Shown here: positions 1-64,000 of the stretch, one piece after another | How the letters are laid out: every line of letters starts with the position of its first letter | Position numbering within the stretch: the first letter of the stretch is position 1 | Virus record (IMG/VR): IMGVR_UViG_3300029554_000001 | Length of the DNA: 64,000 nt | DNA from: a virus | Direction: 5' to 3' (one strand) | The notes under the pieces: model-generated | Database searches by the model: none | Told to the model about the DNA's origin: nothing | The model's input: the letters and a program-made list of their open reading frames with translations, nothing else | Translations under genes and position numbers: made by a program

Positions 1-444
1 TCTTTTGAAATTTATGAATTGAAGAGTTTGTTGAGAGGTAAACTTATTCATCCTTCTGATTGGTTTATTAGTAGATGTCCTAAGTGTGGATGCTATTTAT
101 ATTACCCTTGTACAAGTACAAGTAAAGGTTATCCTGAATATAATAAACATGGTTTTGGTGGCGTATGTGCTAATTGTTTTGAAGAAAGATTAATTGAAAA
201 TACTAAAGCTGCTAATTTTCCTATACGCGATAAACATGAATACCAACTTGTGAACTATAAATATTATATTAAAGCTGGTACTATGAATAGAAATGAACTT
301 GAACAGTTTATGAGAGAACTTGGGAACAAAAAGTATTGCAATGGGACTTTAATGAGTATTGATAATGAATTGAATATATTAGAATTATGTGATACTATTG
401 ATAGTGATACTGTTGATAGTGTTACTGTTGATAGTGTGGAATAA
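1..444 (+). CDS. Cys-rich hypothetical protein, probably 5'-truncated by the window edge
   Basis: Frame of ORF 19..444 stays open back to nt 1; CPKCG and CANC cysteine pairs (zinc-ribbon-like); C-terminal DS[DV]TV repeats encoded by a short tandem DNA repeat near 400-440; stop TAA. Confidence 0.5.
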   Translation, partial: SFEIYELKSLLRGKLIHPSDWFISRCPKCGCYLYYPCTSTSKGYPEYNKHGFGGVCANCFEERLIENTKAANFPIRDKHEYQLVNYKYYIKAGTMNRNELEQFMRELGNKKYCNGTLMSIDNELNILELCDTIDSDTVDSVTVDSVE

Positions 445-608
445 AAAGTTTGAGTGTTGATTTTTATTTTTGATAGGAAAAATGAGGAGAAAAACATATG
501 TAGATACATTTTGGATAGGGTGTGCAGTTTTTGGACAGTTGTGTAAAGTTTTTGGTGTGGTATGAGATTAAGGCTTGAATTATATGGGAAAAATTGAGGT
601 GTCTTGAC

Positions 609-648
609 AGTCGATATATCGGTAGTCGATATATCGGTAGTCGATATA
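609..648. repeat. 15-bp direct repeat x2.7 (AGTCGATATATCGGT), each unit holding the palindrome CGATATATCG
   Basis: Read directly; lies in the 860-bp non-coding stretch 445-1304. Confidence 0.8.
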
Positions 649-800
649 GATAACAATATTCTTGTAACAGTTTGAATGAATAGTTGTAAAGTTATAAGTA
701 TGATTGTTGTTTGACTGTGATTTTAAATAGGAAAAAACATAAGTGATATCACTTTGAAATCATTGTGCGTTCATTATATATTTATTTTAGATGTAGAGTG

Positions 801-860
801 GTGTCAGTTTGATATCAGTTTGATATCATTTTGATATCATTTTGATATCATTTTGGAATC
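801..860. repeat. 11-bp-period tandem repeat x5 (GATATCA[GT]TTT), one GATATC palindrome per helical turn
   Basis: GATATC starts at 811, 822, 833, 844 with degenerate flanking copies; non-coding context. Confidence 0.8.
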
Positions 861-1069
861 AGCCCTGACGTACCGAAGGCCAATTTTGGCCATTTTTCCC
901 ATTCTGGTGCTCTTTTAGGTAAGGAGAGGTAGCCACAAGCACAATCTTTTTTCAAAAAAATTTACAAAAAATTCATAATTTATTCATAATCCAAACAAAC
1001 CACCCCTAAATGTTCAAAAATTCACATTTTTACTTTAATGCCCAAAAAGTAACAATATGTAATAACTTC

Positions 1070-1098
1070 TTGACAACCTTCCTCTCTTATGCTATAAT
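1070..1098 (+). promoter_or_regulatory. sigma70/sigmaA-type promoter TTGACA-17-TATAAT
   Basis: TTGACA 1070-1075, 17-bp spacer, TATAAT 1093-1098; about 200 bp upstream of the rightward gene 1305..2357. Confidence 0.7.
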
Positions 1099-1124
1099 AC
1101 TCTCATGGTTGTATAAAGCTTCGT

Positions 1125-1159
1125 TAATGCTAACGCATTATTGTAATGCTAATGCATTA
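1125..1159. promoter_or_regulatory. two operator-like 16-bp palindromes TAATGCTAA[CT]GCATTA, 19 bp apart
   Basis: 1125-1140 and 1144-1159, just downstream of the 1070-1098 promoter; each is an inverted repeat TAATGC/GCATTA. Confidence 0.5.
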
Positions 1160-1304
1160 TTGCCAACGACCTAAGCGTTAAGGACATACAAACTTTTATT
1201 TAATTTTTATTTAACCCTTTTATCTGTAAAAGCAAGTATGTCAAATAAACTTAAGGAAGGAACCTTTGTCTTAACTAAAGTTAAAACAAAGAAGGTAACA
1301 AGAA

Positions 1305-2357
1305 ATGGAAAACAAGAAATATACAATTAAATATAGCAAGTCTAATCGACTTGAATACGCCAAGTCTAATCGACTTGAATATAGTCATAATAACACAAAC
1401 ACAAACACACCCACCCATGAAGCACAGCTCACAAATACACATCCTCTAATTAAGACAAGTGTTCGTAAAGCGATTGCAACTTGTCTCACATTCAGTTTAG
1501 TGGTAAGTGTAGTAGGATATGCTCAAGCCTTAAATAAAACAGGTGAAGATAACTTTTCTAAAGATAATCCTTCAACCCTGAGTGAAACTGAAATCTCATC
1601 TCCTCATTCATCGCGCGAGCGATGCTCGCATTATATTGCCATTAAAAACTTTCAAACACAAAAAGAAAATTATTGGAACACAAACAACATTGGAAATATT
1701 AGTCCTGATAGAATTTTTTATGTGGACATGAGTAAAATGGTTGAGAATAATGCTAAAAATAACGATGAGTCTGTTTATATTTTTTCAGACATGAGCGTAC
1801 AGTATTCCGAAGGTCAAACTTCTGGAAGTCAAAATTCCAAATCTGAACAGACAGAACCTAAAACCTCAACTTATCGCTACGCATATTTAATTCATCTGAC
1901 TGATTCTGAACGTCATGTAGTAGAAAGTATTGTAGCTGGCGAGAGTGGAAATCAGCCTTTTGTAGGAAAGAAACTCGTAGCACAGGCTGTTTATAATGGC
2001 ATGTTGAGAGACAATATGTCCCCCTCACAAGTAAGAAAACAATACTCCTATGATGGATATAAGGACATTGATGAATTTGAAAAAGAATGTCTTAAAGCCT
2101 ATGGCAACACAAATGCTGCTGATGAATGTAGACAAGCAGTAAAAGAGATATTTAATAATTATAGTATGCCTACAGATGATTTTGTATTATTCTTCTACGC
2201 TCCTGCACATAGTAAAGGTACATGGCATGAAAATGCTAAAACTTTAAAGCCCATTACTTATGTAAATGAAGATGGAAGCACTACTAATTATATTGGTGGT
2301 CATAAATTCTTTGCTTTGAAAGATGAACCTGTAATCAATTATACCAGAGAAGGTTAA
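1305..2357 (+). CDS. membrane-anchored SleB/CwlJ-like cell-wall hydrolase (tentative)
   Basis: ORF track; hydrophobic segment AIATCLTFSLVVSVVGY; C-terminal LTDSERHVVESIVAGESGNQPFVGKKLVAQAVYNGM resembles the conserved core of Hydrolase_2-type cortex-lytic enzymes; N-terminal KSNRLEY duplicated by a 24-nt tandem repeat. Confidence 0.55.
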   Translation: MENKKYTIKYSKSNRLEYAKSNRLEYSHNNTNTNTPTHEAQLTNTHPLIKTSVRKAIATCLTFSLVVSVVGYAQALNKTGEDNFSKDNPSTLSETEISSPHSSRERCSHYIAIKNFQTQKENYWNTNNIGNISPDRIFYVDMSKMVENNAKNNDESVYIFSDMSVQYSEGQTSGSQNSKSEQTEPKTSTYRYAYLIHLTDSERHVVESIVAGESGNQPFVGKKLVAQAVYNGMLRDNMSPSQVRKQYSYDGYKDIDEFEKECLKAYGNTNAADECRQAVKEIFNNYSMPTDDFVLFFYAPAHSKGTWHENAKTLKPITYVNEDGSTTNYIGGHKFFALKDEPVINYTREG

Positions 2358-2815
2358 CAAAGTTAAGGATTTATAATAATATAATTTATTTGTAAGCAAG
2401 CTTAGGACTTGAGTACGGTCTGAATATAGTTTGGATATATTTTGGATATATTTTAATTCTAAAATATGGTGAACTTAATTTAGACTGAAAAGTAATTATA
2501 ATTATAATTAAATTAAAAGAAAAGCAAAAAGAAATAGAAAAAAATAAAAATAAAAAGAAAATAAATAATTTAATTATAATACATTACAAATACAAAAGTA
2601 CAAAGCTACTAAAAATTAGTAGTATACTTTTACCTAAATGATGATGCAACAAAAAACAGAACGAAATTTATAAGTAATTAATATATAATTAATCCATAAT
2701 TTTGTTTAGTTGTATATCTATTGCTCAAATCTTTTTTTAAAGATTTGTATTTGCTCAAGTATGCTTTATACAACCGAAAAATGTCTGTAGTAAATCAAGA
2801 AAAGTTATTAAACCC

Positions 2816-2844
2816 TTGACAAGCTACAGGCATTTTGTTATAAT
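2816..2844 (+). promoter_or_regulatory. sigma70/sigmaA-type promoter TTGACA-17-TATAAT
   Basis: TTGACA 2816-2821 (the ORF-track TTG start is this -35 box), TATAAT 2839-2844 with upstream TGT. Confidence 0.7.
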
Positions 2845-2878
2845 AACTAATATAAAGAATGTGAAGAGAGGTATGTAT

Positions 2879-3349
2879 ATGCCAAGAGGTAGACCGAGGA
2901 AAAATCAACGACAACAGGAGTTGCCGAAAAATCCTCTGCCTGTCATTAAAGATTCTAAAACTGAACAAGTTGAAACTAAAACAACTAATCCTATGACAGA
3001 AATAAATACTTCCCCCTTGCCAACAAAAGAAATTTTCTCTTCTTCAAAAAAGAAAAAAGAGGATGACACACCTCGATGTGTATGTTGCAAAGAACCTGTT
3101 TATTCAGGGCGTAGATTAAATCTATCTTTACTTACAACACTTGCATCTTATCATTTTGCTATAGAGGAAATGCAGCCTTATATTTGTAGTAGGTGTGCTT
3201 CTGATTTAGGTGAGGTTATTAATAAATGGCTCATTAATCATGGAGCAGAAGTTAAGCCATACTATAAGCCAGAATACATGGCTAAGAGATATTATGAGAA
3301 TTTAAATAATCCAAACAAAAATTTAAAGGAGGATAATTCAAATGGCTGA
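2879..3349 (+). CDS. AT-hook (PRGRPRK) plus Cys-cluster DNA-binding protein
   Basis: ATG 2879 sits 7 nt after GAGAGG and downstream of the promoter; N-terminal RGRP AT-hook; CVCC...CSRC cysteine pairs. Confidence 0.55.
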   Translation: MPRGRPRKNQRQQELPKNPLPVIKDSKTEQVETKTTNPMTEINTSPLPTKEIFSSSKKKKEDDTPRCVCCKEPVYSGRRLNLSLLTTLASYHFAIEEMQPYICSRCASDLGEVINKWLINHGAEVKPYYKPEYMAKRYYENLNNPNKNLKEDNSNG

Positions 3350-3641
3350 GACCAGTATTGATTTCATTCATGGAGAAGATGTTGCAGTATGGAGTTCTGA
3401 TTATTTTACTGTAATTAGAACTATGGAGGAATATCTCAAGAATTATCCTGACGAAGTAAGCATTGTATCTGACTACAGTGACAGTGATGGACAGAACAGA
3501 TGTTTGACTATTAAGATTCCTGCTAAGTGGATGAGAAATCCCAAGCCTCCCAAGAGTCGCAATTTGACTGAGGAACAGAGAGCAGCCATGAAGGAACGTG
3601 GCAAGAGAATTGCTGCTTCAAGATGGGGAAATAAGGAATAA
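3342..3641 (+). CDS. hypothetical protein
   Basis: ORF track; AAGGAGG 8 nt upstream of the ATG; overlaps the previous stop by 8 nt. Confidence 0.65.
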   Translation: MAETSIDFIHGEDVAVWSSDYFTVIRTMEEYLKNYPDEVSIVSDYSDSDGQNRCLTIKIPAKWMRNPKPPKSRNLTEEQRAAMKERGKRIAASRWGNKE

Positions 3642-3666
3642 AGATTTAAAAGAAAATAAAAATTTG

Positions 3667-3704
3667 AAAGACCTAACTTTTATAAGTTGGGTCTTTTTTA
3701 TTTT
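3667..3704 (+). terminator. intrinsic terminator
   Basis: Stem AAGACCTAACTT / AAGTTGGGTCTT followed by TTTTTATTTT, directly after the 3342..3641 stop. Confidence 0.75.
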
Positions 3705-3929
3705 GAGGGTAGTTTGGCGAAATATTTGGAGTACTTATAAATAAATTATCTATATTTAAGTTTCAATTTTGTAAAGTAGGTGTGAAGTAGTATAATTTGA
3801 TGGGTAGGAAAGGAAATTGATTCTAAGATGAAATTTATAAAGAATTGATTATAATGAAATGGTGAGAATGAAATGGCGGGATATTTGCTGAATATTTCTT
3901 GGGGAGAGTTATGGGTAGCGAAGCGGGAA

Positions 3930-4215
3930 AAAGAATCGCCCCTTGTGGATTAAAAAGACTCCCCCGTTGCACTTTAAAAAGGGTGGGTGGGTTGGGAGAT
4001 AAAGTAAGAAAGAAACATAGTGGGACCTTCGCATCCGACGAACCTAAAAAAGTTTTGCCCTTTGATGAGGGTTTATTGAAAGGAAGGCGTTTTTCCTTTC
4101 GATTACCGATTTTTAATTTTCTGGGGTGGTGGTGGGGGAAACTAAAAAATCTCCCCCTTGGAAATTAGAAAAAATCTCCCATTGAACAAGGAAAAAATTC
4201 CCCATTAAAAGGGAA
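3930..4215. other. non-coding G/C-tract island with G-quadruplex motifs and A-tract/C-tract repeats
   Basis: GGGTGGGTGGGTTGGG at 3981-3996; GGGGTGGTGGTGGGGG at 4123-4138; five copies of AAAAA(A)-N2-3-TC(3-5) near 3935, 3952, 4143, 4170, 4192; composition unlike the rest of the window. Confidence 0.5.
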
Positions 4216-4308
4216 ACAGATTCTCACTGAGTAAGAATCTTAACTTATAGCCACTGAGTAACTATAAGTGCTAAGAAGTCTAACCCACCCTCCCTACCAA
4301 GACTTCAC

Positions 4309-4758
4309 TTAACAGACACGGATTGAACCAATGTCTTCATAACGAACGATTTTATATTCTTCTCGATTATTATCACGAAGATGAATTTCCTGAAGTCGTT
4401 CATTCCAAGTTACATAATCGCAACACATATCGGTGCCATCTTTAAGATAAATCTGAGTCACAGGATGTTCCCTCCTTATTTTCTTCCAAAAATATTTTTG
4501 TTGTTCACAGAAATGTTTATATTCATATTTTTCATCCATTCGACGGTATTCTTCATAATACTTTTTAGCCATAGCTAAAGAATCAATAGATTTACCATCT
4601 TTGAATTTTCTGGAATACAACATTGAGTCTGTATCCATTTTAGCAATTCCAATGAATGTGAGAATTGTAATAGGAATTACAATAAACCAAAACAAAGGAA
4701 CTCCTGCAAACAATCGAATCAAGATGGCAATGGGAAGACCAATTGCAAAATAAGGCAA
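4309..4758 (-). CDS. membrane protein (two N-terminal TM helices)
   Basis: ORF track; TTG start 9 nt after AAAGG; hydrophobic N-terminus FAIGLPIAILIRLFAGVPLFWFIVIPITILTFIGI. Confidence 0.6.
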   Translation of the reverse strand: MPYFAIGLPIAILIRLFAGVPLFWFIVIPITILTFIGIAKMDTDSMLYSRKFKDGKSIDSLAMAKKYYEEYRRMDEKYEYKHFCEQQKYFWKKIRREHPVTQIYLKDGTDMCCDYVTWNERLQEIHLRDNNREEYKIVRYEDIGSIRVC

Positions 4759-4798
4759 AGTATCACAACCTTTCTTTAATTTTGATTACACTTAGGCT

Positions 4799-5113
4799 TC
4801 AGCAGTAATTTTTCCCCCCTCTCTTTTCTTTAACTACCTGAGCATAATCCATTTCATAACACCAAATAGAGCCATTATCATACAAAGGCTTGACAATGAC
4901 ACTATCAGGATTCTGCAACCTATCTCTGACATAATTTACTTCTTTCATAGAGAAGAAGTAACGACTGGTTTCATCCTTACGCTTACGCATACAAAGTTTA
5001 TTAAAATGACAGATGCACTCTGTAAAGTAAGAGTCAAGCATTTCAGACATAACTTCAGCAAAAATAACAGCAGAAGAGATAGGAGCAAGGTTATTGTTAA
5101 GATTCTTTTTCAT
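4799..5113 (-). CDS. hypothetical protein
   Basis: ORF track; AAAGGA SD upstream of the ATG. Confidence 0.65.
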   Translation of the reverse strand: MKKNLNNNLAPISSAVIFAEVMSEMLDSYFTECICHFNKLCMRKRKDETSRYFFSMKEVNYVRDRLQNPDSVIVKPLYDNGSIWCYEMDYAQVVKEKRGGKNYC

Positions 5114-5170
5114 GATAATAAATCCTTTCTAAAATAAATAGTTTAATTGTTAAGGTTAATTTGTAAGAAA

Positions 5171-5188
5171 GGGGAGATTTCTCTCCCC
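5171..5188 (-). terminator. hairpin GGGGAGA-tttc-TCTCCCC, T-rich on the leftward strand
   Basis: 7-bp GC-rich stem; on the minus strand it is followed by TTTCTT. Confidence 0.45.
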
Positions 5189-5322
5189 AATCTTATTTAG
5201 CTCTACCAATGAGCCACAAGATTGCGATTGCAATTTCGAAGCAAAGCAAGCAACCTTCGATGGTTATACGCCTCGCCTCCTTTCATTAGATTTCAAGGAA
5301 TCTACATATACATCACCTCCTT

Positions 5323-5904
5323 TCAGTCATCATCCTCATAATCTAATGCCTCTAATTCTTCATCAGACAACTTCCAATTATCAGGAAAATTATCCCAAAA
5401 GGTATAATTCCTATATTTGTCAAGAAGCCCGATTTTCTGAAGCTCTTTAGCTTCTACATCCGTATTACGTTCATAATACGTATACATGAGATATTTAGTT
5501 TGAGATTGGGTTTTACAGTACTCAGCATAATACTTTTCTTTAAGTTCTTTGTTATACCTCCAACTCCACATTTTTTGGTCATGTTCTCTTTTAGTTTCGT
5601 TAATAATGTTCTCTGTTAAGACATCACTATAACGATACTTATGAAGAGAATCCCAAAGAATCCTTTGCTGAGGAGTTAAATCATCTTCAAGATGACCTCG
5701 TTTAACTCTTTGTTTTCGTTCGAACTCTGCTTGACATTTTTGTTCTTCTTCTTTGCTTTCGTGGATTGCTCCACCAATTGCAAGGATGATGGGGATTGCC
5801 AGTAGAAAAACGACAGTAGTTGACAAAGCATTTCCGAACAAACCTTGGTTAAAGATTGCTGTTCCGAGTAAGCCCACGAAAAATGCGAATAAAGCATACA
5901 GCAT
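5323..5904 (-). CDS. membrane protein (two N-terminal TM helices, charged C-terminus)
   Basis: ORF track; AAAGGAGGTGG SD; N-terminus LFAFFVGLLGTAIF and VVFLLAIPIILAIGGAI. Confidence 0.7.
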   Translation of the reverse strand: MLYALFAFFVGLLGTAIFNQGLFGNALSTTVVFLLAIPIILAIGGAIHESKEEEQKCQAEFERKQRVKRGHLEDDLTPQQRILWDSLHKYRYSDVLTENIINETKREHDQKMWSWRYNKELKEKYYAEYCKTQSQTKYLMYTYYERNTDVEAKELQKIGLLDKYRNYTFWDNFPDNWKLSDEELEALDYEDDD

Positions 5905-5931
5905 TACACCACCTCCTTTCTTATTATAACA

Positions 5932-6633
5932 TTAATGCTGCTGAAACACAACAGTTTTTACTTTCTTATTCCAACATTTTTGGCAAACCGTGCATGTGAC
6001 AGTTTTATCATGCTGGTTAGGACAAGTCGTATAATTCTTGGGAAAATCAGGGTTCTTAGACTTGTCCTTAAAATCAACATAAGCCACAGGAAGATTATAC
6101 GGATTAGGAACAATCCAATCCTTATCCCATGCAGAGAAGATAATGTTTAAGTTTTTAGGAAGCTTTTCATTTTCAGAAAGCCACTCATTCACAATGAAAT
6201 ACTTCTTCGTAAATGCCATGAACTTAATTTTAGGATTCTTCAAAGCGATGTTAACCATTCCATCGAAGAAATCATAATCAGGAATATCACCAGCGTCGAA
6301 AAATCTACAAAGACCAAGACCAGAATGTTTGAGCTTAAAGTCAACCTGATTCCAGAAATCCTCGTGGTCATTATTGTAAATACGAAGGTTACGCAGATAC
6401 GAAGCCTGAACGACTGTTAAAGTCTGGGTTCCTTTCATGCAATAGCAACCATCTTTTTTACAAGGGGCATCTTCACGACAACAACAAGTCGGTACTGCCA
6501 AATCAATGACTCCCATACCAGTTTTGGAATTTTTGCTGGTCATATGAATCTCATTCGTTCTCATAGAAAGATGCTGAATGTATTCCTCACGAGACAGGGT
6601 GAATTCCTTCTTGTTGTTAACAGACTTAGCCAT
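5932..6633 (-). CDS. Cys-rich protein (possible metal/Fe-S binding; GP88-like is a weak guess)
   Basis: ORF track; AAAGGAAG SD; clusters PTCCCREDAPCKKDGCYC and CPNQHDKTVTCTVCQKC. Confidence 0.6.
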   Translation of the reverse strand: MAKSVNNKKEFTLSREEYIQHLSMRTNEIHMTSKNSKTGMGVIDLAVPTCCCREDAPCKKDGCYCMKGTQTLTVVQASYLRNLRIYNNDHEDFWNQVDFKLKHSGLGLCRFFDAGDIPDYDFFDGMVNIALKNPKIKFMAFTKKYFIVNEWLSENEKLPKNLNIIFSAWDKDWIVPNPYNLPVAYVDFKDKSKNPDFPKNYTTCPNQHDKTVTCTVCQKCWNKKVKTVVFQQH

Positions 6634-6692
6634 AATTAAAACTTCCTTTCAAAAATAAATTTGTTAGTTAATGGGTGTTTAGGGACTATATA

Positions 6693-7223
6693 TTAACAGT
6701 ACTCATGGGCAGTTTTGTTTTCATCCATAGCACTGATTGCCTTAGTGGAAAGGCAGTAAAGGTCTTCACTTGTAAAAGAATGAAGCTGGTTTTGGGCTTT
6801 GTGTTTGGCATCATCAAAGCTTTTTGCTTCAACGACAACTTCGAGAGTGCCTTTAACTTCAAGATTAACTTCATACTTTTGAAGTTTAGAAGATAATTTA
6901 AGCTCTGTTGCATAATACTCTTTAAGAGTACTTATAGCTAAAATGAAACTAGACCTAAAAGCAAGACCAGACCAAAGAGTAATGTTGCTCTTAAGGTCAA
7001 CAATCCAATAAACAGGAGGACGTTCAAGTTCTTCTTTCATTTCCGACTGTTCCTTAAGATACTTCATAAAATCTCGAAGGTATTCATACATATAGGCTTC
7101 TTTAATATATTTGCCATCATAATGAGAAGTAGGCAAAGAAATGTTATCATAATATTCAGGGTCTCCAAAAGCAATCATGACAACAGGCTTATTGATATGG
7201 TCTCCGCAGAAATAAGTTAACAT
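6693..7223 (-). CDS. hypothetical protein
   Basis: ORF track frame; ATG 7223 follows AAAGGAG and overlaps the upstream stop (TAATG). Confidence 0.65.
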   Translation of the reverse strand: MLTYFCGDHINKPVVMIAFGDPEYYDNISLPTSHYDGKYIKEAYMYEYLRDFMKYLKEQSEMKEELERPPVYWIVDLKSNITLWSGLAFRSSFILAISTLKEYYATELKLSSKLQKYEVNLEVKGTLEVVVEAKSFDDAKHKAQNQLHSFTSEDLYCLSTKAISAMDENKTAHEYC

Positions 7224-7549
7224 TACGCACACTCCTTTTCAATTTCTTTGATATGAGACAGCATGGAATTTACGATAGGAACAAAACTATGCGTATAAGA
7301 AAGCGCATAATGGTTTTTCCAATCACGACTATCCCAAATCCATTTGATAGAAAGCTTTTTAGTTTCAGGATTATAGATAGTCATAATTCCAAGACATCTC
7401 TCGGGACTTTCATCAAGAACGTCAACTTTGGAAGGGTAGAATTCGATATAATATCTATGTTCTACATTTGCCCAAGGGGTAAAGATTTTAAATTTGCCAT
7501 ACTCATTTTCGAGGTTGGTACGAACAGAACGAAGATTTAAGGTTGACAT
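7223..7549 (-). CDS. hypothetical protein
   Basis: ORF track frame; ATG 7549 is 8 nt after AAAGGAG. Confidence 0.65.
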   Translation of the reverse strand: MSTLNLRSVRTNLENEYGKFKIFTPWANVEHRYYIEFYPSKVDVLDESPERCLGIMTIYNPETKKLSIKWIWDSRDWKNHYALSYTHSFVPIVNSMLSHIKEIEKECA

Positions 7550-7582
7550 AATTATACTCCTTTCAATTTTAAACGGTATCAT

Positions 7583-8143
7583 TTAAATGATATAAGATTT
7601 ATACTTTTCATTTGTAAGCACTTTCTTTTTAATTACATCCTTATAATTCATGATATAAGATTCAATTGGTTTATTCCACTGCCAACAATCCTTACGAGTT
7701 TCCTGACCGATGCAAGATTTTGTTCCCTCGTAAACAGTGATAAAGAAGGGTCTATACTGATTACGAAGCATTTGAGAGATTCGTTTCACTTCTGTCCAAT
7801 CACAGATTACATTAAGGACATTAGAACAGATAAACACATCTGCACTAGGAAAACCATAACCCTCATCGGGATAATTCCTATACCCATCAGGATACCAATA
7901 CGGGTCATAGCCAATGTATTTGATGTTCTTACACTTAAGGAAGTCTCCAATAACTTCGGGATAACGACCGCACCCCCAATCATAAATAATTAAAGGAGCA
8001 AAGTTTGATTCTGAATGACTAAAAGCGTTTTTACACCAAATTTTGTCATATTTCAACTGACTCCAATCAATATGATTGTAGATACGGGGAAGCTTAGAAC
8101 TATTAACGGATGTGAACTTAGAAGTGATAGGCTGGTTTTTCAT
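7583..8143 (-). CDS. class I SAM-dependent methyltransferase (tentative)
   Basis: Motif I-like IIYDWGCGRY and later FICSNVLNVI; ATG 8143 follows AAAGGAG. Confidence 0.55.
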   Translation of the reverse strand: MKNQPITSKFTSVNSSKLPRIYNHIDWSQLKYDKIWCKNAFSHSESNFAPLIIYDWGCGRYPEVIGDFLKCKNIKYIGYDPYWYPDGYRNYPDEGYGFPSADVFICSNVLNVICDWTEVKRISQMLRNQYRPFFITVYEGTKSCIGQETRKDCWQWNKPIESYIMNYKDVIKKKVLTNEKYKSYII

Positions 8144-8175
8144 AGTTTGTACTCCTTTCAAATTTAAAAAGTTTT

Positions 8176-8820
8176 TTACTGTTTAAAGGTAAGCAGAAGA
8201 ACTTCGTAGCAATCTACTTGACTGGCTTCATAAAGTTCATCAATATAAATTCCTGCATCCATGATAGCTTTGCAAGCCTTTAATTCTCCCTTCGATAAAC
8301 AATCCTTATTAAAAAGAGTGTTTTCAGTGGGCATAGAAGCAATATAACACAGAGCCAGTTTTGGAAAGAATTCATATTTATGAACCTTAAAGCCAACCTT
8401 ACCTTCTTTTACTAAAGAATTAAAGGTGTCAGCGTCCATACAAACTGCTGCTCTCATATTTTCACAACTATTATCTTCAATACAAATATCCTCCCATGAA
8501 TTAATAGAATCTCCATTCTCATCGTAGTAGAAGGTTACTTCTAAAACGCAAGTAATGTCAAAGGGTTGAGGAAGACAAGCATTTTGAATTTGCGCTTGTC
8601 CATTGCAGCGTTCAATACAATATTCAATAGCACTATCATTGTCTTCTTCATCAATTCCTTCATCTTCTTTAATTAATTCTTTATCGTAGAAAAAGATTTC
8701 TTTCCCTTTTGCACAAAGCCAAGGATGAACAATAGGGGTAGATTTCTCTATCCCATATTCTCCATTGATAATAGGCTCAATAGCAGATTTGACGCAACCA
8801 TGGTATAAAGTGTAAGACAT
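8176..8820 (-). CDS. hypothetical protein
   Basis: ORF track; AAAGGAG SD. Confidence 0.65.
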   Translation of the reverse strand: MSYTLYHGCVKSAIEPIINGEYGIEKSTPIVHPWLCAKGKEIFFYDKELIKEDEGIDEEDNDSAIEYCIERCNGQAQIQNACLPQPFDITCVLEVTFYYDENGDSINSWEDICIEDNSCENMRAAVCMDADTFNSLVKEGKVGFKVHKYEFFPKLALCYIASMPTENTLFNKDCLSKGELKACKAIMDAGIYIDELYEASQVDCYEVLLLTFKQ

Positions 8821-8855
8821 AATTCATAACTCCTTTCAAATGTATGTTAATTTAA

Positions 8856-9131
8856 TTAACAATCAATGGTTACAGTTTCTTCAACGACAAGAAAATCGCC
8901 AACAAGTTCGCAAGCATAAACAGTGAACTCACTACCAGCGACACATTCGATAGGAATTTTATTGCTGTAGTAGCCAAGACGCTCAAGGATTTCATCTCCT
9001 TTACCCTCATCAAGCATAGCGCTGAGTTCAAGATATTCTTCTTCACTTTCAACCGCATAGATATGAAGTTGAGTTTTGGAGCCAGAATCACCACTGAGCC
9101 AATTGTATAGAGTAGAAGAATTGTATTTCAT
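8856..9131 (-). CDS. hypothetical acidic protein
   Basis: ORF track; AAAGGAG SD. Confidence 0.65.
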   Translation of the reverse strand: MKYNSSTLYNWLSGDSGSKTQLHIYAVESEEEYLELSAMLDEGKGDEILERLGYYSNKIPIECVAGSEFTVYACELVGDFLVVEETVTIDC

Positions 9132-9167
9132 AGTTAAACTCCTTTCAAATTAAAACGAATTGTTTTG

Positions 9168-9431
9168 TTACCAGTTGTAGTTATCGAAATGAAGGGTATT
9201 AGCCACATAGTTTTTTGCGGCCTTGAGCGAAGAGAATGCTTTGATAAAGGTGTAAACAACTACACCATCAATAACACTCCTTTTACTCAATTCCCAACCC
9301 TTACGAGAGAAAACAGGACGAGAAATATAATATTTCTCATCTCTAGACATATAAAAGTTTTCTCCTTTTGTGCCAGTTACAGGCTTCCAACGAACGATGT
9401 TGTGAGAATCAGTAAGAATGATATTAGACAT
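9168..9431 (-). CDS. hypothetical protein
   Basis: ORF track; AAGGAAG SD. Confidence 0.65.
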   Translation of the reverse strand: MSNIILTDSHNIVRWKPVTGTKGENFYMSRDEKYYISRPVFSRKGWELSKRSVIDGVVVYTFIKAFSSLKAAKNYVANTLHFDNYNW

Positions 9432-9460
9432 ATAAGCACTTCCTTTCTTTTTTAATTAAT

Positions 9461-10021
9461 TTAACTCAAAAGCTTAAGAGTTCCTGTTTTACCACAGCCA
9501 CCACATCTCCAAACAGAAGGGTTAGACCTGATACCTTGAACTGTGTTACAATTACGCTGATAAGTTTTCACCACCTTTTTACAACAATCACAGTAAATTT
9601 TGTAATTGCTGTTATATTCAAGTCGCTGTTTAAGATACATATTATAGTTTTCATCAAAACTACATCTCTGAATATGTGTACCATAAACAGCATTGTATTT
9701 GGTAATGGCTTTATACCAACCGCCTGAATGTTCATGGTTTAGCCCATTGTTAACGCAATGAGCGACTTCATGAATCATAGTTCCTTGTACGTTCTTATCA
9801 TCTCCAATCTCAAAATATCTCTTGTTGAAATTCAAAACGAAATAGCGTTTACCATCAATCGAACGTTTAGGGCAGCACTGACCTAACCGATTCTTAGCTC
9901 TTGTATTCCATTCTACGACGATTTTTGTTTCAGATAATTCTGTGAATCCAAGCTTAATCAGATTTATTCTTGCCAGTTCAACGTAATTTTTGACAGCTTC
10001 AATGTTGGTATACTTAGACAT
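9461..10021 (-). CDS. SprT-like zinc metalloprotease with C-terminal zinc ribbon
   Basis: HExxH motif in TMIHEVAHCV; C-terminal CDCC...CGGCG cysteine pairs; ATG 10021 follows AAAGGA. Confidence 0.6.
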   Translation of the reverse strand: MSKYTNIEAVKNYVELARINLIKLGFTELSETKIVVEWNTRAKNRLGQCCPKRSIDGKRYFVLNFNKRYFEIGDDKNVQGTMIHEVAHCVNNGLNHEHSGGWYKAITKYNAVYGTHIQRCSFDENYNMYLKQRLEYNSNYKIYCDCCKKVVKTYQRNCNTVQGIRSNPSVWRCGGCGKTGTLKLLS

Positions 10022-10057
10022 AATTCTTAAATCCTTTCTTTTCGACAAATATTATTG

Positions 10058-10246
10058 TTAGTGTTCCAAAGTTTCTTGGTCTTTGATGTCCTGCATGGTA
10101 GTTTCGACTGTATTACCACATTCCCAAGGATAGAGAAGTTGACCACACACAGGACAAATGTAGTCAAATTCATCATCAAAGGTGAGATTCACCTCAATTC
10201 CACAATCGGGGCAACACTTACCAGTGCCATTAATAATTCGTAACAT
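10058..10246 (-). CDS. small zinc-ribbon protein
   Basis: ORF track; CPDCG...CPVCG; GGAGG SD. Confidence 0.65.
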   Translation of the reverse strand: MLRIINGTGKCCPDCGIEVNLTFDDEFDYICPVCGQLLYPWECGNTVETTMQDIKDQETLEH

Positions 10247-10265
10247 ATTGTTTACCTCCTTTCAA

Positions 10266-10982
10266 TTAATCCATGTGACCACAGTACCATCCAATGTCAG
10301 TGCAACCAACGATGGATAAATAATTCTTGATTTTATCAACCCACTGTTCCCAACTCCATTCACCTTGCTTATTAGAACGAGGAATCATCTTGTATTTCTG
10401 ACCTTCGTATTTGAAAATCATACCGTATCCAATTGCACAACATCCCTTATCCTCAGACATTTTGCAAAGGTCTTCCCAAATCTGAGCAATTGCTTTAATA
10501 GCAGGGATTTTATTGTCATCATAATCTTCAGGGGCGAAGAGAATAATGGGATAATTCTTATGCTCTTCAGTATCATCAGTTTCATAATCACTCCAAACAT
10601 TGCAAGGAGCGAAATAGAAAAACCAGCTTGTTGCACATTCAATATACATGCCATACTTAAGAGCAAATTCCTCAAGCCATTCAGGAGCACCTGAATACAT
10701 ATAATCACACAAAGTTCCCTCAGAAGAGAAACTGATGATATTGGTAGAAGGAGCATACTCGCAATACTTAGTAGGATGAACACCTTCAACATCATCAATC
10801 CAAGTATTCAGGGGGACATATTTCTTTTCTTCCTTATCCCACAAATTACGAATATAACGAGTACGTTTGTTGTTGTAATAAATACAAACATCATCAACGC
10901 ATTCATGCTCGGCAAGTAATGCCTTAAATTCTTCAACGATGTTGGCAATATCGGACTTGCTGTAATCATACTTCTTAGACAT
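10266..10982 (-). CDS. hypothetical protein
   Basis: ORF track; AAAGGAA SD. Confidence 0.65.
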   Translation of the reverse strand: MSKKYDYSKSDIANIVEEFKALLAEHECVDDVCIYYNNKRTRYIRNLWDKEEKKYVPLNTWIDDVEGVHPTKYCEYAPSTNIISFSSEGTLCDYMYSGAPEWLEEFALKYGMYIECATSWFFYFAPCNVWSDYETDDTEEHKNYPIILFAPEDYDDNKIPAIKAIAQIWEDLCKMSEDKGCCAIGYGMIFKYEGQKYKMIPRSNKQGEWSWEQWVDKIKNYLSIVGCTDIGWYCGHMD

Positions 10983-11021
10983 AATCGTAATTCCTTTCTA
11001 AATAAAAAGTTTTAAAAGTTA

Positions 11022-11050
11022 TTGACAAGAATGAATTTGTATGTTACAAT
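11022..11050 (+). promoter_or_regulatory. consensus promoter TTGACA-17-TACAAT pointing against the leftward block (cassette A)
   Basis: TTGACA 11022-11027, TGT-TACAAT 11045-11050; followed by hairpin 11052-11093; the transcript would be antisense to mini-ORF A. Confidence 0.55.
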
Positions 11051-11111
11051 ACACATAGAGTTAAGAGACCAGTAACCTCTTAACCCTATGTGTTATGTTT
11101 TAATTTAATGT

Positions 11112-11192
11112 TTAGACTTCCATGAAGCCAGTCAAGACAATCACAGAATAATAAACATTAAATCTGTAGTTTATCTGTTTGATTTTCTACAT
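11112..11192 (-). CDS. mini-ORF A, 26 aa if TAG is read: M-Q(TAG)-KIKQINYRFNVYYSVIVLTGFMEV
   Basis: GGAGA SD 8 nt upstream of ATG-TAG; stop TAA; 65% identical to mini-ORF B2; absent from the ORF track because of TAG at codon 2. Confidence 0.6.
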
Positions 11193-11268
11193 GGTCTTTC
11201 ATCTCCTTTCTTCCTTAAGACAAGGGTTTCATTTATATGAACAGCTTACGGGGCTGGAGTTTTAGACA

Positions 11269-11290
11269 GGAACAGGATTATTCCTGTTCC
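11269..11290. terminator. hairpin GGAACAGGA-tta-TTCCTGTTCC with the gene's stop codon in its loop; T-run on the + strand
   Basis: Overlaps the TAA of 11278..11742; followed on the + strand by TTTTCTTTTT, so it could end the rightward antisense RNA and/or the leftward gene. Confidence 0.5.
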
Positions 11291-11742
11291 TTTTCTTTTT
11301 CTTTGTAAGGCTTAAGGGGAATACGATTACGAGTAGAATATTCGCCAGTATCGTTGTCCATGAGGAATTCGTTTTCACATTCGTCACAGAAGAATTTGGT
11401 TTCAGTTTTAAAATCATCAACTCCTGTTACTCCCCAATTTCCACAATAAGGACAACGAGGTTCACGATACTGACCAAAGTGAATATCTTTCTGATACTCT
11501 TCAGACCGAGGTTCACTCCAAACCTTGACAGAGAAGGTATTGCCAGACTTGTCATCAGGGTCAATCTCTGCCATACAGATATCCTGTTCAACATCCTGAC
11601 CATCACGGACAAAGACGATGTTTACACCATGATATCCTTCCTCTTGCTCGCAATAAATTCTAAATTGACCATTAGGAGTATCAACGAAAGCATGAGTGAA
11701 GCCATTAATCGTGCTCAAACCAATCTTGTTGTACTGTTTCAT
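11278..11742 (-). CDS. hypothetical protein with C-terminal zinc ribbon
   Basis: ORF track frame; ATG 11742 follows GAAGGAG; CPYCG...CDEC. Confidence 0.65.
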   Translation of the reverse strand: MKQYNKIGLSTINGFTHAFVDTPNGQFRIYCEQEEGYHGVNIVFVRDGQDVEQDICMAEIDPDDKSGNTFSVKVWSEPRSEEYQKDIHFGQYREPRCPYCGNWGVTGVDDFKTETKFFCDECENEFLMDNDTGEYSTRNRIPLKPYKEKEKEQE

Positions 11743-11827
11743 AATATAAATCTCCTTCAATTAAAAATAATTTTTTAAAAAACTCTTGACAATATGAGCA
11801 AGTAAGATTGTAGACCTACCTACTTTT

Positions 11828-12376
11828 TTACCAGCCGTAAACATTGCAAACTTGTTTACCAATAGCTCGGGTATACTTGGTAATATCTTTGGGAGTTGCT
11901 TTACCATGATACAATTTCCAACAGAAATTATCAAGCTGGTCAGAAGAGATTTCAGGTTTCACTTCCCTATATAAAGTGTAGTTTGTTCCGTCATGATGAG
12001 TTTGCATAGAGCGAAGATTGTTGTGAGAATCAACCCACCACTTACCATACTCACTACCCATTTTGAAGTTAAGACAGGCTTTAATATTATGCTCATCGAG
12101 AAGAGTATATCCCATTCTACGCCCATTCCAAAGACCAACATCAGCAATCTCGATGATACGACCTTCTGTGGAAATATCGAGGTTACATATTTCATCCTTA
12201 AAGTACATATCATTAAGGTCTAACATCTCTTCATGGAACTTATATTCTTCCCACTCAGAGTAATCAACTCCACATTCATCAAGTCTTTCCTTGATGTCAT
12301 CAATCCAATCATCGAGGTTCAGGTCGTAGTTGCTCCAAACGATACGAGAATTGCTTTTATTATTCTTGGTAGCCAT
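11828..12376 (-). CDS. hypothetical protein
   Basis: ORF track frame; start moved to ATG 12376 (MATKNN), which follows AAAGGAA and clears the upstream stop at 12438. Confidence 0.6.
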   Translation of the reverse strand: MATKNNKSNSRIVWSNYDLNLDDWIDDIKERLDECGVDYSEWEEYKFHEEMLDLNDMYFKDEICNLDISTEGRIIEIADVGLWNGRRMGYTLLDEHNIKACLNFKMGSEYGKWWVDSHNNLRSMQTHHDGTNYTLYREVKPEISSDQLDNFCWKLYHGKATPKDITKYTRAIGKQVCNVYGW

Positions 12377-12437
12377 AATCATAATTCCTTTCTTTTTTAT
12401 CATAATTAGAATGTTTTGATATAGAAAAAGCTGGAGA

Positions 12438-12989
12438 TTATATCCCAGCAAATCCTTTATAAGTTTCAACAATCTTGTTTTTTTCTTCAATGATGTCCTT
12501 AGTTGCTTTTTTTATACTGTAAATAAGATTGTCTCTCAATGTAGGATAGATTTGATATTCATCCCATTTAGCAAGCCAACCATCTTTATCTTCAAGCAAA
12601 GGTTCGGGACAGCATTCAGGAGAAGCATTAAGTGCAATAGAGTCAGTATAACTACCACTTCTCCAAGTGATATAATAACAACCACCCTGTTTGCTAATTG
12701 CGACACTTTCATCATTACCATAATCTCTGTAATAATGAGCATAAAGATTTGTTCTTGAAAAAAGATTGGCTTCTTCAGCGATTTTTACCAAAGAGAGAAT
12801 CTGATTAACAACTACAGTCCACTTAGCTCTACCGATTGCTTCTGTACGAGGAATGTAATATTCCTTAGTATTTTCATGAACAGTCTTAGCATCCTGATAA
12901 CGCTGAAGAAGTTCCATCATTTCGGTATCTTCGGTTTCTTCGCAAGAAATGGTGACGGTCATGCCCTTGTAAGTATTAGTGTTAGTCAT
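12438..12989 (-). CDS. hypothetical protein, tandem paralogue of 13056..13631
   Basis: ORF track; shares MTNT.TY..MTVT..C.E.EDTEMMEL and KDGWL.KWD.Y.IY with its neighbour. Confidence 0.7.
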   Translation of the reverse strand: MTNTNTYKGMTVTISCEETEDTEMMELLQRYQDAKTVHENTKEYYIPRTEAIGRAKWTVVVNQILSLVKIAEEANLFSRTNLYAHYYRDYGNDESVAISKQGGCYYITWRSGSYTDSIALNASPECCPEPLLEDKDGWLAKWDEYQIYPTLRDNLIYSIKKATKDIIEEKNKIVETYKGFAGI

Positions 12990-13055
12990 AGTTATGTTTC
13001 CTTTCTTTTTAAGTTGAAGTGTGAATAGGTGCTTAGTATATAAGAAAACTGGGGA

Positions 13056-13631
13056 TTATTCCCCAGTAATCTCAGAATAATTTTCTTGGATGGAACGAAT
13101 TCTATCCTCGTCAACTTTAATTCTGCGCTCAATTTCTTTCATAAGAGCAGAACGGAAAAGATTATAAATGTTATAATCATCCCATTTAACGAGCCAACCA
13201 TCTTTGTCCTCACCCCATTCAGAAGAATAATACTCTTCATCAGGATTTAAGAAACAGGTACTTGCGATACCCCCGTTTATTGAGCACTTAAGGAAGTAGC
13301 CTTTGTCTTTACCAACGGAGCTATAAGAAAGCCACATGCGGCAACGTTCACCAGTATCGTCCCTACAAAAAGAAATTCTCAAGAAATTATCAATCGTACC
13401 CCTCATATTGAAACTTGTAGCTGTCTCACACAACCCGAGAAGCTGATTGCAAATTTCAGTCCATTTAGCAGAACCAATAGCTTTAATACGAGGAAGGTAA
13501 AATTCCTCAGTGCGCGAGAGTGTAGCCTTAGTGTCATTCATCTTTTTAATGAGTTCCATCATTTCGGTGTCTTCATTCTCCTTGCAAGTAACAGTAACGG
13601 TCATGTTCTCATAAGTCTTAGTGTTAGTCAT
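13056..13631 (-). CDS. hypothetical protein, tandem paralogue of 12438..12989
   Basis: ORF track; see the paralogue. Confidence 0.7.
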   Translation of the reverse strand: MTNTKTYENMTVTVTCKENEDTEMMELIKKMNDTKATLSRTEEFYLPRIKAIGSAKWTEICNQLLGLCETATSFNMRGTIDNFLRISFCRDDTGERCRMWLSYSSVGKDKGYFLKCSINGGIASTCFLNPDEEYYSSEWGEDKDGWLVKWDDYNIYNLFRSALMKEIERRIKVDEDRIRSIQENYSEITGE

Positions 13632-13704
13632 AATACAACCCTTTCTCCCCGTATAGCCGTTAGGTCAGCTTAAATATTAGTTGCTTGTTGTTGCTTAAGG
13701 TTAA

Positions 13705-15321
13705 TTAGTCACGAGGAGTAACACGAACTTTGAGCTTGTTTTTCTTGGCATACTCACAAATAGCTTTGTACTCGTCCTCAGTGATACTACGGTTGGAAGC
13801 TCCTCTTGCCTGAACAATAGCTTCGTTTTCAATTTCAATAGTAACAAGAGACTTGTCAGTATCTTTAGTCTTACGAAGTAAAACAATCAGACAATTTCTC
13901 TTGATTATTCTGCTCAGGTAACTATACACACAATGATTCAACTCAGAACCTTCGCGTTTAACATCATCTGCATTCTTAGGACGAACAATACTGTATGTCT
14001 TATCCTCTGTAACAAAAGGCTTGAAATCTTTATAAGCCTTTTCAAACATCTCAGCCTGTTCCTCGGTAAGCTTGATTTCATAGTTGCGAGAAGTGATATC
14101 ATGAGTCTGCTTAAGGTAAGAGCTGTAAAGAGTAGGCTTGATATCCATGGAAACGCACATATCAAGATAATCACGAAGTTCGCCCATAAACGAGTTTAAA
14201 CTCTTAAAACCTTGGTTGACAGCCTCTTCACAAACATAATCCATAAACTTACCAAAAGTATAGAACTGATAGAATTTGGAATTTCTATAAGAAGTATAAT
14301 TCCTAAGATAAGCAGATAGAGTGCTAGTGAAAACATTTCCACCATACCCACCAATCTGGACATGGTTGAATTGAAATTCTTCGTCCCAATACTTAGCTTT
14401 TTCAATGATATCAAACCATTCCTGATTCGTGTAATGGCAGAAATCCTCTAAAGTTTGTCCACCGTTGTAACCATAATACTGAGTATCCTCGTCTTTCTTA
14501 AAAGCGGAACCAACAATAGACTGCAAATTCATCCAATCATCAAGAATGTTTCTGTCATTGGCTTCTTTATACTCTGCCTTGGTAAGATGAACAAGTTTGT
14601 AAACAGGTTCAGCAGTTTCAATCTTAAGACTAAGAAGAGCGTTTTGAATAGATTTGGGAGCAGTACGGAAGATGATTTCAGCAGATTTATTTCTACTTAA
14701 TGCGAATCTCAATTCTCTGAAAGTATAGTTAACGCCAATATTTTCAACGGGAATATCCCAAACTTGAGAGATAAAAGAAACTGCACTGTCACCCATTCCA
14801 GCTTCATAAACAGGAGCATTACCATCACTAACAGGTTTTGCATTAGGTTCAAGAATAGGAATTAACTGTTCACCATCCATGATAAAGTTGCAAGAGGAAT
14901 TGTTGGTGGCAATTCTATATCTGTAATGACGAGATACAATAGCACCAAGAGGGAAGCAATAGCCAACATTGACCCAGAAATCACCGCCTTTCAAATTAAT
15001 TTCTTTAATGATAAAAGTGTCGGGTAAAAGACAGTCACGATTGACAGGAGCACCAGTGAATAAATCAAAATACCACTGAAAATCAGAACGGTTCGAACTG
15101 TAATGAACAATGACTTTCTTTCCAAGAGGAGTAAAATCACTATTATAGCGATTGTTCTGAACCTTGGTCATTTCAACTCTTGCTTCTTCAAGCTCATCAG
15201 AGAGCTTTTTAATACGAGCGTTAATTTCTTTCTCTTTGGCAGAGATTTCATAGTTGTTGAAAAAGCTCTCATAATCATGAATGGAGGACTTGTAGAAGTT
15301 AGCAATAGCAGTGTTAGACAT
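13705..15321 (-). CDS. PcfJ-like domain protein
   Basis: C-terminal LNHCVYSYLSRIIKRNCLIVLLRK...VTIEIENEAIVQARGASN matches the PcfJ-type H-C-V..Y / TIE / Q.RG pattern; ATG 15321 follows AAAGGAAAA. Confidence 0.6.
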   Translation of the reverse strand: MSNTAIANFYKSSIHDYESFFNNYEISAKEKEINARIKKLSDELEEARVEMTKVQNNRYNSDFTPLGKKVIVHYSSNRSDFQWYFDLFTGAPVNRDCLLPDTFIIKEINLKGGDFWVNVGYCFPLGAIVSRHYRYRIATNNSSCNFIMDGEQLIPILEPNAKPVSDGNAPVYEAGMGDSAVSFISQVWDIPVENIGVNYTFRELRFALSRNKSAEIIFRTAPKSIQNALLSLKIETAEPVYKLVHLTKAEYKEANDRNILDDWMNLQSIVGSAFKKDEDTQYYGYNGGQTLEDFCHYTNQEWFDIIEKAKYWDEEFQFNHVQIGGYGGNVFTSTLSAYLRNYTSYRNSKFYQFYTFGKFMDYVCEEAVNQGFKSLNSFMGELRDYLDMCVSMDIKPTLYSSYLKQTHDITSRNYEIKLTEEQAEMFEKAYKDFKPFVTEDKTYSIVRPKNADDVKREGSELNHCVYSYLSRIIKRNCLIVLLRKTKDTDKSLVTIEIENEAIVQARGASNRSITEDEYKAICEYAKKNKLKVRVTPRD

Positions 15322-15386
15322 AATCAATTTTCCTTTCTTAATTAGACAAAATGTTTGTAGTGACTATATATTAAAGGTAGGAGGGA

Positions 15387-16061
15387 TTAACCCTCCTTTA
15401 CCTTTTTACAGAAAGCTTTGTATTTCTGACTATTGAGGACCCCAAGAATCTTATCTTTAGCTTCGGGCTGACTCTTATAGTAGTCGGAGTTATAGCCAAA
15501 GTGTCTCTGATAAATCATATCAGGATTTTTCTCCAGTAATGCTTCAAGAGGACAATACAGGCTTACAGTAACTTTTTCGCCGTTGTACTTGTAAGGCATT
15601 TTGATATAGATATCACATGAACCATAGCCGCACGTAGGAACATAAGCACTGAATTCGTATTTCTTCAGATAAGGATAAGCCATGAAAATTGCCTCTCTGA
15701 AACTCTTAATAAGATGGGCATTTTGATATTCAAGAGGGACAACATACTGGTAAGCATCTTCGTAATGGTCTCTTTTCCAACCATTACGTTCTTCTGTGAA
15801 TCTAAAATTTCTCTTGATTTCAGGGAGACGTGTGTAATGGGTTTCATAGTAGCTAACATTATTCGAAGATATAGGGATATACTTAATACCACAGACATCT
15901 TTCATTTTGATTTTCTCAGTCACAAGCCAGAGAAGGACATGGGTAGGGAAGCACTTTTCCCACACATCCCATTCTTGGATGAATTTCTTAGCTCTTTCGT
16001 ATCCAACAAATTCATCATTGCGATAAGTACCCTGATATTCAGCATAAATAGCCATAGTCAT
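15387..16061 (-). CDS. hypothetical protein
   Basis: ORF track; AAAGGAA SD. Confidence 0.65.
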   Translation of the reverse strand: MTMAIYAEYQGTYRNDEFVGYERAKKFIQEWDVWEKCFPTHVLLWLVTEKIKMKDVCGIKYIPISSNNVSYYETHYTRLPEIKRNFRFTEERNGWKRDHYEDAYQYVVPLEYQNAHLIKSFREAIFMAYPYLKKYEFSAYVPTCGYGSCDIYIKMPYKYNGEKVTVSLYCPLEALLEKNPDMIYQRHFGYNSDYYKSQPEAKDKILGVLNSQKYKAFCKKVKEG

Positions 16062-16131
16062 AATTCCTTTCTTTTCAATAGATGTGTTGTTGTTTATGTT
16101 TGTTATTTATATTTGAGTTTTGTTCTCTTTT

Positions 16132-16335
16132 TTAATAAGTGGGATTAGCTTTAGAAAGTTCCCAAGATTCTTTTTTCAGCAATGCATGAGCTTCTTCATA
16201 AGCAGTAAAAAATTCTTGGTCAGTTTTGTAATCACCCATGCTATGAACCATTTCTCTGATATAGTCATCCATGAAGGGAATAGATGCTTCAAAATCGACC
16301 AAAGCGCCACTGAGATTTTCTACTAAAGTAATCAT
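16132..16335 (-). CDS. hypothetical protein
   Basis: ORF track frame; ATG 16335 follows AAAGGAG. Confidence 0.6.
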   Translation of the reverse strand: MITLVENLSGALVDFEASIPFMDDYIREMVHSMGDYKTDQEFFTAYEEAHALLKKESWELSKANPTY

Positions 16336-16354
16336 TGTTATATCTCCTTTCTTT

Positions 16355-16555
16355 TTAAGTGTCAATAGCCAAATTCTTTACACAATATCCATACTTTTCT
16401 TCAAGGTTTTCACAAATAGAGTCTTCTATATCTCTTAAAAAACTGGTACAAAGGTCATCGTACTCAAGGTCAACTTCAGATGGAAGGCTTTCACTGGGGA
16501 TATCGTTTTCATCAGTGTCCCATTCAATATTGGTAACGTGAATAATCATATTCAA
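16355..16555 (-). CDS. hypothetical acidic protein
   Basis: ORF track; AAAGGAG SD. Confidence 0.65.
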   Translation of the reverse strand: MNMIIHVTNIEWDTDENDIPSESLPSEVDLEYDDLCTSFLRDIEDSICENLEEKYGYCVKNLAIDT

Positions 16556-16623
16556 TCTCCTTTCTTAAATGAGAGGGAGAGATATTTCGCTCTCCCTCAT
16601 GTTGATTGTTTGAACAGTTGAAA

Positions 16624-17115
16624 TTAAACAGAGGGTCTACCAAGCCATTCAATGTTGTCTGCCTTGATAGTCATACAACCAGTCTCATTGGAAGACGTGA
16701 AATAACTATCAGGAACAAAACCAGTCTTACGAAGGTCTTCCTTAGAAATAGGCTTCCCATTGAGATAGTGCTGGACCTTGGGCTTATTGGGCGTATCGTA
16801 CACACGGAGATACTCATTATACTCACCCTTCTTATTGGTGTGGCAGATGATACGATTGCTGTTATCCTTCCACTGACCCCAAGGAAGCTTAGAAGCAGTA
16901 TCAATAGGGATATTCTTCTCAGCAGCCTTTGCGATTGCCTTCTTGGTATGCTTGTAGTTGACACCGATACGGTAAGTACCGATAACACGCTTAAGAACAG
17001 AGACACCAGCTTTACGACCGAGAGCAGAGAGAGTCACATCGGAAACGTAAGCCATCTTGAAGAACTGACCAGCGGGGATAGAGTTGACCTTGAGGTTGAA
17101 ATAAGTGTTATTCAT
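16624..17115 (-). CDS. hypothetical protein
   Basis: ORF track; AAAGGAAA SD; higher GC and strong codon bias suggest high expression. Confidence 0.7.
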   Translation of the reverse strand: MNNTYFNLKVNSIPAGQFFKMAYVSDVTLSALGRKAGVSVLKRVIGTYRIGVNYKHTKKAIAKAAEKNIPIDTASKLPWGQWKDNSNRIICHTNKKGEYNEYLRVYDTPNKPKVQHYLNGKPISKEDLRKTGFVPDSYFTSSNETGCMTIKADNIEWLGRPSV

Positions 17116-17194
17116 GATATTTCCTTTCTGCCCGTAAACCCGATAGCACAGGATAATAAATTGGTTTATTGTGGATTGTTATGTGAGAAAACGA

Positions 17195-17497
17195 TTAGAT
17201 GTCAATTTCGATGATTTTACCATCCCAGTTATCGTGATTGTAAGTCTCAGCCCATGCAGATGTATCATTGAAGTTGTTTTCATCATCAAGAATATCATCA
17301 TCTACAAGAGACTCAATAGCTTCTTCCAGCTCGTCCATCGTAGAGATGTTGCAAAAGTTATAATTATCTACATCAATATGCCGACAAGCTTCGATAAACA
17401 GCTCAAATAAATGAATCTGAGCTTTCTCCATAGTGTCGAAGAACTCAGGTTCACCAATTTCACGCTCACAGCAATCAATAACCATAAACTTCTTCAT
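17195..17497 (-). CDS. hypothetical acidic protein, paralogue of 24918..25220
   Basis: ORF track; about 65% identity to 24918..25220 over the full 100 aa. Confidence 0.7.
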   Translation of the reverse strand: MKKFMVIDCCEREIGEPEFFDTMEKAQIHLFELFIEACRHIDVDNYNFCNISTMDELEEAIESLVDDDILDDENNFNDTSAWAETYNHDNWDGKIIEIDI

Positions 17498-17536
17498 AAT
17501 TTTTATTTCCTTTCTTCAATCAAATGTTGTTTGTTG

Positions 17537-17686
17537 TTACTCGCCTTTAATCACATTTACAAGCAGATGATAAATCATTTCATCCGCAGCTTCGGCATCC
17601 TGCATCATAACGGTTACTTCATCGAAAGCAACATCGTTAATCACTCTGAATGTAGCTCTATCCTTATTCTGGATAATTGTAATCAT
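17537..17686 (-). CDS. hypothetical 49-aa protein (below the ORF-track cutoff)
   Basis: ATG overlaps the upstream TGA (ATGA); MITIIQNKDRATFRVINDVAFDEVTVMMQDAEAADEMIYHLLVNVIKGE; fills an otherwise empty gap. Confidence 0.5.
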   Translation of the reverse strand: MITIIQNKDRATFRVINDVAFDEVTVMMQDAEAADEMIYHLLVNVIKGE

Positions 17687-18024
17687 TTATTTGCGCCTCC
17701 TTCAAAATAATATTCAGAACAATGAAAAGCTTTTTCAAGCGCGTTCTTGATACTCATGAGCTTGTAGCCACATTTTCTTTGCTGTTCTGCCAGCCCTTCG
17801 TAATACATAGATTCTGCCTGTGTGTTAGAACCTAATGCCCAGATATGTTTATTACGAGCATCAGCAAAGTGCTCCCCAATTGCACCATCAAGCGCATGAT
17901 AGAGAGCTAGAACTTCATCAAGAGTATCAAACTCAAGGATAGCTTTCCAACTACCGGGACATGCTTTCTTAATCATGTGTTCGTCAATGATTTTGTTAGT
18001 GGGCTTGTAAGCGATAGTGTTCAT
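17683..18024 (-). CDS. hypothetical protein
   Basis: ORF track; AAAGGAA SD. Confidence 0.65.
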   Translation of the reverse strand: MNTIAYKPTNKIIDEHMIKKACPGSWKAILEFDTLDEVLALYHALDGAIGEHFADARNKHIWALGSNTQAESMYYEGLAEQQRKCGYKLMSIKNALEKAFHCSEYYFEGGANK

Positions 18025-18080
18025 AGTTAAATTCCTTTCTTAATTAAGTGTGTTGTTTGTAGGTATTATGTGAGTGTGGA

Positions 18081-18506
18081 TTACGGAGTCGCAATCCACA
18101 CAACAGCAATGTAGTCATCAGATGTTTCTTTAGTCCCATTATTATCCATGGTGAGAATATAAGGAGCATCTTCGTATACAGCCATATTAGTTTCAAGAGT
18201 ATAAATACCATCGAAACCTTCATCCTGAGTTACATTGAGAACTCTGAAACGATATTCTCCATGTTCTACATCAGAATCTACAAGTTCTGCATAAACAGGA
18301 TAAGTGTTTTCTTCAAACTTTGCTTCGGGAAGGTTGCTGGGAGGGATAGGAGCGTTAGTCTTAGCTAACTGTTCCTGTAATTCTTCCACTTGCGTAAGGT
18401 AATCCTTCACAGAATCACCCAAAGCTGCAACTCTTTCTCTGCTGTTGAGATACATAAAGGTCATGAGGATTGCGATGATGAGGACAAACAAATTAATCTT
18501 CTTCAT
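18081..18506 (-). CDS. secreted or membrane-anchored protein
   Basis: ATG 18506 follows AAAGGAG; N-terminus MKKINLFVLIIAILMTFMYL. Confidence 0.65.
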   Translation of the reverse strand: MKKINLFVLIIAILMTFMYLNSRERVAALGDSVKDYLTQVEELQEQLAKTNAPIPPSNLPEAKFEENTYPVYAELVDSDVEHGEYRFRVLNVTQDEGFDGIYTLETNMAVYEDAPYILTMDNNGTKETSDDYIAVVWIATP

Positions 18507-18525
18507 TTTTTTATTCTCCTTTCGA

Positions 18526-19536
18526 TTAAGCGGCAATACGATTCCAAACAGAGTTCAGAATAGGCATGGTGTTAACTGCAACAGCCGTGAACGCTCCCGT
18601 AGTGGTAGACTTAGAAGATTTACGCATCTGAGTGGGATGACTCTCAAAGTCAGAAATTGCATTCAAAGCTTTCCAAGCTGTGTTATTGAAGTTCTGAAGG
18701 TCATCCTGATTGTAAGCTGTCATAAGCTTTTCAATCATAGCCAAATTACGAATCTGGATAATCTCAGAATCCTCAGTCTTAACAGGGAAGAGCTCACGAG
18801 CAAGAGCTTCGAATGCTTCCTTGGAATAAGGAGTGACCGCAAGCTTTTCAGCCTCAACCTTAAGACGCTCAAGATAGTTGGTATTCTGAAGCAGAATAGT
18901 TTTAGCCTGTTCCAACTTGGCCTGCATGGAATTGCTGTGACGAATACTTACACGGTTCTCTGCTCCCTTGGTTGCACGAGCGATACAGTTGGAACAGAAG
19001 ATACGGATGCTGATGAACATCGCCTGAATTGCCTTAGAACCATCATGGCTATTAAGGAACATCATGGTGGGCAAGAACTCATCATCCAGAATCTTCATGG
19101 GCTCGGTAGACATGGTGATGAAGCTCTTGGCTCCATTGGGCCCATAGCTACCAGCAGTTTCAAACTTAGCACCTCCCAAAGCAAGAGAGTCCAAGAAGTC
19201 AAAAGCCTCACGATTCTGAAGAATGTTGTAGTTCTTACCAACAATACCCAGAGGTGCATTGGTATCAGTACGAATGGTTGCAAACTGGTCAGGGATGATA
19301 AAAGGAGTATCAACCAGAATCTTCTGGTCATTCCATTCCTGTTCAACCTTGTTCACAAACTGGATAGGACGCTTTTCGACGGAGTAATCCAGACCACTGA
19401 GCTTGAGAGCAGACTCAAGAGAGGTTACGTTCTCAAGAGTGATACCCATATCTTCGTAGTACTTCTTACGAGGAGTGTTCTCAACGGCTTCCAGAACAGC
19501 ATTGACCTTTTTAGTGTCATAGTTAGCGATTCCCAT
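18526..19536 (-). CDS. DUF932-like (phage/plasmid-like protein family)
   Basis: LDYSVEKRP...ATIRTDTNAPLGIVGKNYNILQNREAFDFLDSL..GGAKFETAGSYG follows the DUF932/TIGR03299 pattern; ATG 19536 follows AAAGGAAA. Confidence 0.65.
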   Translation of the reverse strand: MGIANYDTKKVNAVLEAVENTPRKKYYEDMGITLENVTSLESALKLSGLDYSVEKRPIQFVNKVEQEWNDQKILVDTPFIIPDQFATIRTDTNAPLGIVGKNYNILQNREAFDFLDSLALGGAKFETAGSYGPNGAKSFITMSTEPMKILDDEFLPTMMFLNSHDGSKAIQAMFISIRIFCSNCIARATKGAENRVSIRHSNSMQAKLEQAKTILLQNTNYLERLKVEAEKLAVTPYSKEAFEALARELFPVKTEDSEIIQIRNLAMIEKLMTAYNQDDLQNFNNTAWKALNAISDFESHPTQMRKSSKSTTTGAFTAVAVNTMPILNSVWNRIAA

Positions 19537-19602
19537 AAAAATTTCCTTTCCGAGCATTAGCTCTAAACAAATGTATTGTGTTGTTTGATTTAAGATGAGA
19601 TT

Positions 19603-19631
19603 ATTATAAATCCCAAATCCGTAAATGTCAA
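19603..19631 (-). promoter_or_regulatory. leftward promoter TTGACA-17-TATAAT
   Basis: Minus strand reads TTGACA (19631-19626), 17 bp, TATAAT (19608-19603); about 65 bp upstream of 18526..19536. Confidence 0.65.
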
Positions 19632-19658
19632 GTATTTAAACCAAATAAAGTAAATTAT

Positions 19659-19823
19659 TTAGTAAGAATACTTCCAAAGTAAGTCAAAGAGTTCCTTAAT
19701 AAGCTTTTCAGCTTCATCATGGTCTGCTTTGGGCATACAACTATCGGAATTAATATCCTCTTTTAACTTAGCGAGGATGTCGAGATAGCTAAGGTCAGTT
19801 TCGACGGTGGTTTTAATTTTCAT
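19659..19823 (-). CDS. hypothetical 54-aa protein (below the ORF-track cutoff)
   Basis: ATG 19823 follows AAAGGAAA; MKIKTTVETDLSYLDILAKLKEDINSD...; stop TAA. Confidence 0.5.
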   Translation of the reverse strand: MKIKTTVETDLSYLDILAKLKEDINSDSCMPKADHDEAEKLIKELFDLLWKYSY

Positions 19824-19851
19824 TTTGTTTCCTTTCTGTACTAAAAAGTAC

Positions 19852-19880
19852 TTGACAAGATTGATGTTATGTGTTAATAT
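19852..19880 (+). promoter_or_regulatory. consensus promoter TTGACA-17-TAATAT pointing against the leftward block (cassette B)
   Basis: TTGACA 19852-19857, TGT-TAATAT 19875-19880, followed by the long hairpin 19881-19931. Confidence 0.55.
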
Positions 19881-19952
19881 ATGTATAGATGATAAGAAGA
19901 ATCCTATACTTCTTACTTACCATCTATACATCTTCGTAATTAATGTGTGAGA

Positions 19953-20024
19953 TTAATTACGGTTATAGATAATCATTATCTACATGAGATTGTAGAAATA
20001 ATTAACGTAGAAGATTCTCTACAT
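19953..20024 (-). CDS. mini-ORF B1, 23 aa: M-Q(TAG)-RIFYVNYFYNLM-Q(TAG)-IMIIYNRN
   Basis: GGAGGAAAGGAG upstream of ATG-TAG; C-terminus IYNRN shared with C and D. Confidence 0.55.
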
Positions 20025-20147
20025 GGCTTTCAACTCCTTTCCTCCTTAGACAAGGGACAATTATATAACAGTTTATAGGAACTGATTATATTAGAATAAG
20101 AGAATCGCCTATACAATTCTCTTAGTGAATTATTTTAGTTTAAACTA

Positions 20148-20228
20148 TTAAAGTTCGTATGCTCCGCCAAGAACAATAGAACAATAATAAACATTAAACT
20201 AATAGTTTATTTGTTTGACTGTCTACAT
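20148..20228 (-). CDS. mini-ORF B2, 26 aa: M-Q(TAG)-TVKQINY-Q(TAG)-FNVYYCSIVLGGAYEL
   Basis: AAGGAGA SD then ATG-TAG; paralogue of mini-ORF A. Confidence 0.6.
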
Positions 20229-20292
20229 AGACATTCTCCTTTCCATTTAGCACTAATATATAAACAGTTTATAGGAACTGATTATATCAAGA

Positions 20293-20318
20293 AAGAGCAG
20301 GATTTTATTCCTGCTCTT
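20293..20318. terminator. hairpin AAGAGCAGG-attttatt-CCTGCTCTT with the gene's stop codon in its loop
   Basis: Overlaps the TAA of 20305..20484; T-run on the + strand; same design as 11269-11290. Confidence 0.5.
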
Positions 20319-20484
20319 TTTCTATTGTGTACAAATACTGCTTTCGCTTTTCTTTGTACTGCTTATTGATTTTGTACCGATAATTGCCATGAGTCTTACG
20401 CTGGATTCCTTCACAGCGGTCATAGTACATACCATCGTACTGGGGATACTCTGTGATAGCATTGTTAGGTGTACGTTTAGACAT
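20305..20484 (-). CDS. hypothetical basic 59-aa protein
   Basis: ORF track frame; ATG 20484 is 8 nt after GGAGGG and overlaps the end of 20477..22816. Confidence 0.55.
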   Translation of the reverse strand: MSKRTPNNAITEYPQYDGMYYDRCEGIQRKTHGNYRYKINKQYKEKRKQYLYTIEKEQE

Positions 20485-22816
20485 AACTTTTGCCCTCCAA
20501 ACCATATTCTTTAGCATCAAGTTTACTGCTACTTGCACTATAACCTTGACCTTTGTTGAGTACAATGTTTACAGGACATTTAATTCCCTTCTCATGAATC
20601 CAGTTAATTACAAACTTAACTGCATCAGGTTCGTTTCCAAGCCAACGATTGTAAAGTCCATGAATTTGAATGACTTCATTGTGGGTGTTGACTTCAATCG
20701 TAAAGAAAGGAATATCAATATTTTCATTCTTTCTTAAAAATAGAATGTTTGTTCTACCTTCTGCAACACGACTAATATAACCACCAACACAATGATGAAG
20801 ATATACACCTTCTTTCGTAATTTTGTTCATCTCTTCAGGAACAACGATAGAGAAATTATCATCAGCATACTCAAACTTTTCTTTGCGTTGGTCATAAAGT
20901 TTAGCTGCTAACTTATTTAACCTCTCTTGTTCTTCTTTGTTTCTTGCTTCTTTGTCTGTAATGTTGATTTCAATCAGCATATTGTGATAACGATGAAGCT
21001 CATTCACATCTTTACAGGCGTACAAATCAATATTTGGTCTGTTAGTGTTTGAAATTTGCTTAAACAGGTTGAGAGCATCAGAAAAGATTCTGAACACGTC
21101 TTCTTGCTGACCTTTCTTATCGGTTTTTTCCTGAAGACGCATAAGCTTGAGAAGATTCTTTTTATTCTTTTCATTTTGTTCAGGAGTTAATGACTGGATA
21201 TCTCTTTCTTTGTTTATATACAAGCTTTCTTTCCAAGAATTTCTTCTACGAGAATCAAAAGTGTACACACTGTTATTTACTCCAACAAAATACAAAAACT
21301 CACGATAGTTAGAATGAACATTATTCATTCTTTTTGCCATGGTAAAGTAAAAGTCGGAATCTTTGTCAGTAATAGAAGAAAGATTTTTAACGCCAGCAAC
21401 AAATTGAACGATTTCAATTACACATCGAGGAGTATAGGTCGCGCCTGTGTAAATATAAGTTGGACTGTTAGGGCTCTTTTTCTTTTCCTCAAACATCTTA
21501 TCCACCAATTCAAGCTGGTGCTTGTTCATGCCACTAAGCTCATAAATGTTTGCAGATTTAGAATATTTTCTAAATCCAAAAAGATGTTCAATATCAGATT
21601 TTGCAGATGCACTCATGAGATAATTGGCGATGTATTTATATCTAGCTTTGTAAAATTGTTCGATGGCAGGACATCTAAGAGTGTAAATAATCCTGAGAAT
21701 TAAGGAATTTGTTTTAGTCATAATGTCACTATCATTGATGATAGAAGAGATATAAAACAATCTCTTAAACTTAAACATGTCCTCAAAACCTTTGAAGAAA
21801 CAGACATTATCAGAAGGAATTCCAATATCTGAAGAACTGGACACTCTAAATACAACATTTTTACTAAGAGTTGAAGCGGGATTGAAGATTGTTACTTTTC
21901 CCTTGTTGTCAATGAGAATTCGTGTCTGTTCTTCGAACTTGAAATAACCACCAAACTGACGAATGACACAGTAATTTTCATTTAAAATATTAAATGTCCA
22001 AATTGTATCTTTGTATTCAGTGTGGTACTCATTATTCCAAGAGTTTTTAACATCAATGGCCTTCTTAGGATATAACTGACGAAGTTCGTCTAAATTAACA
22101 GTTGGTAAACTATTAACAATTTCAGAAATATCCGCTGATGATTTGGAGACGGTACGAGGATACGCCATTTTATAATAATCAGCGAATGTATAAGGAGTCC
22201 ATTGTGTCCATCTGATTCTCGGATTGCTTTCCTTTTCGGTAAATTCCTCAATTGCTTGAGAAAAATGGAAATGGTAAACAGCCTTATACAAATCATGTTG
22301 AAGGAAATGAACAAATCCTAAACTATAGAATTTACCTCCTTTAGATTTAAATGCGATGTCTCCATTAACATCAAATGGAGCAGGGCAATTCTTGAAAAGG
22401 AAATAACGCTCCATAAAATAGTAGTTTCTTTTCTCTTCAGGAATCTTTCTAATGTTGATTGTCATTATGCCAAATACAAGCATTTCAAATTCAGGGTAAT
22501 ATTTGGCATAAGCAACTTTTGCATTTTTACCAGAACCAACCACAATTGTGTGGGATTGAATATTACTCACATTGAAATGACCAGTTACTCCTTTACGATA
22601 CTGTCCAATAGTATCATTATGCTGAATAATTTCATACTCTCCTCTCAGCAAGTGGAAAGCTTTACCATTTGCTTTCTGTTGCCAATATACAGTGATATCA
22701 GGGCAACTATTAAGATTGGGATTAGCTCCTTCTTTAGTTGAGAGGAACTTTTTTACAGTGGCTTTGTTCTTTTCAATGATTTCGTTGGGAATGTTGTCAA
22801 TGTAAGTGGTGTTCAT
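20477..22816 (-). CDS. large PcfJ-like domain protein (779 aa)
   Basis: C-terminal LHHCVGGYISRVAEGRTNILFLRK...FFTIEVNTHNEVIQIHG parallels 13705..15321; AAAGGAAA SD. Confidence 0.65.
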   Translation of the reverse strand: MNTTYIDNIPNEIIEKNKATVKKFLSTKEGANPNLNSCPDITVYWQQKANGKAFHLLRGEYEIIQHNDTIGQYRKGVTGHFNVSNIQSHTIVVGSGKNAKVAYAKYYPEFEMLVFGIMTINIRKIPEEKRNYYFMERYFLFKNCPAPFDVNGDIAFKSKGGKFYSLGFVHFLQHDLYKAVYHFHFSQAIEEFTEKESNPRIRWTQWTPYTFADYYKMAYPRTVSKSSADISEIVNSLPTVNLDELRQLYPKKAIDVKNSWNNEYHTEYKDTIWTFNILNENYCVIRQFGGYFKFEEQTRILIDNKGKVTIFNPASTLSKNVVFRVSSSSDIGIPSDNVCFFKGFEDMFKFKRLFYISSIINDSDIMTKTNSLILRIIYTLRCPAIEQFYKARYKYIANYLMSASAKSDIEHLFGFRKYSKSANIYELSGMNKHQLELVDKMFEEKKKSPNSPTYIYTGATYTPRCVIEIVQFVAGVKNLSSITDKDSDFYFTMAKRMNNVHSNYREFLYFVGVNNSVYTFDSRRRNSWKESLYINKERDIQSLTPEQNEKNKKNLLKLMRLQEKTDKKGQQEDVFRIFSDALNLFKQISNTNRPNIDLYACKDVNELHRYHNMLIEINITDKEARNKEEQERLNKLAAKLYDQRKEKFEYADDNFSIVVPEEMNKITKEGVYLHHCVGGYISRVAEGRTNILFLRKNENIDIPFFTIEVNTHNEVIQIHGLYNRWLGNEPDAVKFVINWIHEKGIKCPVNIVLNKGQGYSASSSKLDAKEYGLEGKSYV

Positions 22817-22864
22817 TTTCTGAATTTCCTTTCATTTTTAAATTAGTTGATTATGTTGGCTGAG

Positions 22865-23215
22865 TTATTCTTCATCTTTCCATTTGTCATATTCGGGCAT
22901 AGGTTCAACTCCTTCCATTTCTTTTGTTTTTGGATTCCAATAAATTCTTTTGCCACACACACTAGGAGAATAAAAATTATTGCGCCACTCCTTAGTTGCT
23001 TTGTGTTCTGCTCCCATTTTTACAATTAAAACAGGTAAAACAATGAAAATTAATGTGAATAAGTCCACAACGGTAATAGCAATTACTGGGGTAAAAACAA
23101 TGATTACTGGAATATTATAACCGCCAATGTATTTGATTATACACATAACAACTGTAGCTACAACAAGGATGTAATTAAATGTAGCTCTGATATTATTGTT
23201 ATTATTGTTATTCAT
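22865..23215 (-). CDS. membrane protein (poly-Asn N-terminus, 2-3 TM helices)
   Basis: ORF track frame; ATG 23215 follows AAAGGAAA; MNNNNNNNIRATFNYILVVATVVMCII... Confidence 0.6.
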   Translation of the reverse strand: MNNNNNNNIRATFNYILVVATVVMCIIKYIGGYNIPVIIVFTPVIAITVVDLFTLIFIVLPVLIVKMGAEHKATKEWRNNFYSPSVCGKRIYWNPKTKEMEGVEPMPEYDKWKDEE

Positions 23216-23312
23216 TTCTAAATTTCCTTTCTTTAAAGTGGAGAGGGTATATTTCAACCCTCTCCTATTTTGTTGTTAATCTGATGAGAATTTATAGATA
23301 AGTAATTAAGAA

Positions 23313-23825
23313 TTACTCATAATCTTCCTCACAATCCTCATCTTCATCCTTGAAATCATCATACTTACCTGCTAAGTCCTTACGAAGAGCATTGACTGCA
23401 CGAGCTTCAAGGAGAGCCTTAAGAGCCCGTTCATCGAGTTCACAATCAATATCACGAGTGTTGCAGATTTCCTCACCAGCTTCGTCAAACAAAGCTTTCT
23501 TTTCGTAGCTGAGGACACAAGGATAAGTGATACCATCAACCTTAACTTCGAGGACTTCATCAGGGTTGATTTCCTTCTCATTCATAGAGGACTCAAACTG
23601 GGCCTGAGCCATAACCTCCATGACGAGAGCCATGCCAGTCTTGTCACTGTTATTAACAATACGCTGAATAACAGCAAGACCAGCTTCACGGTCGCGGTCA
23701 TTGACAGAACCCATGCAGCCGCATTTAATTCCGTCGATATAAAGGAATTCCATGTTAGTGCTGTTTTCCTTCATGAGCTGGACGCGATTGAGGGACTTCT
23801 TGGTGTTGATGTTGATGTTAGCCAT
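23313..23825 (-). CDS. hypothetical protein with a very acidic C-terminus
   Basis: ORF track frame; ATG 23825 (MANININ) follows GAGAAAGG. Confidence 0.6.
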   Translation of the reverse strand: MANININTKKSLNRVQLMKENSTNMEFLYIDGIKCGCMGSVNDRDREAGLAVIQRIVNNSDKTGMALVMEVMAQAQFESSMNEKEINPDEVLEVKVDGITYPCVLSYEKKALFDEAGEEICNTRDIDCELDERALKALLEARAVNALRKDLAGKYDDFKDEDEDCEEDYE

Positions 23826-23934
23826 AATAGACCTTTCTCTCGTGGGTTTTAATGTCTTTTTCCTTGACAAATTTATTGAGCTTAAAGGCTCATTAAAGTG
23901 CAGGATATATTTCAATCCTGCGCTCTATCAACCT

Positions 23935-24141
23935 TTACGGCTTTTCAATCAGGTCTTTTATTTGAGCTCTTAAACAAATTAAAGTGCCGATTCTTGTGCA
24001 ACAATAACTAATATCTGCATTATTACCTTGGGATTTAGCTTCTTTTGCATTTTCAATTTCAATGTCCATCGCTTGTAACAACTCATACCTTGCTTGCTTG
24101 AGGAAATAGTCTGCTCTACCCTGATGAGTCTTGTTATTCAT
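23935..24141 (-). CDS. hypothetical protein, tandem paralogue of 24157..24342
   Basis: ORF track; shared pattern R..Y.L.[QK]A..E......I....C..IG.L..L. Confidence 0.6.
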   Translation of the reverse strand: MNNKTHQGRADYFLKQARYELLQAMDIEIENAKEAKSQGNNADISYCCTRIGTLICLRAQIKDLIEKP

Positions 24142-24156
24142 ATTAATTGTTCTCCT

Positions 24157-24342
24157 TTAGAGTTCTTTGATGATATCATTTGCATAATTTTTCAGTGCTA
24201 CAAGAACACCGATTTCCGTACAAATTGGCTCGATATTACTCTCAGGATTAAAAGCGATACGGTCTTTCAATCTCTGAGTTTCCTCTTCGATTGCTTTCTG
24301 AAGAAGATATTCAGTACGGTTGGTTAGATAAGTTTTATCCAT
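24157..24342 (-). CDS. hypothetical protein, tandem paralogue of 23935..24141
   Basis: ORF track; AAAGGAA SD. Confidence 0.6.
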   Translation of the reverse strand: MDKTYLTNRTEYLLQKAIEEETQRLKDRIAFNPESNIEPICTEIGVLVALKNYANDIIKEL

Positions 24343-24388
24343 AATTTTAATTCCTTTCTTAATTAAAATGCAAAATATATTTTAACCT

Positions 24389-24715
24389 TTAGAAGTTAAG
24401 AGCAGGGACAGTAAGCAGATACATATTCCAGTAATCCCAATTTTTGTTAAGTTCTTTTAAAAGATGAGAAGGGCTGATTCTCCAATCAGGAGATGTAGGG
24501 ACACCATTATCTTCCAATTGGTCAACAAGTTTAATCTTGTTAAGAAGAAGAAATTCTTCCAGTTTCTCCTTATTGATTTTATTGAAGCCATCTTTCTGAA
24601 TACATACAGCCCACATAATATTCTCCACAACTGTTCTATGGTTGGAAGAATAAACAGGGTAGAAATTGACTCCATCATGGGCAACGAGGACGTAGTTATA
24701 AGTCTGATTAGTCAT
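24389..24715 (-). CDS. hypothetical protein
   Basis: ORF track; GAGGAGGA SD. Confidence 0.65.
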   Translation of the reverse strand: MTNQTYNYVLVAHDGVNFYPVYSSNHRTVVENIMWAVCIQKDGFNKINKEKLEEFLLLNKIKLVDQLEDNGVPTSPDWRISPSHLLKELNKNWDYWNMYLLTVPALNF

Positions 24716-24717
24716 AG

Positions 24718-24882
24718 TTAAAAATCCTCCTCTTCCTGAGCGTCAGTAGCTTCAAAATCATCAGACCAAGTAATATCTTCTTTACCATAGCCCTCGACCT
24801 TGGCAAAAGCATCATTTTCAGATTCGGCTTCAACCTGAACAAAGCCATAACGAGCAAACGTGACATTGTAAATCTTTTTCAT
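24718..24882 (-). CDS. hypothetical acidic 54-aa protein (below the ORF-track cutoff)
   Basis: ATG 24882 follows AAAGGAAA; MKKIYNVTFARYGFVQVEAESENDAFAK...; stop TAA 2 nt before the next ATG. Confidence 0.55.
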   Translation of the reverse strand: MKKIYNVTFARYGFVQVEAESENDAFAKVEGYGKEDITWSDDFEATDAQEEEDF

Positions 24883-24917
24883 AGTATTATTTCCTTTCTT
24901 AATTCAGATGTTTAAAA

Positions 24918-25220
24918 TTAGATTTCGATTTCAAAGATTTTGCCATCCCAGTTATCATGGTTAGTAGTTTCAGCCCATGCACAAGTACCCTCGAAGTTGT
25001 TCTCGTCATCGAAAATGTCATTATCAATGAGAGAATCAATAGCTTTTTCAAGCTCTTCTTTTGTAGTGACAACATACTTATTATAATCATCTGCATCAAG
25101 ATGCCGACAAGCCTCAAGAAACAAATTGAACAAGTGAATCTGAGCTTTCTCCATGGTATCAAAGAAATAAGGATGACCAATCTCACGTTCGCAAGTATCA
25201 GTGACCATAAACTTCTTCAT
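24918..25220 (-). CDS. hypothetical acidic protein, paralogue of 17195..17497
   Basis: ORF track; see the paralogue. Confidence 0.7.
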   Translation of the reverse strand: MKKFMVTDTCEREIGHPYFFDTMEKAQIHLFNLFLEACRHLDADDYNKYVVTTKEELEKAIDSLIDNDIFDDENNFEGTCAWAETTNHDNWDGKIFEIEI

Positions 25221-25311
25221 AATTTTCTTTCCTTTCTTAAATCACAAATGTTGTTTAGTTCTCATCAATGCAAAAGCAACTTGTATCAGAATCAACTTTA
25301 TTATTGGTTAT

Positions 25312-25340
25312 ATTATACTTTCCTTTCTTAATGGTGTCAA
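25312..25340 (-). promoter_or_regulatory. leftward promoter TTGACA-17-TATAAT
   Basis: Minus strand TTGACA (25340-25335), 17 bp, TATAAT (25317-25312); back-to-back with the rightward promoter at 25369. Confidence 0.65.
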
Positions 25341-25368
25341 GTATTTAAAAAGAAATTTTACAAACTAC

Positions 25369-25397
25369 TTGACAAGTGTTGTGATTTGTGTTATATT
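25369..25397 (+). promoter_or_regulatory. consensus promoter TTGACA-17-TATATT pointing against the leftward block (cassette C)
   Basis: TTGACA 25369-25374, TGT-TATATT 25392-25397, followed by hairpin 25398-25441. Confidence 0.55.
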
Positions 25398-25466
25398 ACA
25401 CTCATCAAGCAAGGTATGTAACTTTTACTTGATGAGTGTAGGTTTTACAATACCTGTAACTGTGGA

Positions 25467-25538
25467 TTAGTTACGATGGTACACGATACGAACGACCGAG
25501 ATTTGTCTATCCATATCAACATGTAAAATTTTCTACAT
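25467..25538 (-). CDS. mini-ORF C, 23 aa: M-Q(TAG)-KILHVDMDRQISVVRIVYHRN
   Basis: AAGGAGA SD then ATG-TAG; stop TAA. Confidence 0.5.
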
Positions 25539-25637
25539 ATTAATTTCTCCTTTCGTGAGTAATTATGTAAACAGGCTTTACAGGAGTCTGGTGTCTTAAG
25601 TAAGACTGGTAGTTAGTAGCTACCAGTCTTTTCTCTT

Positions 25638-26570
25638 TTACTTCTTATAAACCATAAAGGTGAGAAGATAATCACGAATCTTTTCAGCGGGATGTCCTTC
25701 ATGCTCTTCAATCTTGTCCTGAGCAACACGAACAAACTCATCACAGCTCTTATACTGCTTAAGGTTCAGCAGAAAATAGTTGAATGCTTTGGTATCCTCA
25801 CAGTGCTTGTAGCAAGCAGAAATTCCTGCCAACATGCGCTGAGTATAAACCATATCATCCTTCCAACCAGTCCCCTGAAGAACAGCGAACACAAAACGAA
25901 GAGCGTTTTCACCATCGCGTTTAACAATACGATACAGCTCTTCAATTGCATTGATATTGTTATAGCGGTTAATGGTGCTATTGCGATTGGTCTTAACAGT
26001 CAGACCAAATTCCTTTGTGACCTGATTGATAATTACTGCTGTAGGCTTCTTGGCACAAAGTTCAGCTTTATATCTTTCATAGCCACGAAGATTGGTCTTA
26101 CCCTCGTTCTGAGTAGCAAACAAATCTGCTTCTTCTTCCAGAGTAAGATTGATAAATACTTTGCAAGTGATAGCATAGATGGGGAAGCCTTTACTCTGCA
26201 TATAAAGCAGAGCACTCAAGGTATGAGCCCCATCCATAAGAAACAGATGCCAAGTATTACCAACTTTACGAATAGAAGCCGCTTTAATTTCAACCTTGTT
26301 GATATTAAAGTTGTTGGTAATTTTAGCTACTTCATAGTTTTTGGGTTCGCGCTGATAGTGCAAGTCAATTTCAGGCATAAAAAGAGGAATGTCTCTAATA
26401 GCCCAGTTACGACCATCTTCTCTCTTTTCAATCTCCCTTTCCACAGAGAGCTTAAAGGCATAAACGGTCTTGGACTGTTCATTGGTGATTGCTTTGGGCT
26501 TAAGTGCATCGAACAGGACTTCACTGACGGACTTTTCGTTCTTGATGTTGGTGAGATTAATCTTCTTCAT
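25638..26570 (-). CDS. ParB/sulfiredoxin-like nuclease-domain protein (tentative)
   Basis: HYQREP followed by LFLMDGAHTLSAL resembles the ParB N-terminal DGxHR-type core; AAAGGAA SD. Confidence 0.5.
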   Translation of the reverse strand: MKKINLTNIKNEKSVSEVLFDALKPKAITNEQSKTVYAFKLSVEREIEKREDGRNWAIRDIPLFMPEIDLHYQREPKNYEVAKITNNFNINKVEIKAASIRKVGNTWHLFLMDGAHTLSALLYMQSKGFPIYAITCKVFINLTLEEEADLFATQNEGKTNLRGYERYKAELCAKKPTAVIINQVTKEFGLTVKTNRNSTINRYNNINAIEELYRIVKRDGENALRFVFAVLQGTGWKDDMVYTQRMLAGISACYKHCEDTKAFNYFLLNLKQYKSCDEFVRVAQDKIEEHEGHPAEKIRDYLLTFMVYKK

Positions 26571-26613
26571 GATTCTAAATTCCTTTCAAGTTAAAAAAGT
26601 TTGTAGTTATCAC

Positions 26614-26642
26614 TTGACAGATATTATCAAGTGTGCTAAGAT
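26614..26642 (+). promoter_or_regulatory. consensus promoter TTGACA-17-TAAGAT pointing against the leftward block (cassette D)
   Basis: TTGACA 26614-26619, TAAGAT 26637-26642, followed by hairpin 26646-26677. Confidence 0.5.
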
Positions 26643-26693
26643 AAACACAAGTAGAAAGCCTACACTCTCTACTTGTGATGCAATTAATACGGA

Positions 26694-26765
26694 TTAATTA
26701 CGATTGTAAATGATGAAGACTATTATTATAGACCAATAATAGTCAACTGCTAAGATTTTCTACAT
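26694..26765 (-). CDS. mini-ORF D, 23 aa: M-Q(TAG)-KILAVDYYWSIIIVFIIYNRN
   Basis: AAAGGAG SD then ATG-TAG; hydrophobic core; stop TAA. Confidence 0.6.
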
Positions 26766-26892
26766 AGCAAAACTCCTTTCTAATTTAATAATACATTAAT
26801 TCATTGTAGGCTAAATTAATGTGCGAGTGAATAAGTTGGGCTTAAACACTCTATTGAGGGATGGAAGTTATTTTCCATCCCTCTAACAATGT

Positions 26893-27087
26893 TTAAACTC
26901 TTTCAACCTTATAAGGCTTGCAAGCAACAACATCGAAATTGTTTACAAGCCAGTCAGGTTTGGTTTCTTTAGTATTAAGGAATTTACAAACAATGTTTGC
27001 AAGCACTTCACTGTTAAATACAGTTTTTTCCTTCATACTCATTGTAACTGTTACGGATTTTCCGTATTTGTTTGTAATCTTAAACAT
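26893..27087 (-). CDS. hypothetical 64-aa protein
   Basis: ORF track frame; ATG 27087 follows GGAGGTG and overlaps the upstream stop. Confidence 0.55.
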   Translation of the reverse strand: MFKITNKYGKSVTVTMSMKEKTVFNSEVLANIVCKFLNTKETKPDWLVNNFDVVACKPYKVERV

Positions 27088-27394
27088 GCCACACCTCCGT
27101 CTTGATGCCCTTACCGTTATAATAACGACGAGCACCATAATTGGCTCTGTCACTGAAGCACTCAGCACAAGGAATTAATTCCTTACGCTTTCCCTCCTTG
27201 ATTTCCTTGAGTGAAAGATTGAAGCACTGTTCAACCTCACACTTATCACACATCTTACAGGATTTACCCTTGCAAATGTTTTCGCAGAAGTTGTTCTTAA
27301 CTTTGCAGAGATGCTTAATACCCCAAGAGGAATTCATCTCAGCTAAGGTCTGGTCGAGAGTGTAGTTATGACCTATAACACTAATCTTTTTCAT
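27080..27394 (-). CDS. Cys-rich hypothetical protein
   Basis: ORF track; AAAGGAG SD; CENICKGKSCKMCDKCEVEQC. Confidence 0.65.
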   Translation of the reverse strand: MKKISVIGHNYTLDQTLAEMNSSWGIKHLCKVKNNFCENICKGKSCKMCDKCEVEQCFNLSLKEIKEGKRKELIPCAECFSDRANYGARRYYNGKGIKTEVWHV

Positions 27395-27457
27395 TTTACT
27401 TTGACTCCTTTCAAGTCTGTATTAAATTTAATTTTAAATTTGTCTTAAGCTATATGG

Positions 27458-27790
27458 TTAGAAACAAATACGTTTCTTTTTGATTTTGGTAAGCATCCAA
27501 CACCAAGGATTTCCAAAATCATCTTCAAGAGGAGTAACCTTAATGGTTACAAGCACCTCAGTACTAAGATGCTCAAGGATATAATCCAAATTCTTAAGAG
27601 AGAAAACATATCTTTCTTTTGTATCATCTTTAGTGCTTTTTGCGCACCATTTAATGATTTCTTTCAAGCCCGAATCAATCAGGCAGTTCAGGTTCCCATA
27701 AGTGTCAAGCGTTTTATTAAGAGAAGGTGCTTCTAAATGGGTAGGATTGTTGGTGAGAGAGCGAACGGTGTTTTTTAATTTCTTGGACAT
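27458..27790 (-). CDS. hypothetical protein
   Basis: ORF track; AAAGGAAA SD. Confidence 0.65.
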   Translation of the reverse strand: MSKKLKNTVRSLTNNPTHLEAPSLNKTLDTYGNLNCLIDSGLKEIIKWCAKSTKDDTKERYVFSLKNLDYILEHLSTEVLVTIKVTPLEDDFGNPWCWMLTKIKKKRICF

Positions 27791-27826
27791 TTTCTTTATT
27801 TCCTTTCTTTTGTTGATTATTGATAT

Positions 27827-28018
27827 TTACACTTGCTTAAGATACTTAAGGTTTAATTCTAATTTGGAATCCATTGTTAAGCCATTTTCGCGCTTGATTC
27901 TGCCACACAAGTTATTCAAAGCTTGTTTCTCAGAAGAAGCCGTGGTATAACCAGAAAAATGGCAATAATAGTTATACCATCTGGTTACGGGACCATCGTA
28001 GTAATATTTGAGTTTCAT
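27827..28018 (-). CDS. hypothetical 63-aa protein
   Basis: ORF track frame; ATG 28018 follows AAAGGAGGTG. Confidence 0.6.
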   Translation of the reverse strand: MKLKYYYDGPVTRWYNYYCHFSGYTTASSEKQALNNLCGRIKRENGLTMDSKLELNLKYLKQV

Positions 28019-28037
28019 ATATACACCTCCTTTCAAC

Positions 28038-28283
28038 TCAAATAAAATTGAAAACTTTACACTCTTCATGGACATAGCCTCCAAGAACTTCAGGACAGGA
28101 CTGGAAATAACCAGATGCATCCTGAATGTGGATGAGAATGGTATCGTCCATATTTAATGAACCTTTGCGCACTTTTGCTCTAAGCGAGCGACGAATTCGT
28201 TCCCAAATGTTGCACTTTTCTTCGAATACATCATAGATGACTTTGCCATCCTTTTTGACATATCCACTATACCATCTTGTCAT
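28038..28283 (-). CDS. hypothetical 81-aa protein
   Basis: ORF track frame; start moved to ATG 28283 (MTRWYSG); the upstream part of the track ORF overlaps the cassette E promoter and hairpin. Confidence 0.55.
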   Translation of the reverse strand: MTRWYSGYVKKDGKVIYDVFEEKCNIWERIRRSLRAKVRKGSLNMDDTILIHIQDASGYFQSCPEVLGGYVHEECKVFNFI

Positions 28284-28289
28284 AACTAC

Positions 28290-28318
28290 TTGACACCCTC
28301 CTTTTGTTGTGTTATAAT
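28290..28318 (+). promoter_or_regulatory. consensus promoter TTGACA-17-TATAAT pointing against the leftward block (cassette E)
   Basis: TTGACA 28290-28295, TGT-TATAAT 28313-28318, followed by hairpin 28323-28360. Confidence 0.55.
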
Positions 28319-28366
28319 ACCTAATAAGAAAAGTGGTTGACCAATCCACTCTTCTTATTAAATTGA

Positions 28367-28522
28367 TTAGTCTAAGTCTAACTTAGATATATCTATCTGG
28401 AAGAATTCAATCAGCTATTCAACACTTAGGTGTTGCATGTACCAATTAAATTCAAACTCAGAAGTGATATACTACTTCAGAATAGAACCAATCTTTGCTT
28501 TATTACTAAGACTATCCTACAT
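28367..28522 (-). CDS. mini-ORF E, 51 aa with four TAG codons: M-Q(TAG)-DSLSNKAKIGSILK-Q-YITSEFEFNWYMQHLSVE-Q-LIEFFQIDISKLDLD
   Basis: AAAGGAGG SD then ATG-TAG; hydrophilic and unlike the other nine; open only if TAG is read. Confidence 0.4.
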
Positions 28523-28663
28523 GAATTCCTCCTTTCTTTTAACTCGTTAGTGTTGTGACTAACTTGTTATTCGTTATCTTATTGGTCAGATAAGATAGAG
28601 TCTTAGCTGCAACTAAGCACTCTATGAAGGGTAGGAGCATATGTTCCTACCCTTTAACAATGC

Positions 28664-29005
28664 TTAGATGTTATCCCACTGATTAGTGATGAAATTAAAG
28701 CATCGAACAGTTCCACCAATCTTTTTCTCCCAGCGGGGGTTGTTTTTGTTCAATGTATAAGTGGCAAGGCGACTTTTAGCAGCCGTGACAATAATATCAT
28801 ACTGACCGAGTTCCTGAAGAGACTTGATATAGTTCATGAGTTTGACATCATTTTCAAATTCGATGTCAATTGTTCTGGAAGCACTGACAATATCAGTGCA
28901 ATGGTCATCCACACCTTCAGGTTTCCACCCCTGTTCAAAGTGGCTGATAATAGAATCAATATCATAGATGCAGATGCGTTTAACAAACTTAACAGTGTAA
29001 TTCAT
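28664..29005 (-). CDS. hypothetical protein
   Basis: ORF track; AAAGGAAAA SD. Confidence 0.65.
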   Translation of the reverse strand: MNYTVKFVKRICIYDIDSIISHFEQGWKPEGVDDHCTDIVSASRTIDIEFENDVKLMNYIKSLQELGQYDIIVTAAKSRLATYTLNKNNPRWEKKIGGTVRCFNFITNQWDNI

Positions 29006-29034
29006 TTCTTTTTTCCTTTCTGTTTATAAAAGTC

Positions 29035-29063
29035 TTGACAAGCACAATTTCATGTGTTATACT
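29035..29063 (+). promoter_or_regulatory. consensus promoter TTGACA-17-TATACT pointing against the leftward block (cassette F)
   Basis: TTGACA 29035-29040, TGT-TATACT 29058-29063, followed by hairpin 29073-29104; possible end at hairpin GGAGAGAT/ATCTCTCC plus T-rich tail near 29257-29290. Confidence 0.55.
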
Positions 29064-29122
29064 TGTTATTAGAATAAGAGAAGTGCCTACACACCTCTCT
29101 TATTAATAAGCTTTTATTCTTC

Positions 29123-29197
29123 TTAGAAATTATAGTTCTTTAGAATTACAACTACAACGACGTTTAAAGAATAATTGACTGAAATAATCTTCTTCAT
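29123..29197 (-). CDS. mini-ORF F, 24 aa, the only copy without TAG: MKKIISVNYSLNVVVVVILKNYNF
   Basis: AAGGAGG SD; codon 2 is AAG; differs from G2 and H mostly at third codon positions. Confidence 0.65.
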   Translation of the reverse strand: MKKIISVNYSLNVVVVVILKNYNF

Positions 29198-29326
29198 TGT
29201 TTTACCTCCTTAAGAAGATAAAAGCAAACAAGGATGTAGGTCCTTATTCACTACAGAGGAGAGATGTGGGGATATCTCTCCTTCTGTTATATTTGAGTAG
29301 TTTAACGACTTGCTCAGGTCGAGAGG

Positions 29327-29734
29327 TTAGTTCTGATAATCGTCAGAAACTAATACCCATTCTTCCCCATTACTATCAATAAGATGAATGGTTGTTCTAT
29401 CCTCACTGATAGTTACATTCTGAAGATTAGAGAACCAATCCTCAGTTGTTGTGTAGCTATCCTCAACTCCTTTGTTATAACCAGCGTTATATGCACCAGT
29501 TACGTCTTCGTTAGTGAAGACTTCTGCTGGTGCACTTTTACTGTAATCAATATGGTCAAGAATAACAGCGATTCCAATCGCAAGGACAACTACCAGAATA
29601 AACATAGCTCTGGGATTCATGCTCTTATTTTGAGCTATTGCTTCAAGATTAATAACAAGACCGTACACAATCATGATAGCAACAATAGCAATAGCAACAA
29701 TGGTAACATTGGTAATATTGATAAACATCTTCAT
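29327..29734 (-). CDS. membrane protein (two TM helices)
   Basis: ORF track; the SD spacing fits the second ATG (29728) better; NITNVTIVAIAIVAIMIVYGLVI and MFILVVVLAIGIAVIL. Confidence 0.65.
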   Translation of the reverse strand: MKMFINITNVTIVAIAIVAIMIVYGLVINLEAIAQNKSMNPRAMFILVVVLAIGIAVILDHIDYSKSAPAEVFTNEDVTGAYNAGYNKGVEDSYTTTEDWFSNLQNVTISEDRTTIHLIDSNGEEWVLVSDDYQN

Positions 29735-29762
29735 TTCCTTTCTGGTTTTTTACGTCTTTTCC

Positions 29763-29791
29763 TTGACAAACAATTATTTATGTGTTATTAT
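29763..29791 (+). promoter_or_regulatory. consensus promoter TTGACA-17-TATTAT pointing against the leftward block (cassette G)
   Basis: TTGACA 29763-29768, TGT-TATTAT 29786-29791, followed by hairpin 29802-29819. Confidence 0.55.
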
Positions 29792-29837
29792 AATGATGAG
29801 AAGGTTGCCTACACAACCTCCTTAATGCATAATTATC

Positions 29838-29912
29838 TTAGAAGTTGTGATTCTTCAAGATAATCATACTAACTATGCCGAGAACATAGTCAATAAATGT
29901 TATTTTCTACAT
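29838..29912 (-). CDS. mini-ORF G1, 24 aa: M-Q(TAG)-KITFIDYVLGIVSMIILKNHNF
   Basis: AAGGTGA SD then ATG-TAG; stop TAA. Confidence 0.6.
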
Positions 29913-30056
29913 TTTATCACCTTTTCATAATTTAATACTTAATTATAAATTATGTAGGTAATCTATAATTAAGCAGACTGCTTATTGCGACTAAGCACTC
30001 TATAAGATAGAGGAAGATACTCTTATCTTCCTCTACCCTAACAATGCTTATTATGC

Positions 30057-30131
30057 TCAGAAGTTATAATTCTTCAGTATGGCAACTGTTACAACATTAA
30101 GAGCATAATTTACGGAAATCGTTTTCTACAT
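30057..30131 (-). CDS. mini-ORF G2, 24 aa: M-Q(TAG)-KTISVNYALNVVTVAILKNYNF
   Basis: AAAGGAGG SD then ATG-TAG; stop TGA. Confidence 0.6.
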
Positions 30132-30219
30132 GATGATTTCCTCCTTTCCGAGTGCGATTTGGATTACTAAGCACTCTATTAAGCCCACCATCAATTACGA
30201 TGATGGGCTTTAACAATGC

Positions 30220-30390
30220 TCAGATAGGGATACAAATAACATATCCATCATCCAAGAATCGGGGATAAAGCTTATTCTTATTGAGAAGCTTATCTCCAAT
30301 CTCTTTTGCTTCCTCCTCATTAGAGGCAGACACGAATACTGTATCACAACCACTAATGATGGAAGTGATATATTTGACTTTGTATGTCAT
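30220..30390 (-). CDS. hypothetical 56-aa protein (below the ORF-track cutoff)
   Basis: ATG 30390 follows AAAGGAATAAAAG; MTYKVKYITSIISGCDTVFVSASNEEEAKEIGDKLL...; stop TGA. Confidence 0.55.
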   Translation of the reverse strand: MTYKVKYITSIISGCDTVFVSASNEEEAKEIGDKLLNKNKLYPRFLDDGYVICIPI

Positions 30391-30417
30391 TTTCTTTTAT
30401 TCCTTTCTATAAAAGTC

Positions 30418-30446
30418 TTGACAAATACAACTTTATATGTTATACT
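30418..30446 (+). promoter_or_regulatory. consensus promoter TTGACA-17-TATACT pointing against the leftward block (cassette H)
   Basis: TTGACA 30418-30423, TGT-TATACT 30441-30446, hairpin 30457-30486; candidate end at GGGACACTT/GAAGTGTCCC plus TTTTGCTTTGTTT (30650-30686). Confidence 0.6.
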
Positions 30447-30509
30447 TGTTGTTGTAGTAAGAAAGATGCCTATACACCTTTCTTACAAAAAGAGTGATTA
30501 TTAACCTTA

Positions 30510-30584
30510 TCAGAAGTTATAATTCTTTAGGACGAGAATCGTAACAACATTTAAAGTATAATCTATTGTAATTATCTTCTACAT
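30510..30584 (-). CDS. mini-ORF H, 24 aa: M-Q(TAG)-KIITIDYTLNVVTILVLKNYNF
   Basis: AGGAGG SD then ATG-TAG; stop TGA. Confidence 0.6.
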
Positions 30585-30739
30585 TTATTACCTCCTGAAG
30601 ATTGATAGAAGTACTTATCAATATAGGTTAATAAGCACTACAAAACATTGGGACACTTGTTCGGAAGTGTCCCTTTTGCTTTGTTTGGAGAAAGGCTATT
30701 TGTTTATACTCGTTAACCTTCCAGAACGAGTTGGATGAG

Positions 30740-30880
30740 TTAAATGTGGCGAATGTACCACATGAAACCCTTCTTACCTCCTGTGCATCTGTAGATGATG
30801 TACATGGAAGTAAGGCTGATAACACCAGCGATAGCAATGATACTACCAATGATGCTAACAATGAAGATAGCTTCCATCAT
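30740..30880 (-). CDS. small single-TM membrane protein (46 aa)
   Basis: ORF track frame; ATG 30880 follows AAAGGAGG; MMEAIFIVSIIGSIIAIAGVISLTSMYIIYRCTGGKKG... Confidence 0.55.
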   Translation of the reverse strand: MMEAIFIVSIIGSIIAIAGVISLTSMYIIYRCTGGKKGFMWYIRHI

Positions 30881-31003
30881 GTTCTTTCTACCTCCTTTCA
30901 TGATGGACTGCTGACTTTGGTTTCCCATCATCAGTGCCGTAGTAACCAACTACGACAGACAAGAGAGATTATTAGTCTCTCTTGTTTCGGGGTTGTGGAG
31001 AGG

Positions 31004-31327
31004 TTATTCCTTAACAGGAATAAGACCTCCTTCGATGGTGTAATAGGCGTACTCCTTGTCACCATCCTTATCAATATTGACAAGGTAGCGGACACGGGTA
31101 ACAACATCGTTGTCAGCCCACACACGGAATTCTTCCACGGAAGAGCAATCGTCTTCCACGCAGATTTCCACGTCAACGTAACCCTTGCGAGTAACATTGT
31201 TGTTGATGCGAACAGTGATTTCATCCACAGAATAGCCACCAATCGCTTCATCAGCGAAAGTGATGTCCATGTTGTTGAGGATGTTGGCGATAACACCAAA
31301 AATATTAAGAACGAGACGGTTTTCCAT
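31004..31327 (-). CDS. hypothetical protein
   Basis: ORF track; GAAAGG SD; coding-like composition. The overlapping track ORFs 30731..31351(+) and 30931..31299(-) are frame shadows. Confidence 0.65.
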   Translation of the reverse strand: MENRLVLNIFGVIANILNNMDITFADEAIGGYSVDEITVRINNNVTRKGYVDVEICVEDDCSSVEEFRVWADNDVVTRVRYLVNIDKDGDKEYAYYTIEGGLIPVKE

Positions 31328-31351
31328 AATTTGCTACCTTTCTGGTTTTAA

Positions 31352-31797
31352 CGTCTTATAACCTGACGAAATTATTGAGATTTATTAATTTCTTAACCAT
31401 TGAAAAAATGACCAAGAGATTAATTTTGAATGTTTGTGTAAATTAATTCTTAACTCTTCAGGATGAGAAGAAGCAAGGATTAATTTACACTGATGATTGA
31501 CTATTTATTCGAATGAGAACAAACAGTCAATATGCAAACCAAATGTACAAATGAATACACTTGAATTTACATTTACCTCTTAAGAAAGATTTAAGAAGTA
31601 CATAAAATCAGTTGGAAGTAGAGGTAGAAATAAAAAATTAAAAAAATTTTTCAAAAAATAAAAAAATTAAAAATTAAAAAAAATAAAAAAATTAAAAATC
31701 CCCACCCCGACAAAAAAAGGATAGAAGCTATCACAGCCTCTATCCTTAAAATATATTCAATTATATTATTCAATTACATTATTCAATTACACCCTAC
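31352..31797. other. 446-bp AT-rich non-coding region with A-tracts and short repeats
   Basis: A/T low-complexity run 31620-31700; AAAAATCCCCACCCC at about 31696; 13-bp unit TATTCAATTA[CT]A[CT] x3 at 31754-31792; TTAATT(T)CTTAAC twice near 31380 and 31443. Confidence 0.6.
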
Positions 31798-32190
31798 TTA
31801 CACATGCCCATCACTTATAACCCCAAGTAAATCATTCCAAAATGCCGATTCCCATTTTTTACTTCCGACATCCTTTTTACTCAATCCAATGCCATTTCTC
31901 TTGTTCGCAACATAATCTTTCATTACTCTCATTATTTTTTCGTTAATAACAAGACTTACTTTATCATTCCATAAAAATCCTTTGTATCTCTTACCTTTGT
32001 TTCTATAATCCATTTTTCCATATTTTTCAAGTTTAAAACCATGCATCTTTTTCCAGTTATTGCTACAAAATAATAAAGCTTCATCATCAGTAATCTTATC
32101 ATTTTGATAAGCAATACTCAACAAACGAACAAAAGGTCTATTATCATCTCTGGCTTTAATCTCAAAATACCTCTTAATAATATTATTCAT
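31798..32190 (-). CDS. hypothetical protein
   Basis: ORF track; weak SD. Confidence 0.55.
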   Translation of the reverse strand: MNNIIKRYFEIKARDDNRPFVRLLSIAYQNDKITDDEALLFCSNNWKKMHGFKLEKYGKMDYRNKGKRYKGFLWNDKVSLVINEKIMRVMKDYVANKRNGIGLSKKDVGSKKWESAFWNDLLGVISDGHV

Positions 32191-32345
32191 AATTTTTTAT
32201 ACCTTGTTTTCATTTTATAAACAATTTATCTATAATTTCTTTCTGAATTCAATTCTTTATTTTGCCTATCAAATTACCTATCTTAATTATCCAAATTAAA
32301 ATTAGTAAAACAAATATAAACAAATTATTTATAAATTAGCCCAAA

Positions 32346-32555
32346 TTATTCTTCAGGCATTCTATATACATCATTGTCTCCATCAGTAATAATAACAGGA
32401 CAGTCAACCCAATCCATAGTGCCATCACCATTATTTTTATAGCATTTAACATTTACATTCTTAATATCATTAGCGTCTTTAGTACTATTAATATTACCAT
32501 CAATTTTATTAGAAATATCATTCATACCAAGATTATTCTTTTCTTTCCCGCTCAA
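32346..32555 (-). CDS. hypothetical protein (start uncertain)
   Basis: ORF track; TTG start with no clear SD; internal ATG at about 32525. Confidence 0.4.
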   Translation of the reverse strand: MSGKEKNNLGMNDISNKIDGNINSTKDANDIKNVNVKCYKNNGDGTMDWVDCPVIITDGDNDVYRMPEE

Positions 32556-32558
32556 AAT

Positions 32559-33173
32559 CTAACTATTCTTACTCCATTGATTCTTAATCCAATGACCTTC
32601 ACTAATAATATTCTGAGCAAACTTGAAACTACGAATCATACACAAATGTTCAGTAATTCTTGTAGAAAGACATTTGCAATTAAAACGAAAATCGTATTCC
32701 AAAATTAAATCTTCAATACAGTGTAAATTGGCAAAATCATATTCTTCGTTTTCAAAAGAAGCTATAATCTTATTAGCTTTACTCTTATAAATTTCATAAT
32801 CTTTCCAGAAGAACTGAAAATTTTCATCAATATCTTCCCATGTGACATAACAATCTTCTTCAACACCCAAAATTTTCTTACCATCAAAGACAGCTACATC
32901 ATTTTCGTGTTCCCTCTTATAACAATCCCATCCAATTCGAATTTCACGAACAGCTTCCAATTTATCACCTTGGTATTTTTCATTCAGATAACCAGCATCT
33001 TGAATATGTTTATCATTTTTAAGATAAACTTTTGCCTGATGAATGATACAATCAAAATCTACACAAAGATTATATCCAATTTCCAAAGCTCTATAAATAT
33101 CTTCCTGAATAGAAATTAATTTATCAAGTTTTTGACATTGCTTAATAACGTAATGCTTTTTAATAATGTTCAT
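32559..33173 (-). CDS. hypothetical protein
   Basis: ORF track; GAAGG SD. Confidence 0.6.
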   Translation of the reverse strand: MNIIKKHYVIKQCQKLDKLISIQEDIYRALEIGYNLCVDFDCIIHQAKVYLKNDKHIQDAGYLNEKYQGDKLEAVREIRIGWDCYKREHENDVAVFDGKKILGVEEDCYVTWEDIDENFQFFWKDYEIYKSKANKIIASFENEEYDFANLHCIEDLILEYDFRFNCKCLSTRITEHLCMIRSFKFAQNIISEGHWIKNQWSKNS

Positions 33174-33175
33174 TA

Positions 33176-33994
33176 TTACATACCTTCTTCATCACAGTCA
33201 CAACTATCATCATCACTGCATTCATTATTCTTGTACAGCTTAAAACTATCAAAGATATGGTAAATTCTGGCATAATCTCCACCATAGGTATTATCCAAGT
33301 TAAGATTTTCCAACATTTTTTCAAGCGTATCACAAGTAGCATCAATTAATCTAAGCATAGCTAAAGTACAGTTACCATGAATTTCGTTTACAAAGATATC
33401 GGTATAATAAACCTTCTTACCTACTTCTCTGTCATAATTTCCCCAAATATTAGCTGAAATAGTTACATTTTCATTGTGATTCATAAGATTACTTTTAAAA
33501 TTAATAGTAATTGTTGCTTCACGATTAGTTTCACTTTTAGAAGTAAATTTGATATCACAGTAATCCAGAATCAAATGTAATTCTTTTACCCAACAATGTT
33601 CATACAACATGTTAAGATTAGGATATTGTTTTTTCATTTGTTCACAAGTCATTTTATGAAAAGAAATAACTTTTTCTTTATTTTCTTCAATCATATTTTC
33701 AGTCTCACTTTCGATTTTTTTAGATTTCCAATCAAGCTCCCCACAAGAAACCCAATTTTCATATTGCCAATCAATATCACTTATCCAAATGAATTTATAA
33801 TATTTTCCATTATCATCATTTTTAACAACAGCAATATCGCCATTCTCTAATTCATTAGTAGGAATATTATCTAATTGTTTTACATCATGCAATCCATAAT
33901 AATATTTAATTTTTTTGCCAAAGTTGCTTTTTTCAGACATAACTAAATAAGGTTTACCATTAGCTTCGTATTTAGTTTTATTTTCATTTTTCAT
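33176..33994 (-). CDS. hypothetical protein
   Basis: ORF track; AGAGGA SD. Confidence 0.6.
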   Translation of the reverse strand: MKNENKTKYEANGKPYLVMSEKSNFGKKIKYYYGLHDVKQLDNIPTNELENGDIAVVKNDDNGKYYKFIWISDIDWQYENWVSCGELDWKSKKIESETENMIEENKEKVISFHKMTCEQMKKQYPNLNMLYEHCWVKELHLILDYCDIKFTSKSETNREATITINFKSNLMNHNENVTISANIWGNYDREVGKKVYYTDIFVNEIHGNCTLAMLRLIDATCDTLEKMLENLNLDNTYGGDYARIYHIFDSFKLYKNNECSDDDSCDCDEEGM

Positions 33995-34561
33995 CGGAAT
34001 AAATCCTCTTTACATATAAAATTATTATAAACTTCTTTTGTCAAATCAACTTTTGTTCCATTATTGTCAATAACGTAATCATAAGTAATTCCTGATTTAC
34101 TTACACCATCATCAGCATGATTACCATATTTACTATTTTCATTTAAAACTTTTCTATTGATTTTAATTGTTTTACAATAAATTCCTTTTTTTACAACAAT
34201 ATTCTTTAATCCATGTAATATCTTTATCTTCTCTTGCATGTAAAAACAAAATTTTTCTACCAAAGGTGGTATAATTGTATAATACTGCTTCAATTTTTTC
34301 TTTGAGATATTTATAAGTTACATTATCCCAATAATCAAGCATATCTTTTAATTCACAAAGGAATCGTCTATCCATAGGTCGTTTAGTTTCTTCATCCCAA
34401 CCCATTAAAGAAGCCCACTTTTTAGCAGGAGCAGAAGTATAGTAGTTATGGACTAAACAATGAGGGTCAAAATTATCCATAGCTGTCCAAACTAAATTAC
34501 AAAAAGTGTCTTTACCAGACCCTCCAGAACCATTTATAATATAAACTTTAAAATAAGACAT
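33991..34561 (-). CDS. P-loop dNMP-kinase-like protein, reading frame broken at an A7 run
   Basis: ATG 34561 follows AAGGAG; Walker A NGSGGSGKDT; frame 1 stops at 34172, but the +1 frame (ORF 33991..34293) carries the expected C-terminus NHADDG...YDYVIDNNGT; the frames meet at AAAAAAA (34186-34192). Confidence 0.55.
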
Positions 34562-34608
34562 AATTTTTCTCCTTGTAAAATCCACAGATAAAATTTTTAA
34601 GTTGTTAT

Positions 34609-34947
34609 TTATAATGGAAACACCCAATCTTTCGTTAAATGTTTAAGAAAATCTTGTTTTATTATGTTAGAAATAAAATAAGCAATTGTTTTCCAAGCTG
34701 GTTGACTAAGACTATAAACGCAAGGAACAAATAATTCTTCATAAATAAATGATTCATCTAAATGTTCGTGAAAAATCAAATCATTAAGAGTAGGAATCTT
34801 AAAAACAAAAGTAAATCCATCTCCTCTTGTCCAATTACAGTCAATTAAATTGTTAAAACAAAAAAAGGAAGAATCAGAATAATCTTGACTAATATCCTGA
34901 GTTAATTTATCAAAAAGTTCTTCACAAAAATCTAAATAATTCATCAT
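34609..34947 (-). CDS. hypothetical protein
   Basis: ORF track; ATGA overlap with the upstream gene. Confidence 0.55.
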   Translation of the reverse strand: MMNYLDFCEELFDKLTQDISQDYSDSSFFCFNNLIDCNWTRGDGFTFVFKIPTLNDLIFHEHLDESFIYEELFVPCVYSLSQPAWKTIAYFISNIIKQDFLKHLTKDWVFPL

Positions 34948-35585
34948 AATTTTATATCTTTCTTAATAACTTCTCTTTTACCATCAAGTCCAACAATAAT
35001 AACATCTTCATTCTTAGTATTAAGAATAACAAAAGGTCTTTGGACACCGCAACAATTCTTTTCAGCAGCTTCAAGAGCAGTAAGAATATGTTGTTCAGGA
35101 GTAAAATCTTTCATATATTTAGTAGTAGCATAAAGACTTCCTTTAGCAGTTACCTCACCACAACCGACAGCAGAATAACCAGTCAAAGGTTCAAGAACAG
35201 AATAATCATTCTGAATTTCATAAAGTTTTCCATCAATACCTACTAAGAAATTACCACCTTTATCTCCATTATCTTTAATACCATTTTCAAAAAGAGTAAT
35301 AATATTAGGAACAAAAGTAGTAACCATATATTCATGATTTACTTTAGTTTCACCAGAAGGAATTTTATATTTATCAATCTCAGGAAATAAAGTTTTACTA
35401 TATTTAAGCAAATCAATATGTCTAAAAGTAGAAGTACTACCCATAACAACATTTTTCAAAGTAGTATTTCTAAATACTTTAGGATTAGATTCGACATCTT
35501 GAGTATAACCATTACTACCAAGGCTATCTGCACCAATCCAAGTGACATTATTTTTCTTATCCGTAAAACCAACGATACAAGTCAT
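34944..35585 (-). CDS. Ntn-hydrolase, HslV/proteasome beta-like (tentative)
   Basis: N-terminus MTCIVGFTDKKNNVTWIGADSLGSNGYT (Thr directly after Met, then GxD..G) resembles HslV-type Thr1 proteases. Confidence 0.5.
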   Translation of the reverse strand: MTCIVGFTDKKNNVTWIGADSLGSNGYTQDVESNPKVFRNTTLKNVVMGSTSTFRHIDLLKYSKTLFPEIDKYKIPSGETKVNHEYMVTTFVPNIITLFENGIKDNGDKGGNFLVGIDGKLYEIQNDYSVLEPLTGYSAVGCGEVTAKGSLYATTKYMKDFTPEQHILTALEAAEKNCCGVQRPFVILNTKNEDVIIVGLDGKREVIKKDIKL

Positions 35586-35604
35586 AATTAATTTTTACCT
35601 CTAT

Positions 35605-36378
35605 TTAAGTATTTTTTAATTTATACAGAGTTTCTTTTTTTACAGTGTTTTTTTCAATCAATCCAAGTTCAATAAGAGCTTCTAAATATTTTCTTAAAGT
35701 AGTAGAAGATAAAGATGTTTTCTGTAATAGAAATTTTAAAGTAATAGCTTCTTTATATTTCCAACCATTAGGAAAAGTTTTGTTTAATGCTTGCCTTCTA
35801 TCAATAAGCATTTTAATTAAAAGATAAGTATTAAGTAAACTATCTACTTTAAGTTTAGATTTTGTTGTTTTATCTTTTAAACAATATTTCATAATTATTA
35901 AATAATCTTTAATACTTAAAGTAGTAAAATTATTAATAATAATTTCATCATAAAGTTCAATAGATAACATATATTGAGGAAATCTTTGATATTGTGTTAA
36001 AAGTTTTTCTTTTTGCAATTCAATATCTTTTTCACAAGTATTTATATCAAATTCACAACAATTAAAGTAATCTCCATATTTAGGAATATCAATAACTGAC
36101 TCAGAGATAATTTCTTTTTTTCTATTAACAATAGTATTTGATAGAAGATATAAAGATGATAGAATTTTACTAATTTTAGAAGCTTTAGTTTTTTGATTTT
36201 CCATGCTATCATCTACATAACATTCTTCTAAAAATAAAATACTACTATTTACTTTTCCAAGCATGTTTCTATTAATGGCTAAAAATAGATATGTTAAAGA
36301 AGTATATGAATTTACTCTGTTAGAAAGTTCTATTATTCCATTAGGAATCTTTACAAACAAAGAATCATATTTGCTCAA
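35605..36378 (-). CDS. first gene of the leftward block; possible winged-helix DNA-binding protein
   Basis: TTG start 7 nt after AGGAG; C-terminus TSLSSTTLRKYLEALIELGLIEK is HTH-like. Confidence 0.55.
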   Translation of the reverse strand: MSKYDSLFVKIPNGIIELSNRVNSYTSLTYLFLAINRNMLGKVNSSILFLEECYVDDSMENQKTKASKISKILSSLYLLSNTIVNRKKEIISESVIDIPKYGDYFNCCEFDINTCEKDIELQKEKLLTQYQRFPQYMLSIELYDEIIINNFTTLSIKDYLIIMKYCLKDKTTKSKLKVDSLLNTYLLIKMLIDRRQALNKTFPNGWKYKEAITLKFLLQKTSLSSTTLRKYLEALIELGLIEKNTVKKETLYKLKNT

Positions 36379-36414
36379 AAATATACTCCTACTTTCTTAT
36401 TTTATTTCAAAAGA

Positions 36415-36443
36415 AGAATACCATAATTATTTTTCCTTGTCAA
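36415..36443 (-). promoter_or_regulatory. leftward promoter TTGACA-17-TATTCT
   Basis: Minus strand TTGACA (36443-36438), 17 bp, TATTCT (36420-36415); 35 bp upstream of 35605..36378. Confidence 0.6.
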
Positions 36444-36746
36444 GTCTTTTGATAAGCTTTTCTTTAAATTTTCAAAAATCTTTTAAATATAGAAAAATAA
36501 AGACTAAAGTGCATTGAATGCCAAGCCTTGATAAAGGCGCAGGCATATTGTCTTTCTTTGTTATATATAGAGTCTATATTAGAGTACCCCATAAAGGACG
36601 ATAATTTTTCCCTTAAATTCTCTATATTCTGGAGCATTTTACAATCGTCAAGAAATGTATGAGTAGTTTTAACATTTCCGTAAGATGCGTAAAATTTTGT
36701 ATGAGTAAAATTGACATTTTTAATTTTGAATATTTCTTCTGATGAA

Positions 36747-36776
36747 AGTATAACATACAAAACATAGAAAAGTCAA
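36747..36776 (-). promoter_or_regulatory. leftward promoter TTGACT-18-TATACT
   Basis: Minus strand TTGACT (36776-36771), 18 bp, TATACT (36752-36747); divergent from the rightward promoter at 36815. Confidence 0.5.
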
Positions 36777-36814
36777 GGGGTTTATGAACATCACTAAAAA
36801 ATTTTCGGAAATAG

Positions 36815-36843
36815 TTGACAGGAATAGAAACATGTGTTACAAT
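36815..36843 (+). promoter_or_regulatory. rightward promoter TTGACA-17-TACAAT
   Basis: TTGACA 36815-36820, TGT-TACAAT 36838-36843; an in-frame ATG at 36850 lies at the expected transcription start. Confidence 0.65.
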
Positions 36844-36963
36844 TCAGACATGAAAGAAAAGCGGATGAATACCAATGAGAATTGTGAATTCGTCCAAAAA
36901 AATATAGAAAGAGAGGTACAACAATGTATAATTCTTAAGCAAAAAAGCAATGCAAAAGCATAG

Positions 36964-37701
36964 ATGAATACATTAAAGCAACCGATGGAGATTGTAAAAA
37001 ATATAGATATAGACCTTAATAAGAGGACAATTTTTTTAGATGTAGATGATGTTTTGTTAGATAGTTCAGCGGCAGTAGTAGCTATTTTAAATTAGCGTTA
37101 TGGTTTAAATAAGACTTTAGATGATTTGGTTGACTGGGGATACAAAAGTATTTATAGAAATTTAACTAAAGAACAAGTTAGTGAAATTTACGAATCAGAA
37201 AAATTTTGGTCATTAGTAAAGCCTAATGAAATATTAATGAAAGCTTTAGAAGATTCCGAAGAAGATGAACAAGGAATCTGGCGACAATATAATTGGATAT
37301 TACTTACCAAAGGCTCAAAAGAATCACTACAGAAGAAGCTTGATTATTTAAATAAGATTCCGTTTTTTAAACGTAATGAATCGAAATGGCGGTATTTTGG
37401 ATTAGGTCATGGAGAGAAGAAAGAAGATGTTCATATGTTAGGACGGATTCAAATTGATGATAATTATAGCTTTCTTAATAGAACTGATGCAGATTTAAAG
37501 ATTCTGGTAAGGAATGGTAAAGAGACAAGATTTAATCGACCTAAAGTTGAGACAGAAAATCTTGAAAATTTATATATTGTAGATAATATTTCACAAGTTT
37601 TTGAAATTTTAGAATTTATAACAAAATTAGATACTGAAGATATTGACCTTGATGGTTTTGATATTATGGATATGATTACTGAGGTTAGTCAAATTATTTA
37701 A
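36964..37701 (+). CDS. HAD-superfamily 5'(3')-deoxyribonucleotidase-like protein (NT5C-like), one in-frame TAG
   Basis: Motif I FLDVDDVLLDS; TAG at 37093 joins this N-terminus to ORF 37126..37701 in the same frame; the frame is also open upstream through TAG 36961 to ATG 36865/36850, so the start is uncertain. Confidence 0.6.
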
Positions 37702-37726
37702 AATTCCAGCGAAGGAAGGTAACTAA

Positions 37727-39735
37727 GTGCGTTTATTTTACACCGTTAAGCTTAACAGTGCATTAATTAAAGAAAACGGCTATAATTTAGACATTAGTTT
37801 TCAAGATTGTTTAAAGAGTAATCTAATTGTTTCTTTAGCAGATAGTCAAATGCTAAAGAGTATTCGTGATATAACTGGTTAGAAGATTGATAGAGTCCAG
37901 CTTGAGGAATGGTACTCTGAAAGAGATAAATTAAAAAAAGGAAAAAACAGCAAAAATAATAGGGATAGAATTAAAGAGCTACAAAGAAAAATCTATAACA
38001 TGATGTTTATACCACAGTATATTACTGTAAGCATGGAAAATGTTAAATCTTATCGAGATATCTATGAAAATGGTTTTTCTTTTACTATTGATTGTGGAGA
38101 GCCTATTATTAAAACTGTTAAAAATAAAGATGGTTTAAATGAAGACATAGTTATCGGTTACGAGAAAGTAACGTATCATTATAAACGTTTATCTTGTTCA
38201 GCATCTCAAGCACGAGTAAGCACAGTAGTTTTTTGTGAAGAAACTATTTTGTCAGAATTAAAGAGAAGGCTTGATAATGGACGTAATATGGATGATTACA
38301 AAATCGCCCCTAGTAAGTATAATGCATATTTTGGTTTATATTCGAGTGCAATAAAAGAAGTTACCAAACCAAGATTTTGTATAATTCCAGATTATTCAGA
38401 AGTAAGACCTGTTGATGTTGATTTTGTGATTGAACAACCAGCAGACCAAGATGATATTGTCGAAGAAAGAACAGTAGACGTTGAATTTAATATGGTCGAT
38501 GGTTCTGGTTTAATTAGTCCTCAAATGGCTGAACAATGGGGAAAAGACCTTGAAGAAGATTATACTCCTTGTCAATTTTGTATCCGCTGTGCTTTCACAA
38601 AAGGGGCTGTAAATGAATTTGATTTTGTTGACTGGTGTAAAGAACTTAACAACGAGAATTATTTAATTAAAGATGTTTACGGCAACTATGTAGATGTAAG
38701 AAATATTGATGTTATTCTTACAGAAGGTATGGCAAAACTTTGGAGTGCTTGGGGTTCTCAAGAAAGTTTTGAAGAAAATTGTCAAAAGAATGGTATCATT
38801 TGGGGAGTAACCAAATATGCTCCTAAACAAGACAAAGAAGTAAATACAGCAAATTATCAATTTTTGCAAACTTTAAATCTTACGCCAGAAATGGTAAAAG
38901 ATGTTTGTAAACTAACAGTTGATTATATTCAAGGTGTAAGTTATGATAATATTTATTACACTTTATTATTCCTTCTTGGCGAAAATTTGACTCAAGATAA
39001 TATTGAAAATTATATGAAATCAAGCGATAATTATTGGTTAAAGTCTCTTGTTTTAAATAATTCTTTGTTATATGATAAATATTCTAAAGAAAAAGTAAGA
39101 GATTTTATTATTAGAAAAATTGAACTTGCTTGTCTTGGAAAAATTATGGTTCATGGTAATTTTCAATGTATTGTAGTTGATGGGTATGCTTTTATGCAAG
39201 CTGCTACTGGTCAAAAAGTAACTGGTTTGTTAAATGCAGGAGAAATGTATTCGCAATTTTGGAATAAGAGAAATGTTACTAAAGTAGACACAATGCGTAG
39301 CCCACTCACTCATTTTAGCGAGCACTACCCTGTTGAATTAAAGAATACAGAAGAAATGAAAAAGTGGTACAAGTACAGTTATAGTGGAGTAATTGTTAAT
39401 TGCCACGATGCACATACAATGCATTGGGCAGGAAGTGACTATGACTATGACATTATATTTACTTGCGATAATCCAAATTTTATTAATGGTGTTTATCCAG
39501 ACCAAAGAGTAGTAACTTACAATGCTAAAAAACCTCACAAAAAGCCAGCGAGAGAAATGACTGATTTGGATTTGTATAATACTGATACATTCAGTTTTGG
39601 TACAAGAATTGGTCAAATTACCAATATTTGTTCTACATTTGTTGGTATGTTACCTTTGTTTGAAAAAGGTAGTAAAGAAGAAAAATTGTTGCAAGATAGA
39701 GTTAGGTCGTGTTGTGCGGCTCAATCGAGACAGAT
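37727..39735 (+). CDS. RdRP-family (YonO/QDE-1-like) single-subunit RNA polymerase, exon 1
   Basis: GTG after GAAGGAAGG; TAG at 37880 in frame; ordered motifs TMRSPLTHFSEH, AGSDYDYDIIF (DxDxD) and CAAQSRQI- parallel R.P..hp.d, GGDlDGD and aVD..KtG of two-barrel RdRP-like polymerases. Confidence 0.7.
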
Positions 39736-40928
39736 TAATTAAATAGTCTGGCTATTTGGTAACAAATAGAAAAATTTACATGGTGAACCTATAAATATAG
39801 GGTGTCATTCTCACTTTTGGAATTATAGGAAATGATAATTAAGAGAATGGCTAACAGGGGAAGCCTAAGTTGTTTAATATGGTAATCCTGTGGTAGAAGA
39901 ATTGTTTAATTATAAAAGAAAGGAGGAAATTCAATGGGTGGATGGAATTTTATTGATAGAACTGGAATGACCTTTGGAAAATTAAAAGTACAAAAGTATT
40001 TAGGGAATAAAAAGTGGTTGTGTCACTGTGAGTGTGGAAATGATTGTATTGTTAATTCAGATAATCTTCCCATTAACGGCAAAAGAAGAATGACAAAATC
40101 TTGTGGCTGTTTGAAAGAAAGTCGCCTAATAAAGAATTTAGATTTCTTTGATGTTATTGATACTGAAGAAAAGGCTTATATTTTAGGATTTTTAGCCTCG
40201 GATGGGTGTGTTACTTATAATGAAGAAACAAAATCTTATTATATAAAAGTAGTTGTTAATTCAATTGATAGAGATTTACTAATACAATTCAAAAAAGCTT
40301 TTGGAACAAAAGCAGAAGTGAAAATTTTTAAAACATTTACACACTTACCCCAAGGTGGCGAATGTGAATCTGAAATGAGTAGTTTGTTATTATGCAGTAA
40401 GCATTTAACTAAACAATTAATAAAATATGGAGTAACACCAAAGAAAAGTTTAACTCTTGATATTGATTATTCTCTTGTTCCAGATAATTTAAAGAGACAC
40501 TTTTGGAGAGGCTTGTTTGATGGTGACGGAACTTTTGGGCTTTTTGGTAAGAAAAAACTTTTAGAGGTTAGTTTGACTACATCAAAAAATATGGCTGAAC
40601 ATACAAAAGAAGAAATCCTTAAGTTTTTTCCAGAAAGTAAAATTGGATGTTATTTAAGAAAAGAATGTTCTGGTAACACTTACAACATGATTTTCACTAC
40701 TCAAAAAGATGGGTTAAATTTTTTATCTTATATGTATGAAAATAGTAATATAAGATTAGAAAGAAAATATCAAAAATATTTAGAAATTAAAAACAATTCT
40801 TAAACTCAAACGACTATCCCGAGAGGGAGTACATTTAAGGTGAAATTCCTTATTTGGAAGTGCCATGCTCCTTGTTTACAAGGATGAAGATATAGTCTAG
40901 CCCTTTAAGGAAACTAAAGGTAGTAGCG
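39736..40928 (+). mobile_element. group I intron (boundaries +/- a few nt) carrying a LAGLIDADG ORF
   Basis: Joining 39735 (U) to 40929 (after a G) restores AAQSRQ-I-DKTKIG in frame; the 3' core CAAACGACTATCCCGAGAGGGAGTA ... GATATAGTCTAG is shared with the two terminase introns. Confidence 0.6.
39934..40803 (+). CDS. LAGLIDADG homing endonuclease (double-motif)
   Basis: AAAGGAGG SD; motifs YILGFLASDGCV and FWRGLFDGDGTF; no TAG codons. Confidence 0.85.
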   Translation: MGGWNFIDRTGMTFGKLKVQKYLGNKKWLCHCECGNDCIVNSDNLPINGKRRMTKSCGCLKESRLIKNLDFFDVIDTEEKAYILGFLASDGCVTYNEETKSYYIKVVVNSIDRDLLIQFKKAFGTKAEVKIFKTFTHLPQGGECESEMSSLLLCSKHLTKQLIKYGVTPKKSLTLDIDYSLVPDNLKRHFWRGLFDGDGTFGLFGKKKLLEVSLTTSKNMAEHTKEEILKFFPESKIGCYLRKECSGNTYNMIFTTQKDGLNFLSYMYENSNIRLERKYQKYLEIKNNS

Positions 40929-41835
40929 AGATAAAACCAAGATTGGCGAAAATGTTAAAGCAGAAGCAACAATTTGGAAACAATATCAACATATAAATCC
41001 AGAAGATTCTCCAGAAGAAATTAAAAGGAAAGAATTTCTTAATTCTCTCTTAGCTGATAAAAAGCCTTATTTTTTCCGATACAAATATAACACTTTAAGT
41101 AAAGAATACAATGAATTTGTTAAGAAAAACGACCAAGATTGCCAGCTTAGATTTGCTTGCTCTTTAAAAGAGTTGTTAGCTAAAGATGAGAATTTATTAA
41201 ATGAAAGTCAAAAAGAATTTATTAGATATTATAAACATTTTCTTCCTGTGGTTGATTCTAATTGTGTGATGAATCAAATTTGTAAATATATTGAAAATGT
41301 TGATTTCCATATTAGAGAAAAAGTACGTTCTTCTCAAAACTTTGATTATCATACTTTAATGTCTGATGGTTTTGTAATTAATAAAAAGATATATGAACAA
41401 ATTAACGATTTAGTATCAAGTAGAATTAAGGAATGGGCAGCTAAAAGAACAGAAAAAGTTCTTGACGGAGCATTTGCAAGTAAGACAGTAAATCCAAGCA
41501 AGGTTCTTGATAGAGATTTAGAATATAATATTTTAAGACAAGATTTATTAACTAATATTTGTTCTAATGAAGAACAATTAGCAAACCATTTAATATATTT
41601 ATTTTATGTAGATAAACAGTCTTATAACAAGAATATTCTTTGGGCTTTAGTTGGAAGACAAATATACGAGAATATAAGAAAAAAGACCTCTGTTTATTAT
41701 TTTCCTCAAAAGAATCCTAATGGTTCTTTAGAGTTTTTATATGAGAAGTATTCTATTGAAAGAGTGCTTGTAAGTCATGAAGAGGAAATTGAAGAAGAGG
41801 AAAAAGGTATAAAGGAGGAATCTTTTTATGATTGA
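40929..41835 (+). CDS. RdRP-family RNA polymerase, exon 2
   Basis: Frame open from 40921; DKTKIGENV...LADKKPYFFRYKY...; ends TGA 41833-41835 (ORF 41173..41835 is its tail). Confidence 0.65.
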
Positions 41836-42862
41836 CATTTATGATGAAGAGGGTTATATTCAGGAAGTTCTTTAGAATGGTTTTTCTCAAAAATGGTAGA
41901 GAGATGCTGCTTTATTGGTAAAGTATTTTAAAACAGAATATGCACTTGGAAATTAGCCTTCTTGGAATAAAGAATGGGTTAAAGAAACGATTAAAGAAAA
42001 GTGTAAAAAGTATGTACCAACTTATGACCCTAATGTAACTTTTAATAGAGTTAATAAGTTGGTAGATACAACTTGGAAGAATTGGAAAGTTGACCCTGAT
42101 AACCTAAAAGAATCATCTTAGCTTAGGAAAATAAAAGAGATAAAAATTCCCGAAGCGGTATTGAACTGGTTTTTAAATCTTGATACATATTATATAACAG
42201 ACGAAGAAGTAAAAGATATTAAATCAAGGCGTAAGAATGTTAGTGTAAAGAATCACCCAATTACAATGGCACGAGCTAAATATTTATTTACTTTATATGT
42301 ATGGACAAAAATTTAGGAAAACTATTTAAGTAGACCTAATATACATTATCTTGAGAAATATAATAAGAAGTTAAGAAATGATGCTGATTTAAAGCCAAGT
42401 TTTTCTCTCACGAAAGAAAGAAACGTATTATTTGATTTAGGATTCATAGATATAAATCATGGACTTGGAGTAACTCCTATATTTATGGACAAAGAGGATT
42501 TCAAAGAAGCGGAGAAAGATGAAAAGGTAATTTTATTGGGTCGGAATGACCTCTATTTGTGCGGAAAATGGCTTGAAATGAGGAAATTCGGAACTTTTAA
42601 GTGTCAAAAATGTCGGAAATTATTGCCACGTTCGGCAAATAAAAGAGGTTAGCCAAGAAAATATTGTGAAGAATGTGCAAAATCTTTGAAAACACATACT
42701 AACGAAAAATATTATTGCATTAATTGTGGAAAAGAAATTGAACATAATAGTGTAACATAGAGAATTCATAAACGTTGCGCAACTTGTCAAGACCTTTATC
42801 GTAAAATGAAAGACAGGGAAAGAAAAAGAAATTTGGAAAATTCCACAAATAAGGCGATTTAA
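41828..42862 (+). CDS. hypothetical protein with C-terminal zinc-ribbon pairs; seven in-frame TAG codons
   Basis: ATG overlaps the upstream TGA; 344 codons free of TAA/TGA but with 7 TAG; CQKC...CEEC...CINC...CATC. Confidence 0.65.
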
Positions 42863-42992
42863 TCGACTTGTGTTTTAACCATATAAAATAAGGCAAAAAC
42901 GACAACTTTTTAAAAAAATAATATCTGCGTAGGTGGAAGGAAGAATAGAAACGCTCCTTCCAAATTTAAAAATAAAAAGGATTGATTAATTT

Positions 42993-43427
42993 ATGATTAA
43001 GGTTTCTAAATACGAGCGTAAAGAATTAGAGAGAGTTGGTCTTCTTAAGAATAGACAGGTTGGTTTGAATCCACAGGATGCAAATTATACTGTTACTAAT
43101 AGAGAACATGTAGGTCGTGATAAGACAATTTATGTTGCTGAAGAACCTGAAATTATGCTTTTCTTGGGTAAGTATGATGATTTGAATCTTCAGAGAATTA
43201 GTGTTAATCAGTATAACAAGCTTGTTGAAAAGAAGATTTTGAATGATGCAAATACTCAGCGTTGGGGCGAATATAAAGTCAACGCTATTTGTTTTCAAGA
43301 TTCTTACGGTGTTTATCGTTGTAAGAAAATTTCTAAGATTATGCTTGAACTTGGTATTTGGAGCAACAACAAGTCTAAGGGGAGCTACAAACCCCACAAG
43401 GTTGTTGAAGTACATACTGAAGATTAA
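42993..43427 (+). CDS. hypothetical protein
   Basis: ORF track; AAAGGA SD. Confidence 0.65.
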   Translation: MIKVSKYERKELERVGLLKNRQVGLNPQDANYTVTNREHVGRDKTIYVAEEPEIMLFLGKYDDLNLQRISVNQYNKLVEKKILNDANTQRWGEYKVNAICFQDSYGVYRCKKISKIMLELGIWSNNKSKGSYKPHKVVEVHTED

Positions 43428-43471
43428 TAGAAACTATTTCTAAAATTTACGAAAAAATTTTTCAAAAACTC

Positions 43472-43500
43472 TTGACAAGGATATAAAATTGTGTTATATA
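43472..43500 (+). promoter_or_regulatory. promoter TTGACA-17-TATATA
   Basis: TTGACA 43472-43477, TGT-TATATA 43495-43500, upstream of the HU gene. Confidence 0.65.
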
Positions 43501-43593
43501 TAAAACAAGTCAAGGGGAAGCCTTGATAAATAAAGGTTTTAAAAGGTAATTTTAAAAATAAAATTTAAAAGATTTAAAGGAGTATTTAATATT

Positions 43594-43869
43594 ATGGTTA
43601 AGAATGAATTTATTGCTGCTATTAAGGACACTGAGGCTTGTGCAGATGTTTCCAAGAAGGATATTGAGGCTGTTATCAAGGGTATGAGCGAGGTTCTGCT
43701 TGATGTTATTGCTAAGAATGATGCAGTTAAGGTTGGCTCTGTAGTTACCATTGGTGGTAAGCATCGTGACGAGCGCGTTGGACACAACCCTGCGACTGGA
43801 GAAAAGCTTACCATTGCTGCTCGTGACGGGGTGCCCTACGCAAAATTTAGCTCTGTAGCAAAGGCCTAA
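43594..43869 (+). CDS. HU/IHF-family DNA-binding protein
   Basis: 91 aa; arm region RDERVGHNPATGEKLTIAARDGVPYAKFS matches R.GRNP.TGE.I.I......F; AAAGGAG SD. Confidence 0.9.
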   Translation: MVKNEFIAAIKDTEACADVSKKDIEAVIKGMSEVLLDVIAKNDAVKVGSVVTIGGKHRDERVGHNPATGEKLTIAARDGVPYAKFSSVAKA

Positions 43870-43933
43870 TAGGAAAAATAATTTACAAAGTAGATTTCTT
43901 TCGAATAAAGAAATCTATATAAACTAAAAGAAT

Positions 43934-43970
43934 AGCTCCAAGTCATCTTATAGTGGCTTGGGGCTTTTTA
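43934..43970 (+). terminator. intrinsic terminator
   Basis: AGCTCCAAG / CTTGGGGCT stem followed by TTTTT. Confidence 0.7.
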
Positions 43971-43983
43971 TATAGGTGATACA

Positions 43984-44829
43984 ATGACAAGATTTAGATT
44001 GATTAAAGCAATTATGGAGGAAACAGGATATGATAAAGAAACTGTTTCTAATGTAATTGAATCTTTAGAATACAAAATCCTTGACACCATTGCAATGGAA
44101 GATTAGCTGGATTTTGTGTTTGGTTCTATTTATGGGACTACCAAACCATCTCATAAAATTACAGGATATGTTTCGATGCTCCCTGAAATTAGAAAACAAA
44201 AAGCTTGGTCTTCTGCCTTTTTAGGATATCCAATGATTAAGTTTAGTAGAGAGGCTAAGAATTGTGATAGAGTTTATGCAAATGAATTCTTTGCTTGGCC
44301 TGAAAATAGATATACTTCGTTAGCTAGGAAGTATAGACAAGATGTTGGAGACCCTGAAATTCCAGAATACGAAGGTTTATCTGAAGAAAAAATTCAAGAG
44401 TTGTGTCAAAAAGCGGATGAAGAGAAAAAAGGTCCTCAGTCTCCCCATCAAAAAGCAAGAGAGGCGAGCAACGAAAGAAAAAGGATTAAACATCAAGAAG
44501 CTCGTCATGCTTTAATGAGGCAAATGGACTTAGAAAAACAAAGAGAAAATGGAGTTCCCGAGGAAGATTTGATTGAGCGACCATTTGAAGATATTTTAGA
44601 AGACATGAAAGCTGAATGGTGGCAAACTCACGAAGATTTTCAAAAAAACTGGAAACCATATTTAGCCGACCCTGAAAAAGTCAAGGAAAGGCAAGCTGCT
44701 CGTTTGCAACATGCAAAAGAGCATAAAGAGTGGATGAAACGACAAGCTGAACTCAAAAATAAAAGAAACGAAGTTTGGCAAGGAGAAATTAACGATGACG
44801 GAATAGCAGTTGAGAAAAACGACGGTTGA
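43984..44829 (+). CDS. protein with an HU-like N-terminal fold and a long charged C-terminal region; one TAG
   Basis: ATG 43984 after AGGTGA; TAG 44104 joins MTRFRLIKAIMEETGYDKETVSNVIESLEYKILDTIAMED to ORF 44116..44829 in frame. Confidence 0.6.
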
Positions 44830-45568
44830 ATGGTTTTATCGTTGGGTTGGTTTTAGCGTGGCCAATGGTAAACATAAATGGATTATTGATATTTATAATA
44901 GGATAATTCCCTTACCAGCAAACCATATGATGCTGTATACAGAACCTTGGTGTGCAGCTACCGTTTCTGCTCTTGGAGAGAGATTAAATTTGACGGAATA
45001 TATTTATCCTGAATGCAGTTGTAACAGGATGATAGCTCTTTACCAGAAGAATGGAAGATGGGAAGAAAGAGACAATTACAAACCTCAAATTGGAGATTTG
45101 TGTTTTTACGATTGGCAAGACAATGGAGTTGGAGAATGTGCTGGAGAAGCTGACCATGTTGGTATGGTTTGTGACGTAAGTGGAAATACCTTTAAAGTTT
45201 TAGAAGGAAATTATTCCAATGAAGTCAAGAGTCGCACAATGCAAATTGATGGTAAATATATTAGAGGTTTTGGTTTACCAAATTATGCTAAAGCTGCAAT
45301 CGGTTATAAAGCTCCAGTTGATAAAACCAATATTAGAACTATGGCTGGTCAAGTACCCTATTTAAACATAGATAATAATAACGAAGCTGTTAAAATGGTT
45401 AAGATTCTTTTTAATAGTTTAGGGTTTAATGCTGGGACAGATACAATTTTTGACGAATAGCTGGAAAATGTAGTAAAACAATACCAAAAGATGTATGGTT
45501 TGAGATAGAATGGAGTAATTAATAGAGATGTTTGGTTGTTGTTACTTTAGGGAAAGCCCAAAAAGTAA
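44795..45568 (+). CDS. CHAP-domain endolysin with C-terminal PG_binding_1-like domain; four in-frame TAG codons
   Basis: ATG 44795 is 9 nt after AAGGAG; TAG at codon 4 (44804) and at 45458, 45506, 45548; catalytic PWCAATVS and DHVGMV; the tail AVKMVKILFNSLGF...VVKQYQKMYGL-Q-NGVINRDVW appears only by reading TAG; stop TAA 45566. Confidence 0.7.
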
Positions 45569-45598
45569 CTAATTATTAAGAGAAGGATGGTGAATTTT

Positions 45599-45802
45599 AT
45601 GGCGGGACCCACTCGCAGAAAATCTCTTAAAGCTATAATCAAAGAAGTGACAGTTGGATTAGCCAATACTTTCCGTAATAATATTAATGAAAATAACAAG
45701 AATATTGCAGAAACAGTGGATAATTTACCTGATATTGCTATCAGCAAAGAATAGCCAGTTGATTAGAAAGCAGGAGATTTCTGGTTTCAAATTGTAGATT
45801 AA
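45599..45802 (+). CDS. small hypothetical protein ending GDFWFQIVD; two TAG codons
   Basis: ATG after AAGGATGGTGA; TAG at 45752 and 45764; its C-terminus matches that of 57045..57428. Confidence 0.5.
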
Positions 45803-45843
45803 TTAAATATTTTTGAATTTAAAAGGTTTAGAAGGTGTGTTAA

Positions 45844-47487
45844 ATGGCTAAATTAACAAACAATAGGGCCAAAGCTACCATTGCTAAAGAATAGAAAAGA
45901 TTAGATGCCATTCAAAAGAAAATGGAGACACAAAGGAAAAAAGAAGAATTTGGAGAATCTTGGAAATATTCTTTAAAAGATGAGCATAAACAGGCTCTAA
46001 AAGAAATTGTTGGGGACTTTGGTACACCAAATCTTGTAGATTCTGTTGATTATAATAGTTTTTTTGACCCTATTAATTTTTATAAAGAAGAAGATGGAAG
46101 TGTAAGACAGCTTGATTATAAGAAATACTTGGAATATGAAGAAGCTTATCAAGAAGTTATTGATGATTGTGATAAAATTATAAATGATGAAATAGATACT
46201 TCTAATGATTCAGCTAAAGAGCAACTAAGTACCCATCTTACTAAAAAAACAGAAAAGAAAAAGAGTAAACCTAAGATACCCGAATATTTACAAAAGCTTT
46301 ATTAGAATTGGACAAAATATTTTAATAGGTTTGTTCCATTGTATGATAAATATGTATGTTCATGTTGTGGAAAAGCATTACCACAAGATAAATATTTCCT
46401 TGCATACAATGAGGGGAATTTGGGTAGAATAGAAGCTAATGGAAAAATGCACACGCATATTTGTATAGATTGTTGTAAAAATTTATACGAATATTTGTTT
46501 TATGAAAAAGCAGACAAAGATGGCGAAAAAGCAATGAAATGGCTTTGTAGTTATCTTAATATATATTATGATGATGTTAGTTATCTTAAAGCTAAAAAAA
46601 CAATGGAGGAGAAAGATAGAAAAACTCATATAGTTGAAGAATATATGAGTGTTATTTCTCGCAGTGCTACTTTAAAAGGAAAAGTTTTTTTGGAATCGCC
46701 CGATGTTGATGTGAATAAAAATAAAGGGGATTCAAAGGCTGATAAAATAATTAACAGCAATACAGGCAATGTGCCTGAAGATTTAGAAGAAGAATGGAGT
46801 AAAGCTGACCTCGAAGCAAAAAGACAAGTTATCAAGATGGTTGGTTATGACCCGTTTTATTTTGAAATTGAAAAAGATAGAAAAATTCTTTATAAAGATT
46901 TACTTGGTATGATGGAACAGGGTATGGAGCTTGATGGACTTAAAGTCCAAGCTGCTATTTAGATTGTCCTTTCTTTTAAAAATATTCGTGAATTAAATGA
47001 AAAATATAGAAAGAAAAGTGATGAAGATGCTCCTGTTTCAGAATTAAAAGCGTTATCTGAATTAAAGAAGAAAGAACTCGAAACAATTACAAGCTTTAGT
47101 AGAGATAACGGCTTTGGCGAACGTTACGCTATTAGTAAAGCCAAAGGTGAAAACACATTCTCTGGTATTATGGCTAAGATGAATGAAATGAAATATGAAA
47201 ATGCTATTCTTAATATGTATGATGTTGAGACTAGCAAGAGTATTAATCAAGCTGCTGATGCAAGTTTTGCAGCCATTTTCAATCAACTTAGCATGAGTGA
47301 AGCGGAAGTGTACAAAACTTGTCAAGATTAGCTTAAAAAATTGCTTTCGTTGCAGAGAGAAAACGCCACCCTTACTGAAAATTTAAGATTGGCTAAACGT
47401 GAATTAGCTGAGAAAAAATTGGAAGAAGAAAAACGTCAGTACGATAAAGAAAATGGTGATGATGGCGATAATTGGGGTGGTTATTAA
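45844..47487 (+). CDS. 547-aa protein directly upstream of terL (terminase small subunit by position only); four TAG codons
   Basis: One frame links ATG 45844, ORF 45922..46305 and ORF 46339..46962 on to TAA 47485 through TAG at 45892, 46303, 46960, 47329; CSCCG...CIDCC zinc-ribbon-like; coiled-coil C-terminus. Confidence 0.55.
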
Positions 47488-48020
47488 TGATTAATGTTAT
47501 TTTTAATGATTTTAGTTATGAATTACTCCCTAAAAGAAAAGAAATTTTTGAAAAATATACCAAGATAATTTAGTGGGGAAGAGCAAACCCAACAAGATTT
47601 ATCGAAGATTTTTTTAAAATATAGCTAACTGATATGCAAAAGTATGTTTTGCTAAGTAGTTGGTGTCCTGCAAACTGCGTATGGCTTATGGGTCGTAACA
47701 GTGGTAAGTCATTTTTGGCTGCACCTTTTATGATGGCAAGAGCACTTTTATTACCAAATACTAATACATACATTATGGCTCCGAGTGGAGGTCAGTCTCA
47801 AGAAACATTTTAGAAGATGGAAGATATGGCGAAAGGTAATATTGCTTCTTTGCTTGGAACATCTTCTGTGTTCTTAGATGAGTGTATTAGAGCAAATACT
47901 TAGGCAGACCCGTTTACTCACCCTAAGAGTGGATATACAGTTAGCTTGTATAATGGTAGTACAATTAATACGTTAAATAGTGTAATAAAGAACATCGTAG
48001 GTATAAGAAGCAATTTCAGT
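47487..48020 (+). CDS. terL: terminase large subunit, exon 1 (ATPase N-terminal part)
   Basis: ATG overlaps the upstream TAA (TAATG); Walker A GRNSGKS; four in-frame TAG; the sequence stops making sense after GIRSNFS. Confidence 0.8.
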
Positions 48021-49061
48021 GAAATCCTTATGAAAACGCTGACGTTCATAGTGATATGTTCGAAAAAATACTCCTTTAACTGCTGGGAACTTCTAAGGCT
48101 TAATTAACTAAAGCGGAATATGAAAATATAAACGTAAAAGTTGCGAAAGCAGAAAAAATAATTAAGATGACTTATGGTTAAATCCTAAAAGTTGTAATAA
48201 TGAACAATCAGCAACCAAGCTCCTGTAAAATGGAGAAGGCTCAACGACTATCTCGAAAGAGAGTAGGGGAAACCCGAAATGGGGAGATTCTTTTAATAAG
48301 AATAAGATATAGTCTAATTAATTGAAAAGAAGTGATGTAAAATAGACGAAAAAGAATATACCGTATATTAGCATATAAACAAATTAAATCGGAAGCGATA
48401 CATTGGTATGACTAACTAGCCCGTAAATAAAAGATGGGGTAAAAATGGATAGCGGTATTTAAGATAGAACAAAAATGGGGAATACAATTAGCCAGCAATA
48501 GCAAGAGCTATTTTAAAATATGGCTGGGATAATTTTAGTCATGAAATTATAAGTTCTGGCTTAAGTGTGGAAGAAGCCTGTCAATTAGAATATGATTTGA
48601 TAGAAAAATATCACACAAGAGATTCTAACTATGGGTATAATTGTACTTATGGAGGTATATATCACACTAAAACAGAAGAGGAAAAAGAAAAAATAAGTAA
48701 AAGTAACAAAAAGTTCTATGAGAGTCATTAGCATCACATGAAAGGGACACATTTATCAGAAGAAACTAAAAAACGTCTAAGTGAAATATTTAAAGATAGA
48801 GTTTTTTCTGAAGAAACGAAACAAAAAATGTCCCAAAACCATTGCAATGTAAATGGAGCAAAGAATCCAAGAGCTAAAAAGGTTCGTTGTATTGAAACAG
48901 GAGAAATATTTGAAACAGCTAAAGAAGCTGGAGAGAAATATCATAATTGTCCCTCAAATCCTCGGTGTGGAATTAGAGATTGTTGTAGGGGAAGAAGAAA
49001 AACTTCTGGAGTAGATGAAAATGGAAATGGTTTACATTGGGAATGGGTCGATTAAAAACAG
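48021..49061 (+). mobile_element. group I intron 1 in terL (boundaries +/- a few nt) with a GIY-YIG ORF
   Basis: Splicing 48020 (U) to 49062 (after a G) gives GIRSNFS-VYDEAGKID; core blocks AACTGCTGGGAAC, TGGTTAAATCCTAAA, CTCAACGACTATCTCG, GAGTAGGGG and GATATAGTCTAA recur in intron 2. Confidence 0.65.
48336..49055 (+). CDS. GIY-YIG homing endonuclease 1 (six in-frame TAG; no canonical start found)
   Basis: KEYTVY-Q-HINKLNRKRYIGMT (GIY...YIG), repeated SEETK NUMOD3-like motifs; frame open from 48336 to TAA 49053; no in-frame ATG/GTG/TTG precedes the GIY motif (frame opens TGT AAA ATA GAC), so the start is unresolved. Confidence 0.65.
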
Positions 49062-49415
49062 GTTTACGATGAGGCCGGAAAAATTGATAGGACATTCTTT
49101 GCCCTGTCTCGTCCTTTTACTGCACAGGATACAAACTTTATTACTGGTGATGGTATTAATACGGATATATATCCAAGACAGCTACCGAATAAAAAGTTAT
49201 TATTAAGTTCTGCTGAGGGTATTGACAGCGAACTTTTTGACCAATATAAAATGGCATTTGAAAAAATGTTATTAGGAGACCCAAATTATTTTGTATGTGA
49301 TATTAGTTGTGAGTTTTCATTACATCCTTTTATGAATGGTAAGCCTATGAAGCCACTGATTACATAGGATGAAGTTGATAACGCATTTGCTACTAATCCA
49401 TACAAAGCAGAACGT
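49062..49415 (+). CDS. terL: terminase large subunit, exon 2
   Basis: VYDEAGKIDRTFFALSRPFTAQD (Walker B/coupling region); one TAG at about 49365; the exon may end at 49415 or 49418. Confidence 0.75.
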
Positions 49416-50579
49416 GAGCAAATCGAAAAGAAATACTCCGCACATTTAGTGATAAGTGTGTGCATCCCATTGAACTGCTGGGAGTTCTTAAAGGTTTTTG
49501 TACTACAGCATAATTATGAAATAAGAATAAGTGCGAATGTTACGAAAGTAAAAAGAAACAAAAACATGGTGCATGGTTAAATCCTAAACACTATATAATA
49601 GATAATCAGCAGCCAAGTCTTTAACAGAGAAAGGTTCAACGACTATCCCGTGACTGGGAGTAGGGGTTGTTAAAGAATAACAACTTCGAAGTGGTGGGAC
49701 ATCTTAATGAGATGATGATATAGTCTAAGCTTATATGAAAATATAAGAAGTAGGTTGTTTTTAAGGGCGACAAGGGAAGGCCATCCTTTATACATATCCG
49801 CAAAATATGTATATAGCCCTTTATATATTAAAAATACTTTTTGCGGGAGGTTTTTAATGAAAGATGATAGAAAATGGACAGTATATATTCATACTAATAA
49901 AGCAAATCAAAAGAAATATGTTGGAATAACTAGTACTTCTGTGATAGAAAGATGGCATCATGGACATGGCTATTTAACCAAAAAGAAAGATGGAAGTTTT
50001 TGTTAGCCAGCTATGGCTTATGCAGTATTAAAATATGGATGGGAAGGTTTTTCTCATGAAGTAATAGCTGAAAATTTGACTATGGAAGAGGCTTCTTAGA
50101 TGGAAAAAGAACTGATAGAAAAATATTAGTCTAATAACAAACATTTTGGATATAATATTAAAGAGGGTGGAATAGATGGATTGCCTTCTGAAGAATCAAT
50201 TCAAAAAGCTTTATAGACAAAACTTAAGAATGGATATCACCATAGTGAAGAAACTAAAAGGAAGATATCTGAAAGTAATATGGGTAAAACTCATACTGAT
50301 TCATCTAAAGAATTGTTAAGTAAAAGCCATAGTAAAACAAAACAGAGACCGAAGGAAGTAATTCCACGGAATGATACATATAATTAGGTTTATTGCCAAT
50401 GTGTAGAAACAGGAGAGTGTTTTCCCTCAATTTCTAACGCCGCTGTTAATACTGGCTCTTACAACCCAAATATAGTTAAATGTTTAAAAGGAACAAGAAA
50501 AAGAGCTGGCGGATATCATTGGAAAGAAATAACAAAAGAAGAATATGAAGAATACTGTGCCAACAACTGAAAATACTTG
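49416..50579 (+). mobile_element. group I intron 2 in terL (5' boundary +/- 3 nt) with a GIY-YIG ORF
   Basis: Same core blocks as intron 1; ends in G at 50579; splicing gives NPYKAER(E)-YKNRFDRDGG. Confidence 0.6.
49857..50570 (+). CDS. GIY-YIG homing endonuclease 2 (five in-frame TAG)
   Basis: ATG after GGGAGG; KWTVYIHTNKANQKKYVGIT, YGWEGFSHEVI, SEETK repeats; stop TGA 50568, 9 nt before the 3' splice site. Confidence 0.75.
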
Positions 50580-51614
50580 TACAAGAATCGTTTTGACAGA
50601 GACGGCGGTGAAGATGTTTTTGTAAAACGTTCAACGATTTTACGAAATAGCTTTGCATACTATCCAGTATATGAAAATGACGGCGAGAAAAAATATATCG
50701 TCTGTTACGACCCTGCATCGAAATTAGATAATTCTATTGTTTTAATAGGAGAATTGTTCAGAGATAAAGAAAAGGGTTTAATGTTAAAAATAGTCAATTG
50801 TGAGAACTTGATTGAGCTTTTACCTAACGGTGATAAGGCAATAATTCAAAAGCCTCAGCAAATTGAAATGATAAAAGACCTTATTATAAATTATAATAGA
50901 GGTGCTTTAGATTATGATAATATTGAGCTTGTCTGTATTGATGCTGGTGCTGGCGGTGGAGGATTTGATATTTCTCAGTTCCTTTTAAATGATTGGGTAG
51001 GTTCTGATGGTAAACGTCATTTAGGTCTTATAGACGAAGAAGACCCATATATGAAATTACGCGCAGATGATTATCCTGCAAATATAAGAAAATTGCAGTT
51101 ATTCAATTTTAAACGTGATAAAGTTCAAGCTTATGAAAGAACTCAAGCTGCAATTAACCAAGGATTAGTAATGTTTCCAAAGAGTTTAAATGCTCGTAAC
51201 GAGATGGAAATTGAAGAAGTTGCTTCTGATGGAACAACTTCAATAAGATATGAAAAGGTTTCGTTTGATGAAATGAACTCTTTGATATAGATTGATTTAA
51301 CTAAAGAAGAGTTAGTTGGTATGCAAAAGCAAAAAAGACCAAACGGTACGATTGTTTTTGAACTTTCACCTGACGCCAAGCAAAAAAATATGCATGATGA
51401 CCGAGTTGACTGTGTAGCAATGATGTGTAATCATTTGATGGAATTGCGCGCTAAAGAAGTGTTGGAGTTGGAAGAAAAACCTAAGACGGAATTTAAAGAA
51501 ATGTTTGCAAAACAAAAGAGTGCAAACAAAAGTAATAGTTCTAATCCTTTCAACGGATTAGGACAGGTAAATCCACTTTCCACTAAATATAGGAGAGGTG
51601 GAAGGTTTGGTTGA
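50580..51614 (+). CDS. terL: terminase large subunit, exon 3 (nuclease domain)
   Basis: IVCYDPASKLDNS, CIDAGAGGGGFD and MHDDRVD acidic motifs typical of the RNase-H-like terminase nuclease; TAG at 51288 joins ORFs 50577..51290 and 51321..51614. Confidence 0.8.
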
Positions 51615-51653
51615 TATTAATGATTAATATAAGAAGAAAGGAGGAGTAGGATT

Positions 51654-52037
51654 TTGTTAAAAATAAATAACGGGGTAATTTCATTAACTCGTGGAGATGA
51701 TTGCATAATAGATTTACAGATTTATACTCCTGATAATTAGGAATACAGTCCAAGAGAAGGAGAAAAAGCAAGGTTTACAGTTAGAAAGCATCCTTTGTAC
51801 AATAACGCTACTCCTCCTTTAATCGAAAAAGATTTTGAATTTGTTGAGCTTGAAAGCACTTCTAAGAATGAAAAAGATGAAGAAAAGACGAAAGTTTGGC
51901 GAATTAAAATTAAAGGAATTGATACGAAATTTCTAACATACGGAGGATATTTGTACGACGTATAGTTTTGTGATATAAAAGGAAATATAACCACTGTTTG
52001 CAAAGGCAAATTTATATTGACATATGAAATTGGTTAA
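51654..52037 (+). CDS. hypothetical protein; two TAG codons
   Basis: TTG 7 nt after AAGGAGGAG; TAG at 51738 and 51963; stop TAA 52035. Confidence 0.5.
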
Positions 52038-52078
52038 TACTCCTTATTAAAAGAAGTGAAAGGAGAGTTTTATTTACG

Positions 52079-52357
52079 ATGGTAAGAAGAGATTATAGTG
52101 GAATGACACTGATAACGCCTGATTCTCCTAATTATAACAGAGGAGTATTATATGGTGTATTAAATGCTGGAATTGAAGAAATTCCTGCAAAAGATATGAA
52201 GCTTGAAGATTTAAAAGATGTAAAGATATCTGAAAGTGAAGTAGAAGATAAAGATATTCTCATGTATAATAAAGAGAATGAAGCATGGGAAAATAAGAAT
52301 ATGGATAAGTATTTGGAAGATAACTTGGTAGATGGTGGTGGAGTCCCACGGCTCTAA
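52079..52357 (+). CDS. small structural-module protein ending LVDGGGVPRL
   Basis: ORF track; AAAGGAG SD; C-terminal motif shared with 53912..54280. Confidence 0.6.
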   Translation: MVRRDYSGMTLITPDSPNYNRGVLYGVLNAGIEEIPAKDMKLEDLKDVKISESEVEDKDILMYNKENEAWENKNMDKYLEDNLVDGGGVPRL

Positions 52358-52455
52358 GAAGTCTTTTTCAAATAAATAGTTGCAGAATATGCAACAAGTT
52401 AAAATTTTTTGCAAAACATTTTAATTAAGTGAATAAGGAGGTGTAAAGGAGAAGA

Positions 52456-53895
52456 ATGGCTGATATTAATAAGCTGCAAACGCTCATCCAATTGCGTCGT
52501 GGTTTTCAGGCGCAGTGGGATACAGTAGCTAATACTTACATTCCTAAAGCTGGTGAACCTTGTGTAACTCTTGATGGTAAGAACAAGGGTTAGATTAAGA
52601 TTGGTGATGGCACTTCCACATGGGGAGAACTCAAGTATGTTGGTGTCAATGAAGGTGCTATGCATTTTATTGGTACTGTTGCTACGAAGGCTGAACTTCC
52701 TGAAAGTGCCGAAACTGGTGACATTTATCAAGTAACTGAAGATAGCAAACTGTATATTTGGGATGGCGATAGCTGGGAGATTTTTCATGCTGTTGACCTG
52801 AGTAATTATTACACCAAAGAAGAGACTACTAATCTTGTAACTGTTGAGATTGGTAAGGTTAATGAAAAAGTAACTGCTAATACCAATAAACTTAACGAAG
52901 TAGAAACTAAAGTTAACGAAACTAATTCCAAACTTGAAAGTCTTGGAACAGAGCTTGCCAAGGATTATGCTCTGAAAGCTGACCTTGATGTTATTAAGGT
53001 TTATGGCGATACTACATCTGATACTTCCATGGAAGTTAATGGACAAAAGTATAATACTGCCAGTGAAGCTATTGCGGCTGTAAGCGCTGGTGGCACGATT
53101 AAATTGAGTGGTGGTCTTGGTGCAGATGAAGTTATTAATGCTGACAAGCAGTTTACTCTTGATATGAACAATGCGGTTATTGTTGATAATGAGAAGACTC
53201 CTGTTAATGTTAGTGTTAATGGTGCTTTGACTCTCACTGGTAATGGCAGTGTTGAATGTAATAAGAATGGTAAACCCGCTATTAACAATAATGGTAACTT
53301 GATTATTGAGAATGGCAGTTATACTCGTAGCGTTGATGAGAAGGGTAATTCTTATTATACCATGGTCAACCATGGTAATATTGTGATTAATGATGGTATT
53401 TTCCAAGCTCCTCGGATTGTTTCGAGTATGATTTCCAATGGTTATTGGGATTACACACAGGATTACAAAGCTGGCGAAATGGCAGAATATCCTGAATTGA
53501 CTATCAATGGTGGCACATTTATTAACGCTTTCTATGTTATTAAGAATGATGACAATGGTAAGCTTTATATTAATGGTGGTAACTTCTACGGTACTATTTT
53601 CAACAATGGTTACGAAATGGTTGTTAAAGGTGGTAATTTCAAAGTTACTGATGGGACTTACAATATTGGTATGCGCAAGTTAAATGATGTAATGAACTCT
53701 GGTAAGTTACTCATTGAAGGCGGTACATTCTACAGCAATGGCGAAGTTAACTTTAAGCACAACGGTGGTGGCGAAGAGCCTGAAGTTGTTATTAAAGGTG
53801 GTAAGTTTAGTGCTGTTGTACCTGAGAAATATATTGCAGCAGGCTATGAATAGAAGTACATAGATGGTTACTATGTTGTAAGTGCAAAAGCTTAA
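52456..53895 (+). CDS. tail fibre / receptor-binding protein with beta-helix-like repeats; two TAG codons
   Basis: ATG after AAGGAG; N-terminus IQLRRGFQAQWDTVANTYIPKAGEPCVTLDG...IKIGDGTSTWGELKY is the common fibre N-terminal module; GDIYQVTEDSKLYIWDGDSW; repeated G-N-F/G-G-x-F turns; TAG at 52591 and 53851. Confidence 0.7.
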
Positions 53896-53911
53896 GGAAG
53901 GAGGATGACTA

Positions 53912-54280
53912 ATGTTTAAATTAGCGTATGTAGACAAGGCAAAAATTGAAAATAGCATTGCACAGCAAGTCATCCCCGAAGAGAGCTTGATTGTGACTAA
54001 CAGTGAAGCAAACAATGCTGAACTGAGCTATTATGATGAAAAAGGTAATTTGAAGAGCATTGTAAAAAAGACTCAATTTGAGAGTTCTGCTGAAGCTCAA
54101 TATTGGATTGCTAAATATGGTAACTACGAAGGTGAGACCATATCTGTACTGGAGAATGGTAAATGGAACACATACACTGTCAATAAAGATGGTGAAATGA
54201 ACCAGATAGTTTATCAACAGGATATGGTGTCTCTGTTGGACGATTTAATTATTGATGGTGGCGGTGCTCCTGAAGCCTAA
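53912..54280 (+). CDS. small structural-module protein ending LIIDGGGAPEA
   Basis: ORF track; GGAAGGAGG SD. Confidence 0.6.
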   Translation: MFKLAYVDKAKIENSIAQQVIPEESLIVTNSEANNAELSYYDEKGNLKSIVKKTQFESSAEAQYWIAKYGNYEGETISVLENGKWNTYTVNKDGEMNQIVYQQDMVSLLDDLIIDGGGAPEA

Positions 54281-54304
54281 TAATTAAGGAAGGGAGGACT
54301 ACCA

Positions 54305-54823
54305 ATGGCAAAAGTGATTAATACTGTTATTAAGCTTCGTAAGGATAAAGAAGTAAATTATCAAAAAGTAGAGAATAGTTTTATTCCTGCTAATGGTGAA
54401 GTATGTCTTGTAGATACTGAAGAATATGGTTTGAGAGTTAAGGTTGGTAATGGTGTAGACAACTTTAAAACTTTGTCCTATCAAGATAATAACAACAATG
54501 TAGTTTTGAATGGTTATTTCCTGAATAACAAATTCTATACCGATAGTACCTATACAAAGGAATTAGAGAAAGGAATTAACCATTTATATATTGATAAAAA
54601 TTCTAATAGCAGTATCTTTGTTTGGACTGGTACTGAATTTAGAAATGTAGCTCCCGAAGCTACGGATACTATTGCGGGTATCATGAAATTGTACCAAGAA
54701 GCTGGAAATAATTCAGATGGTACAATTTCGCAAAAAATTATTACCGAGGGTGTCAATTCCATTGCTCTTAAGCTTAATGATTCTGATACAGAATGTTTGG
54801 AATTAGATTTACCTTGGGATTAA
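54305..54823 (+). CDS. tail-fibre-like protein
   Basis: N-terminus IKLRKDKEVNYQKVENSFIPANGEVCLVDT...LRVKVGNGVDNFKTLSY repeats the fibre N-terminal module; ATDTIAGIMKLY motif. Confidence 0.6.
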   Translation: MAKVINTVIKLRKDKEVNYQKVENSFIPANGEVCLVDTEEYGLRVKVGNGVDNFKTLSYQDNNNNVVLNGYFLNNKFYTDSTYTKELEKGINHLYIDKNSNSSIFVWTGTEFRNVAPEATDTIAGIMKLYQEAGNNSDGTISQKIITEGVNSIALKLNDSDTECLELDLPWD

Positions 54824-54902
54824 TAAATAAACAATTAAGCAATTTAATTTGTTTTTAAATCTTTGATTATGAAATCTTTGATTATGAAAAGGAGATTTTA
54901 TT

Positions 54903-56582
54903 ATGGCTGATATTTCTAAAATTAAGCTTGCAAATGGCACTACTGTAACTATTAAGGATGCTCAGGGTCGTGCTGATATGACTACTATTCTTGGTGGTCA
55001 CGCTCTTGAAGCTCTTGGTGCTGCCGCATGGCAAGCTATGGCTGCTAGTATTTCTGATGCTGGTATTGCTGACGCTGCTACTGTTAAGGCTTATGTTGAT
55101 TCTCAGGTTGGTCAGATTCATAACTTTGATGTTGTAATTGACCCTACTGGTACTACCGCTGGTCCTTCTGTAGTTGCTTCTGCCGATACTATGTACAAAA
55201 TTTATCTTGTTCCTTCTGAGGATGCAGCAGCGGGTGGCTATATTGAATATATTACTATTCGTTCTGGCGCAGAGGGTGCTTATACTTACACTTGGGAAGC
55301 TATTGGTAATACAAAGGTAAGCCTTACTGGTTATGTTCCTACTACGACCACTATTGCTACCATTGCTCTCGACCACAATATTACTGTTGCTGAACTTCAG
55401 ACTGCTCTTAAGCTTGGTGCAATGGCCTATGCTGATAAGGCTTCTGGTTCTGGCACTCTTCAGACTATTGACAGTATCACCATGAAGGAAGTTACTGTTG
55501 CTGGTAACGCCGCTGTTACTTCTAAGGCTGCTGATGCTACTCTTACTAAGGCTAACTATACCCCTGCTGGTAAGGTTACTGGCTCGGCAATTTCTGATGG
55601 TTCTATTAATGTTACTTTGAAGGATTCTGCTACTAAGACCGAGGCAACTCTTAGCACCTCTGAGTTCACTCCTGCTGGTACTATCGCCGCTAAGGAGGGT
55701 GGTTCTTTCTCCGCCCTGAAGACTGCTGCTTTTGGTGCTGCTGAGGACGGTGTTCAGATTGAGGGTACTGTCAGTGCTCCTGCAATTTCTCTTACTGCTG
55801 CTGATAAGACTTTTGCTACTGGTTTGACTGGTGGTAAGGCTGCTTCCTTTACTGAGGGTGCTTTTACTCCTGCTGCAATTCAGGACGGTTTCTATACTGC
55901 TGGTAAGGCTGCTGCTTGGACTGGTGCTGATTATACTGCTCCTACCATGGGTGAGGCTTCTAAGGCAAAATTCGCTTCCGAGGGTATTGTTGTCGATGTT
56001 GGTTCTGGTGATGACGCTGAAACTTTGATTTTCTCTGCCGCTGGTACTGCTGATGCTGTTACCGCTCAGGGCGCCTTTAACGCTGGTAATGTCGATTTTG
56101 GTACTTTCAATGGCGGTTCTGCTACTGTTATTGATACTACTAAGTTCTCTGGTGGTTCTAAGGCTGCTGACACCTTCACTCCTAATGAACTTCAGTCCGT
56201 TACTACTGGCAAGGTAAGCGAAGTTTCTGCTGCTGAGCTTGCCAATGCTCCTGTATTCACTGGTAGCAAGTATGCTGTTGCTACTACGGCCGATACCGCT
56301 CTCAAGGATGTTGCCTTCACTGCTACTAATAGTGCTACTATTGTTGACAAGGTTGAGTATGTTAAGCCTGAGATTGATGCTGCTACCTTCACTGGTACTG
56401 CTGCTACTCTTGGCTTTGTTGGTACTGAGGTTGTTGATGCTCTTGTCACTGGTGTTAAGTACGATAAGGCTGATGCTACTGCTGCCTTTAGCGTTGCTGT
56501 CACTCCCGAGACTGACGTTATCACTAAGACTGCTAAGACTGTTGAGATTGAGGTCTCTCCTGTCGCTAAGGCTGGCGAGTAA
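54903..56582 (+). CDS. Ala/Thr/Gly-rich abundant structural protein (fibre- or decoration-like)
   Basis: 559 aa, TAG-free, marked shift to GC-richer GCT/ACT/GGT codons; internal [FY]TPAG repeats; N-terminus MADISKIKLANGTTVTIKD shared with 56622 and 57045. Confidence 0.7.
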   Translation: MADISKIKLANGTTVTIKDAQGRADMTTILGGHALEALGAAAWQAMAASISDAGIADAATVKAYVDSQVGQIHNFDVVIDPTGTTAGPSVVASADTMYKIYLVPSEDAAAGGYIEYITIRSGAEGAYTYTWEAIGNTKVSLTGYVPTTTTIATIALDHNITVAELQTALKLGAMAYADKASGSGTLQTIDSITMKEVTVAGNAAVTSKAADATLTKANYTPAGKVTGSAISDGSINVTLKDSATKTEATLSTSEFTPAGTIAAKEGGSFSALKTAAFGAAEDGVQIEGTVSAPAISLTAADKTFATGLTGGKAASFTEGAFTPAAIQDGFYTAGKAAAWTGADYTAPTMGEASKAKFASEGIVVDVGSGDDAETLIFSAAGTADAVTAQGAFNAGNVDFGTFNGGSATVIDTTKFSGGSKAADTFTPNELQSVTTGKVSEVSAAELANAPVFTGSKYAVATTADTALKDVAFTATNSATIVDKVEYVKPEIDAATFTGTAATLGFVGTEVVDALVTGVKYDKADATAAFSVAVTPETDVITKTAKTVEIEVSPVAKAGE

Positions 56583-56621
56583 TTAGGAATTTCAATTACA
56601 AGTAGCTTAAGGAATTAAGCT

Positions 56622-56738
56622 ATGGACATTTCTAAGATAAAGCTTCCAGATGGTTCTACCTATGAGATAAAAGATGAGTATTTGCGTCATGCAATTATGG
56701 TGCTTTTAGGATTAGAAGAACCTAATTCTGAAAAATGA
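56622..56738 (+). CDS. 38-aa ORF MDISKIKLPDGSTYEIKDEYLRHAIMVLLGLEEPNSEK
   Basis: AAGGAA SD; it duplicates the N-terminal module of the neighbouring genes and may be a remnant. Confidence 0.4.
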   Translation: MDISKIKLPDGSTYEIKDEYLRHAIMVLLGLEEPNSEK

Positions 56739-56826
56739 TACAATACCGAGAGAGAGATGGAATGTCTTTCTCTCGGTATTAAAACAATAAAAACAATTTT
56801 TTATTATTACAATTTAACAAAGAAAC

Positions 56827-56889
56827 AAAAAGAGCTGTATTTATGAAATCTATCTTTTTAAATTTAGATTTTATAAATATGCTCTTTTT
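56827..56889 (+). terminator. long hairpin plus T-run
   Basis: AAAAGAGC...TTTAGATTT...GCTCTTTT followed by TTTA; a second hairpin ATACCGAGAGA/TCTCTCGGTAT lies at 56743-56779. Confidence 0.55.
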
Positions 56890-57044
56890 ATGTTATATAC
56901 ATACATTTATAATATAAATTGATATACATGTAATATAAGAAGAACATAAAATTAACCTAACCAATTAGTAATACTGGTTAGATTTTTGATTTGTCTACGA
57001 TGTACAGGTGGATAAATTTGAAAAACATTAGAAAGGAGACAATA

Positions 57045-57428
57045 ATGGCTAATATTAGTAAAATCAAATTACCGAATGTGGGTACTCCATATAACATAGC
57101 TGATAGTACTGCTCGTAGTACTGCTGTTCAAGCAGCAACAGATGCTGAAACAGCTCTAACAACTGCTAATGAAGCTAAAACTGCGGCCTCTAATGCCCAA
57201 AGCACTGCTGATAGTAAAACAGCGAATTCTATTACTATGAATGGTAGTTCTAATGCTAATCCTACTTTCTATGCACCAACAACCGCTGGTACAAACGGTT
57301 ATTTTTTAAAAAGCAATGGCTCTGGAGCTCCAACGTGGGAGGCAATGAGTAGTGGTCCAGACATTGTAGTTAGTAGCTCTCAGCCCTCTGGTCAGAAGAA
57401 CGGAGATTTTTGGTATCAAATAGTTTGA
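57045..57428 (+). CDS. fibre-like protein, N-terminus MANISKIKLPNVGTPY, C-terminus NGDFWYQIV
   Basis: ATG 57045 follows AAAGGAG (the track TTG start at 56991 is unlikely); Ala/Thr-rich coiled segment. Confidence 0.6.
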   Translation: MANISKIKLPNVGTPYNIADSTARSTAVQAATDAETALTTANEAKTAASNAQSTADSKTANSITMNGSSNANPTFYAPTTAGTNGYFLKSNGSGAPTWEAMSSGPDIVVSSSQPSGQKNGDFWYQIV

Positions 57429-57536
57429 TATAAATTAAAAAGACATTACTATAATTAAATGTAATTCTACTTTCGTTTATTATGGGCGTTTACACGAAAT
57501 TATATTTATTTATAAAGAAAGGAGTGACAGCTTTTA

Positions 57537-57821
57537 ATGGTATTTAGGAAAGAAAAAGTAGTCTTTACCGCTGGTGGAATAAGAGAATTTCATGTTCCAT
57601 CCTCAGTTAGCATGGTTAAGCTTGAAGTTAAATCTGGAAGCGTAACGGTAGAAGGAAGGTTAACTCAAGATAGTGACTATGTTTAGATTTCAGGTGTTAA
57701 AGCCGATTTAACTAAGTCAGCGGTCGCTCCCTAGGGAATTACTTCTTTTGAAGTTGCACGGTATCATCAAATACGTTTATCTTATAGCGGTACTGACCCA
57801 GTAATTAGCGTAATGTTATAA
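57537..57821 (+). CDS. hypothetical 94-aa protein; two TAG codons
   Basis: ATG after AAAGGAG; TAG near 57684 and 57732; stop TAA 57819. Confidence 0.5.
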
Positions 57822-57835
57822 GGGAGGGCTGAATT

Positions 57836-58423
57836 ATGGCAAACGAAGCTATCTCTAATATTGCTTTACTGTATAGTATGGCAGCGCTATCTGGTGAAGG
57901 TGGTTCGGGCGGTGGAAGTGGTGGAACCGTATCCGTAAAGGTTCATGCTACATATACTATAGAATCCACAGAAGAAGCGCGAGTAGAAAACGTAGGTACA
58001 GAAAAAGAAGTACAACTTGATTTTTATATTCCTAGGGGATTAGATGGAAAATCCTCTTAGTGGTACATTTCTGATGGCAAACCTCGGTCTGCTGTCGAGG
58101 GAAGTACAGAGGGAGATTTAATTTTATATACTACAGGAGATGTTTATAAAGTAATAAATGGAGTTCCTGTAGACCAGCATCTTAGTTTAAATGTAGGACA
58201 AAGTGATGGTCCATACACTTATGCTGTAAAAGCTGGATTCAAAGGTAGTGAAGAAAAATTCCAAGAACTCTGGTTAGCATCGTTAAATAGTGGATATACC
58301 AACTCCATACTGGACGGTGGCGAAAGCGATTTCTCTGAATTTAATGTTCAGAATGACGGCGGTGAAGGAGACAGCAAGACTCATCATCTCAGAGTAGACG
58401 GAATAAATGAATTGGACGATTGA
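57836..58423 (+). CDS. fibre-associated protein (Gly-rich linker, LDFYIPRGLDGK motif); one TAG
   Basis: ATG after AGGGAGGG; TAG 58058 extends ORF 57836..58060 to TGA 58421. Confidence 0.55.
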
Positions 58424-58868
58424 TAAGTGACTGTGTAATTGTTCTATGAAGGCATGAGGTACAGATAAGTACAGTTTTGAAGTCTGAGAACAATAAGCAC
58501 GAATCTTTCGATGAACAAGTATTTATATATTGAGTAAGAATAGTTAGATATTTTTAACAATTGTTAAGAATTAAAAACGTGATTTTATTTGGTTATAAAC
58601 CACAAGATATAGGGGTGTTAATTTTACAACAATACCATATATGGTAGTCATCGCGTCTGACAATTTCTTGCTCAAAAATATTTGTATTATTATTTATAAA
58701 CCTATGAATATAGTAGGTTTGTTTGTGTATTCTTATACACGCAAAGCCCATTACACAGGGGCTTTAATATTAATGGGAGACCTCCAATTATGCAAGAAAT
58801 CTTGCAGAAATAGGGCATGATTGGGGGTAAATAGATGCGTTTTCGTTGCAGGAAAACGCCGATTAAAC

Positions 58869-59354
58869 ATGAGTGTTCAAGTTGTTAACTCTGGAGGGTC
58901 TGACCCGAAATTGGGCGCATTCAGTGTAAAGTCAACGAAAATAATAGCAACATAGCTCGCTTCTTCATATAATCTTGAGGGTTTTAGTCAAGTAACCGTG
59001 AATCCAGTACAAATTTATAATGTAATTAGCACCGCAACTTATAGCACAGACGCATGGAATTCTTATAAAGCAACATGTACTCTTCCATATTAGGTGACTA
59101 AAAACTCAATTTGGCGGATTTTTTGGAGCTTTTGGGGAAAGGTAACTGTTTCTTCCTATGAAACAAACCAAGTTTGTGGTATTTTCATCCCTGACTCAAA
59201 TATTAATATATCTGTTATGAGTTGGGGCAGTATGGGGTTTAATTCCATTTATATGGCTAATGGATATACCAATAGTTTTACTATAAATGTAGTCAATAAC
59301 GGTACAATGTAGGTAGAAAGTGGCAATAACACCTTTGTTTATGTAATATATTAA
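58869..59354 (+). CDS. MSVQV-family fibre/RBP paralogue P (161 aa); three TAG codons
   Basis: ATG AGT GTT CAA GTT; the frame links to ORF 59094..59312 and on to TAA 59352. Confidence 0.55.
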
Positions 59355-59378
59355 CGTTGCGTCCAATTGCCAATATGC

Positions 59379-60449
59379 GTGTCAGTTCAGGTAGTCAATT
59401 TTAGTGGAGCTGGAGCGGATGAAATTTTAACTATTAATGATATTGAGCCAAGTGGTAGTATGCGTTCTTTTACTAGTAAAAACGGAGGGTACAGTAAAGT
59501 TATTATTCCAAAAAGTACACTTCCTCTTTTTTCTTTGGTTAATAGTTATTCTAATAACAATATTAATTATTCTAGTCTTTTATGCAATATAACAGAAAAT
59601 AATTATATTGTCATTCGGTCATACGGTGACTGTTATTGCTTTTTTAATAATAAATTATAGCTTACAAAACTGTCTAATGAAATGCCAGAAATAAAAGATA
59701 TTTCAGCATGGATTTATGGTCAAGCAGTAGCATTTGGAAATGGTAAAATTGTTATTACATTAAGGATGTCTCCTTTTAGTGGAGGAGATAGTGAATATCT
59801 CGGAATAGTTATTTTTAATTATAATTCTTCTACTGGTTTTTCTTTTTACAAAAGTTATAAACATACATCATTAGGTGGACAAGGAATACACCGCCTTTGT
59901 TATTTTAATAATAAATTTTATATGTCTGTTGATTCAACTTATAAATTATACTCTTCCAACAACGGGGAAAATTTTTCAGAAGTATCCGCAATTACTGAAA
60001 ATTGTTTAAATTTAGATTGCAATTCTTCTTATTTGTTTGTCAGAACACCATATGGGCTAAATTATTCTACTGATGGAACCTCGTTTTCTTTGTTAAGTAA
60101 TACTAATAATATGTATATTAATAATGTAATTTGTAGCGATATTGTTGCCGTAGAAGTGAGAGAAAACGACATGTCTGTGTGGAAACAATTTCAAAATGGA
60201 ACTTTAACTAATATTTTATATTCATACAATGGATATTACCATGAATTTAGATAGTATGGGAATTATTAGTTAATATTTATTACAAATCAATATTTTTTAA
60301 TAATTAAAAACAAAAATACTGGCGAATCAATACAAAAAAATTATATGTATGGCAATTTTGCTACAACTCCTGTAATAAATAATAAAATTTTTTTTGCTTA
60401 TGGTTCCAGAGGAATATCAGTGTTAGATTTAAGCTTTATGCAAATATAA
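59379..60449 (+). CDS. MSVQV-family RBP paralogue Q with a C-terminal BNR/Asp-box beta-propeller-like domain; three TAG codons
   Basis: GTG TCA GTT CAG GTA start; TAG 59658 joins ORF 59367..59660 to ORF 59682..60254; Asp-box-like YSSNNGENFS and YSTDGTSFS; TAG 60252 and 60267 extend it to TAA 60447. Confidence 0.55.
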
Positions 60450-60471
60450 TGTAGCAATAAAATGCCAGTAT

Positions 60472-61113
60472 GTGAGCGTACAGGTAAAATCATCAGGTTC
60501 ATCACCAACATTGCAATCTCGTACTGTTACTCCTTCAAGTTCTACTCAATATATTACACCTCAAAGTCGGTATGACGCTTTGAATTAGGTTACTGTATAG
60601 GGAGATAGTAATTTGGTTAGCTCTAATATTAAGAGTGGCGTTAGTATATTTGGAGTTAGTGGAAGTTTAACACAAGGGAAACAAGTTTTTGTAACAAATA
60701 ATTCTAATGCCTCTACTGCTATGTAGGAAAACATTACTTTTACATTTGATTATAATTTAGCACAATTTTCTAGCAGTATTCCTTATTATATAGGAGTAAA
60801 CCGTCAAGCGGCTGCATCGTTTGTTCGGTCAACAAGCCCAGATGATTTAACAGTTGAAAGTTTTTCTTACTTAGGATTTGAAGTTTCTCCTTATGTAACG
60901 GGGTGTTTATTAACAACAGTAGCTCAATATAATCCACAAACAACTTACATTGAAACTCATATTATAGGACGGACTCTAAACTCTTTAGAATGGACAATAA
61001 ATAATTACACTTTAACTTTAAAAATAGCAAATTACACTCCTTCTACAAAATTGTTATTTTTAGATAATAAACTTACTAAAAATTCTTCTTATATATGTAC
61101 ATTAATTTTTTAA
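60472..61113 (+). CDS. MSVQV-family RBP paralogue A; three TAG codons
   Basis: GTG AGC GTA CAG GTA start; LQSRTVTPSSSTQYITPQSRYDALN-Q-VTV-Q-GDSNLVSSNIKSGVSIFGVSGSL parallels 61624..62364. Confidence 0.6.
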
Positions 61114-61137
61114 TTTGAAAGGAGGAATATACGACAT

Positions 61138-61461
61138 ATGGCAACAACTAAAAACATTCTCATGAAGCAAAAAAATTCTTCTGATTATGATACTATTTAT
61201 CCTATTACAGAAGAAACTTATACAAATGTTACCATGACTAGTGGCGGTTGGAGTAGCTCTTAGTATAGCTTTGAGGATACTTATCCTAATGCAAAGTATA
61301 ATATTTCTGTATCCGTGGCAAGTACGGCAAGTTCTGCTCAATTCGATGCTTTCGGTAAAGCTAAAATTGTTGGTAATGCAACTACTAATGTCGTTAAAGC
61401 TTTGGGAACAGTTCCTACTGTTGATATACCTGTAATGTTAAAGATTACTAGGAAGGGTTAA
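61138..61461 (+). CDS. 107-aa fibre-module protein, paralogue of 62361..62690; one TAG
   Basis: ATG after AAAGGAGG; TAG 61261; MATTKNILMKQKNSSDYDTIYP...SAQFDAFGKAKI...KALGTVPTVDIPVMLK. Confidence 0.6.
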
Positions 61462-61546
61462 GATTTTTTGGGTTTTTAATATTACTTTGCAAACTATAGT
61501 TTTAAAAATGATACTATAGTTTAATTAAAATTTTAATTAAATTATA

Positions 61547-61589
61547 AAGCCTAGGAGTTATTGTTCTTGCGATGGTAACTCTTAGGCTT
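61547..61589. terminator. hairpin between the convergent gene sets (bidirectional terminator candidate)
   Basis: AAGCCTAGGAGTTA / TAACTCTTAGGCTT stem, midway between stops 61461(+) and 61624(-). Confidence 0.55.
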
Positions 61590-61623
61590 GAAAAATAAAT
61601 AATAAACAAGTAATTTAAAGATA

Positions 61624-62364
61624 TTAATTTGTTACTATGGCATATAAATAAGTCATTTCTCCTCCAAATGTATAATACCCAGAATAATTCACCGTAAGAA
61701 TACCATCTGATAATTGATAACTAAATTCTATTCCAAAGGATATTGCCTCATCCCGTTTTGCCATAAAAAATTTATTAGAACCTGAAACAACAGAAGAATA
61801 ACCAGCTACTATAAGTTCTCCATCATAAGGTTTTTCTTGCGCTAAAAGTACAACAAATAATATATTTTCATTAGAAGTAATGCCAGAAACGGGAATTGTC
61901 AAACTTGTTGAGCTATTACTATTAAAATAGGCTCCGTAATATCCTTTTTGTCCAGTTCCGCCACTAGATAGACTTCCATTCACGCCAAATATACTAATAC
62001 CAGATTTAATATTTTCTGAGATTAGATTGGAATCTCCATACACATACACCCCACTTAATCCACTATATCCAGAAGAAGGTGTAATGTTTTGCGGGTAAGA
62101 AGCGGGAGTTACATATTGGGTTGATTGATTATTTGTTCTGGCTGTAACAGAAGATAGTCCACTATACCCTGAATCTGGAGACACTGTGGCAGAACTTGAA
62201 GAAAGAGTTACAGATTTACTCTGTAAATTAGGTTTTACAGTTATAGAAGACATTCCATCATAACCAGATTGCGGTGAAAATGTAGTTGCTGAGGTAGATG
62301 TAAGACTAACGCTTCTTGATTGAAGATTAGCTCCTCCACCTTGAGTAAGGACTTCTACGCTCAT
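61624..62364 (-). CDS. MSV[QE]V-family RBP paralogue B
   Basis: ORF track; three tandem LQS[RK]SV[ST]L.S.SAT..P.SGY.G[ML]SS[IV]T modules, then GDSNLISENIKSGISIFGVNGSL; its ATG overlaps the upstream TGA (ATGA). Confidence 0.7.
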   Translation of the reverse strand: MSVEVLTQGGGANLQSRSVSLTSTSATTFSPQSGYDGMSSITVKPNLQSKSVTLSSSSATVSPDSGYSGLSSVTARTNNQSTQYVTPASYPQNITPSSGYSGLSGVYVYGDSNLISENIKSGISIFGVNGSLSSGGTGQKGYYGAYFNSNSSTSLTIPVSGITSNENILFVVLLAQEKPYDGELIVAGYSSVVSGSNKFFMAKRDEAISFGIEFSYQLSDGILTVNYSGYYTFGGEMTYLYAIVTN

Positions 62365-62690
62365 ACTTTATTCACCACCTTTAAAACAACGGGAATGTCT
62401 GTTGAGATTGGAACTGTGCCTAAAGCTTTAATTGTATTAGAAGTAGATGAACTTCCAATTTTAGCCTTTGTAAAAGCATCAAACTATGTAGATGTAGCTG
62501 TAGATGATACAGAGATGGATAAATTATATTTGGAATTCGGATAGTCGGATTCAAAACTATATGCTCCACTTGACCAAGATGCTCCATAGAGTGTGTAATT
62601 AACATATTGAACTGGTGGGCTGAATGGATATAATTTATCGTAAGACCGAGAATCATTCTTCTGTTGGATGAGAACATTCTTGTCAGCCAT
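62361..62690 (-). CDS. 109-aa fibre-module protein, paralogue of 61138..61461; one TAG
   Basis: ORF 62484..62690 continues through TAG 62484-62486 to TGA 62361; ...TST-Q(TAG)-FDAFTKAKI aligns with ...SSA-Q(CAA)-FDAFGKAKI. Confidence 0.65.
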
Positions 62691-62856
62691 AATTGACTCC
62701 TTTCTATGTATATAAGTATAGAATTAAAAAGTATTATTAGTTTGATAGTTTTTAATTTTATAATATTAAATGCATATATTAAAATAAATGATATTAATGG
62801 GAAAACAGGTGCGTTTTGTGCTATATTTAATTGGGCAGTTTAAAGCAACTCATCTT

Positions 62857-63474
62857 TTAAATAAATAAAGTCATTTCAACCTAGCTCGCTGTTATTGTAT
62901 TGTAATACCAAGTATTATAAATTCCCCTACTTTCAAAACTAAGTATTATACCATTATCAGTAAGCTATCCCCGTTTGTATATGACAGACATAATAGCTTG
63001 TAAATTAGTATAACTATAATCATATAAGGGATAATTGGTATATATTCCCGATGGTGTTAAATTTCCAGTGCCAGAATCATTATACAACCCACAATTAATA
63101 CCAGAATACATTAATATTCCACTTTTTATTGGAGAGCTTGGAAAAGCCACAAATAGAGCAATCCCGCACAATTTCTTAATATATGATAAATAACTATTAT
63201 CCCAAGCATATTGATAGTTACTACCCGTTGATTGAGTTCCATTATTAAAGTTTAATGTTGGGGTTTTATAATAATTAGACCCATCATAAGTAAAAGTAAC
63301 GTTCTTAAAAGAGAAAAACGTATAGCCATAACTATTACTCTATAAACTAACACTAGATAAACCATCATAACCAGAATCAGGTTGTATAAATTGCGAATAT
63401 AAAAAACTAGAGTATGCTACTTTTGATTGTAATTTAGGTTCAGAACCACCAGAACTAGCAACCTAAACACTCAT
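62857..63474 (-). CDS. MSVQV-family RBP paralogue Y (205 aa); TAG at codon 4 and four more
   Basis: ATG AGT GTT TAG GTT = M-S-V-Q-V; contains ORF 62965..63171 in frame; QPDSGYDGLSSVSL module; stop TAA 62857. Confidence 0.6.
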
Positions 63475-63502
63475 TTAGATTTAGGCATTAATAGACAACT
63501 AT

Positions 63503-64000
63503 TTATATATAAAAATAAGCAGTTCCTGTTCTTTGAAGAGAAGAAAAATTGGCAAATTGCTAATACATATCAGTAGACATACCCCAAGAAAATGACAAAG
63601 TAGAAGAGGGCAAAGAAGAAATGGATATGCCTGTATCAAGTCCGTAATAAACAGTCGTATTATTGTTAATAGTAGCATTAATACCACAATTTCCAGAATG
63701 GATTGCCGTGAGAATCGAACCTGACTCTATCCAAGCAACATCCCATTCACAAGCATAAAAACCAAATGCACTAAAGCTTGTACTATTACTTTGTTGCCAC
63801 AATGAAATTGTAGCAGCATAGACAAAAGGGAAATAAGAAGTTGTGAAAGAATAAGGAATAGGTATAGATATAGAAACCATATACATCTATCCAAACCGAT
63901 TTAAATTTTCTTGCTAAACTGTTTCTTGCGAAGAAGTCCAAGATAAATCTGTTTTCAGTTTTTCTACTCCTTTGTAATTACCTATCACACCAAAAATATT
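63503..64000 (-). CDS. C-terminal part of a further fibre/RBP paralogue (5' end outside the window); several TAG codons
   Basis: The frame containing ORF 63560..63886 is free of TAA/TGA from 64000 down to TAA 63503; it begins NIFGVIGNYKG, matching the [IV]SIFGV.GSL segment of the paralogues. Confidence 0.5.

Follow-up and report, generated by a model that had tools for sequence, protein, structure and literature searches.

Conserved antisense promoters face amber-opening mini-genes in the early gene block of a virus

The window analyzed here is a 64,000-nt stretch of the IMG/VR virus record IMGVR_UViG_3300029554_000001, and it includes a block of early genes of this gut phage lying purely on the minus strand. 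Every long minus-strand open reading frame (ORF) tested in this block shows an excess of change at codon position 3, and the overlapping plus-strand ORFs display the antisense shadow of the minus-strand codon pattern. The block contains ten minus-strand mini-ORFs, mostly of ~24 codons, with strong ribosome-binding sites, together with eight plus-strand promoters (P1-P8) of a near-consensus sigma-A type with an extended -10 box, all located directly 3' of a mini-ORF cassette. P1 (11022-11050; TTGACA, a 17-bp spacer with TG, and TACAAT) faces M-TAG-KIKQINYRFNVYYSVIVLTGFMEV (11112-11192, with AGGAG 10 nt upstream). The predicted RNA of P2 (19852-19880) spans tandem mini-ORFs at 20024 and 20228, namely M-TAG-RIFYVNYFYNLM-TAG-IMIIYNRN (19953-20024) and M-TAG-TVKQINY-TAG-FNVYYCSIVLGGAYEL (20148-20228), the latter a tandem copy without its own promoter. 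P3 (25369-25397), back-to-back with a leftward consensus promoter at 25312-25340, faces M-TAG-KILHVDMDRQISVVRIVYHRN (25467-25538; not hydrophobic), and P4 (26614-26642) faces M-TAG-KILAVDYYWSIIIVFIIYNRN (26694-26765). P5 (28290-28318), with a perfect TTGACA/TG/TATAAT, faces an unrelated 51-codon ORF (28367-28522) that has the same cassette architecture, TAG at codon 2, and two further in-frame TAGs. P6 (29035-29063) is paired with MKKIISVNYSLNVVVVVILKNYNF (29123-29197), the sole copy without any TAG. The predicted RNA of P7 (29763-29791) spans M-TAG-KITFIDYVLGIVSMIILKNHNF (29838-29912) and, if it reads through the hairpin termed E below, also the mini-ORF at 30131, M-TAG-KTISVNYALNVVTVAILKNYNF (30057-30131), a tandem copy that lacks both its own promoter and the H1/H2 loop pair described below. 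P8 (30418-30446) faces M-TAG-KIITIDYTLNVVTILVLKNYNF (30510-30584). An earlier note on this DNA had described eight repeats with one mini-ORF each; the count is ten, with two promoters each covering a tandem pair.

All eight promoters are present where the earlier note had placed them, as exact matches to TTGACA-N14-TGnTAnnnT. Across both strands of the window, this strict pattern has 12 matches versus 0.07 expected (100 shuffles), and without the TG requirement there are 15 versus 1.34 expected; the eight plus-strand matches to the strict pattern all lie inside the minus-strand gene block. Orthologous comparison gives substitution rates of 0.016 in both the -35 hexamer and TG and of 0.022 in the -10 hexamer, compared with 0.166 for the promoter spacer, 0.134 for the upstream flank, and 0.205 for neighbouring third codon positions, so that the -35, TG, and -10 positions are ~10 times less changeable than the spacer in related phages. 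A scan with a loose consensus finds 68 sites versus 68.4 in shuffles, as might be expected if the promoters were functionless chance matches in AT-rich intergenic DNA. However, that reading is refuted by the excess of the strict pattern, the conservation of the hexamers, and an association with mini-ORFs that holds over 140 ORFs and many metagenomes, and its probability is negligible. The eight promoters are not chance matches and, judging from these rates, are under purifying selection; in positions, chance expectation, and conservation, the observation made in the earlier note is confirmed. The same promoter type was also said to occur elsewhere in the window, and it does at 1070, 2816, and 36815 (plus strand) and at 36443, 19631, and 25340 (minus strand), while the site at 43472 is of the same type but fails the strict pattern because its -10 box is TATATA.

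The mini-ORFs are coding. Their Shine-Dalgarno GGAG is invariant, differences by codon position follow the order 3 > 1 > 2, and length is kept at 23-26 codons among the 140 distinct ORFs of the family, which is common in human-gut metagenomes. The peptide sequence is fast-evolving, with family-wide conservation of K3, [DN]-Y at positions 8-9, and a C-terminal N-x-N. The unrelated 51-codon ORF is likewise coding (changes by codon position 4/2/20). An antisense promoter stands beside nearly every family ORF in IMG/VR relatives, and beside 43 of 56 in a set gathered without the promoter in the search; those without their own are mostly members of tandem cassettes. The characterization as small hydrophobic peptide genes fits the five of ten peptides that are clearly hydrophobic, but not the others, nor the cassette whose 51-codon ORF is hydrophilic. 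Toxicity is what defines a toxin-antitoxin system; the peptides may have a toxic or lysis-related activity. No minus-strand promoter belonging to the mini-ORFs is consistently identifiable, and polycistronic early mRNAs may simply include them. Searches of Rfam, Pfam, and PHROGs gave no match to the cassette family, and no similarity to known type I toxin or antitoxin RNA families was found. Among 185,579 species genomes there is no convincing bacterial copy; the only family copies lie on one 28-kb contig of phage-like DNA binned as Bacteroidaceae.

In the late genes of the phage, TAG stands for glutamine. Treating it as a sense codon lifts the coding density of the right arm from 0.64 to 0.88, 34 of the 39 differences that involve TAG between the phage and close relatives are with CAA or CAG, and Pfam domains span in-frame TAGs. 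Early genes contain no TAG among 7,406 codons, and 27% of the Gln codons of late genes are TAG, a codon usage that suggests a switch in decoding during infection; neither the window nor ~60 related loci yielded a suppressor tRNA. TAG is also enriched at codon 2 of the mini-ORFs, nine of ten of which open with ATG-TAG. Under the host code this is a start-stop pair, translatable only once TAG means glutamine. Among the relatives, codon 2 is TAG in 36 ORFs, AAG in 8, and AAA in 2, and in an unselected metagenome set it is TAG in 35, AAG in 13, AGT in 6, and CGN in 3, but never CAA or CAG. Most members without TAG at codon 2 retain an internal TAG, and two ortholog groups (MKKIIS... and MKTIIE...) are TAG-free. 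Internal Gln codons of the family (TAG 44, CAA 10, CAG 5) show swaps between TAG and CAA or CAG within peptides (e.g., KIKQINY versus KIK-TAG-INY). The amber codon at position 2 does not appear in the earlier note.

Each mini-ORF mRNA carries a 5' hairpin (H1) and a 3' hairpin (H2), except for the tandem copy at 30131, which lacks this loop pair. In the first cassette, the H2 loop UUACUGG (11051-11093, minus strand) is complementary to the H1 loop CCCGUAA (11242-11256, minus strand). The other H2 hairpins lie at 19880-19932, 20097-20124, 25397-25440, 26646-26677, 28321-28361, 29073-29104, 29798-29823, and 30457-30486, and the other H1 hairpins at 20069-20084, 20258-20287, 25572-25590, 26793-26822, 28574-28597, 29223-29252, 29937-29974, and 30610-30639, all on the minus strand. 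Loop covariation extends over at least five sequence classes. Of the cells, 81% are paired versus 60% in shuffles (0/500 reach the observed value) and 37-47% with partners slid, and the loop-loop helix is 89% paired (UA/CG 20/19, AU/GC 34/6). A motif-free scan recovered a loop-loop complement of at least 6 nt in 76 of 109 cassettes versus 0 of 327 controls, and added further loop classes (TCCGTG, CTCGAAC). These complementary loops are another feature missing from the earlier note. Compared with shuffles, the two RNAs have much more stable folds (z = -5.1 and -5.9), and the untranslated regions are near-invariant between relatives, whereas the ORF is variable. The antisense transcript had been thought to open with the lower hairpin of the cassette; this hairpin is H2, all 40 distinct examples of which fold better as minus-strand RNA (-17.5 versus -12.1 kcal/mol). 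In five cassettes the -10 box overlaps the outer pairs of this hairpin. Folding of H1 favours neither strand, and loop-loop complementarity is present on both; the sole argument for the mRNA strand is the G-U bias in H2, a hairpin that in most cassettes has no U-tract.

These features bear on the possibility that the mini-ORF is a cis-acting leader-peptide sensor of the code switch. Ribosomes would initiate and terminate immediately for as long as TAG is a stop, whereas TAG decoding would let them travel through the ORF, remodel H1/H2, and alter the stability or translation of flanking genes, so that translating the ORF matters rather than the peptide. The placement of TAG specifically at codon 2, the far greater conservation of untranslated regions and hairpins than of the peptide, the unrelated ORF on the same platform, and the several family peptides that are not hydrophobic would all suit such a sensor. 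However, with the stop codon 14-24 nt ahead of H2, ribosomes would terminate before they get to the hairpin; residues are conserved family-wide, codon position 2 changes least, and some members lack TAG entirely, which together make a sensor of this kind improbable.

Inside this block, which has no plus-strand genes, lie five plus-strand sites with a hairpin and T-run, at 11268-11300 (overlapping the stop codon of gene 11278-11760), 20290-20330, 25602-25640, 29256-29292, and 30650-30686, so that five of the eight units are closed by terminators that coincide with the upstream gene's stop codon. Downstream of the promoters at 26614, 28290, and 29763 there is instead a conserved bipartite hairpin without a clean T-run. 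In this E element (26842-26895; other copies at 28613-28666, 29991-30050, and 30167-30222), the flanks (TAARCACTCTAY ... TAACAATGYTTA) are conserved, whereas the inner stem varies and covaries. The proposal that the RNAs end at a hairpin with a T-run thus holds for the four sites originally named, recovered at 11268-11291, 20290-20321, 29256-29283, and 30650-30673, and for an additional one at 25602-25630, but not for the three promoters with E hairpins; the proposed size of ~200-450 nt agrees with the ~220-440 nt predicted from promoter-to-terminator distances. Because the terminators sit at the stop codon of the upstream gene, the predicted RNA is confined to the cassette and looks like a dedicated cis-antisense RNA rather than a means of general damping, which had been offered as another function of the convergent transcription. 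The plus-strand RNAs are predicted from sequence to be made and may repress the mini-genes.

A related explanation treats the cassettes as transcriptional punctuation, with convergent promoters and hairpins acting mainly as insulators or roadblocks that time or damp read-through from the long leftward early operon to the following gene, and with the mini-ORFs as secondary passengers. The downstream genes start only 25-40 nt beyond the -35 box without a recognisable promoter of their own and would therefore need transcription to pass through the cassette, there are just three consensus leftward promoters for ~32 kb, and antisense pairing within a polycistronic mRNA would cut the operon too. Nevertheless, five of the plus-strand RNAs have predicted terminators at the cassette edge, the mini-ORFs are coding with an invariant Shine-Dalgarno and a selected TAG at codon 2, and simple collision leaves the loop-loop covariation without a role; punctuation is accordingly rated unlikely.

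Cassette edges also coincide with breakpoints of synteny among related phages (20091/20257, 28305/28322, 28666/29001, 30003, and 30226/30384), relatives differ in whether they have the whole genes 28664-29005 and 30220-30390 and one tandem cassette, and the cassettes are 70-80% identical to each other. These observations could mean that the cassettes are mainly homologous recombination joints that shuffle orphan early genes, like the PeSL cassettes of T4-type phages. Such a role would account for the repeats, yet the direction of the promoters, the coding capacity of the mini-ORF, the TAG lock, and the covarying loops would be left unexplained; recombination is better viewed as a side effect beside a regulatory function, and there is only a slim chance that it is the main one.

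The explanation considered best, with a probability slightly above even, is that the cassettes are antisense-repressed, code-switch-gated mini-protein modules. With the same narrow preference, each cassette is read as a compact convergent two-RNA module, in an order of events reconstructed from sequence features. Between two early genes, the minus strand carries in turn H1, a strong Shine-Dalgarno, ATG-TAG plus ~22 codons, and H2, and the promoter directly beyond H2 would fire back over the whole mini-gene, giving an antisense RNA (~220-440 nt) fully complementary to the ORF, start codon, and ribosome-binding site. Early in infection, with host RNA polymerase active, this RNA would pair with the mini-gene mRNA, blocking the ribosome-binding site and probably yielding an RNase III substrate. 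The amber codon would act as a start-stop until TAG-to-Gln decoding comes on, and kissing between the H1 and H2 loops would lock the 5' and 3' parts of the mRNA together in a form that is stable and inert, with a function like that of the fold-back of hok or aapA1 mRNAs. Mini-proteins would then be made only late, because by that time TAG is decoded and host-promoter transcription has faded. Half of the peptides are not strongly hydrophobic, and the peptide sequence changes quickly; it could be translation as such that counts, and not its product. The type I toxin-antitoxin-like layout proposed earlier is real in that opposite each promoter lies a mini-ORF of ~24 codons whose ribosome-binding site is strong, although similarity to known type I families is absent; the interpretation as a whole is partly supported, its promoters and terminators being sound and its peptide hydrophobicity and overlooked amber codon its weak points. 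No literature report was found that combines a codon-2 TAG gate, a dedicated antisense RNA, and an RNA structural lock, and the proposed multi-layer switch of antisense RNA and amber-locked mini-gene is previously undescribed.

Several known systems share parts of this arrangement. The Ibs/Sib type I toxin-antitoxin repeats of E. coli, reportedly described by Fozo et al. in 2008, are said to have ORFs of 18-19 codons. These repeats, of a type covered by a survey of type I systems (PMC2887945), resemble the cassettes in having several paralogous copies per genome, a very short ORF (23-26 codons in the cassettes), an antisense RNA that is encoded in cis, is similar in size, and matches the ORF and ribosome-binding site with full complementarity, and expected paralog-specific recognition elements. 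They differ in lacking sequence similarity, in being chromosomal rather than in a virulent-looking phage early region, and in that about half of the cassette peptides are not strongly hydrophobic, the cassette ORF has an amber codon 2, and its mRNA has complementary 5' and 3' loops. In hok/sok and AapA1/IsoA1, a structured toxin mRNA is kept inert by a long-range 5'-3' interaction, and the antisense RNA targets apical loops (kissing) before an RNase III substrate forms (PMC5416894). Loop sequences giving paralog specificity and a 5'-3' contact keeping the mRNA inert would be common to both; however, the cassette contact would be loop-loop between terminal hairpins rather than a linear fold-back helix, the cassette antisense RNA covers the whole ORF and not only the 5' untranslated region, no activation by 3' trimming is evident, and there is no homology. 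In Gram-positive hosts, prophages of Bacillota carry small ORFs opposed by convergent antisense RNAs that sigma-A promoters drive (bsrG/SR4 and yonT/SR6 of SPbeta, PMC5848175; C. difficile phiCD630-1, PMC7699646), but their overlap is mainly at the 3' ends rather than complete, and they are one- or two-copy systems with proven toxins of 38-58 aa and a role in prophage maintenance, whereas the cassette family has ten copies and belongs to a lineage for which the window shows no sign of lysogeny. The PeSL promoter-stem-loop cassettes of T4-type phages (PMC2839356, PMC4122927) similarly repeat an intergenic early host-type promoter and stem-loop in a variable early region, with gene gain and loss junctions at the cassettes; PeSL promoters are co-directional with the genes and have no ORF, whereas the cassette promoter is antisense and faces a coding mini-gene whose hairpin loops covary. 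Finally, in alternatively coded gut phages, stop-codon recoding gates late and lysis genes (bioRxiv 10.1101/2021.08.26.457843; PMC10607447; PMC9523058). The likeness extends to the decoding of TAG as Gln, to early genes that the standard code can translate, to in-frame TAG in late genes such as that of the endolysin, and to in-frame stops thought to keep expression from starting too soon; the cassettes differ in placing the gate at codon 2 of mini-genes within the early block, where a dedicated antisense RNA and a structural lock in the mRNA would join it.

The plus strand carries eight promoters (11022, 19852, 25369, 26614, 28290, 29035, 29763, and 30418), and a pattern search recovered all of them as exact matches at precisely the coordinates assigned in an earlier note that read the sequence alone. 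The window matches TTGACA-N14-TGnTAnnnT exactly at 12 sites, where shuffles predict 0.07; with the TG dropped, there are 15 matches and 1.34 are predicted. Substitution rates computed on orthologous alignments are 0.016 for the -35 hexamer, 0.016 for the TG, and 0.022 for the -10 hexamer, compared with 0.166 for the 14 spacer bases, 0.134 for the 20 nt upstream of -35, and 0.205 for third codon positions in neighboring genes. This pattern, with hexamers conserved approximately 10 times better than the spacer, is the footprint of a putative plus-strand promoter under selection and, together with the excess of matches, upholds the view that the promoters are unlikely to be chance occurrences. 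The leftward gene block that they face extends from 4.3 to 36.7 kb and has a negative GC skew. In comparison with related phages, every long minus-strand ORF tested shows a coding signature (codon position 3 changes most), and plus-strand ORFs overlapping long minus-strand ORFs show the mirror pattern; the eight promoters therefore oppose a purely leftward block, as the earlier note had proposed. Plus-strand ORFs within the cassettes, including those obtained by reading TAG as sense, proved to be antisense shadows by the codon-position test. The few annotated early genes encode DUF932, PcfJ-like, and DUF6551/ParB-like proteins (18526-19557, 20477-22816, and 25638-26570, minus strand), families that typify the conjugative elements and the large phages of Bacillota, and the remainder are orphans. 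Two stretches of ~320 bp (17194-17512 and 24917-25235), 7.7 kb apart and 78-80% identical, hold a pair of paralogous genes of 100 aa (17195-17497 and 24918-25220, minus strand).

Ten minus-strand mini-ORFs are present in the window, each in an intergenic gap with a strong Shine-Dalgarno sequence. Hairpins stand on both sides of the mini-ORF, H1 on its 5' side and H2 on its 3' side, with the plus-strand promoter directly after H2. Nine of the ten constitute one family of 23-26 codons (e.g., M-TAG-KIITIDYTLNVVTILVLKNYNF); the same platform of H1, H2, and antisense promoter also carries an unrelated hydrophilic ORF of 51 codons (28367-28522, minus strand), which has TAG at codon 2 and two further TAGs and whose changes by codon position (4/2/20) mark it clearly as coding. 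The Shine-Dalgarno GGAG is invariant in the orthologous alignments, differences rank codon position 3 > 1 > 2, and length and frame are maintained among the 140 distinct ORFs of a family widespread in metagenomes of the human gut, all of which argues that the mini-ORFs are translated. The peptides evolve rapidly, with rates at codon positions 1 and 2 of 0.155 and 0.082 versus 0.051 and 0.039 in neighboring genes, whereas the flanking untranslated RNA is nearly invariant. The description of these ORFs as small hydrophobic peptide genes holds clearly for half of them, with a best 15-aa Kyte-Doolittle window of 1.8-2.2 in five of the ten copies; the other five are weaker (0.55-1.2), and the 51-codon ORF is hydrophilic. 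A Shine-Dalgarno sequence followed by ATG-TAG also occurs at 498 (plus strand) and 5307 (minus strand), outside the peptide family and without an antisense promoter; these two starts may be additional small ORFs under amber gating or mere chance.

When family mini-ORFs were located by peptide alone, 43 of 56 had an opposing TTGACA-17-TAnnnT promoter within 175 nt past the stop codon. In the IMG/VR set an opposing promoter is present for nearly every family ORF. Family ORFs lacking one are mostly members of tandem cassettes, with a few at locus edges. The predicted antisense RNA overlaps the whole mini-ORF and its Shine-Dalgarno site. On the minus strand, a convincing extended -10 box just before H1 was found only in the 20024/20228 group (TGATATAAT); the remaining groups in the window yielded no convincing promoter dedicated to the mini-ORF. 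A plus-strand hairpin with a T-run lies 3' of five of the eight promoters (at 11268, 20290, 25602, 29256, and 30650), and this spacing predicts RNAs of ~220-440 nt. The proposal that the antisense RNAs end at such structures therefore stands for five promoters, and in four cassettes the T-run terminator gives way to the E element, a bipartite hairpin (26842-26895, 28613-28666, 29991-30050, and 30167-30222). Its flanks are invariant (TAARCACTCTAY ... TAACAATGYTTA), the inner stem is variable and covarying, and the outer stem includes the upstream gene's stop codon; 48 distinct versions are known from related loci. The E element may be a weak terminator, an RNase III site, or something different. 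Every antisense RNA contains UACAU (the complement of AUGUA) at the anti-start position (e.g., 30579-30584), and UACAU also lies in several H1 loops (including 29223-29252 and 29937-29974). UACAU is the cleavage motif of the MazF/EndoA enzymes of Bacillus and Staphylococcus, and its occurrence here may well be coincidence.

The loops of H1 and H2, ~190 nt apart, are complementary and change together among cassette groups. The loop classes (H1/H2) are CCUACA/UGUAGG, CCUAUA/UAUAGG, CCUGUAA/UUACAGG, UGACCAAU/AUUGGUCA, and a CCCGUAA/UUACGGG type that has one mismatch in the window copy and is perfect in relatives. Since the H1 and H2 stems are unrelated, the two do not form one long inverted repeat. 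In an alignment of linked H1 and H2 windows from 45 distinct cassettes, chosen by motif lists, 81.2% of cells were paired versus 59.8% in shuffles (0 of 500 reached the observed value) and 37-47% with slid partners; pairing in the loop-loop helix reached 89%, and two of its positions showed UA/CG at 20/19 and AU/GC at 34/6. In a motif-free test, the two loops were complementary over 6 nt or more in 76 of 109 cassettes versus 0 of 327 controls, and extra loop classes came to light. These tests were restricted to loops, as the longest complementary run over whole untranslated regions is too noisy in AT-rich sequence. The cassettes reveal a covarying long-range loop-loop contact without an Rfam entry. 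Fixed 40-nt windows were used to compare strands, since stem extension biased the counts of G-U versus A-C pairs; each of the 40 distinct H2 hairpins is more stable as minus-strand RNA (-17.5 versus -12.1 kcal/mol), which suggests that H2 belongs chiefly to the mini-ORF mRNA, and H1 shows no strand bias in the same windows. Because cis-antisense partners are complementary everywhere anyway, a selected match between H1 and H2 speaks for a 5'-3' kissing contact within one RNA molecule. Attenuation through competition between the ribosome and H2 was ruled out, given that the stop codon lies 14-24 nt from H2. Both RNAs form much more stable folds than shuffled sequence does (z = -5.1 and -5.9). 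Hairpins at both mRNA ends, along with an H2 that is stronger on the mRNA strand, may hint, but only indirectly, at a stable mRNA and a labile antisense RNA.

Nine of the ten mini-ORFs begin with ATG-TAG, a start that can be understood only through the recoding of the phage. With TAG read as sense, the coding density of the right arm (the rightward late genes) climbs from 0.637 to 0.883, and that of the left arm (the leftward early genes) hardly changes. Pfam domains span in-frame TAGs in the endolysin (CHAP and PG_binding_1) and in two GIY-YIG endonucleases. Of the 39 TAG differences counted against close relatives, 34 involve CAA or CAG. Density, domains, and replacements together argue that TAG encodes glutamine in late genes, where it makes up 27% of Gln codons, compared with 0 TAG in 7,406 early-gene codons. 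The phage thereby shares two features with code-15-like phages, namely late in-frame TAGs whose reading restores coding density and the interchange of TAG with CAA and CAG. As judged from sequence, the recoding of TAG to Gln is confined to the rightward arm (36800-64000). No tRNA gene, suppressor tRNA(CUA) included, was found in the 64-kb window or in ~60 related loci, which represent a minor part of genomes of ~155-220 kb. At least one early gene (32559-33173, minus strand) ends at a TAG that is a true stop, since the 210 nt that follow it lack a coding signature; read-through into this extension was accordingly rejected.

Codon 2 of the mini-ORFs behaves differently from their internal glutamine codons. 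Among close relatives, 36 of 46 distinct ORFs have TAG at codon 2 and the remainder have Lys. Amongst 57 metagenome ORFs chosen independently of codon 2, this position is TAG in 35, AAG in 13, AGT in 6, CGN in 3, and CAA or CAG in none. In the same set, internal Gln codons are TAG (44), CAA (10), or CAG (5), and the ORFs without TAG at codon 2 mostly retain an internal TAG. Thus, TAG exchanges freely with CAA and CAG within the peptides, but glutamine at codon 2 is always TAG, which argues that dependence on amber decoding is itself under selection in the mini-ORFs.

Several late genes bear on the biology of the phage. The endolysin (44795-45568, plus strand) contains four in-frame TAGs, which fits the idea that recoding gates lysis genes, and it suggests a Gram-positive host. 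An ORF at 38000-39742 (plus strand), possibly starting at 37727, matches Pfam PF05183 (RdRP), the family of eukaryotic-type two-barrel polymerases that includes YonO of SPbeta. It lies just to the right of divergent consensus promoters (36415-36443, minus strand; 36815-36843, plus strand) and probably encodes the phage's own late-gene RNA polymerase. The large terminase appears to be split in two, with two GIY-YIG/NUMOD homing-endonuclease genes of five in-frame TAGs each between its parts (genes 47472-48107, 48408-49055, 49755-50570, and 50577-51614, plus strand).

Comparison with 50,697 phage records gave no match by megablast of 4 kb of the region, no tblastn match to the C-terminal half of the terminase, and only a distant PcfJ-domain match to a 779-aa protein; by these searches, the phage is one without a close described relative. 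An exact 53-mer of one cassette is absent from IMG/VR; degenerate patterns found related IMG/VR contigs of 108-220 kb and 103 metagenome loci, many of them from human-gut assemblies. In a scan of 185,579 species genomes for bacterial homologues, the only contig to carry family members was one of 28 kb, which is binned as Bacteroidaceae and taken to be phage DNA; ten further contigs with one site each were dismissed as chance matches. Alignment breakpoints against six related loci coincide with cassette edges, which suggests that the repeats also act as recombination joints. Close relatives vary in whether they have genes 28664-29005 and 30220-30390, and likewise the tandem cassette 20092-20256 (19.8-30.7 kb versus loci L021-L027); the junctions again fall at cassette edges.

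The original observation holds up, and its interest is greater than the first description implied. The cassettes are rated, on sequence evidence, as small genes under predicted cis-antisense control, to which a genetic-code lock and a kissing-loop lock are added. The plus-strand RNAs may repress the peptides or may instead serve chiefly to punctuate the operon. A bolder reading, which is offered tentatively and is rather doubtful, is that they form a phage-specific "triple-locked" timer, in which early mini-protein mRNAs are silenced by three locks and their late release yields membrane-active or host-killing peptides. The first lock would be the amber at codon 2, readable only by the late TAG-to-Gln decoding of the phage; the second, an antisense RNA that would last only while host sigma-A transcription persists; and the third, the 5'-3' kissing loops on the mini-ORF mRNA. 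All three would open late in infection or upon collapse of host transcription, and the released peptides could set the timing of lysis or serve as a dead-man switch. If true, this triple lock would be the first type I toxin-antitoxin logic wired to a genetic-code switch, and the cassettes would be natural reporters of that switch. In alternatively coded gut phages, the timing and control of the TAG switch have so far been judged from which genes carry in-frame stops. The cassettes are small, self-contained units with an amber at the earliest possible position as well as an antisense RNA and a structural lock, and their cloning and use as code-switch reporters should be easy. With a family of ten copies, they would bring type I-like control by cis-antisense RNA into a large and apparently virulent lineage of gut phages and, if the peptides are membrane-active, represent a new class of phage-encoded effectors.

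Recoded phages are already known to gate late functions with in-frame stops (bioRxiv 10.1101/2021.08.26.457843); no report of a codon-2 amber combined with a dedicated antisense RNA was found. Searches of the known families gave nothing comparable: Rfam had zero matches at gathering scores in the window and nothing relevant at E<=1 in 10.8-30.8 kb, six peptides had no significant match in Pfam and PHROGs at E<=10, and no similarity to Fst/Ldr, Ibs, TxpA, BsrG, SprA, or Rfam antitoxin RNAs was seen. The type I toxin-antitoxin architecture suggested in the earlier note is borne out in its antisense promoter, terminators, and full overlap. No known family is matched, and only half of the peptides are clearly hydrophobic; membership of the cassettes in type I systems is not established. 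In PeSLs, the promoter-stem-loop cassettes of T4-type phages, the early promoter and stem-loop are oriented with the genes they flank, whereas all eight promoters here are antisense; recombination joints at the cassettes are common to both (PMC2839356). By analogy, the cassette layout would function like a type I module with a fully overlapping antisense RNA, one that, in silico only, has its own promoter and is complementary to the putative toxin mRNA. The nearest systems are Ibs/Sib for layout and copy number, and hok/sok and AapA1/IsoA1 for a locked mRNA and loop-based recognition (PMC5416894).

Follow-up and report, generated by a model that had tools for sequence, protein, structure and literature searches.

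The stretch of DNA analysed here (the window; 64,000 nt of IMG/VR virus record IMGVR_UViG_3300029554_000001) carries minus-strand genes that use the standard code, and the gaps between them hold short ORFs on the same strand. An earlier note had proposed ten such mini-ORFs, and re-translation of the window confirmed the position, strand, and translation of all of them (q denotes TAG):

Mini-ORF A: 11112..11192 (−), 26 aa, MqKIKQINYRFNVYYSVIVLTGFMEV; position 6 is Q or TAG in orthologues
Mini-ORF B1: 19953..20024 (−), 23 aa, 2 TAG
Mini-ORF B2: 20148..20228 (−), 26 aa, 2 TAG; upstream in a tandem pair, without its own antisense promoter
Mini-ORF C: 25467..25538 (−), 23 aa
Mini-ORF D: 26694..26765 (−), 23 aa
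ORF E: 28367..28522 (−), 51 aa, 4 TAG
Mini-ORF F: 29123..29197 (−), 24 aa, MKKI..., without TAG
Mini-ORF G1: 29838..29912 (−), 24 aa
Mini-ORF G2: 30057..30131 (−), 24 aa; upstream in a tandem pair, without H2/H3 (see below) and its own antisense promoter
Mini-ORF H: 30510..30584 (−), 24 aa

A GGAG or GGAGG box lies 5–10 nt upstream of nine of the ten, so the spacing of 6–9 nt that had been proposed is roughly right; the claim of a strong Shine–Dalgarno (SD) sequence at every ORF fails at G1, which has the weaker AAGGTGA. Nine ORFs start with ATG-TAG and F with ATG-AAG. SD-led ATG-TAG occurs nine times on a single strand within a span of 20 kb, and a chance origin of the ORF set is excluded. 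All ORFs but E form one peptide family with the three C-terminal subfamilies that had been described, of 24 aa (..LKNYNF), 23 aa (..IYNRN), and 26 aa (..IVLTGF/LGG); the N-terminal half is common to all classes, and the C-terminal motifs are class-specific and conserved within each class. We rejected E as a divergent family copy: its product is hydrophilic and acidic and has only the M-q start in common with the others, although it is located in the same cassette architecture. The family peptides are basic and rich in Ile, Val, Tyr, and Asn. Their description as short and hydrophobic suits the 24-aa class, which is hydrophobic enough for a marginal membrane span, but not the other classes; the hydrophobicity of the 23-aa class is too low for a membrane helix, above all in the C-type peptide (MqKILHVDMDRQ...; GRAVY about −0.2). 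At the C site, loci L002 and L003 of related phages encode the variant MKKYLYVDMVAqVFAIRVLYNRN.

Along the direction of minus-strand transcription, a cassette consists of a first hairpin (hairpin 1), a second (H2), the strong SD, ATG-TAG with about 22 further codons, a third hairpin (H3), and the next gene. On the plus strand, a host-type sigma-A promoter stands just past H3, and in each gap transcription from this consensus promoter (TTGACA-17-TGnTAnnnT) would run back across the mini-ORF and end at an intrinsic terminator:

Antisense promoter of A: 11022..11050 (+), sigma-A-type, TTGACA-17-TG-TACAAT
Antisense promoter of B: 19852..19880 (+), reads through B1 and B2
Antisense promoter of C: 25369..25397 (+)
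Antisense promoter of D: 26614..26642 (+)
Antisense promoter of E: 28290..28318 (+), 12/12 consensus plus TG
Antisense promoter of F: 29035..29063 (+)
Antisense promoter of G: 29763..29791 (+), reads through G1 and G2
Antisense promoter of H: 30418..30446 (+)
Hairpin 1 of A: 11268..11291 (+), intrinsic terminator with U-tract for the predicted antisense RNA
Hairpin 1 of B: 20292..20319 (+), antisense-RNA terminator
Hairpin 1 of C: 25602..25630 (+), antisense-RNA terminator
Hairpin 1 of D: 26856..26883 (+), CATTGTTA-hairpin-TAGAGTG type, no U-tract
Hairpin 1 of E: 28628..28653 (+), CATTGTTA-hairpin-TAGAGTG type
Hairpin 1 of F: 29256..29283 (+), antisense-RNA terminator
Hairpin between G2 and G1: 30006..30037 (+), CATTGTTA-hairpin-TAGAGTG type
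Hairpin 1 of G, upstream of G2: 30181..30210 (+), CATTGTTA-hairpin-TAGAGTG type
Hairpin 1 of H: 30650..30673 (+), antisense-RNA terminator

Between 11 and 31 kb, eight of the top-scoring promoter matches are plus-strand TTGACA-17-TG-TAnnnT sites, one in each gap, and a matching promoter type precedes co-directional genes at 1070, 2816, and 36815 (+) and 36443 (−). Plus-strand intrinsic terminators lie at 11268, 20290, 25602, 29256, and 30650; hairpin 1 of D, E, G1, and G2 has no plus-strand U-tract. With relatives included, the promoter is present in 65 of 75 cassettes, and computation shows that hardly any cassette lacks the predicted antisense promoter and terminator. We found no plus-strand ORF within the antisense units and no sigma-A-like minus-strand promoter dedicated to a mini-ORF; translation of the mini-ORFs would therefore need read-through transcripts of the upstream gene.

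The hairpins H2 and H3 flank the SD and the ORF, and their loops are mutually complementary:

H3 of A: 11051..11093 (−), loop TTACTGG (TTACGGG in relatives)
H3 of B1: 19881..19931 (−), loop GTATAGGA
H3 of B2: 20097..20124 (−), loop TATAGG
H3 of C: 25398..25439 (−), loop TTACAGG in relatives; the window copy has a small deletion
H3 of D: 26646..26677 (−), loop TGTAGGCT
H3 of E: 28323..28359 (−), loop TTGGTCA
H3 of F: 29073..29104 (−), loop TGTAGG
H3 of G1: 29799..29823 (−), loop TGTAGG
H3 of H: 30457..30486 (−), loop TATAGG
H2 of A: 11242..11256 (−), loop CCCGTAA
H2 of B1: 20059..20084 (−), loop TCCTATA
H2 of B2: 20255..20280 (−), loop CCTATA
H2 of C: 25572..25590 (−), loop CCTGTAA
H2 of D: 26793..26822 (−), loop AGCCTACA
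H2 of E: 28575..28597 (−), loop TGACCAA
H2 of F: 29227..29248 (−), loop CCTACA
H2 of G1: 29938..29973 (−), loop CCTACA
H2 of H: 30611..30638 (−), loop CCTATA

The loop pairs form at least seven co-varying classes (CCTACA/TGTAGG, CCTATA/TATAGG, CCTGTAA/TTACAGG, CCCGTAA/TTACGGG, CCCACA/TGTGGG, ACCCGTAT/ATACGGGT, and CCGTG/CACGG), and the E cassette has a further pair, TGACCAA/TTGGTCA. The longest upstream complement of the H3 loop averages 6.3 nt versus 3.75 ± 0.2 in shuffles, and the H3 covariation score is 0.69 versus 0.29 (none of 500 shuffles reached 0.69), although these shuffle statistics overstate independence because the sequences are related by descent. Of the cells of the H3 stem, 89% are paired, and both sides change in 12 of 13 pairs. 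Computation thus shows H3 to be a co-varying hairpin favored on the mRNA strand (67 of 71 regions), which is rich in G-U pairs (129 vs. 17 in the strand-asymmetry comparison), whereas hairpin 1 is favored on the antisense strand (47 regions, with the mRNA strand favored in 23).

We compared the window with related IMG/VR phage contigs of 108–220 kb; across the window and loci L001–L050, all 75 instances (69 unique ORFs) retain frame and length class. In a coding test on 40 unique sequences, the annotated frame gave the lowest pooled pN/pS (0.28 and 0.39 vs. 0.47–1.16 in the other five), with pS about 0.7; leucine codon-family switches occur between orthologues, as do swaps of TAG with CAA or CAG (position 12 of C, position 6 of A). 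Computation thus shows purifying selection on the peptide in the frame that encodes it. The earlier note had argued for selection on the peptide rather than on RNA alone from third-position differences among F, G2, and H. The bias is present between F and G2 (4/3/13 differences by codon position) but not between F and H (9/1/9) or G2 and H (8/2/8), and selection on RNA is evident as well, in the co-varying H3 stem, in hairpins whose stability differs between the strands, and around the start codon, where extra structure makes folding stronger than in synonymous resamples. ATG-TAG may be held in part by this local structure.

TAG is a sense codon in the mini-ORFs, interchangeable with CAA/CAG, as computation shows. 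Codon 2 of the 69 unique ORFs is TAG in 57, AAG in nine, AAA in three, and CAA or CAG in none, and their internal Gln-type codons comprise 25 TAG, 11 CAA, and three CAG. By comparison, 53 neighboring minus-strand genes contain 210 CAA/CAG and no in-frame TAG. Copies of the F and MKTII types contain no TAG anywhere, and an amber gate is therefore not universal. No suppressor tRNA was found in the window or in the related loci retrieved.

Within IMG/VR, 43 stretches match the pattern GAAAGGAG-N5-10-ATGTAGARAAT, nearly all on contigs of 150–220 kb from one small metagenome set, and these matches are this phage clade. The same 18.5-base pattern has 44 matches in 596 Gb of bacterial genomes, about the estimated chance expectation, and 43 of them hold ORFs unlike the mini-ORF family. 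The family is confined to this clade. Neither the family nor the cassette matched known peptide or RNA families. The B2-type cassette occurs only in some related genomes and cassette copy number varies, genes between cassettes differ among close relatives, and some copies are decayed (L017 is frameshifted, L048 has a 16-aa remnant); neither a transposase or integrase nor terminal repeats were seen.

Given the nearly constant ATG-TAG start, the facing predicted antisense RNA gene, and the co-varying hairpin loops, peptide production looks tied to the genetic-code switch of this large phage, which recodes a stop codon. The reading we favor, which has about an even chance of being right, is that the cassettes are type I toxin–antitoxin-like loci combining a translated peptide, a cis-antisense RNA, kissing loops, and an amber gate; the transcripts, the peptide, and any toxicity are what we infer from the DNA. 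Under the host code, in which TAG is a stop, ribosomes loaded on the SD would terminate at codon 2. The predicted plus-strand RNA (about 230 nt, or 450 nt across tandem pairs, ending at hairpin 1) would be a full complement of H3, ORF, SD, and H2; made by host RNA polymerase from the start of infection, it would pair with the mini-ORF mRNA. Starting from loop–loop kissing contacts of H2 and H3, this pairing would either hide the SD or make the duplex accessible to RNase III. Kissing of H2 with H3 inside the mRNA could form a 5′–3′ lock comparable to those of the hok and aapA1 mRNAs. Once amber suppression is on, and if antisense RNA falls, the peptide would be made, so that the amber gate would restrict translation to the recoded phase. 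The peptides would be late effectors, harmful if made prematurely, and would act in trans, with the membrane as target or aggregation as the most plausible routes.

The likeness to type I toxins drawn in the earlier note gains real support from the predicted antisense sigma-A promoter and terminator and the co-varying loops, but not from homology to a known toxin family: Pfam and NCBIfam gave no match, par/Fst-type and prophage type I toxins included. The Ibs/Sib loci of Escherichia coli (QUAD/SIB repeats), reportedly described as type I systems by Fozo and colleagues in Mol Microbiol in 2008, are likewise multi-copy intergenic repeats encoding a very short hydrophobic peptide (18–19 aa) with its own SD and a cis-antisense sRNA that overlaps it fully and is made from a constitutive opposite-strand promoter, as predicted here. 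They have no sequence similarity to the phage cassettes, which differ in lying inside a transcription block of a phage, in the ATG-TAG start within a TAG-recoding genome, in the two flanking hairpins with complementary loops, and in that toxicity is putative. The par locus (Fst RNA I/RNA II) of Enterococcus pAD1 and the prophage type I systems of Bacillus and Clostridioides resemble the cassettes in Firmicute-style SD and sigma-A promoters, in toxin and antitoxin transcripts that converge on a common terminator hairpin, and in their location on mobile elements or prophages, but their toxins are longer (30–60 aa) with a clear transmembrane helix; we know of no amber gate in any of them. In aapA1/IsoA1 of Helicobacter pylori, two kissing loops and a 5′–3′ lock operate (PMC5416894). 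There, as in hok/sok, the peptide mRNA is kept inactive by a long-distance 5′–3′ interaction, as proposed here, and the antisense RNA makes contact at two kissing loops before an extended duplex forms, with cognate specificity from loop sequences. Unlike in those systems, the complementary loops of the cassettes lie on the same strand around the whole SD–ORF unit, the predicted antisense RNA spans the full ORF, 3′ processing is not known to take part, and the amber codon would be a second lock. Lysis and transmembrane genes of recoded phages show an enrichment of recoded stops, for which a block on premature expression has been proposed as the role (Borges et al., 10.1101/2021.08.26.457843). 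These genes too have in-frame recoded stops where early expression would be harmful and await the code switch; they are, however, ordinary late genes, whereas the cassettes have TAG at codon 2 of 23–26-aa ORFs in an otherwise TAG-free block and are paired with predicted antisense RNA genes. The text of Borges et al. contains no occurrence of antisense RNAs, small ORFs, or intergenic elements.

The very different payload of E in the same cassette suggests that the cassette is a general expression device and not proof of a toxin. This hydrophilic payload, the nonhydrophobic C-type peptides, and the lack of homology to any toxin family would suit ordinary late small proteins that are not toxins, such as assembly, host-takeover, or exclusion factors; the main effect of the opposite-strand promoters would then be to insulate leftward transcription, or to attenuate it, by firing head-on against it, rather than to drive dedicated antitoxin genes, and eight strong head-on promoters in one transcription block would indeed interfere with it. 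We consider this unlikely, since terminators just before the upstream gene bound the antisense units, which therefore cover the mini-ORF and little else, since loop–loop covariation points to a specific RNA–RNA mechanism, and since TAG makes up 14 of 19 Gln-type codons in the ten ORFs, far above the 52 of 235 in the recoded plus-strand block.

A cis-acting leader peptide, by which the mini-ORF senses the code switch and alters expression of the downstream gene, seems to us quite unlikely. Ribosomes would leave at codon 2 when TAG is a stop, and when TAG is Gln their passage through the ORF would remodel H2/H3 and so alter termination, processing, or stability of the minus-strand mRNA. Every cassette is indeed followed immediately by a co-directional gene, selection maintains H3 as a G-U-rich mRNA-strand hairpin, the 3′ end of the ORF, stop codon included, pairs with the nucleotides directly after it, and a 23–26-aa peptide with C-termini conserved per class fits wholly within the exit tunnel. 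The stop codon, however, is about 13–27 nt (by eye) from the H3 base, out of reach of a terminating ribosome, and most H3 copies lack a proper minus-strand U-tract. A shared N-terminal half with differing C-terminal motifs is the opposite of known arrest peptides, and neither the tandem copies (B2–B1, G2–G1) nor a conserved antisense promoter and terminator, for which a leader has no need, fit this scheme.

A role as mobile or recombinogenic regulatory cassettes, in which a promoter and stem-loops serve to shuffle the genes of a hyperplastic region and the ORF is incidental, would suit the varying copy number, the differing intervening genes, and the decayed copies, but is very improbable, as an incidental ORF would not hold its frame in 69 unique variants at such pN/pS, SD and ATG are invariant, and no mobility genes or terminal repeats were seen. 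Such a gene-shuffling role is said to have been proposed for the PeSL (promoter-early stem-loop) cassettes of T4-type phages, reportedly the subject of work by Arbiol and colleagues in 2010. These are similarly repeated units of a sigma-70-type promoter and a stem-loop, interspersed among the small variable genes of a hyperplastic early region; their promoters, however, are co-oriented with the genes and they contain no ORF, whereas the cassettes described here have an antisense promoter and encode a conserved peptide.

The ten minus-strand mini-ORFs (A, B1, B2, C, D, E, F, G1, G2, and H; window 11112–30584) were recovered with the coordinates and translations given to them in an earlier note, TAG being read as glutamine, and it was again found that they escape standard-code six-frame translation. 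ORFs of 72–81 nt also generally fall below the length cut-offs of common gene callers; therefore, such peptide families may be systematically absent from phage annotations. The view that the ten form one family stands for nine of them, which comprise three length and C-terminal classes (24 aa, 23 aa including the C-type, and 26 aa), but not for E, a different, hydrophilic ORF of 51 aa with four TAGs that is kept in relatives with amino-acid changes. [quoted passage not shown] The start is ATG-TAG in nine of the ten and ATG-AAG in F, and SD-led ATG-TAG is restricted to the gaps holding these ORFs (nine on one strand within 20 kb).

The phage has a low GC content (about 35%). INPHARED contains no close or near-identical relative of it, and protein-level matches there were confined to a PcfJ-like domain. 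The minus-strand block (about 4.3–36.8 kb) consists of tightly packed SD-led genes, including those for PcfJ-like, DUF932, and DUF6551 proteins. PHROGs annotation of the neighboring genes gave almost nothing other than homing endonucleases. The DUF6551 protein is 94–98% identical on seven IMG/VR contigs of 108–220 kb, and a DNA-pattern scan of IMG/VR added about ten further contigs of the same clade. Nearly all IMG/VR stretches with an 18.5-base SD/ATG-TAG pattern belong to this clade. The same pattern occurs in 44 stretches of 596 Gb of bacterial genomes, which is about the estimated chance rate, and in 43 of these the ORFs are unrelated to the family; the genome scan was therefore rejected as a pointer to bacterial homes or a host. 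Its one true match, L051, is a 28-kb contig, probably of phage origin, binned with a Bacteroidaceae MAG, and this sole match in the genome collection is at odds with the SD use and sigma-A-type promoters, which suggest a Bacillota host.

Comparison of the copies argues firmly that the peptide is under selection, as had been proposed. Across the window and the fetched loci the frame is kept in 75 instances (69 unique ORFs), with length kept and many amino-acid variants, and two copies are decayed, one frameshifted (L017) and one reduced to a 16-aa remnant (L048). Pooled Nei–Gojobori pN/pS in frame is 0.28 for the 24-aa class (19 unique sequences) and 0.39 for the 23-aa class (21 unique sequences) versus 0.47–1.16 in the other five frames, the second-lowest value belonging to the reverse frame that shares wobble positions. 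The original argument from third codon positions in F, G2, and H holds for F and G2 only, and it is the larger data set that supports the claim. A plus-strand ORF as the cause of the 3-periodicity was rejected because all plus-strand frames contain stops and reverse-frame pN/pS is 0.47–1.04.

The 53 genes of the minus-strand block contain 210 CAA/CAG codons, no in-frame TAG, and one TAG stop. Many ORFs of the plus-strand block are continuous only with TAG as a sense codon, which accounts for 52 of their 235 Gln-type codons. The mini-ORFs show in-frame TAG as sense alongside other genes that need TAG read-through, and in the ten ORFs of the window TAG makes up 14 of 19 Gln-type codons, more than in the recoded block and compared with none in the surrounding genes. 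Codon 2 of the unique ORFs is TAG in 57, Lys in 12, and never CAA/CAG; among their internal Gln-type codons, 25 of 39 are TAG. Because TAG is swapped with CAA/CAG between orthologs (C position 12, A position 6), TAG is decoded in the mini-ORFs, most likely as Gln. A single start-site RNA motif cannot explain the internal TAGs because their positions vary; by analogy, these can be explained by the preference for recoded codons reported for lysis and transmembrane genes in recoded phages (10.1101/2021.08.26.457843). Local structure around the AUG-UAG start is more stable than that of synonymous resamples (−4.63 vs. −3.39 ± 0.18). No suppressor tRNA was found in the window or in 30 fetched loci.

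Each gap contains, on the plus strand just past the hairpin 3′ of the ORF (H3), a consensus sigma-A promoter (TTGACA-17-TGnTAnnnT) directed back through the ORF.

Predicted antisense promoters of the cassettes
11022, plus strand, sigma-A promoter
19852, plus strand, sigma-A promoter
25369, plus strand, sigma-A promoter
26614, plus strand, sigma-A promoter
28290, plus strand, sigma-A promoter
29035, plus strand, sigma-A promoter
29763, plus strand, sigma-A promoter
30418, plus strand, sigma-A promoter

The same promoter type also precedes co-directional genes (1070, 2816, and 36815 on the plus strand and 36443 on the minus strand), which makes its antisense orientation in the cassettes meaningful. 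Of the 75 cassettes of the clade, 65 have it, six of the ten exceptions being upstream members of tandem pairs (B2- and G2-type). In A, B, C, F, and H, a plus-strand intrinsic terminator with a U-tract is placed immediately ahead of the upstream gene. Given promoter, terminator, and no ORF in the plus-strand units, we predict a noncoding RNA that would measure about 230 nt in single cassettes and about 450 nt where it runs through B1 and B2 or G1 and G2, and whose sequence would be complementary to hairpins, ORF, and SD alike. A search of both strands of the cassettes against Rfam gave no family. No sigma-A promoter dedicated to the mini-ORF mRNA was found: CTGTTnAnATAAn, conserved 3′ of the hairpin that lies 5′ of the SD (H2) in the A, B, and C classes, has no −35 element. 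In cassettes D, E, G1, and G2 only, a motif consisting of CATTGTTA, a GC-rich hairpin without a plus-strand U-tract, and (A)TAGAGTGCTTAG comes after the upstream gene's stop codon; it could act as a signal for a phage polymerase or as a site of processing.

Motif CATTGTTA-hairpin-(A)TAGAGTGCTTAG
26853..26898, minus strand
28624..28669, minus strand
30002..30053, minus strand
30178..30225, minus strand

The H3 stem is 89% paired with compensatory changes in 12 of 13 pairs, and its loop is invariant in the main class (TRTAGG). H2, a small hairpin 30–45 nt 5′ of the SD, has a loop reverse-complementary to that of H3, and these loops co-vary between at least seven cassette classes.

H2/H3 loop classes
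CCTACA/TGTAGG
CCTATA/TATAGG
CCTGTAA/TTACAGG
CCCGTAA/TTACGGG
CCCACA/TGTGGG
ACCCGTAT/ATACGGGT
CCGTG/CACGG

The covariation score of H3 is 0.69 versus 0.29 in shuffles and 0.15–0.29 in slid registers, and the longest complement of the H3 loop averages 6.3 nt versus 3.75 ± 0.2 in shuffles, shuffle statistics being generous because the sequences share descent. With independently predicted hairpins the complement is 4.8 in cognate versus 3.1 in noncognate pairs. The loops of E are also complementary (TGACCAA/TTGGTCA); therefore, the cassette architecture is shared even with a different payload. The idea that the H2 loop pairs with the AUG-UAG start was rejected because AUGUAG is also kept in classes whose loops have different sequences. 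In a symmetric comparison of the two strands, 67 of 71 regions have an H3 that is stabler on the mRNA strand (−20.5 vs. −15.7 kcal/mol), hairpin 1, beside the upstream gene, is stabler on the antisense strand in 47 regions versus 23 with the opposite preference, and the strand-asymmetry comparison of G-U pairs gave 129 versus 17. Such asymmetry would be expected of a locus transcribed on both strands in which each hairpin works in the RNA to which it belongs.

Judged from sequence, the anatomy of the cassettes matches type I toxin–antitoxin logic in its small SD-led peptide gene, predicted overlapping antisense sRNA, structured mRNA, and predicted loop–loop recognition, and the putative antisense gene, which the earlier note had not seen, adds to the type I toxin likeness that it proposed. 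The layout is close to that of Ibs/Sib, and the RNA mechanics are close to those of aapA1/IsoA1 and hok/sok (PMC5416894), the predicted pairing providing a 5′–3′ interaction and loop–loop recognition of the hok/aapA1 type; beyond all three, the cassettes would add an amber gate at codon 2. The antisense sRNA, overlapping the peptide gene, would be made from a constitutive host-type promoter, and early in infection the ORF would be doubly silent, since RF1 would terminate at codon 2 and the antisense RNA would mask the SD or direct cleavage. The peptide would be made only after the code switch. We tentatively propose, as a possibility, that the switch in genetic code is the translational trigger for antisense-guarded peptides and that the cassettes are code-switch-coupled effectors. 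With TAG at codon 2, a cassette read in the host code would be no more than a start-stop dummy, and the phage code would turn it into a peptide gene; the co-varying kissing loops would give each copy cognate antisense control. The effectors might act late, as membrane or lysis-timing peptides, or might be a safeguard triggered only in cells with active amber suppression.

No family peptide matched Pfam or NCBIfam at E ≤ 10, and assignment to a known toxin family fails by homology. The 24-aa class (GRAVY 0.5–1.3), with about 16 residues in its hydrophobic core, might just suffice as a membrane span; the 23-aa class (GRAVY −0.3 to 0.8) is less hydrophobic, carries D8/R17, and is rich in beta-branched and aromatic residues, and C-type copies are not hydrophobic. 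It is unlikely that the mini-ORFs encode nontoxic late small proteins with insulating antisense promoters. That they are leader peptides sensing the code switch is rather improbable: the distance from stop to H3 is about 13–27 nt (by eye), the C-terminal motifs differ between classes, and most copies have no U-tract terminator after H3, so that neither the close stop or stall site nor the conserved C-terminal arrest motif of a ribosome-arrest or attenuator leader was found. Gene content between cassettes varies among close relatives. We consider it very improbable that the cassettes are recombinogenic. An integron attC-like or terminal-inverted-repeat reading of the complementary motifs was rejected because these lie in loops of separate hairpins with unrelated stems and no integrase or transposase was seen.

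Stop-codon recoding in phages has been proposed to act as a timing gate on expression (10.1101/2021.08.26.457843), and cassettes of about 300 nt would be a compact test bed for it. The combination of a strong SD, ATG-TAG, a short ORF, and a matched antisense RNA could be moved into reporters that would measure the timing and completeness of the code switch during infection. The cassettes, about eight in number, would bring type I toxin–antitoxin-like control to a large phage genome, with a new design in which complementary co-varying loops bracket the whole ORF. If code-switch coupling is true, they would be the first natural device, small and portable, to report on the reassignment of a stop codon.

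Several further features were observed in the window. The plus-strand block opens at 36.8 kb with a gene for a YonO/RdRP-like two-barrel RNA polymerase (37727..39742, plus strand; PF05183, E = 3.6e-11), directly after the divergent promoter pair 36443(−)/36815(+); its stop-to-stop frame extends upstream through one TAG, to 672 codons. The recoded block also contains two homing-endonuclease-like ORFs, 48336..49055 (matching PHROG 314 and 7168) and 49719..50570, both on the plus strand, with six and five in-frame TAGs, respectively. Adjoining them is a 277-aa ORF (50571..51614) without a PHROG match, possibly a terminase fragment. The TAGs of the two homing-endonuclease-like ORFs fit a published note that homing endonucleases of recoded phages carry in-frame stops. 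On the minus strand, 25200..25345 is the remnant of a gene kept whole by relatives (GTATAATATGA...), its ATG changed to ATA and most of it deleted; a perfect "promoter" (TTGACA-17-TATAAT; 25340..25312, minus) overlaps the SD and start of the gene intact in relatives. A full-length but sub-threshold match to the type II hammerhead ribozyme (RF02276; 31.2 bits vs. a gathering score of 37, E = 0.0075 over 21 kb) lies at 30916..30992 (minus) in a 123-nt gap between two minus-strand ORFs, with the CUGAUGA and CGAAAC core boxes and the GUC site intact.

Three other SD-led ATG-TAG starts were noted. A 26-codon ORF that is not a family member (498..578, plus) lies inside a cluster of tandem repeats (389..862; a 15-mer ×3, a 21-mer ×2.3, AGTCGATATATCGGT ×2.7, and TCATTTTGATA ×4.7) with an iteron-like look, in a noncoding stretch 5′ of the sigma-A promoter at 1070. 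At 5293..5307 (minus), in a 210-nt gap (5114..5322), a strong SD (GAAAGGAGG) precedes a four-codon ORF, ATG-TAG-ATT-CCT-TGA, followed by a second SD and a terminator hairpin. An antisense promoter is absent, and the site may have arisen by decay of a cassette or by chance. The third, on a different 29-kb viral contig (IMGVR_UViG_3300045988_165501; L042, 1566..1679), encodes 37 aa (MqKIVHMNIIVSYVFTFLCGCIFTILGIIYLASKGPK) with a clear transmembrane segment and has no antisense promoter nearby; ATG-TAG starts may thus occur on small membrane proteins in other recoded phages too.

Follow-up and report, generated by a model that had tools for sequence, protein, structure and literature searches.

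Amber-start mini-ORFs facing predicted antisense RNAs in the early gene block of a TAG-recoded phage

The early gene block of the phage analysed in this study (IMG/VR record IMGVR_UViG_3300029554_000001; a stretch of 64,000 nt, hereafter the window) contains repeated small cassettes, which we interpret, with a probability of roughly one half, as micro-protein genes under a double lock (an antisense RNA and an amber codon), built like toxin-antitoxin (TA) modules of type I. We infer the production of the antisense RNA, its repression of the mini-ORF, the timing of expression and the role of the peptide; all promoters, terminators and antisense RNAs described below are predictions.

Mini-ORFs of the early gene block

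On the minus strand, between positions 11112 and 30584, ten mini-ORFs were found behind a strong SD (AAAGGAGG-like). As the initial annotation had it, nine of them start with ATG-TAG (at 30584, 30131, 29912, 28522, 26765, 25538, 20228, 20024 and 11192) and the tenth, F, with ATG-AAG (at 29197). Its description of the nine as paralogues applies to eight: a profile of the peptides recovers exactly nine family members in the window (23-26 aa), eight of which have TAG at codon 2, and the ninth ATG-TAG ORF, X (51 aa), is unrelated. In the peptides listed below q stands for TAG.

Mini-ORF A, 30510..30584 (-): MqKIITIDYTLNVVTILVLKNYNF, codon 2 TAG
Mini-ORF B, 30057..30131 (-): MqKTISVNYALNVVTVAILKNYNF, directly upstream of C
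Mini-ORF C, 29838..29912 (-): MqKITFIDYVLGIVSMIILKNHNF
Mini-ORF F, 29123..29197 (-): MKKIISVNYSLNVVVVVILKNYNF, codon 2 AAG, zero TAG in the ORF
ORF X, 28367..28522 (-): 51 aa, TAG at codons 2, 17 and 36
Mini-ORF D, 26694..26765 (-): MqKILAVDYYWSIIIVFIIYNRN
Mini-ORF E, 25467..25538 (-): MqKILHVDMDRQISVVRIVYHRN
Mini-ORF G, 20148..20228 (-): MqTVKQINYqFNVYYCSIVLGGAYEL, two TAGs, directly upstream of H
Mini-ORF H, 19953..20024 (-): MqRIFYVNYFYNLMqIMIIYNRN, two TAGs
Mini-ORF I, 11112..11192 (-): MqKIKQINYRFNVYYSVIVLTGFMEV

Each subfamily has a single peptide length (23, 24 or 26 aa), and the peptides end in conserved residues (…NRN, …NYNF). X, which is not a paralogue, has the same cassette layout as the family units. 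On the minus strand SD+ATG is followed by TAG at 10 sites, by TAA at two and by TGA at none; besides the nine mini-ORFs, the ten SD+ATG+TAG sites include a 4-codon ORF at 5307.

Coding status and use of TAG

Judged from comparison with relatives (phages of about 215 kb), the mini-ORFs are real coding sequence: a pN/pS of 0.19-0.22 points to purifying selection at the peptide level past the TAG, and third-position changes dominate among the variable sites (47/32/89 by codon position). The peptides have no match in Pfam or NCBIfam.

The early block around the mini-ORFs (53 genes, 8628 codons, 4.3-36.4 kb) uses the stop codons TAA (47) and TGA (6) and never TAG, while its glutamine codons are CAA (86), CAG (130) and TAG (1). 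The block had been called TAG-free, which is right for its stop codons and wrong for one in-frame TAG at 32561-32559, where relatives have TGG or CGA. The rightward genes (36.8-61.4 kb) contain many in-frame TAGs, four of them in the endolysin; these genes had been said to require TAG decoding. In late genes, a TAG of the window is aligned to CAA or CAG at 71 of 98 changed sites; codon 2 is CAG in one mini-ORF orthologue, and internal glutamine sites switch between TAG and CAA/CAG. Because TAG exchanges with CAA/CAG in relatives, the alignments show that the phage does decode TAG, and that it does so as glutamine.

TAG accounts for 89% of the glutamine codons in the mini-ORFs, 22% in the late genes and 0.5% in the early genes (mini-ORFs vs late genes, Fisher p = 3e-14). 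It is used by 20 of the 21 clusters with glutamine at codon 2 (binomial p about 1e-12 against the 22% share in late genes) and at 12 of the 15 internal glutamine codons. At least one TAG is present in 26 of 29 sequence clusters: most members without codon-2 TAG have one further in, and only three AAG-type clusters are TAG-free. Codon-2 TAG persists although the paralogue clusters differ from one another to saturation at synonymous sites (pS 0.82), so that TAG in the mini-ORFs is selected and actively preferred rather than drifted, as had been suggested for codon 2. The earlier proposal that peptide production is locked until the code switch gains support from both the coding selection and the TAG preference. 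The 64-kb window and the loci retrieved yielded neither a suppressor tRNA nor a gene for a release factor, so the timing of the switch is assumed.

Consensus promoters of the cassette type also appear to drive TAG-containing plus-strand genes (36815 and 43472), and host-type promoters are therefore not purely early.

Antisense promoters, terminators and complementary loops

Three further features are conserved in the cassettes, namely an antisense promoter, the orientation of the terminator and the co-variation of two loops. A consensus promoter (TTGACA-17-TGnTATAAT) lies on the opposite strand just past the mini-ORF stop, at 35-90 nt from it, in 73 of the 84 distinct units, vs about one expected by chance. 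Its hexamers are fixed and its spacers variable among units, and 71 of the 73 have a TGn-extended -10; G-type and B-type units have no promoter of their own. Within the minus-strand block, consensus promoters occur on the plus strand eight times, each time in a cassette, and only these eight have a 5' hairpin directly after them. The antisense side has a T-rich terminator tail in 44 of 65 units, the sense side in 13 of 65, and the predicted antisense RNA is about 230 nt long (median 232 nt).

Antisense promoter of A, 30418..30446 (+): TTGACA-17-TATACT, TG-extended -10, 5' hairpin directly after
Antisense promoter of C (possibly also B), 29763..29791 (+)
Antisense promoter of F, 29035..29063 (+)
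Antisense promoter of X, 28290..28318 (+): 12/12 consensus match, overlapping the SD of the following minus-strand gene
Antisense promoter of D, 26614..26642 (+)
Antisense promoter of E, 25369..25397 (+)
Antisense promoter of H, 19852..19880 (+): predicted transcript would cross G too
Antisense promoter of I, 11022..11050 (+)
Terminator-like hairpin and U-tract for the A antisense RNA (about 30453-30683), 30650..30673 (+)
Antisense-strand terminator for F, 29256..29283 (+)
Antisense-strand terminator for E, 25602..25630 (+)
Antisense-strand terminator past G, 20290..20321 (+): ends the H-promoter transcript, about 440 nt
Antisense-strand terminator for I, 11268..11291 (+)

A hairpin stands on either side of the ORF; the 6-nt loop of one is the exact complement of the other's, in seven different co-varying hexamers. 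With loops extracted independently, complementarity was found in 28 of 28 unambiguous cluster representatives (five hexamers). Over all units the complementary pairs are those of CCTATA, CCTACA, CCTGTA, CCCGTA, CCTGCA and CCCACA, the seventh (GACCAA/TTGGTC) being that of the unrelated X cassette; B-type units and a few others have no complementary loops.

A upstream loop, 30622..30627 (-): CCTATA
A downstream loop, 30469..30474 (-): TATAGG, exact complement of the upstream loop
C upstream loop, 29953..29958 (-): CCTACA
C downstream loop, 29808..29813 (-): TGTAGG
F upstream loop, 29235..29240 (-): CCTACA
F downstream loop, 29086..29091 (-): TGTAGG
X upstream loop, 28582..28587 (-): GACCAA
X downstream loop, 28339..28344 (-): TTGGTC, complement of GACCAA
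D upstream loop, 26805..26810 (-): CCTACA
D downstream loop, 26659..26664 (-): TGTAGG
E upstream loop, 25579..25584 (-): CCTGTA, window complement TACAGG at 25453-25458; in relatives the partner is within the loop of a large downstream hairpin
G upstream loop, 20270..20275 (-): CCTATA, partner TATAGG at 20108-20113
H upstream loop, 20074..20079 (-): CCTATA, partner TATAGG at 19903-19908
I upstream loop, 11247..11252 (-): CCCGTA, window partner TACTGG at 11069-11074 with one mismatch; in relatives the partner is TACGGG

The mini-ORF stop lies 7-28 nt ahead of the downstream hairpin, close to the 6-26 nt given by the initial annotation. The annotation had overlooked three things, the promoter on the antisense strand, the terminator oriented for that strand and the complementarity of the loops; they place the cassettes beside antisense modules of the type I TA style.

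Alternative explanations

The alternative that survives best, although unlikely, is a leader for the decoding state: the mini-ORF, intercistronic or upstream, would determine through its ribosome occupancy what becomes of the early genes on either side. It would be a start-stop in the standard code and be read through after the switch, and it would act by displacing the antisense RNA, by opening the kissing contact, through cleavage by RNase III or through Rho polarity, with the peptide as a by-product or an arrest peptide. Circuits of a leader ORF and an antisense RNA are represented by P1/P7 c4-icd-ant, the IncB/IncI-alpha repA/repZ leader peptide with its pseudoknot, and tnaC; in them the leader stop or a long-range pairing touches the RBS of the regulated gene, or a Rho/terminator site. 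The cassettes resemble these circuits in a short ORF (~24-30 codons) upstream of another gene, an antisense RNA complementary to the leader and a hairpin loop in long-range pairing. They lie between same-strand genes, with the next start at a near-constant 107-127 nt past the mini-ORF stop in six of the nine family cassettes and the antisense promoter abutting or overlapping the SD of the next gene; upstream sense-direction terminators are weak, so the cassettes are probably within polycistronic RNA, and the fixed lengths and conserved C-termini are arrest-peptide-like. However, the long-range pairing connects the two hairpins flanking the mini-ORF and not the RBS of the next gene, from which the mini-ORF is separated by the opposing promoter. 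The downstream hairpin lacks a U-tract, no alternative pairing of terminator and antiterminator was seen, the stop leaves that hairpin mostly out of the ribosome's reach, and the sequence is not C-rich, unlike a rut site. Moreover, the downstream genes are unrelated to one another and two cassettes are followed by another cassette instead of a gene. The leader function that had been offered as a second reading is weakly supported.

Slightly less likely is a cassette centred on RNA, whose product would be the ~230-nt plus-strand small RNA, closed by the kissing hairpins, or a sense/antisense duplex for RNase III processing and insulation, with the mini-ORF secondary and the repeats doubling as modules for recombination by which small early genes are shuffled. 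Promoter, 5' hairpin and terminator orientation all fit a plus-strand RNA, one layout surrounds two unrelated ORFs (the family and X), and the edges of cassettes coincide with breakpoints of the mosaic between relatives (e.g. 30611/30384, 29224/28996 and 28322). A precedent is given by the promoter-early stem-loop cassettes (PeSLs) of T4-type phages (PMC2839356, PMC4122927): as here, they are repeated and intergenic, every copy combines a strong sigma-70 promoter with a stem-loop, the region around them is hyperplastic, with small unknown genes, and the mosaic breakpoints between relatives coincide with the cassettes. Unlike in PeSLs, the promoter here opposes the flanking genes and faces away from the downstream gene, and the cassette holds two hairpins with complementary loops and a conserved, apparently translated mini-ORF, whose pN/pS of 0.2, strong SD, fixed length and extreme TAG preference would be left unexplained.

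More doubtful again is a classical type I TA module, in which the peptide would be a toxin (for killing, lysis timing or plasmid-like prophage maintenance) and the antisense RNA its antitoxin. Ibs/Sib and hok/sok are type I modules with fully or largely overlapping antisense RNA, and hokW-sokW, a type I system, reportedly aids phage release, which counts in favour of this reading. The aapA1/IsoA1 module of Helicobacter combines a 30-aa peptide with an antisense RNA, kissing loops and 5'-3' folding of the mRNA (PMC5416894). The cassettes resemble such modules: a tiny ORF has a strong RBS to itself and is overlapped in full by a cis-antisense RNA with a strong constitutive-type promoter (here predicted), paired stem-loops are able to kiss, the message has a long-range 5'-3' contact, and there are many paralogous copies per genome, with rapid turnover. 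Among the neighbouring genes are some with functions of plasmid type (ParB-like, PcfJ and DUF932). Membership in type I TA was nevertheless rejected on the peptides, in which no membrane-spanning hydrophobic helix was found and the longest apolar run is 4-10 aa. The peptide is not a classical membrane toxin, and the hydrophobic, toxic or lysis-related product once envisaged is not supported: no apolar run exceeds 10 residues, and the peptides of E, G, H and X are polar. In addition, the codon-2 amber would be a second, genetic-code-dependent lock, which would make a toxin untranslatable in the uninfected host and preclude post-segregational killing unless a suppressor is present. The cassettes stand inside jumbo-phage early operons with no sign of lysogeny, given that a neighbouring early protein has no relatives in 185,579 species genomes and that the cassette pattern matched only one 28-kb MAG contig, phage-like in appearance.

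It is highly improbable that there is no gate and codon-2 TAG was inherited from one ancestral mini-ORF or kept for a nucleotide-level benefit, e.g. AUGUAG-CCUACA loop pairing: the paralogues have common ancestry and the start UGUAG, as read from the sequence, can pair with CCUACA or CCUAUA loops, but TAG is kept in 20 of 21 clusters at saturated pS, prevails at internal glutamine codons and is present elsewhere in most members that lack it at codon 2, the start does not co-vary with the loops CCTGTA, CCCGTA, CCTGCA and CCCACA, and the unrelated X ORF starts with ATG-TAG, too.

Proposed mechanism

Start-stop (AUG-stop) elements reportedly occur in bacteria and in eukaryotes. In the host code each cassette resembles one (strong RBS, ATG, stop codon); unlike in such elements, a conserved, selected reading frame follows the stop, which is a sense codon in the second code of the phage. 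The idea that recoding can serve as a translational lock is already published: in the recoded phage of Borges et al. TAG is glutamine, early genes avoid it and a few genes, among them a homing endonuclease situated within an early gene, favour TAG at the expense of CAA/CAG well beyond the genome average, which was interpreted as blocking expression before the code change (bioRxiv 10.1101/2021.08.26.457843). The phage studied here likewise has TAG as glutamine, avoids it early and prefers it in selected genes. Unlike the genes of Borges et al., the locked ORFs have only 23-26 codons, below gene-caller size, carry TAG directly after the start codon, occur in about ten copies per genome and are joined by a predicted antisense transcription unit and complementary flanking hairpins; that work makes no mention of mini-ORF, codon-2 TAG, antisense or hairpin features (bioRxiv 10.1101/2021.08.26.457843). 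The initial statement that no such system is described is thus partly true: the lock by recoding is published, whereas amber-locked micro-genes each facing an antisense RNA were not found described in a limited literature search.

Some units do not fit the double lock in full. F-type members carry zero TAG, so the amber lock would be dispensable, B-type and a few other units lack complementary loops, and G- and B-type units lack their own promoter.

According to the double-lock reading, which we favour, each gene encodes a micro-protein of 23-26 aa (51 aa in X), stands between early genes and would be held under two independent locks. The first lock would be the amber codon, found at codon 2 and in many cases repeated deeper in the ORF. 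Under the standard code of the host, the strong SD would load ribosomes that terminate immediately and make no peptide, and the full peptide would appear only once the TAG-to-Gln decoding of the phage is active. The second lock would be the antisense RNA, transcribed from the consensus host-type (sigma-A/sigma-70) promoter, 39-77 nt past the stop, back over the whole ORF and its SD to the terminator oriented on the same strand. By pairing with the message of the mini-ORF, it would keep that message blocked or bring about its destruction while the host RNA polymerase fires the promoter, and the complementary 6-nt loops may form a 5'-3' kissing contact in either RNA, as in type I toxin mRNA/antisense pairs. 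The peptide might then be, as a guess, a late-acting effector that must not appear early.

Genome context, relatives and putative host

The window has a GC content of approximately 33% and carries two divergent gene blocks, to which the following features belong:

4.3-36.4 kb (-), early block of tiled SD-led genes
36.8-61.4 kb (+), late block
11112-30584 (-), region of mini-ORFs A-I, nine paralogues of 23-26 codons
28522-28367 (-), X, a 51-codon ORF with an ATG-TAG start and the same cassette layout

Products of the early block include two PcfJ-like proteins, a DUF932 protein, a ParB-like DUF6551 protein and an HslV-like peptidase, together with many small proteins of unknown function. The late block encodes an endolysin (four in-frame TAGs), tail-like proteins and two endonucleases. 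The LAGLIDADG endonuclease gene (39934-40803, +) follows a gene for a 671-aa protein, and the amber-rich GIY-YIG endonuclease gene (49755-50570, +; five TAGs) adjoins a fragment of the terminase large subunit gene (50577-51614), which suggests intron or intein-type insertions. Over the junction of the two blocks (32000-38000) the GC content falls to 26-28%, the GC skew switches strongly near 36-37 kb, and divergent consensus promoters are present at 36776 (-), 36443 (-) and 36815 (+). Two paralogous pairs with 76-81% nucleotide identity were found in the early block: two genes for 100-aa proteins located 7.7 kb apart (17194-17512 and 24917-25235) and two tandem genes for proteins of about 185 aa (12795-12990 and 13437-13632). 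At the left end, an intergenic region (604-650, +) contains TTGACA followed by three tandem copies of GTCGATATATCGGTA, an iteron- or operator-like arrangement.

The close relatives are IMG/VR contigs of approximately 155-220 kb, and the virus is therefore a jumbo phage. A megablast search of GenBank phages with the 19-31 kb region returned no match, and no match to the PcfJ-like protein was found in a host and prophage search of 185,579 genomes. In the same genome set the pattern of the cassettes (units of a mini-ORF, flanking hairpins and a predicted opposite-strand promoter) had a sole match, the 28,103-bp contig CAVKBM010000181.1 from a Bacteroidaceae MAG bin, on which five cassettes with this layout are present. 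Since neither SD use nor -35/-10 promoters are typical of Bacteroidota, this binning is probably wrong or a co-abundance effect. The strong SDs and the TTGACA/TGnTATAAT promoters of the phage point to a Firmicute host.

The mini-ORFs as conserved genes

Ten SD-led units, nine starting with ATG-TAG and one with ATG-AAG (mini-ORF F), were located at exactly the positions of the initial annotation, which had regarded them as one set of paralogues. A peptide profile applied to the window retained nine of them (A-I) as a family, whereas X, with 51 aa and three TAGs, shows no sequence relationship to them. Each ORF, X included, has its own AAAGGAGG-type SD, as expected of the small ORFs in modules of the type I toxin-antitoxin (TA) kind. 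On the minus strand of the window, an SD and ATG are followed by TAG in 10 cases, by TAA in two and by TGA in none.

The family was present in every relative examined and comprises 84 distinct units with 77 distinct ORF sequences, which were grouped into 29 clusters at 80% identity. The differences between them are mostly synonymous (pN/pS of 0.19 among close pairs and of 0.22 among pairs of intermediate distance), and variable sites number 47, 32 and 89 at the first, second and third codon positions, respectively. Judged by this substitution pattern, the mini-ORFs are genes under purifying selection. They are not start-stop elements, in which nothing is encoded beyond the stop: although the SD and ATG-TAG are present, the frame past TAG is conserved as protein.

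A large protein search recovered homologues of X only as unnamed 51-aa proteins from the same clade. TAG occupies codons 2, 17 and 36 in all four relatives carrying X, while more distant X relatives (P0011, P0018 and P0020-P0022) have Glu at position 2, presumably encoded by GAG, which differs from TAG by a single change; X thus does not have an amber start throughout.

Decoding of TAG and its preference in the mini-ORFs

The initial annotation had assumed that TAG is read as a sense codon in this phage. Comparison with relatives bears this out and identifies the amino acid as Gln, since TAG exchanges with CAA and CAG. Among 98 TAGs of late genes in the window that differ in relatives, 40 correspond to CAA and 31 to CAG; in the reverse comparison (59 sites) the counterparts are CAG in 23 cases and CAA in 12. 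Internal Gln positions of the mini-ORF family likewise flip among TAG, CAA and CAG, and codon 2 is CAG in one orthologue. A suppressor tRNA was sought in the window and in 38 loci but not found.

The early block had also been described as free of TAG. As regards stop codons this holds (TAA 47, TGA 6, TAG 0 in 53 flanking genes with 8628 codons), whereas a single in-frame TAG is present among 217 Gln codons. This codon (32559-32561, -) lies in ORF 33173-32346, the product of which would have 204 instead of 275 aa in the standard code; in relatives the site is occupied by TGG (Trp) or CGA (Arg). TAG makes up 0.5% of Gln codons in early genes and 22% (39/177) in late genes. In the mini-ORFs, counted at the cluster level, it accounts for 32 of 36 Gln codons, as against four CAA or CAG (Fisher p = 3e-14 in comparison with late genes), and for 12 of the 15 that are internal. 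Although the paralogue clusters have diverged to saturation at synonymous sites (pS 0.82), TAG is used in 20 of the 21 clusters with Gln at codon 2, which upholds the earlier view that it was selected rather than drifted. Where codon 2 of a family member is AGT, AAA or ACA, a TAG occurs further in, and the only clusters devoid of TAG are those with AAG (F-type).

Late genes that decode TAG as sense, early genes that avoid it and a gene family that prefers it together match the signature described by Borges et al., for whom a preferred recoded stop marks the genes that a phage most needs silent until the code has changed; among the cases they give is a homing endonuclease situated within an early gene.

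Two other ATG-TAG starts were noted (q, TAG):

498-578 (+), SD-led ORF MqIHFGqGVQFLDSCVKFLVWYEIKA with two TAGs, unrelated to the family; no complementary-loop or convergent-promoter layout was seen around it
5293-5307 (-), four-codon ORF ATG TAG ATT CCT TGA with a very strong SD (GAAAGGAGG), directly after gene 5904-5323 and followed by another SD-like string

A limited scan of viral contigs outside the clade for SD-ATG-TAG-AAA-AT returned mostly short chance ORFs. A recurrent string of 35 codons starting from ATG TAG AAA AT (MqKIRYLQLDLIHRVVLFYHS…) is nearly identical in many unrelated viral and giant-virus contigs (loci L047, L048, L054, L055 and some 20 more); rather than a gene, it probably represents a conserved sequence in the wrong reading frame.

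A predicted antisense transcription unit

The initial annotation overlooked a putative antisense transcription unit in the cassettes. The best sigma-70-type matches of the region lie on the plus strand and oppose the genes, each 39-77 nt past the stop codon of a mini-ORF:

11022, 19852, 25369, 26614, 28290, 29035, 29763 and 30418 (+), predicted antisense promoters

Among the 84 distinct units, 73 have an opposite-strand promoter 35-90 nt after the stop (approximately one expected by chance), 71 of these with a TGn-extended -10; across relatives the hexamers are constant while the spacer varies. A hairpin directly 3' of the promoter is characteristic of the antisense promoters and is missing from ordinary-gene promoters (1070, 2816, 36815, 43472 and those on the minus strand). 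A GC-rich hairpin just past the mini-ORF SD has a T-tract on its antisense side in 44 of 65 units and on its sense side in 13 of 65, and may act as the antisense terminator. With a median of 232 nt, the predicted RNA is long enough to cover the SD and the ORF, which it spans, like the antisense RNA of type I TA modules. Cassettes B and G have no promoter of their own and lie directly upstream of C and H, respectively; one antisense transcript may therefore cover two ORFs. A sense-strand sigma-70 promoter for the mini-ORFs was sought and rejected, as only -10-like strings, with impossible spacing to any -35, follow the upstream hairpin.

A repeated minus-strand intergenic element, composed of CATTGTTAAAG, a variable GC-rich hairpin and ATAGAGTGCTTAGT, was found upstream of cassettes B, C, X and D; in the remaining cassettes a simple antisense-oriented terminator takes its place. 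The element may serve as a promoter or terminator specific to the phage. Its copies lie at:

28612-28625 (-)
29990-30003 (-)
30166-30179 (-)
26841-26854 (-)

Complementary hairpin loops

The hairpin upstream of the SD presents the hexaloop CCYRYA, and the hairpin after the stop codon presents its exact complement. When extracted independently, the loop hexamers were complementary in 28 of 28 unambiguous cluster representatives. Six variants occur in the family (CCTATA, CCTACA, CCTGTA, CCCGTA, CCTGCA and CCCACA), and at each of three positions out of six two types of Watson-Crick pair are seen; with the loops of X (GACCAA/TTGGTC) there are seven hexamer variants in all units. The exceptions are B-type and a few other types, and cassette I of the window has a single mismatch. 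Stem sequences vary from cassette to cassette, and also from one hairpin to the other within a cassette; the matching loops therefore reflect loop-loop base-pairing and not a shared protein site or a terminal inverted repeat. An inverted-repeat or MITE origin was rejected on the same grounds, as the match is limited to the 6-nt loops. Since the two RNAs are mirror images, the contact could be of importance to the message, to the antisense RNA or to both; in the message it would provide the 5'-3' contact or kissing stem-loops of a structured type I TA mRNA.

Rfam 15 covariance models gave no match at the gathering score in the window, and with E values up to 1 the 10.9-30.8 kb region yielded only an unrelated chance match at 16519. 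Two further roles of RNA structure were considered and rejected: base-pairing between the upstream loop and the AUGUAG start as the cause of the TAG (the start does not co-vary with the loop variants) and SD sequestration in the sense RNA (the MFE folds were inconsistent).

Interpretation of the cassettes

We consider the mini-ORFs to be micro-protein genes held off twice, by an antisense RNA as long as the host polymerase operates and by TAG up to the switch of code, and give this reading a probability of about 0.5. The predicted antisense RNA would silence the mini-ORF while the host polymerase works, and TAG would block the micro-protein until the genetic code changes. The layout resembles that of type I TA modules such as aapA1/IsoA1 (PMC5416894), i.e. 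a small SD-led ORF, a fully overlapping cis-antisense RNA and a strong promoter, to which kissing stem-loops, a 5'-3' contact and many fast-turning-over paralogous copies can be added. The cassettes add a lock that depends on the genetic code, and their peptides lack a hydrophobic segment of membrane length. The initial annotation had described the peptide as hydrophobic, which was not borne out: apolar runs reach 4-10 residues at most, GRAVY values lie between -0.24 and 0.88, and E, G, H and X are polar. Pfam and NCBIfam contained no match to the mini-ORF peptides either. The cassettes are thus described here as built like type I TA modules, not as members of them.

That the mini-ORF is a leader or sensor, as had also been proposed initially, seems rather unlikely. 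The intercistronic position, the fixed spacing and peptide length and an antisense promoter that abuts the next SD would all suit such a role, but a structure that would connect the mini-ORF with the next gene is lacking. Overlap with a terminator/antiterminator or with the next RBS is not seen: the downstream hairpin is devoid of a U-tract, and for six of the nine family cassettes the next start follows only after 107-127 nt and an opposing promoter. No alternative pairing was seen in the MFE folds. The TAGs, which would be candidates for regulatory codons that report a cellular state, are present and selected, and they sit at codon 2, far from any structure that a stalled ribosome could mask.

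It is improbable, too, that each cassette is a riboregulator sensing which genetic code the cell currently uses. Under the standard code, a ribosome would start and stop at ATG-TAG and leave the message naked; the antisense RNA would then pair, or the kissing contact would close, and the polycistronic early RNA would be cleaved or silenced at some eight points. With TAG decoded, ribosomes would traverse the mini-ORF, strip the antisense RNA and reprogramme the flanking early genes.

An RNA-centred or recombination cassette is an equally doubtful explanation. The cassettes form the direct-repeat families D2, D11, D15 and D16, and their edges are alignment breakpoints between relatives, a PeSL-like mosaic pattern that this explanation accounts for, while it leaves the coding constraint and the TAG preference unexplained. 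PeSLs, intergenic repeats with a promoter and a stem-loop, likewise sit at the mosaic breakpoints in a hyperplastic region. Their promoters drive the downstream gene, whereas all eight here, being on the plus strand, point away from the minus-strand gene that comes next.

Significance of the proposed double lock

Both ingredients of the double lock, recoding as a lock and antisense-controlled mini-ORFs, are already known. Their combination, the TAG right after ATG and the multi-copy cassette form were not found in Rfam or in limited literature searches. Stop-codon recoding in phages has been proposed as an expression timer mainly on the basis of the codon statistics of lysis genes. To our knowledge, the cassettes are the sharpest statistical case for recoding-timed expression: tiny genes in a TAG-free early block, in which Gln is almost only TAG and usually the first codon after ATG. 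As compact systems of approximately 250 bp, they are suited to reporter tests. They also indicate that antisense control in the style of type I TA modules, as predicted here, occurs inside large phage genomes without a sign of lysogeny and can be combined with a genetic-code lock, and that a whole class of phage micro-proteins is missed by standard gene callers. If the peptides act on the host or in lysis, they would be among the smallest phage effectors known.
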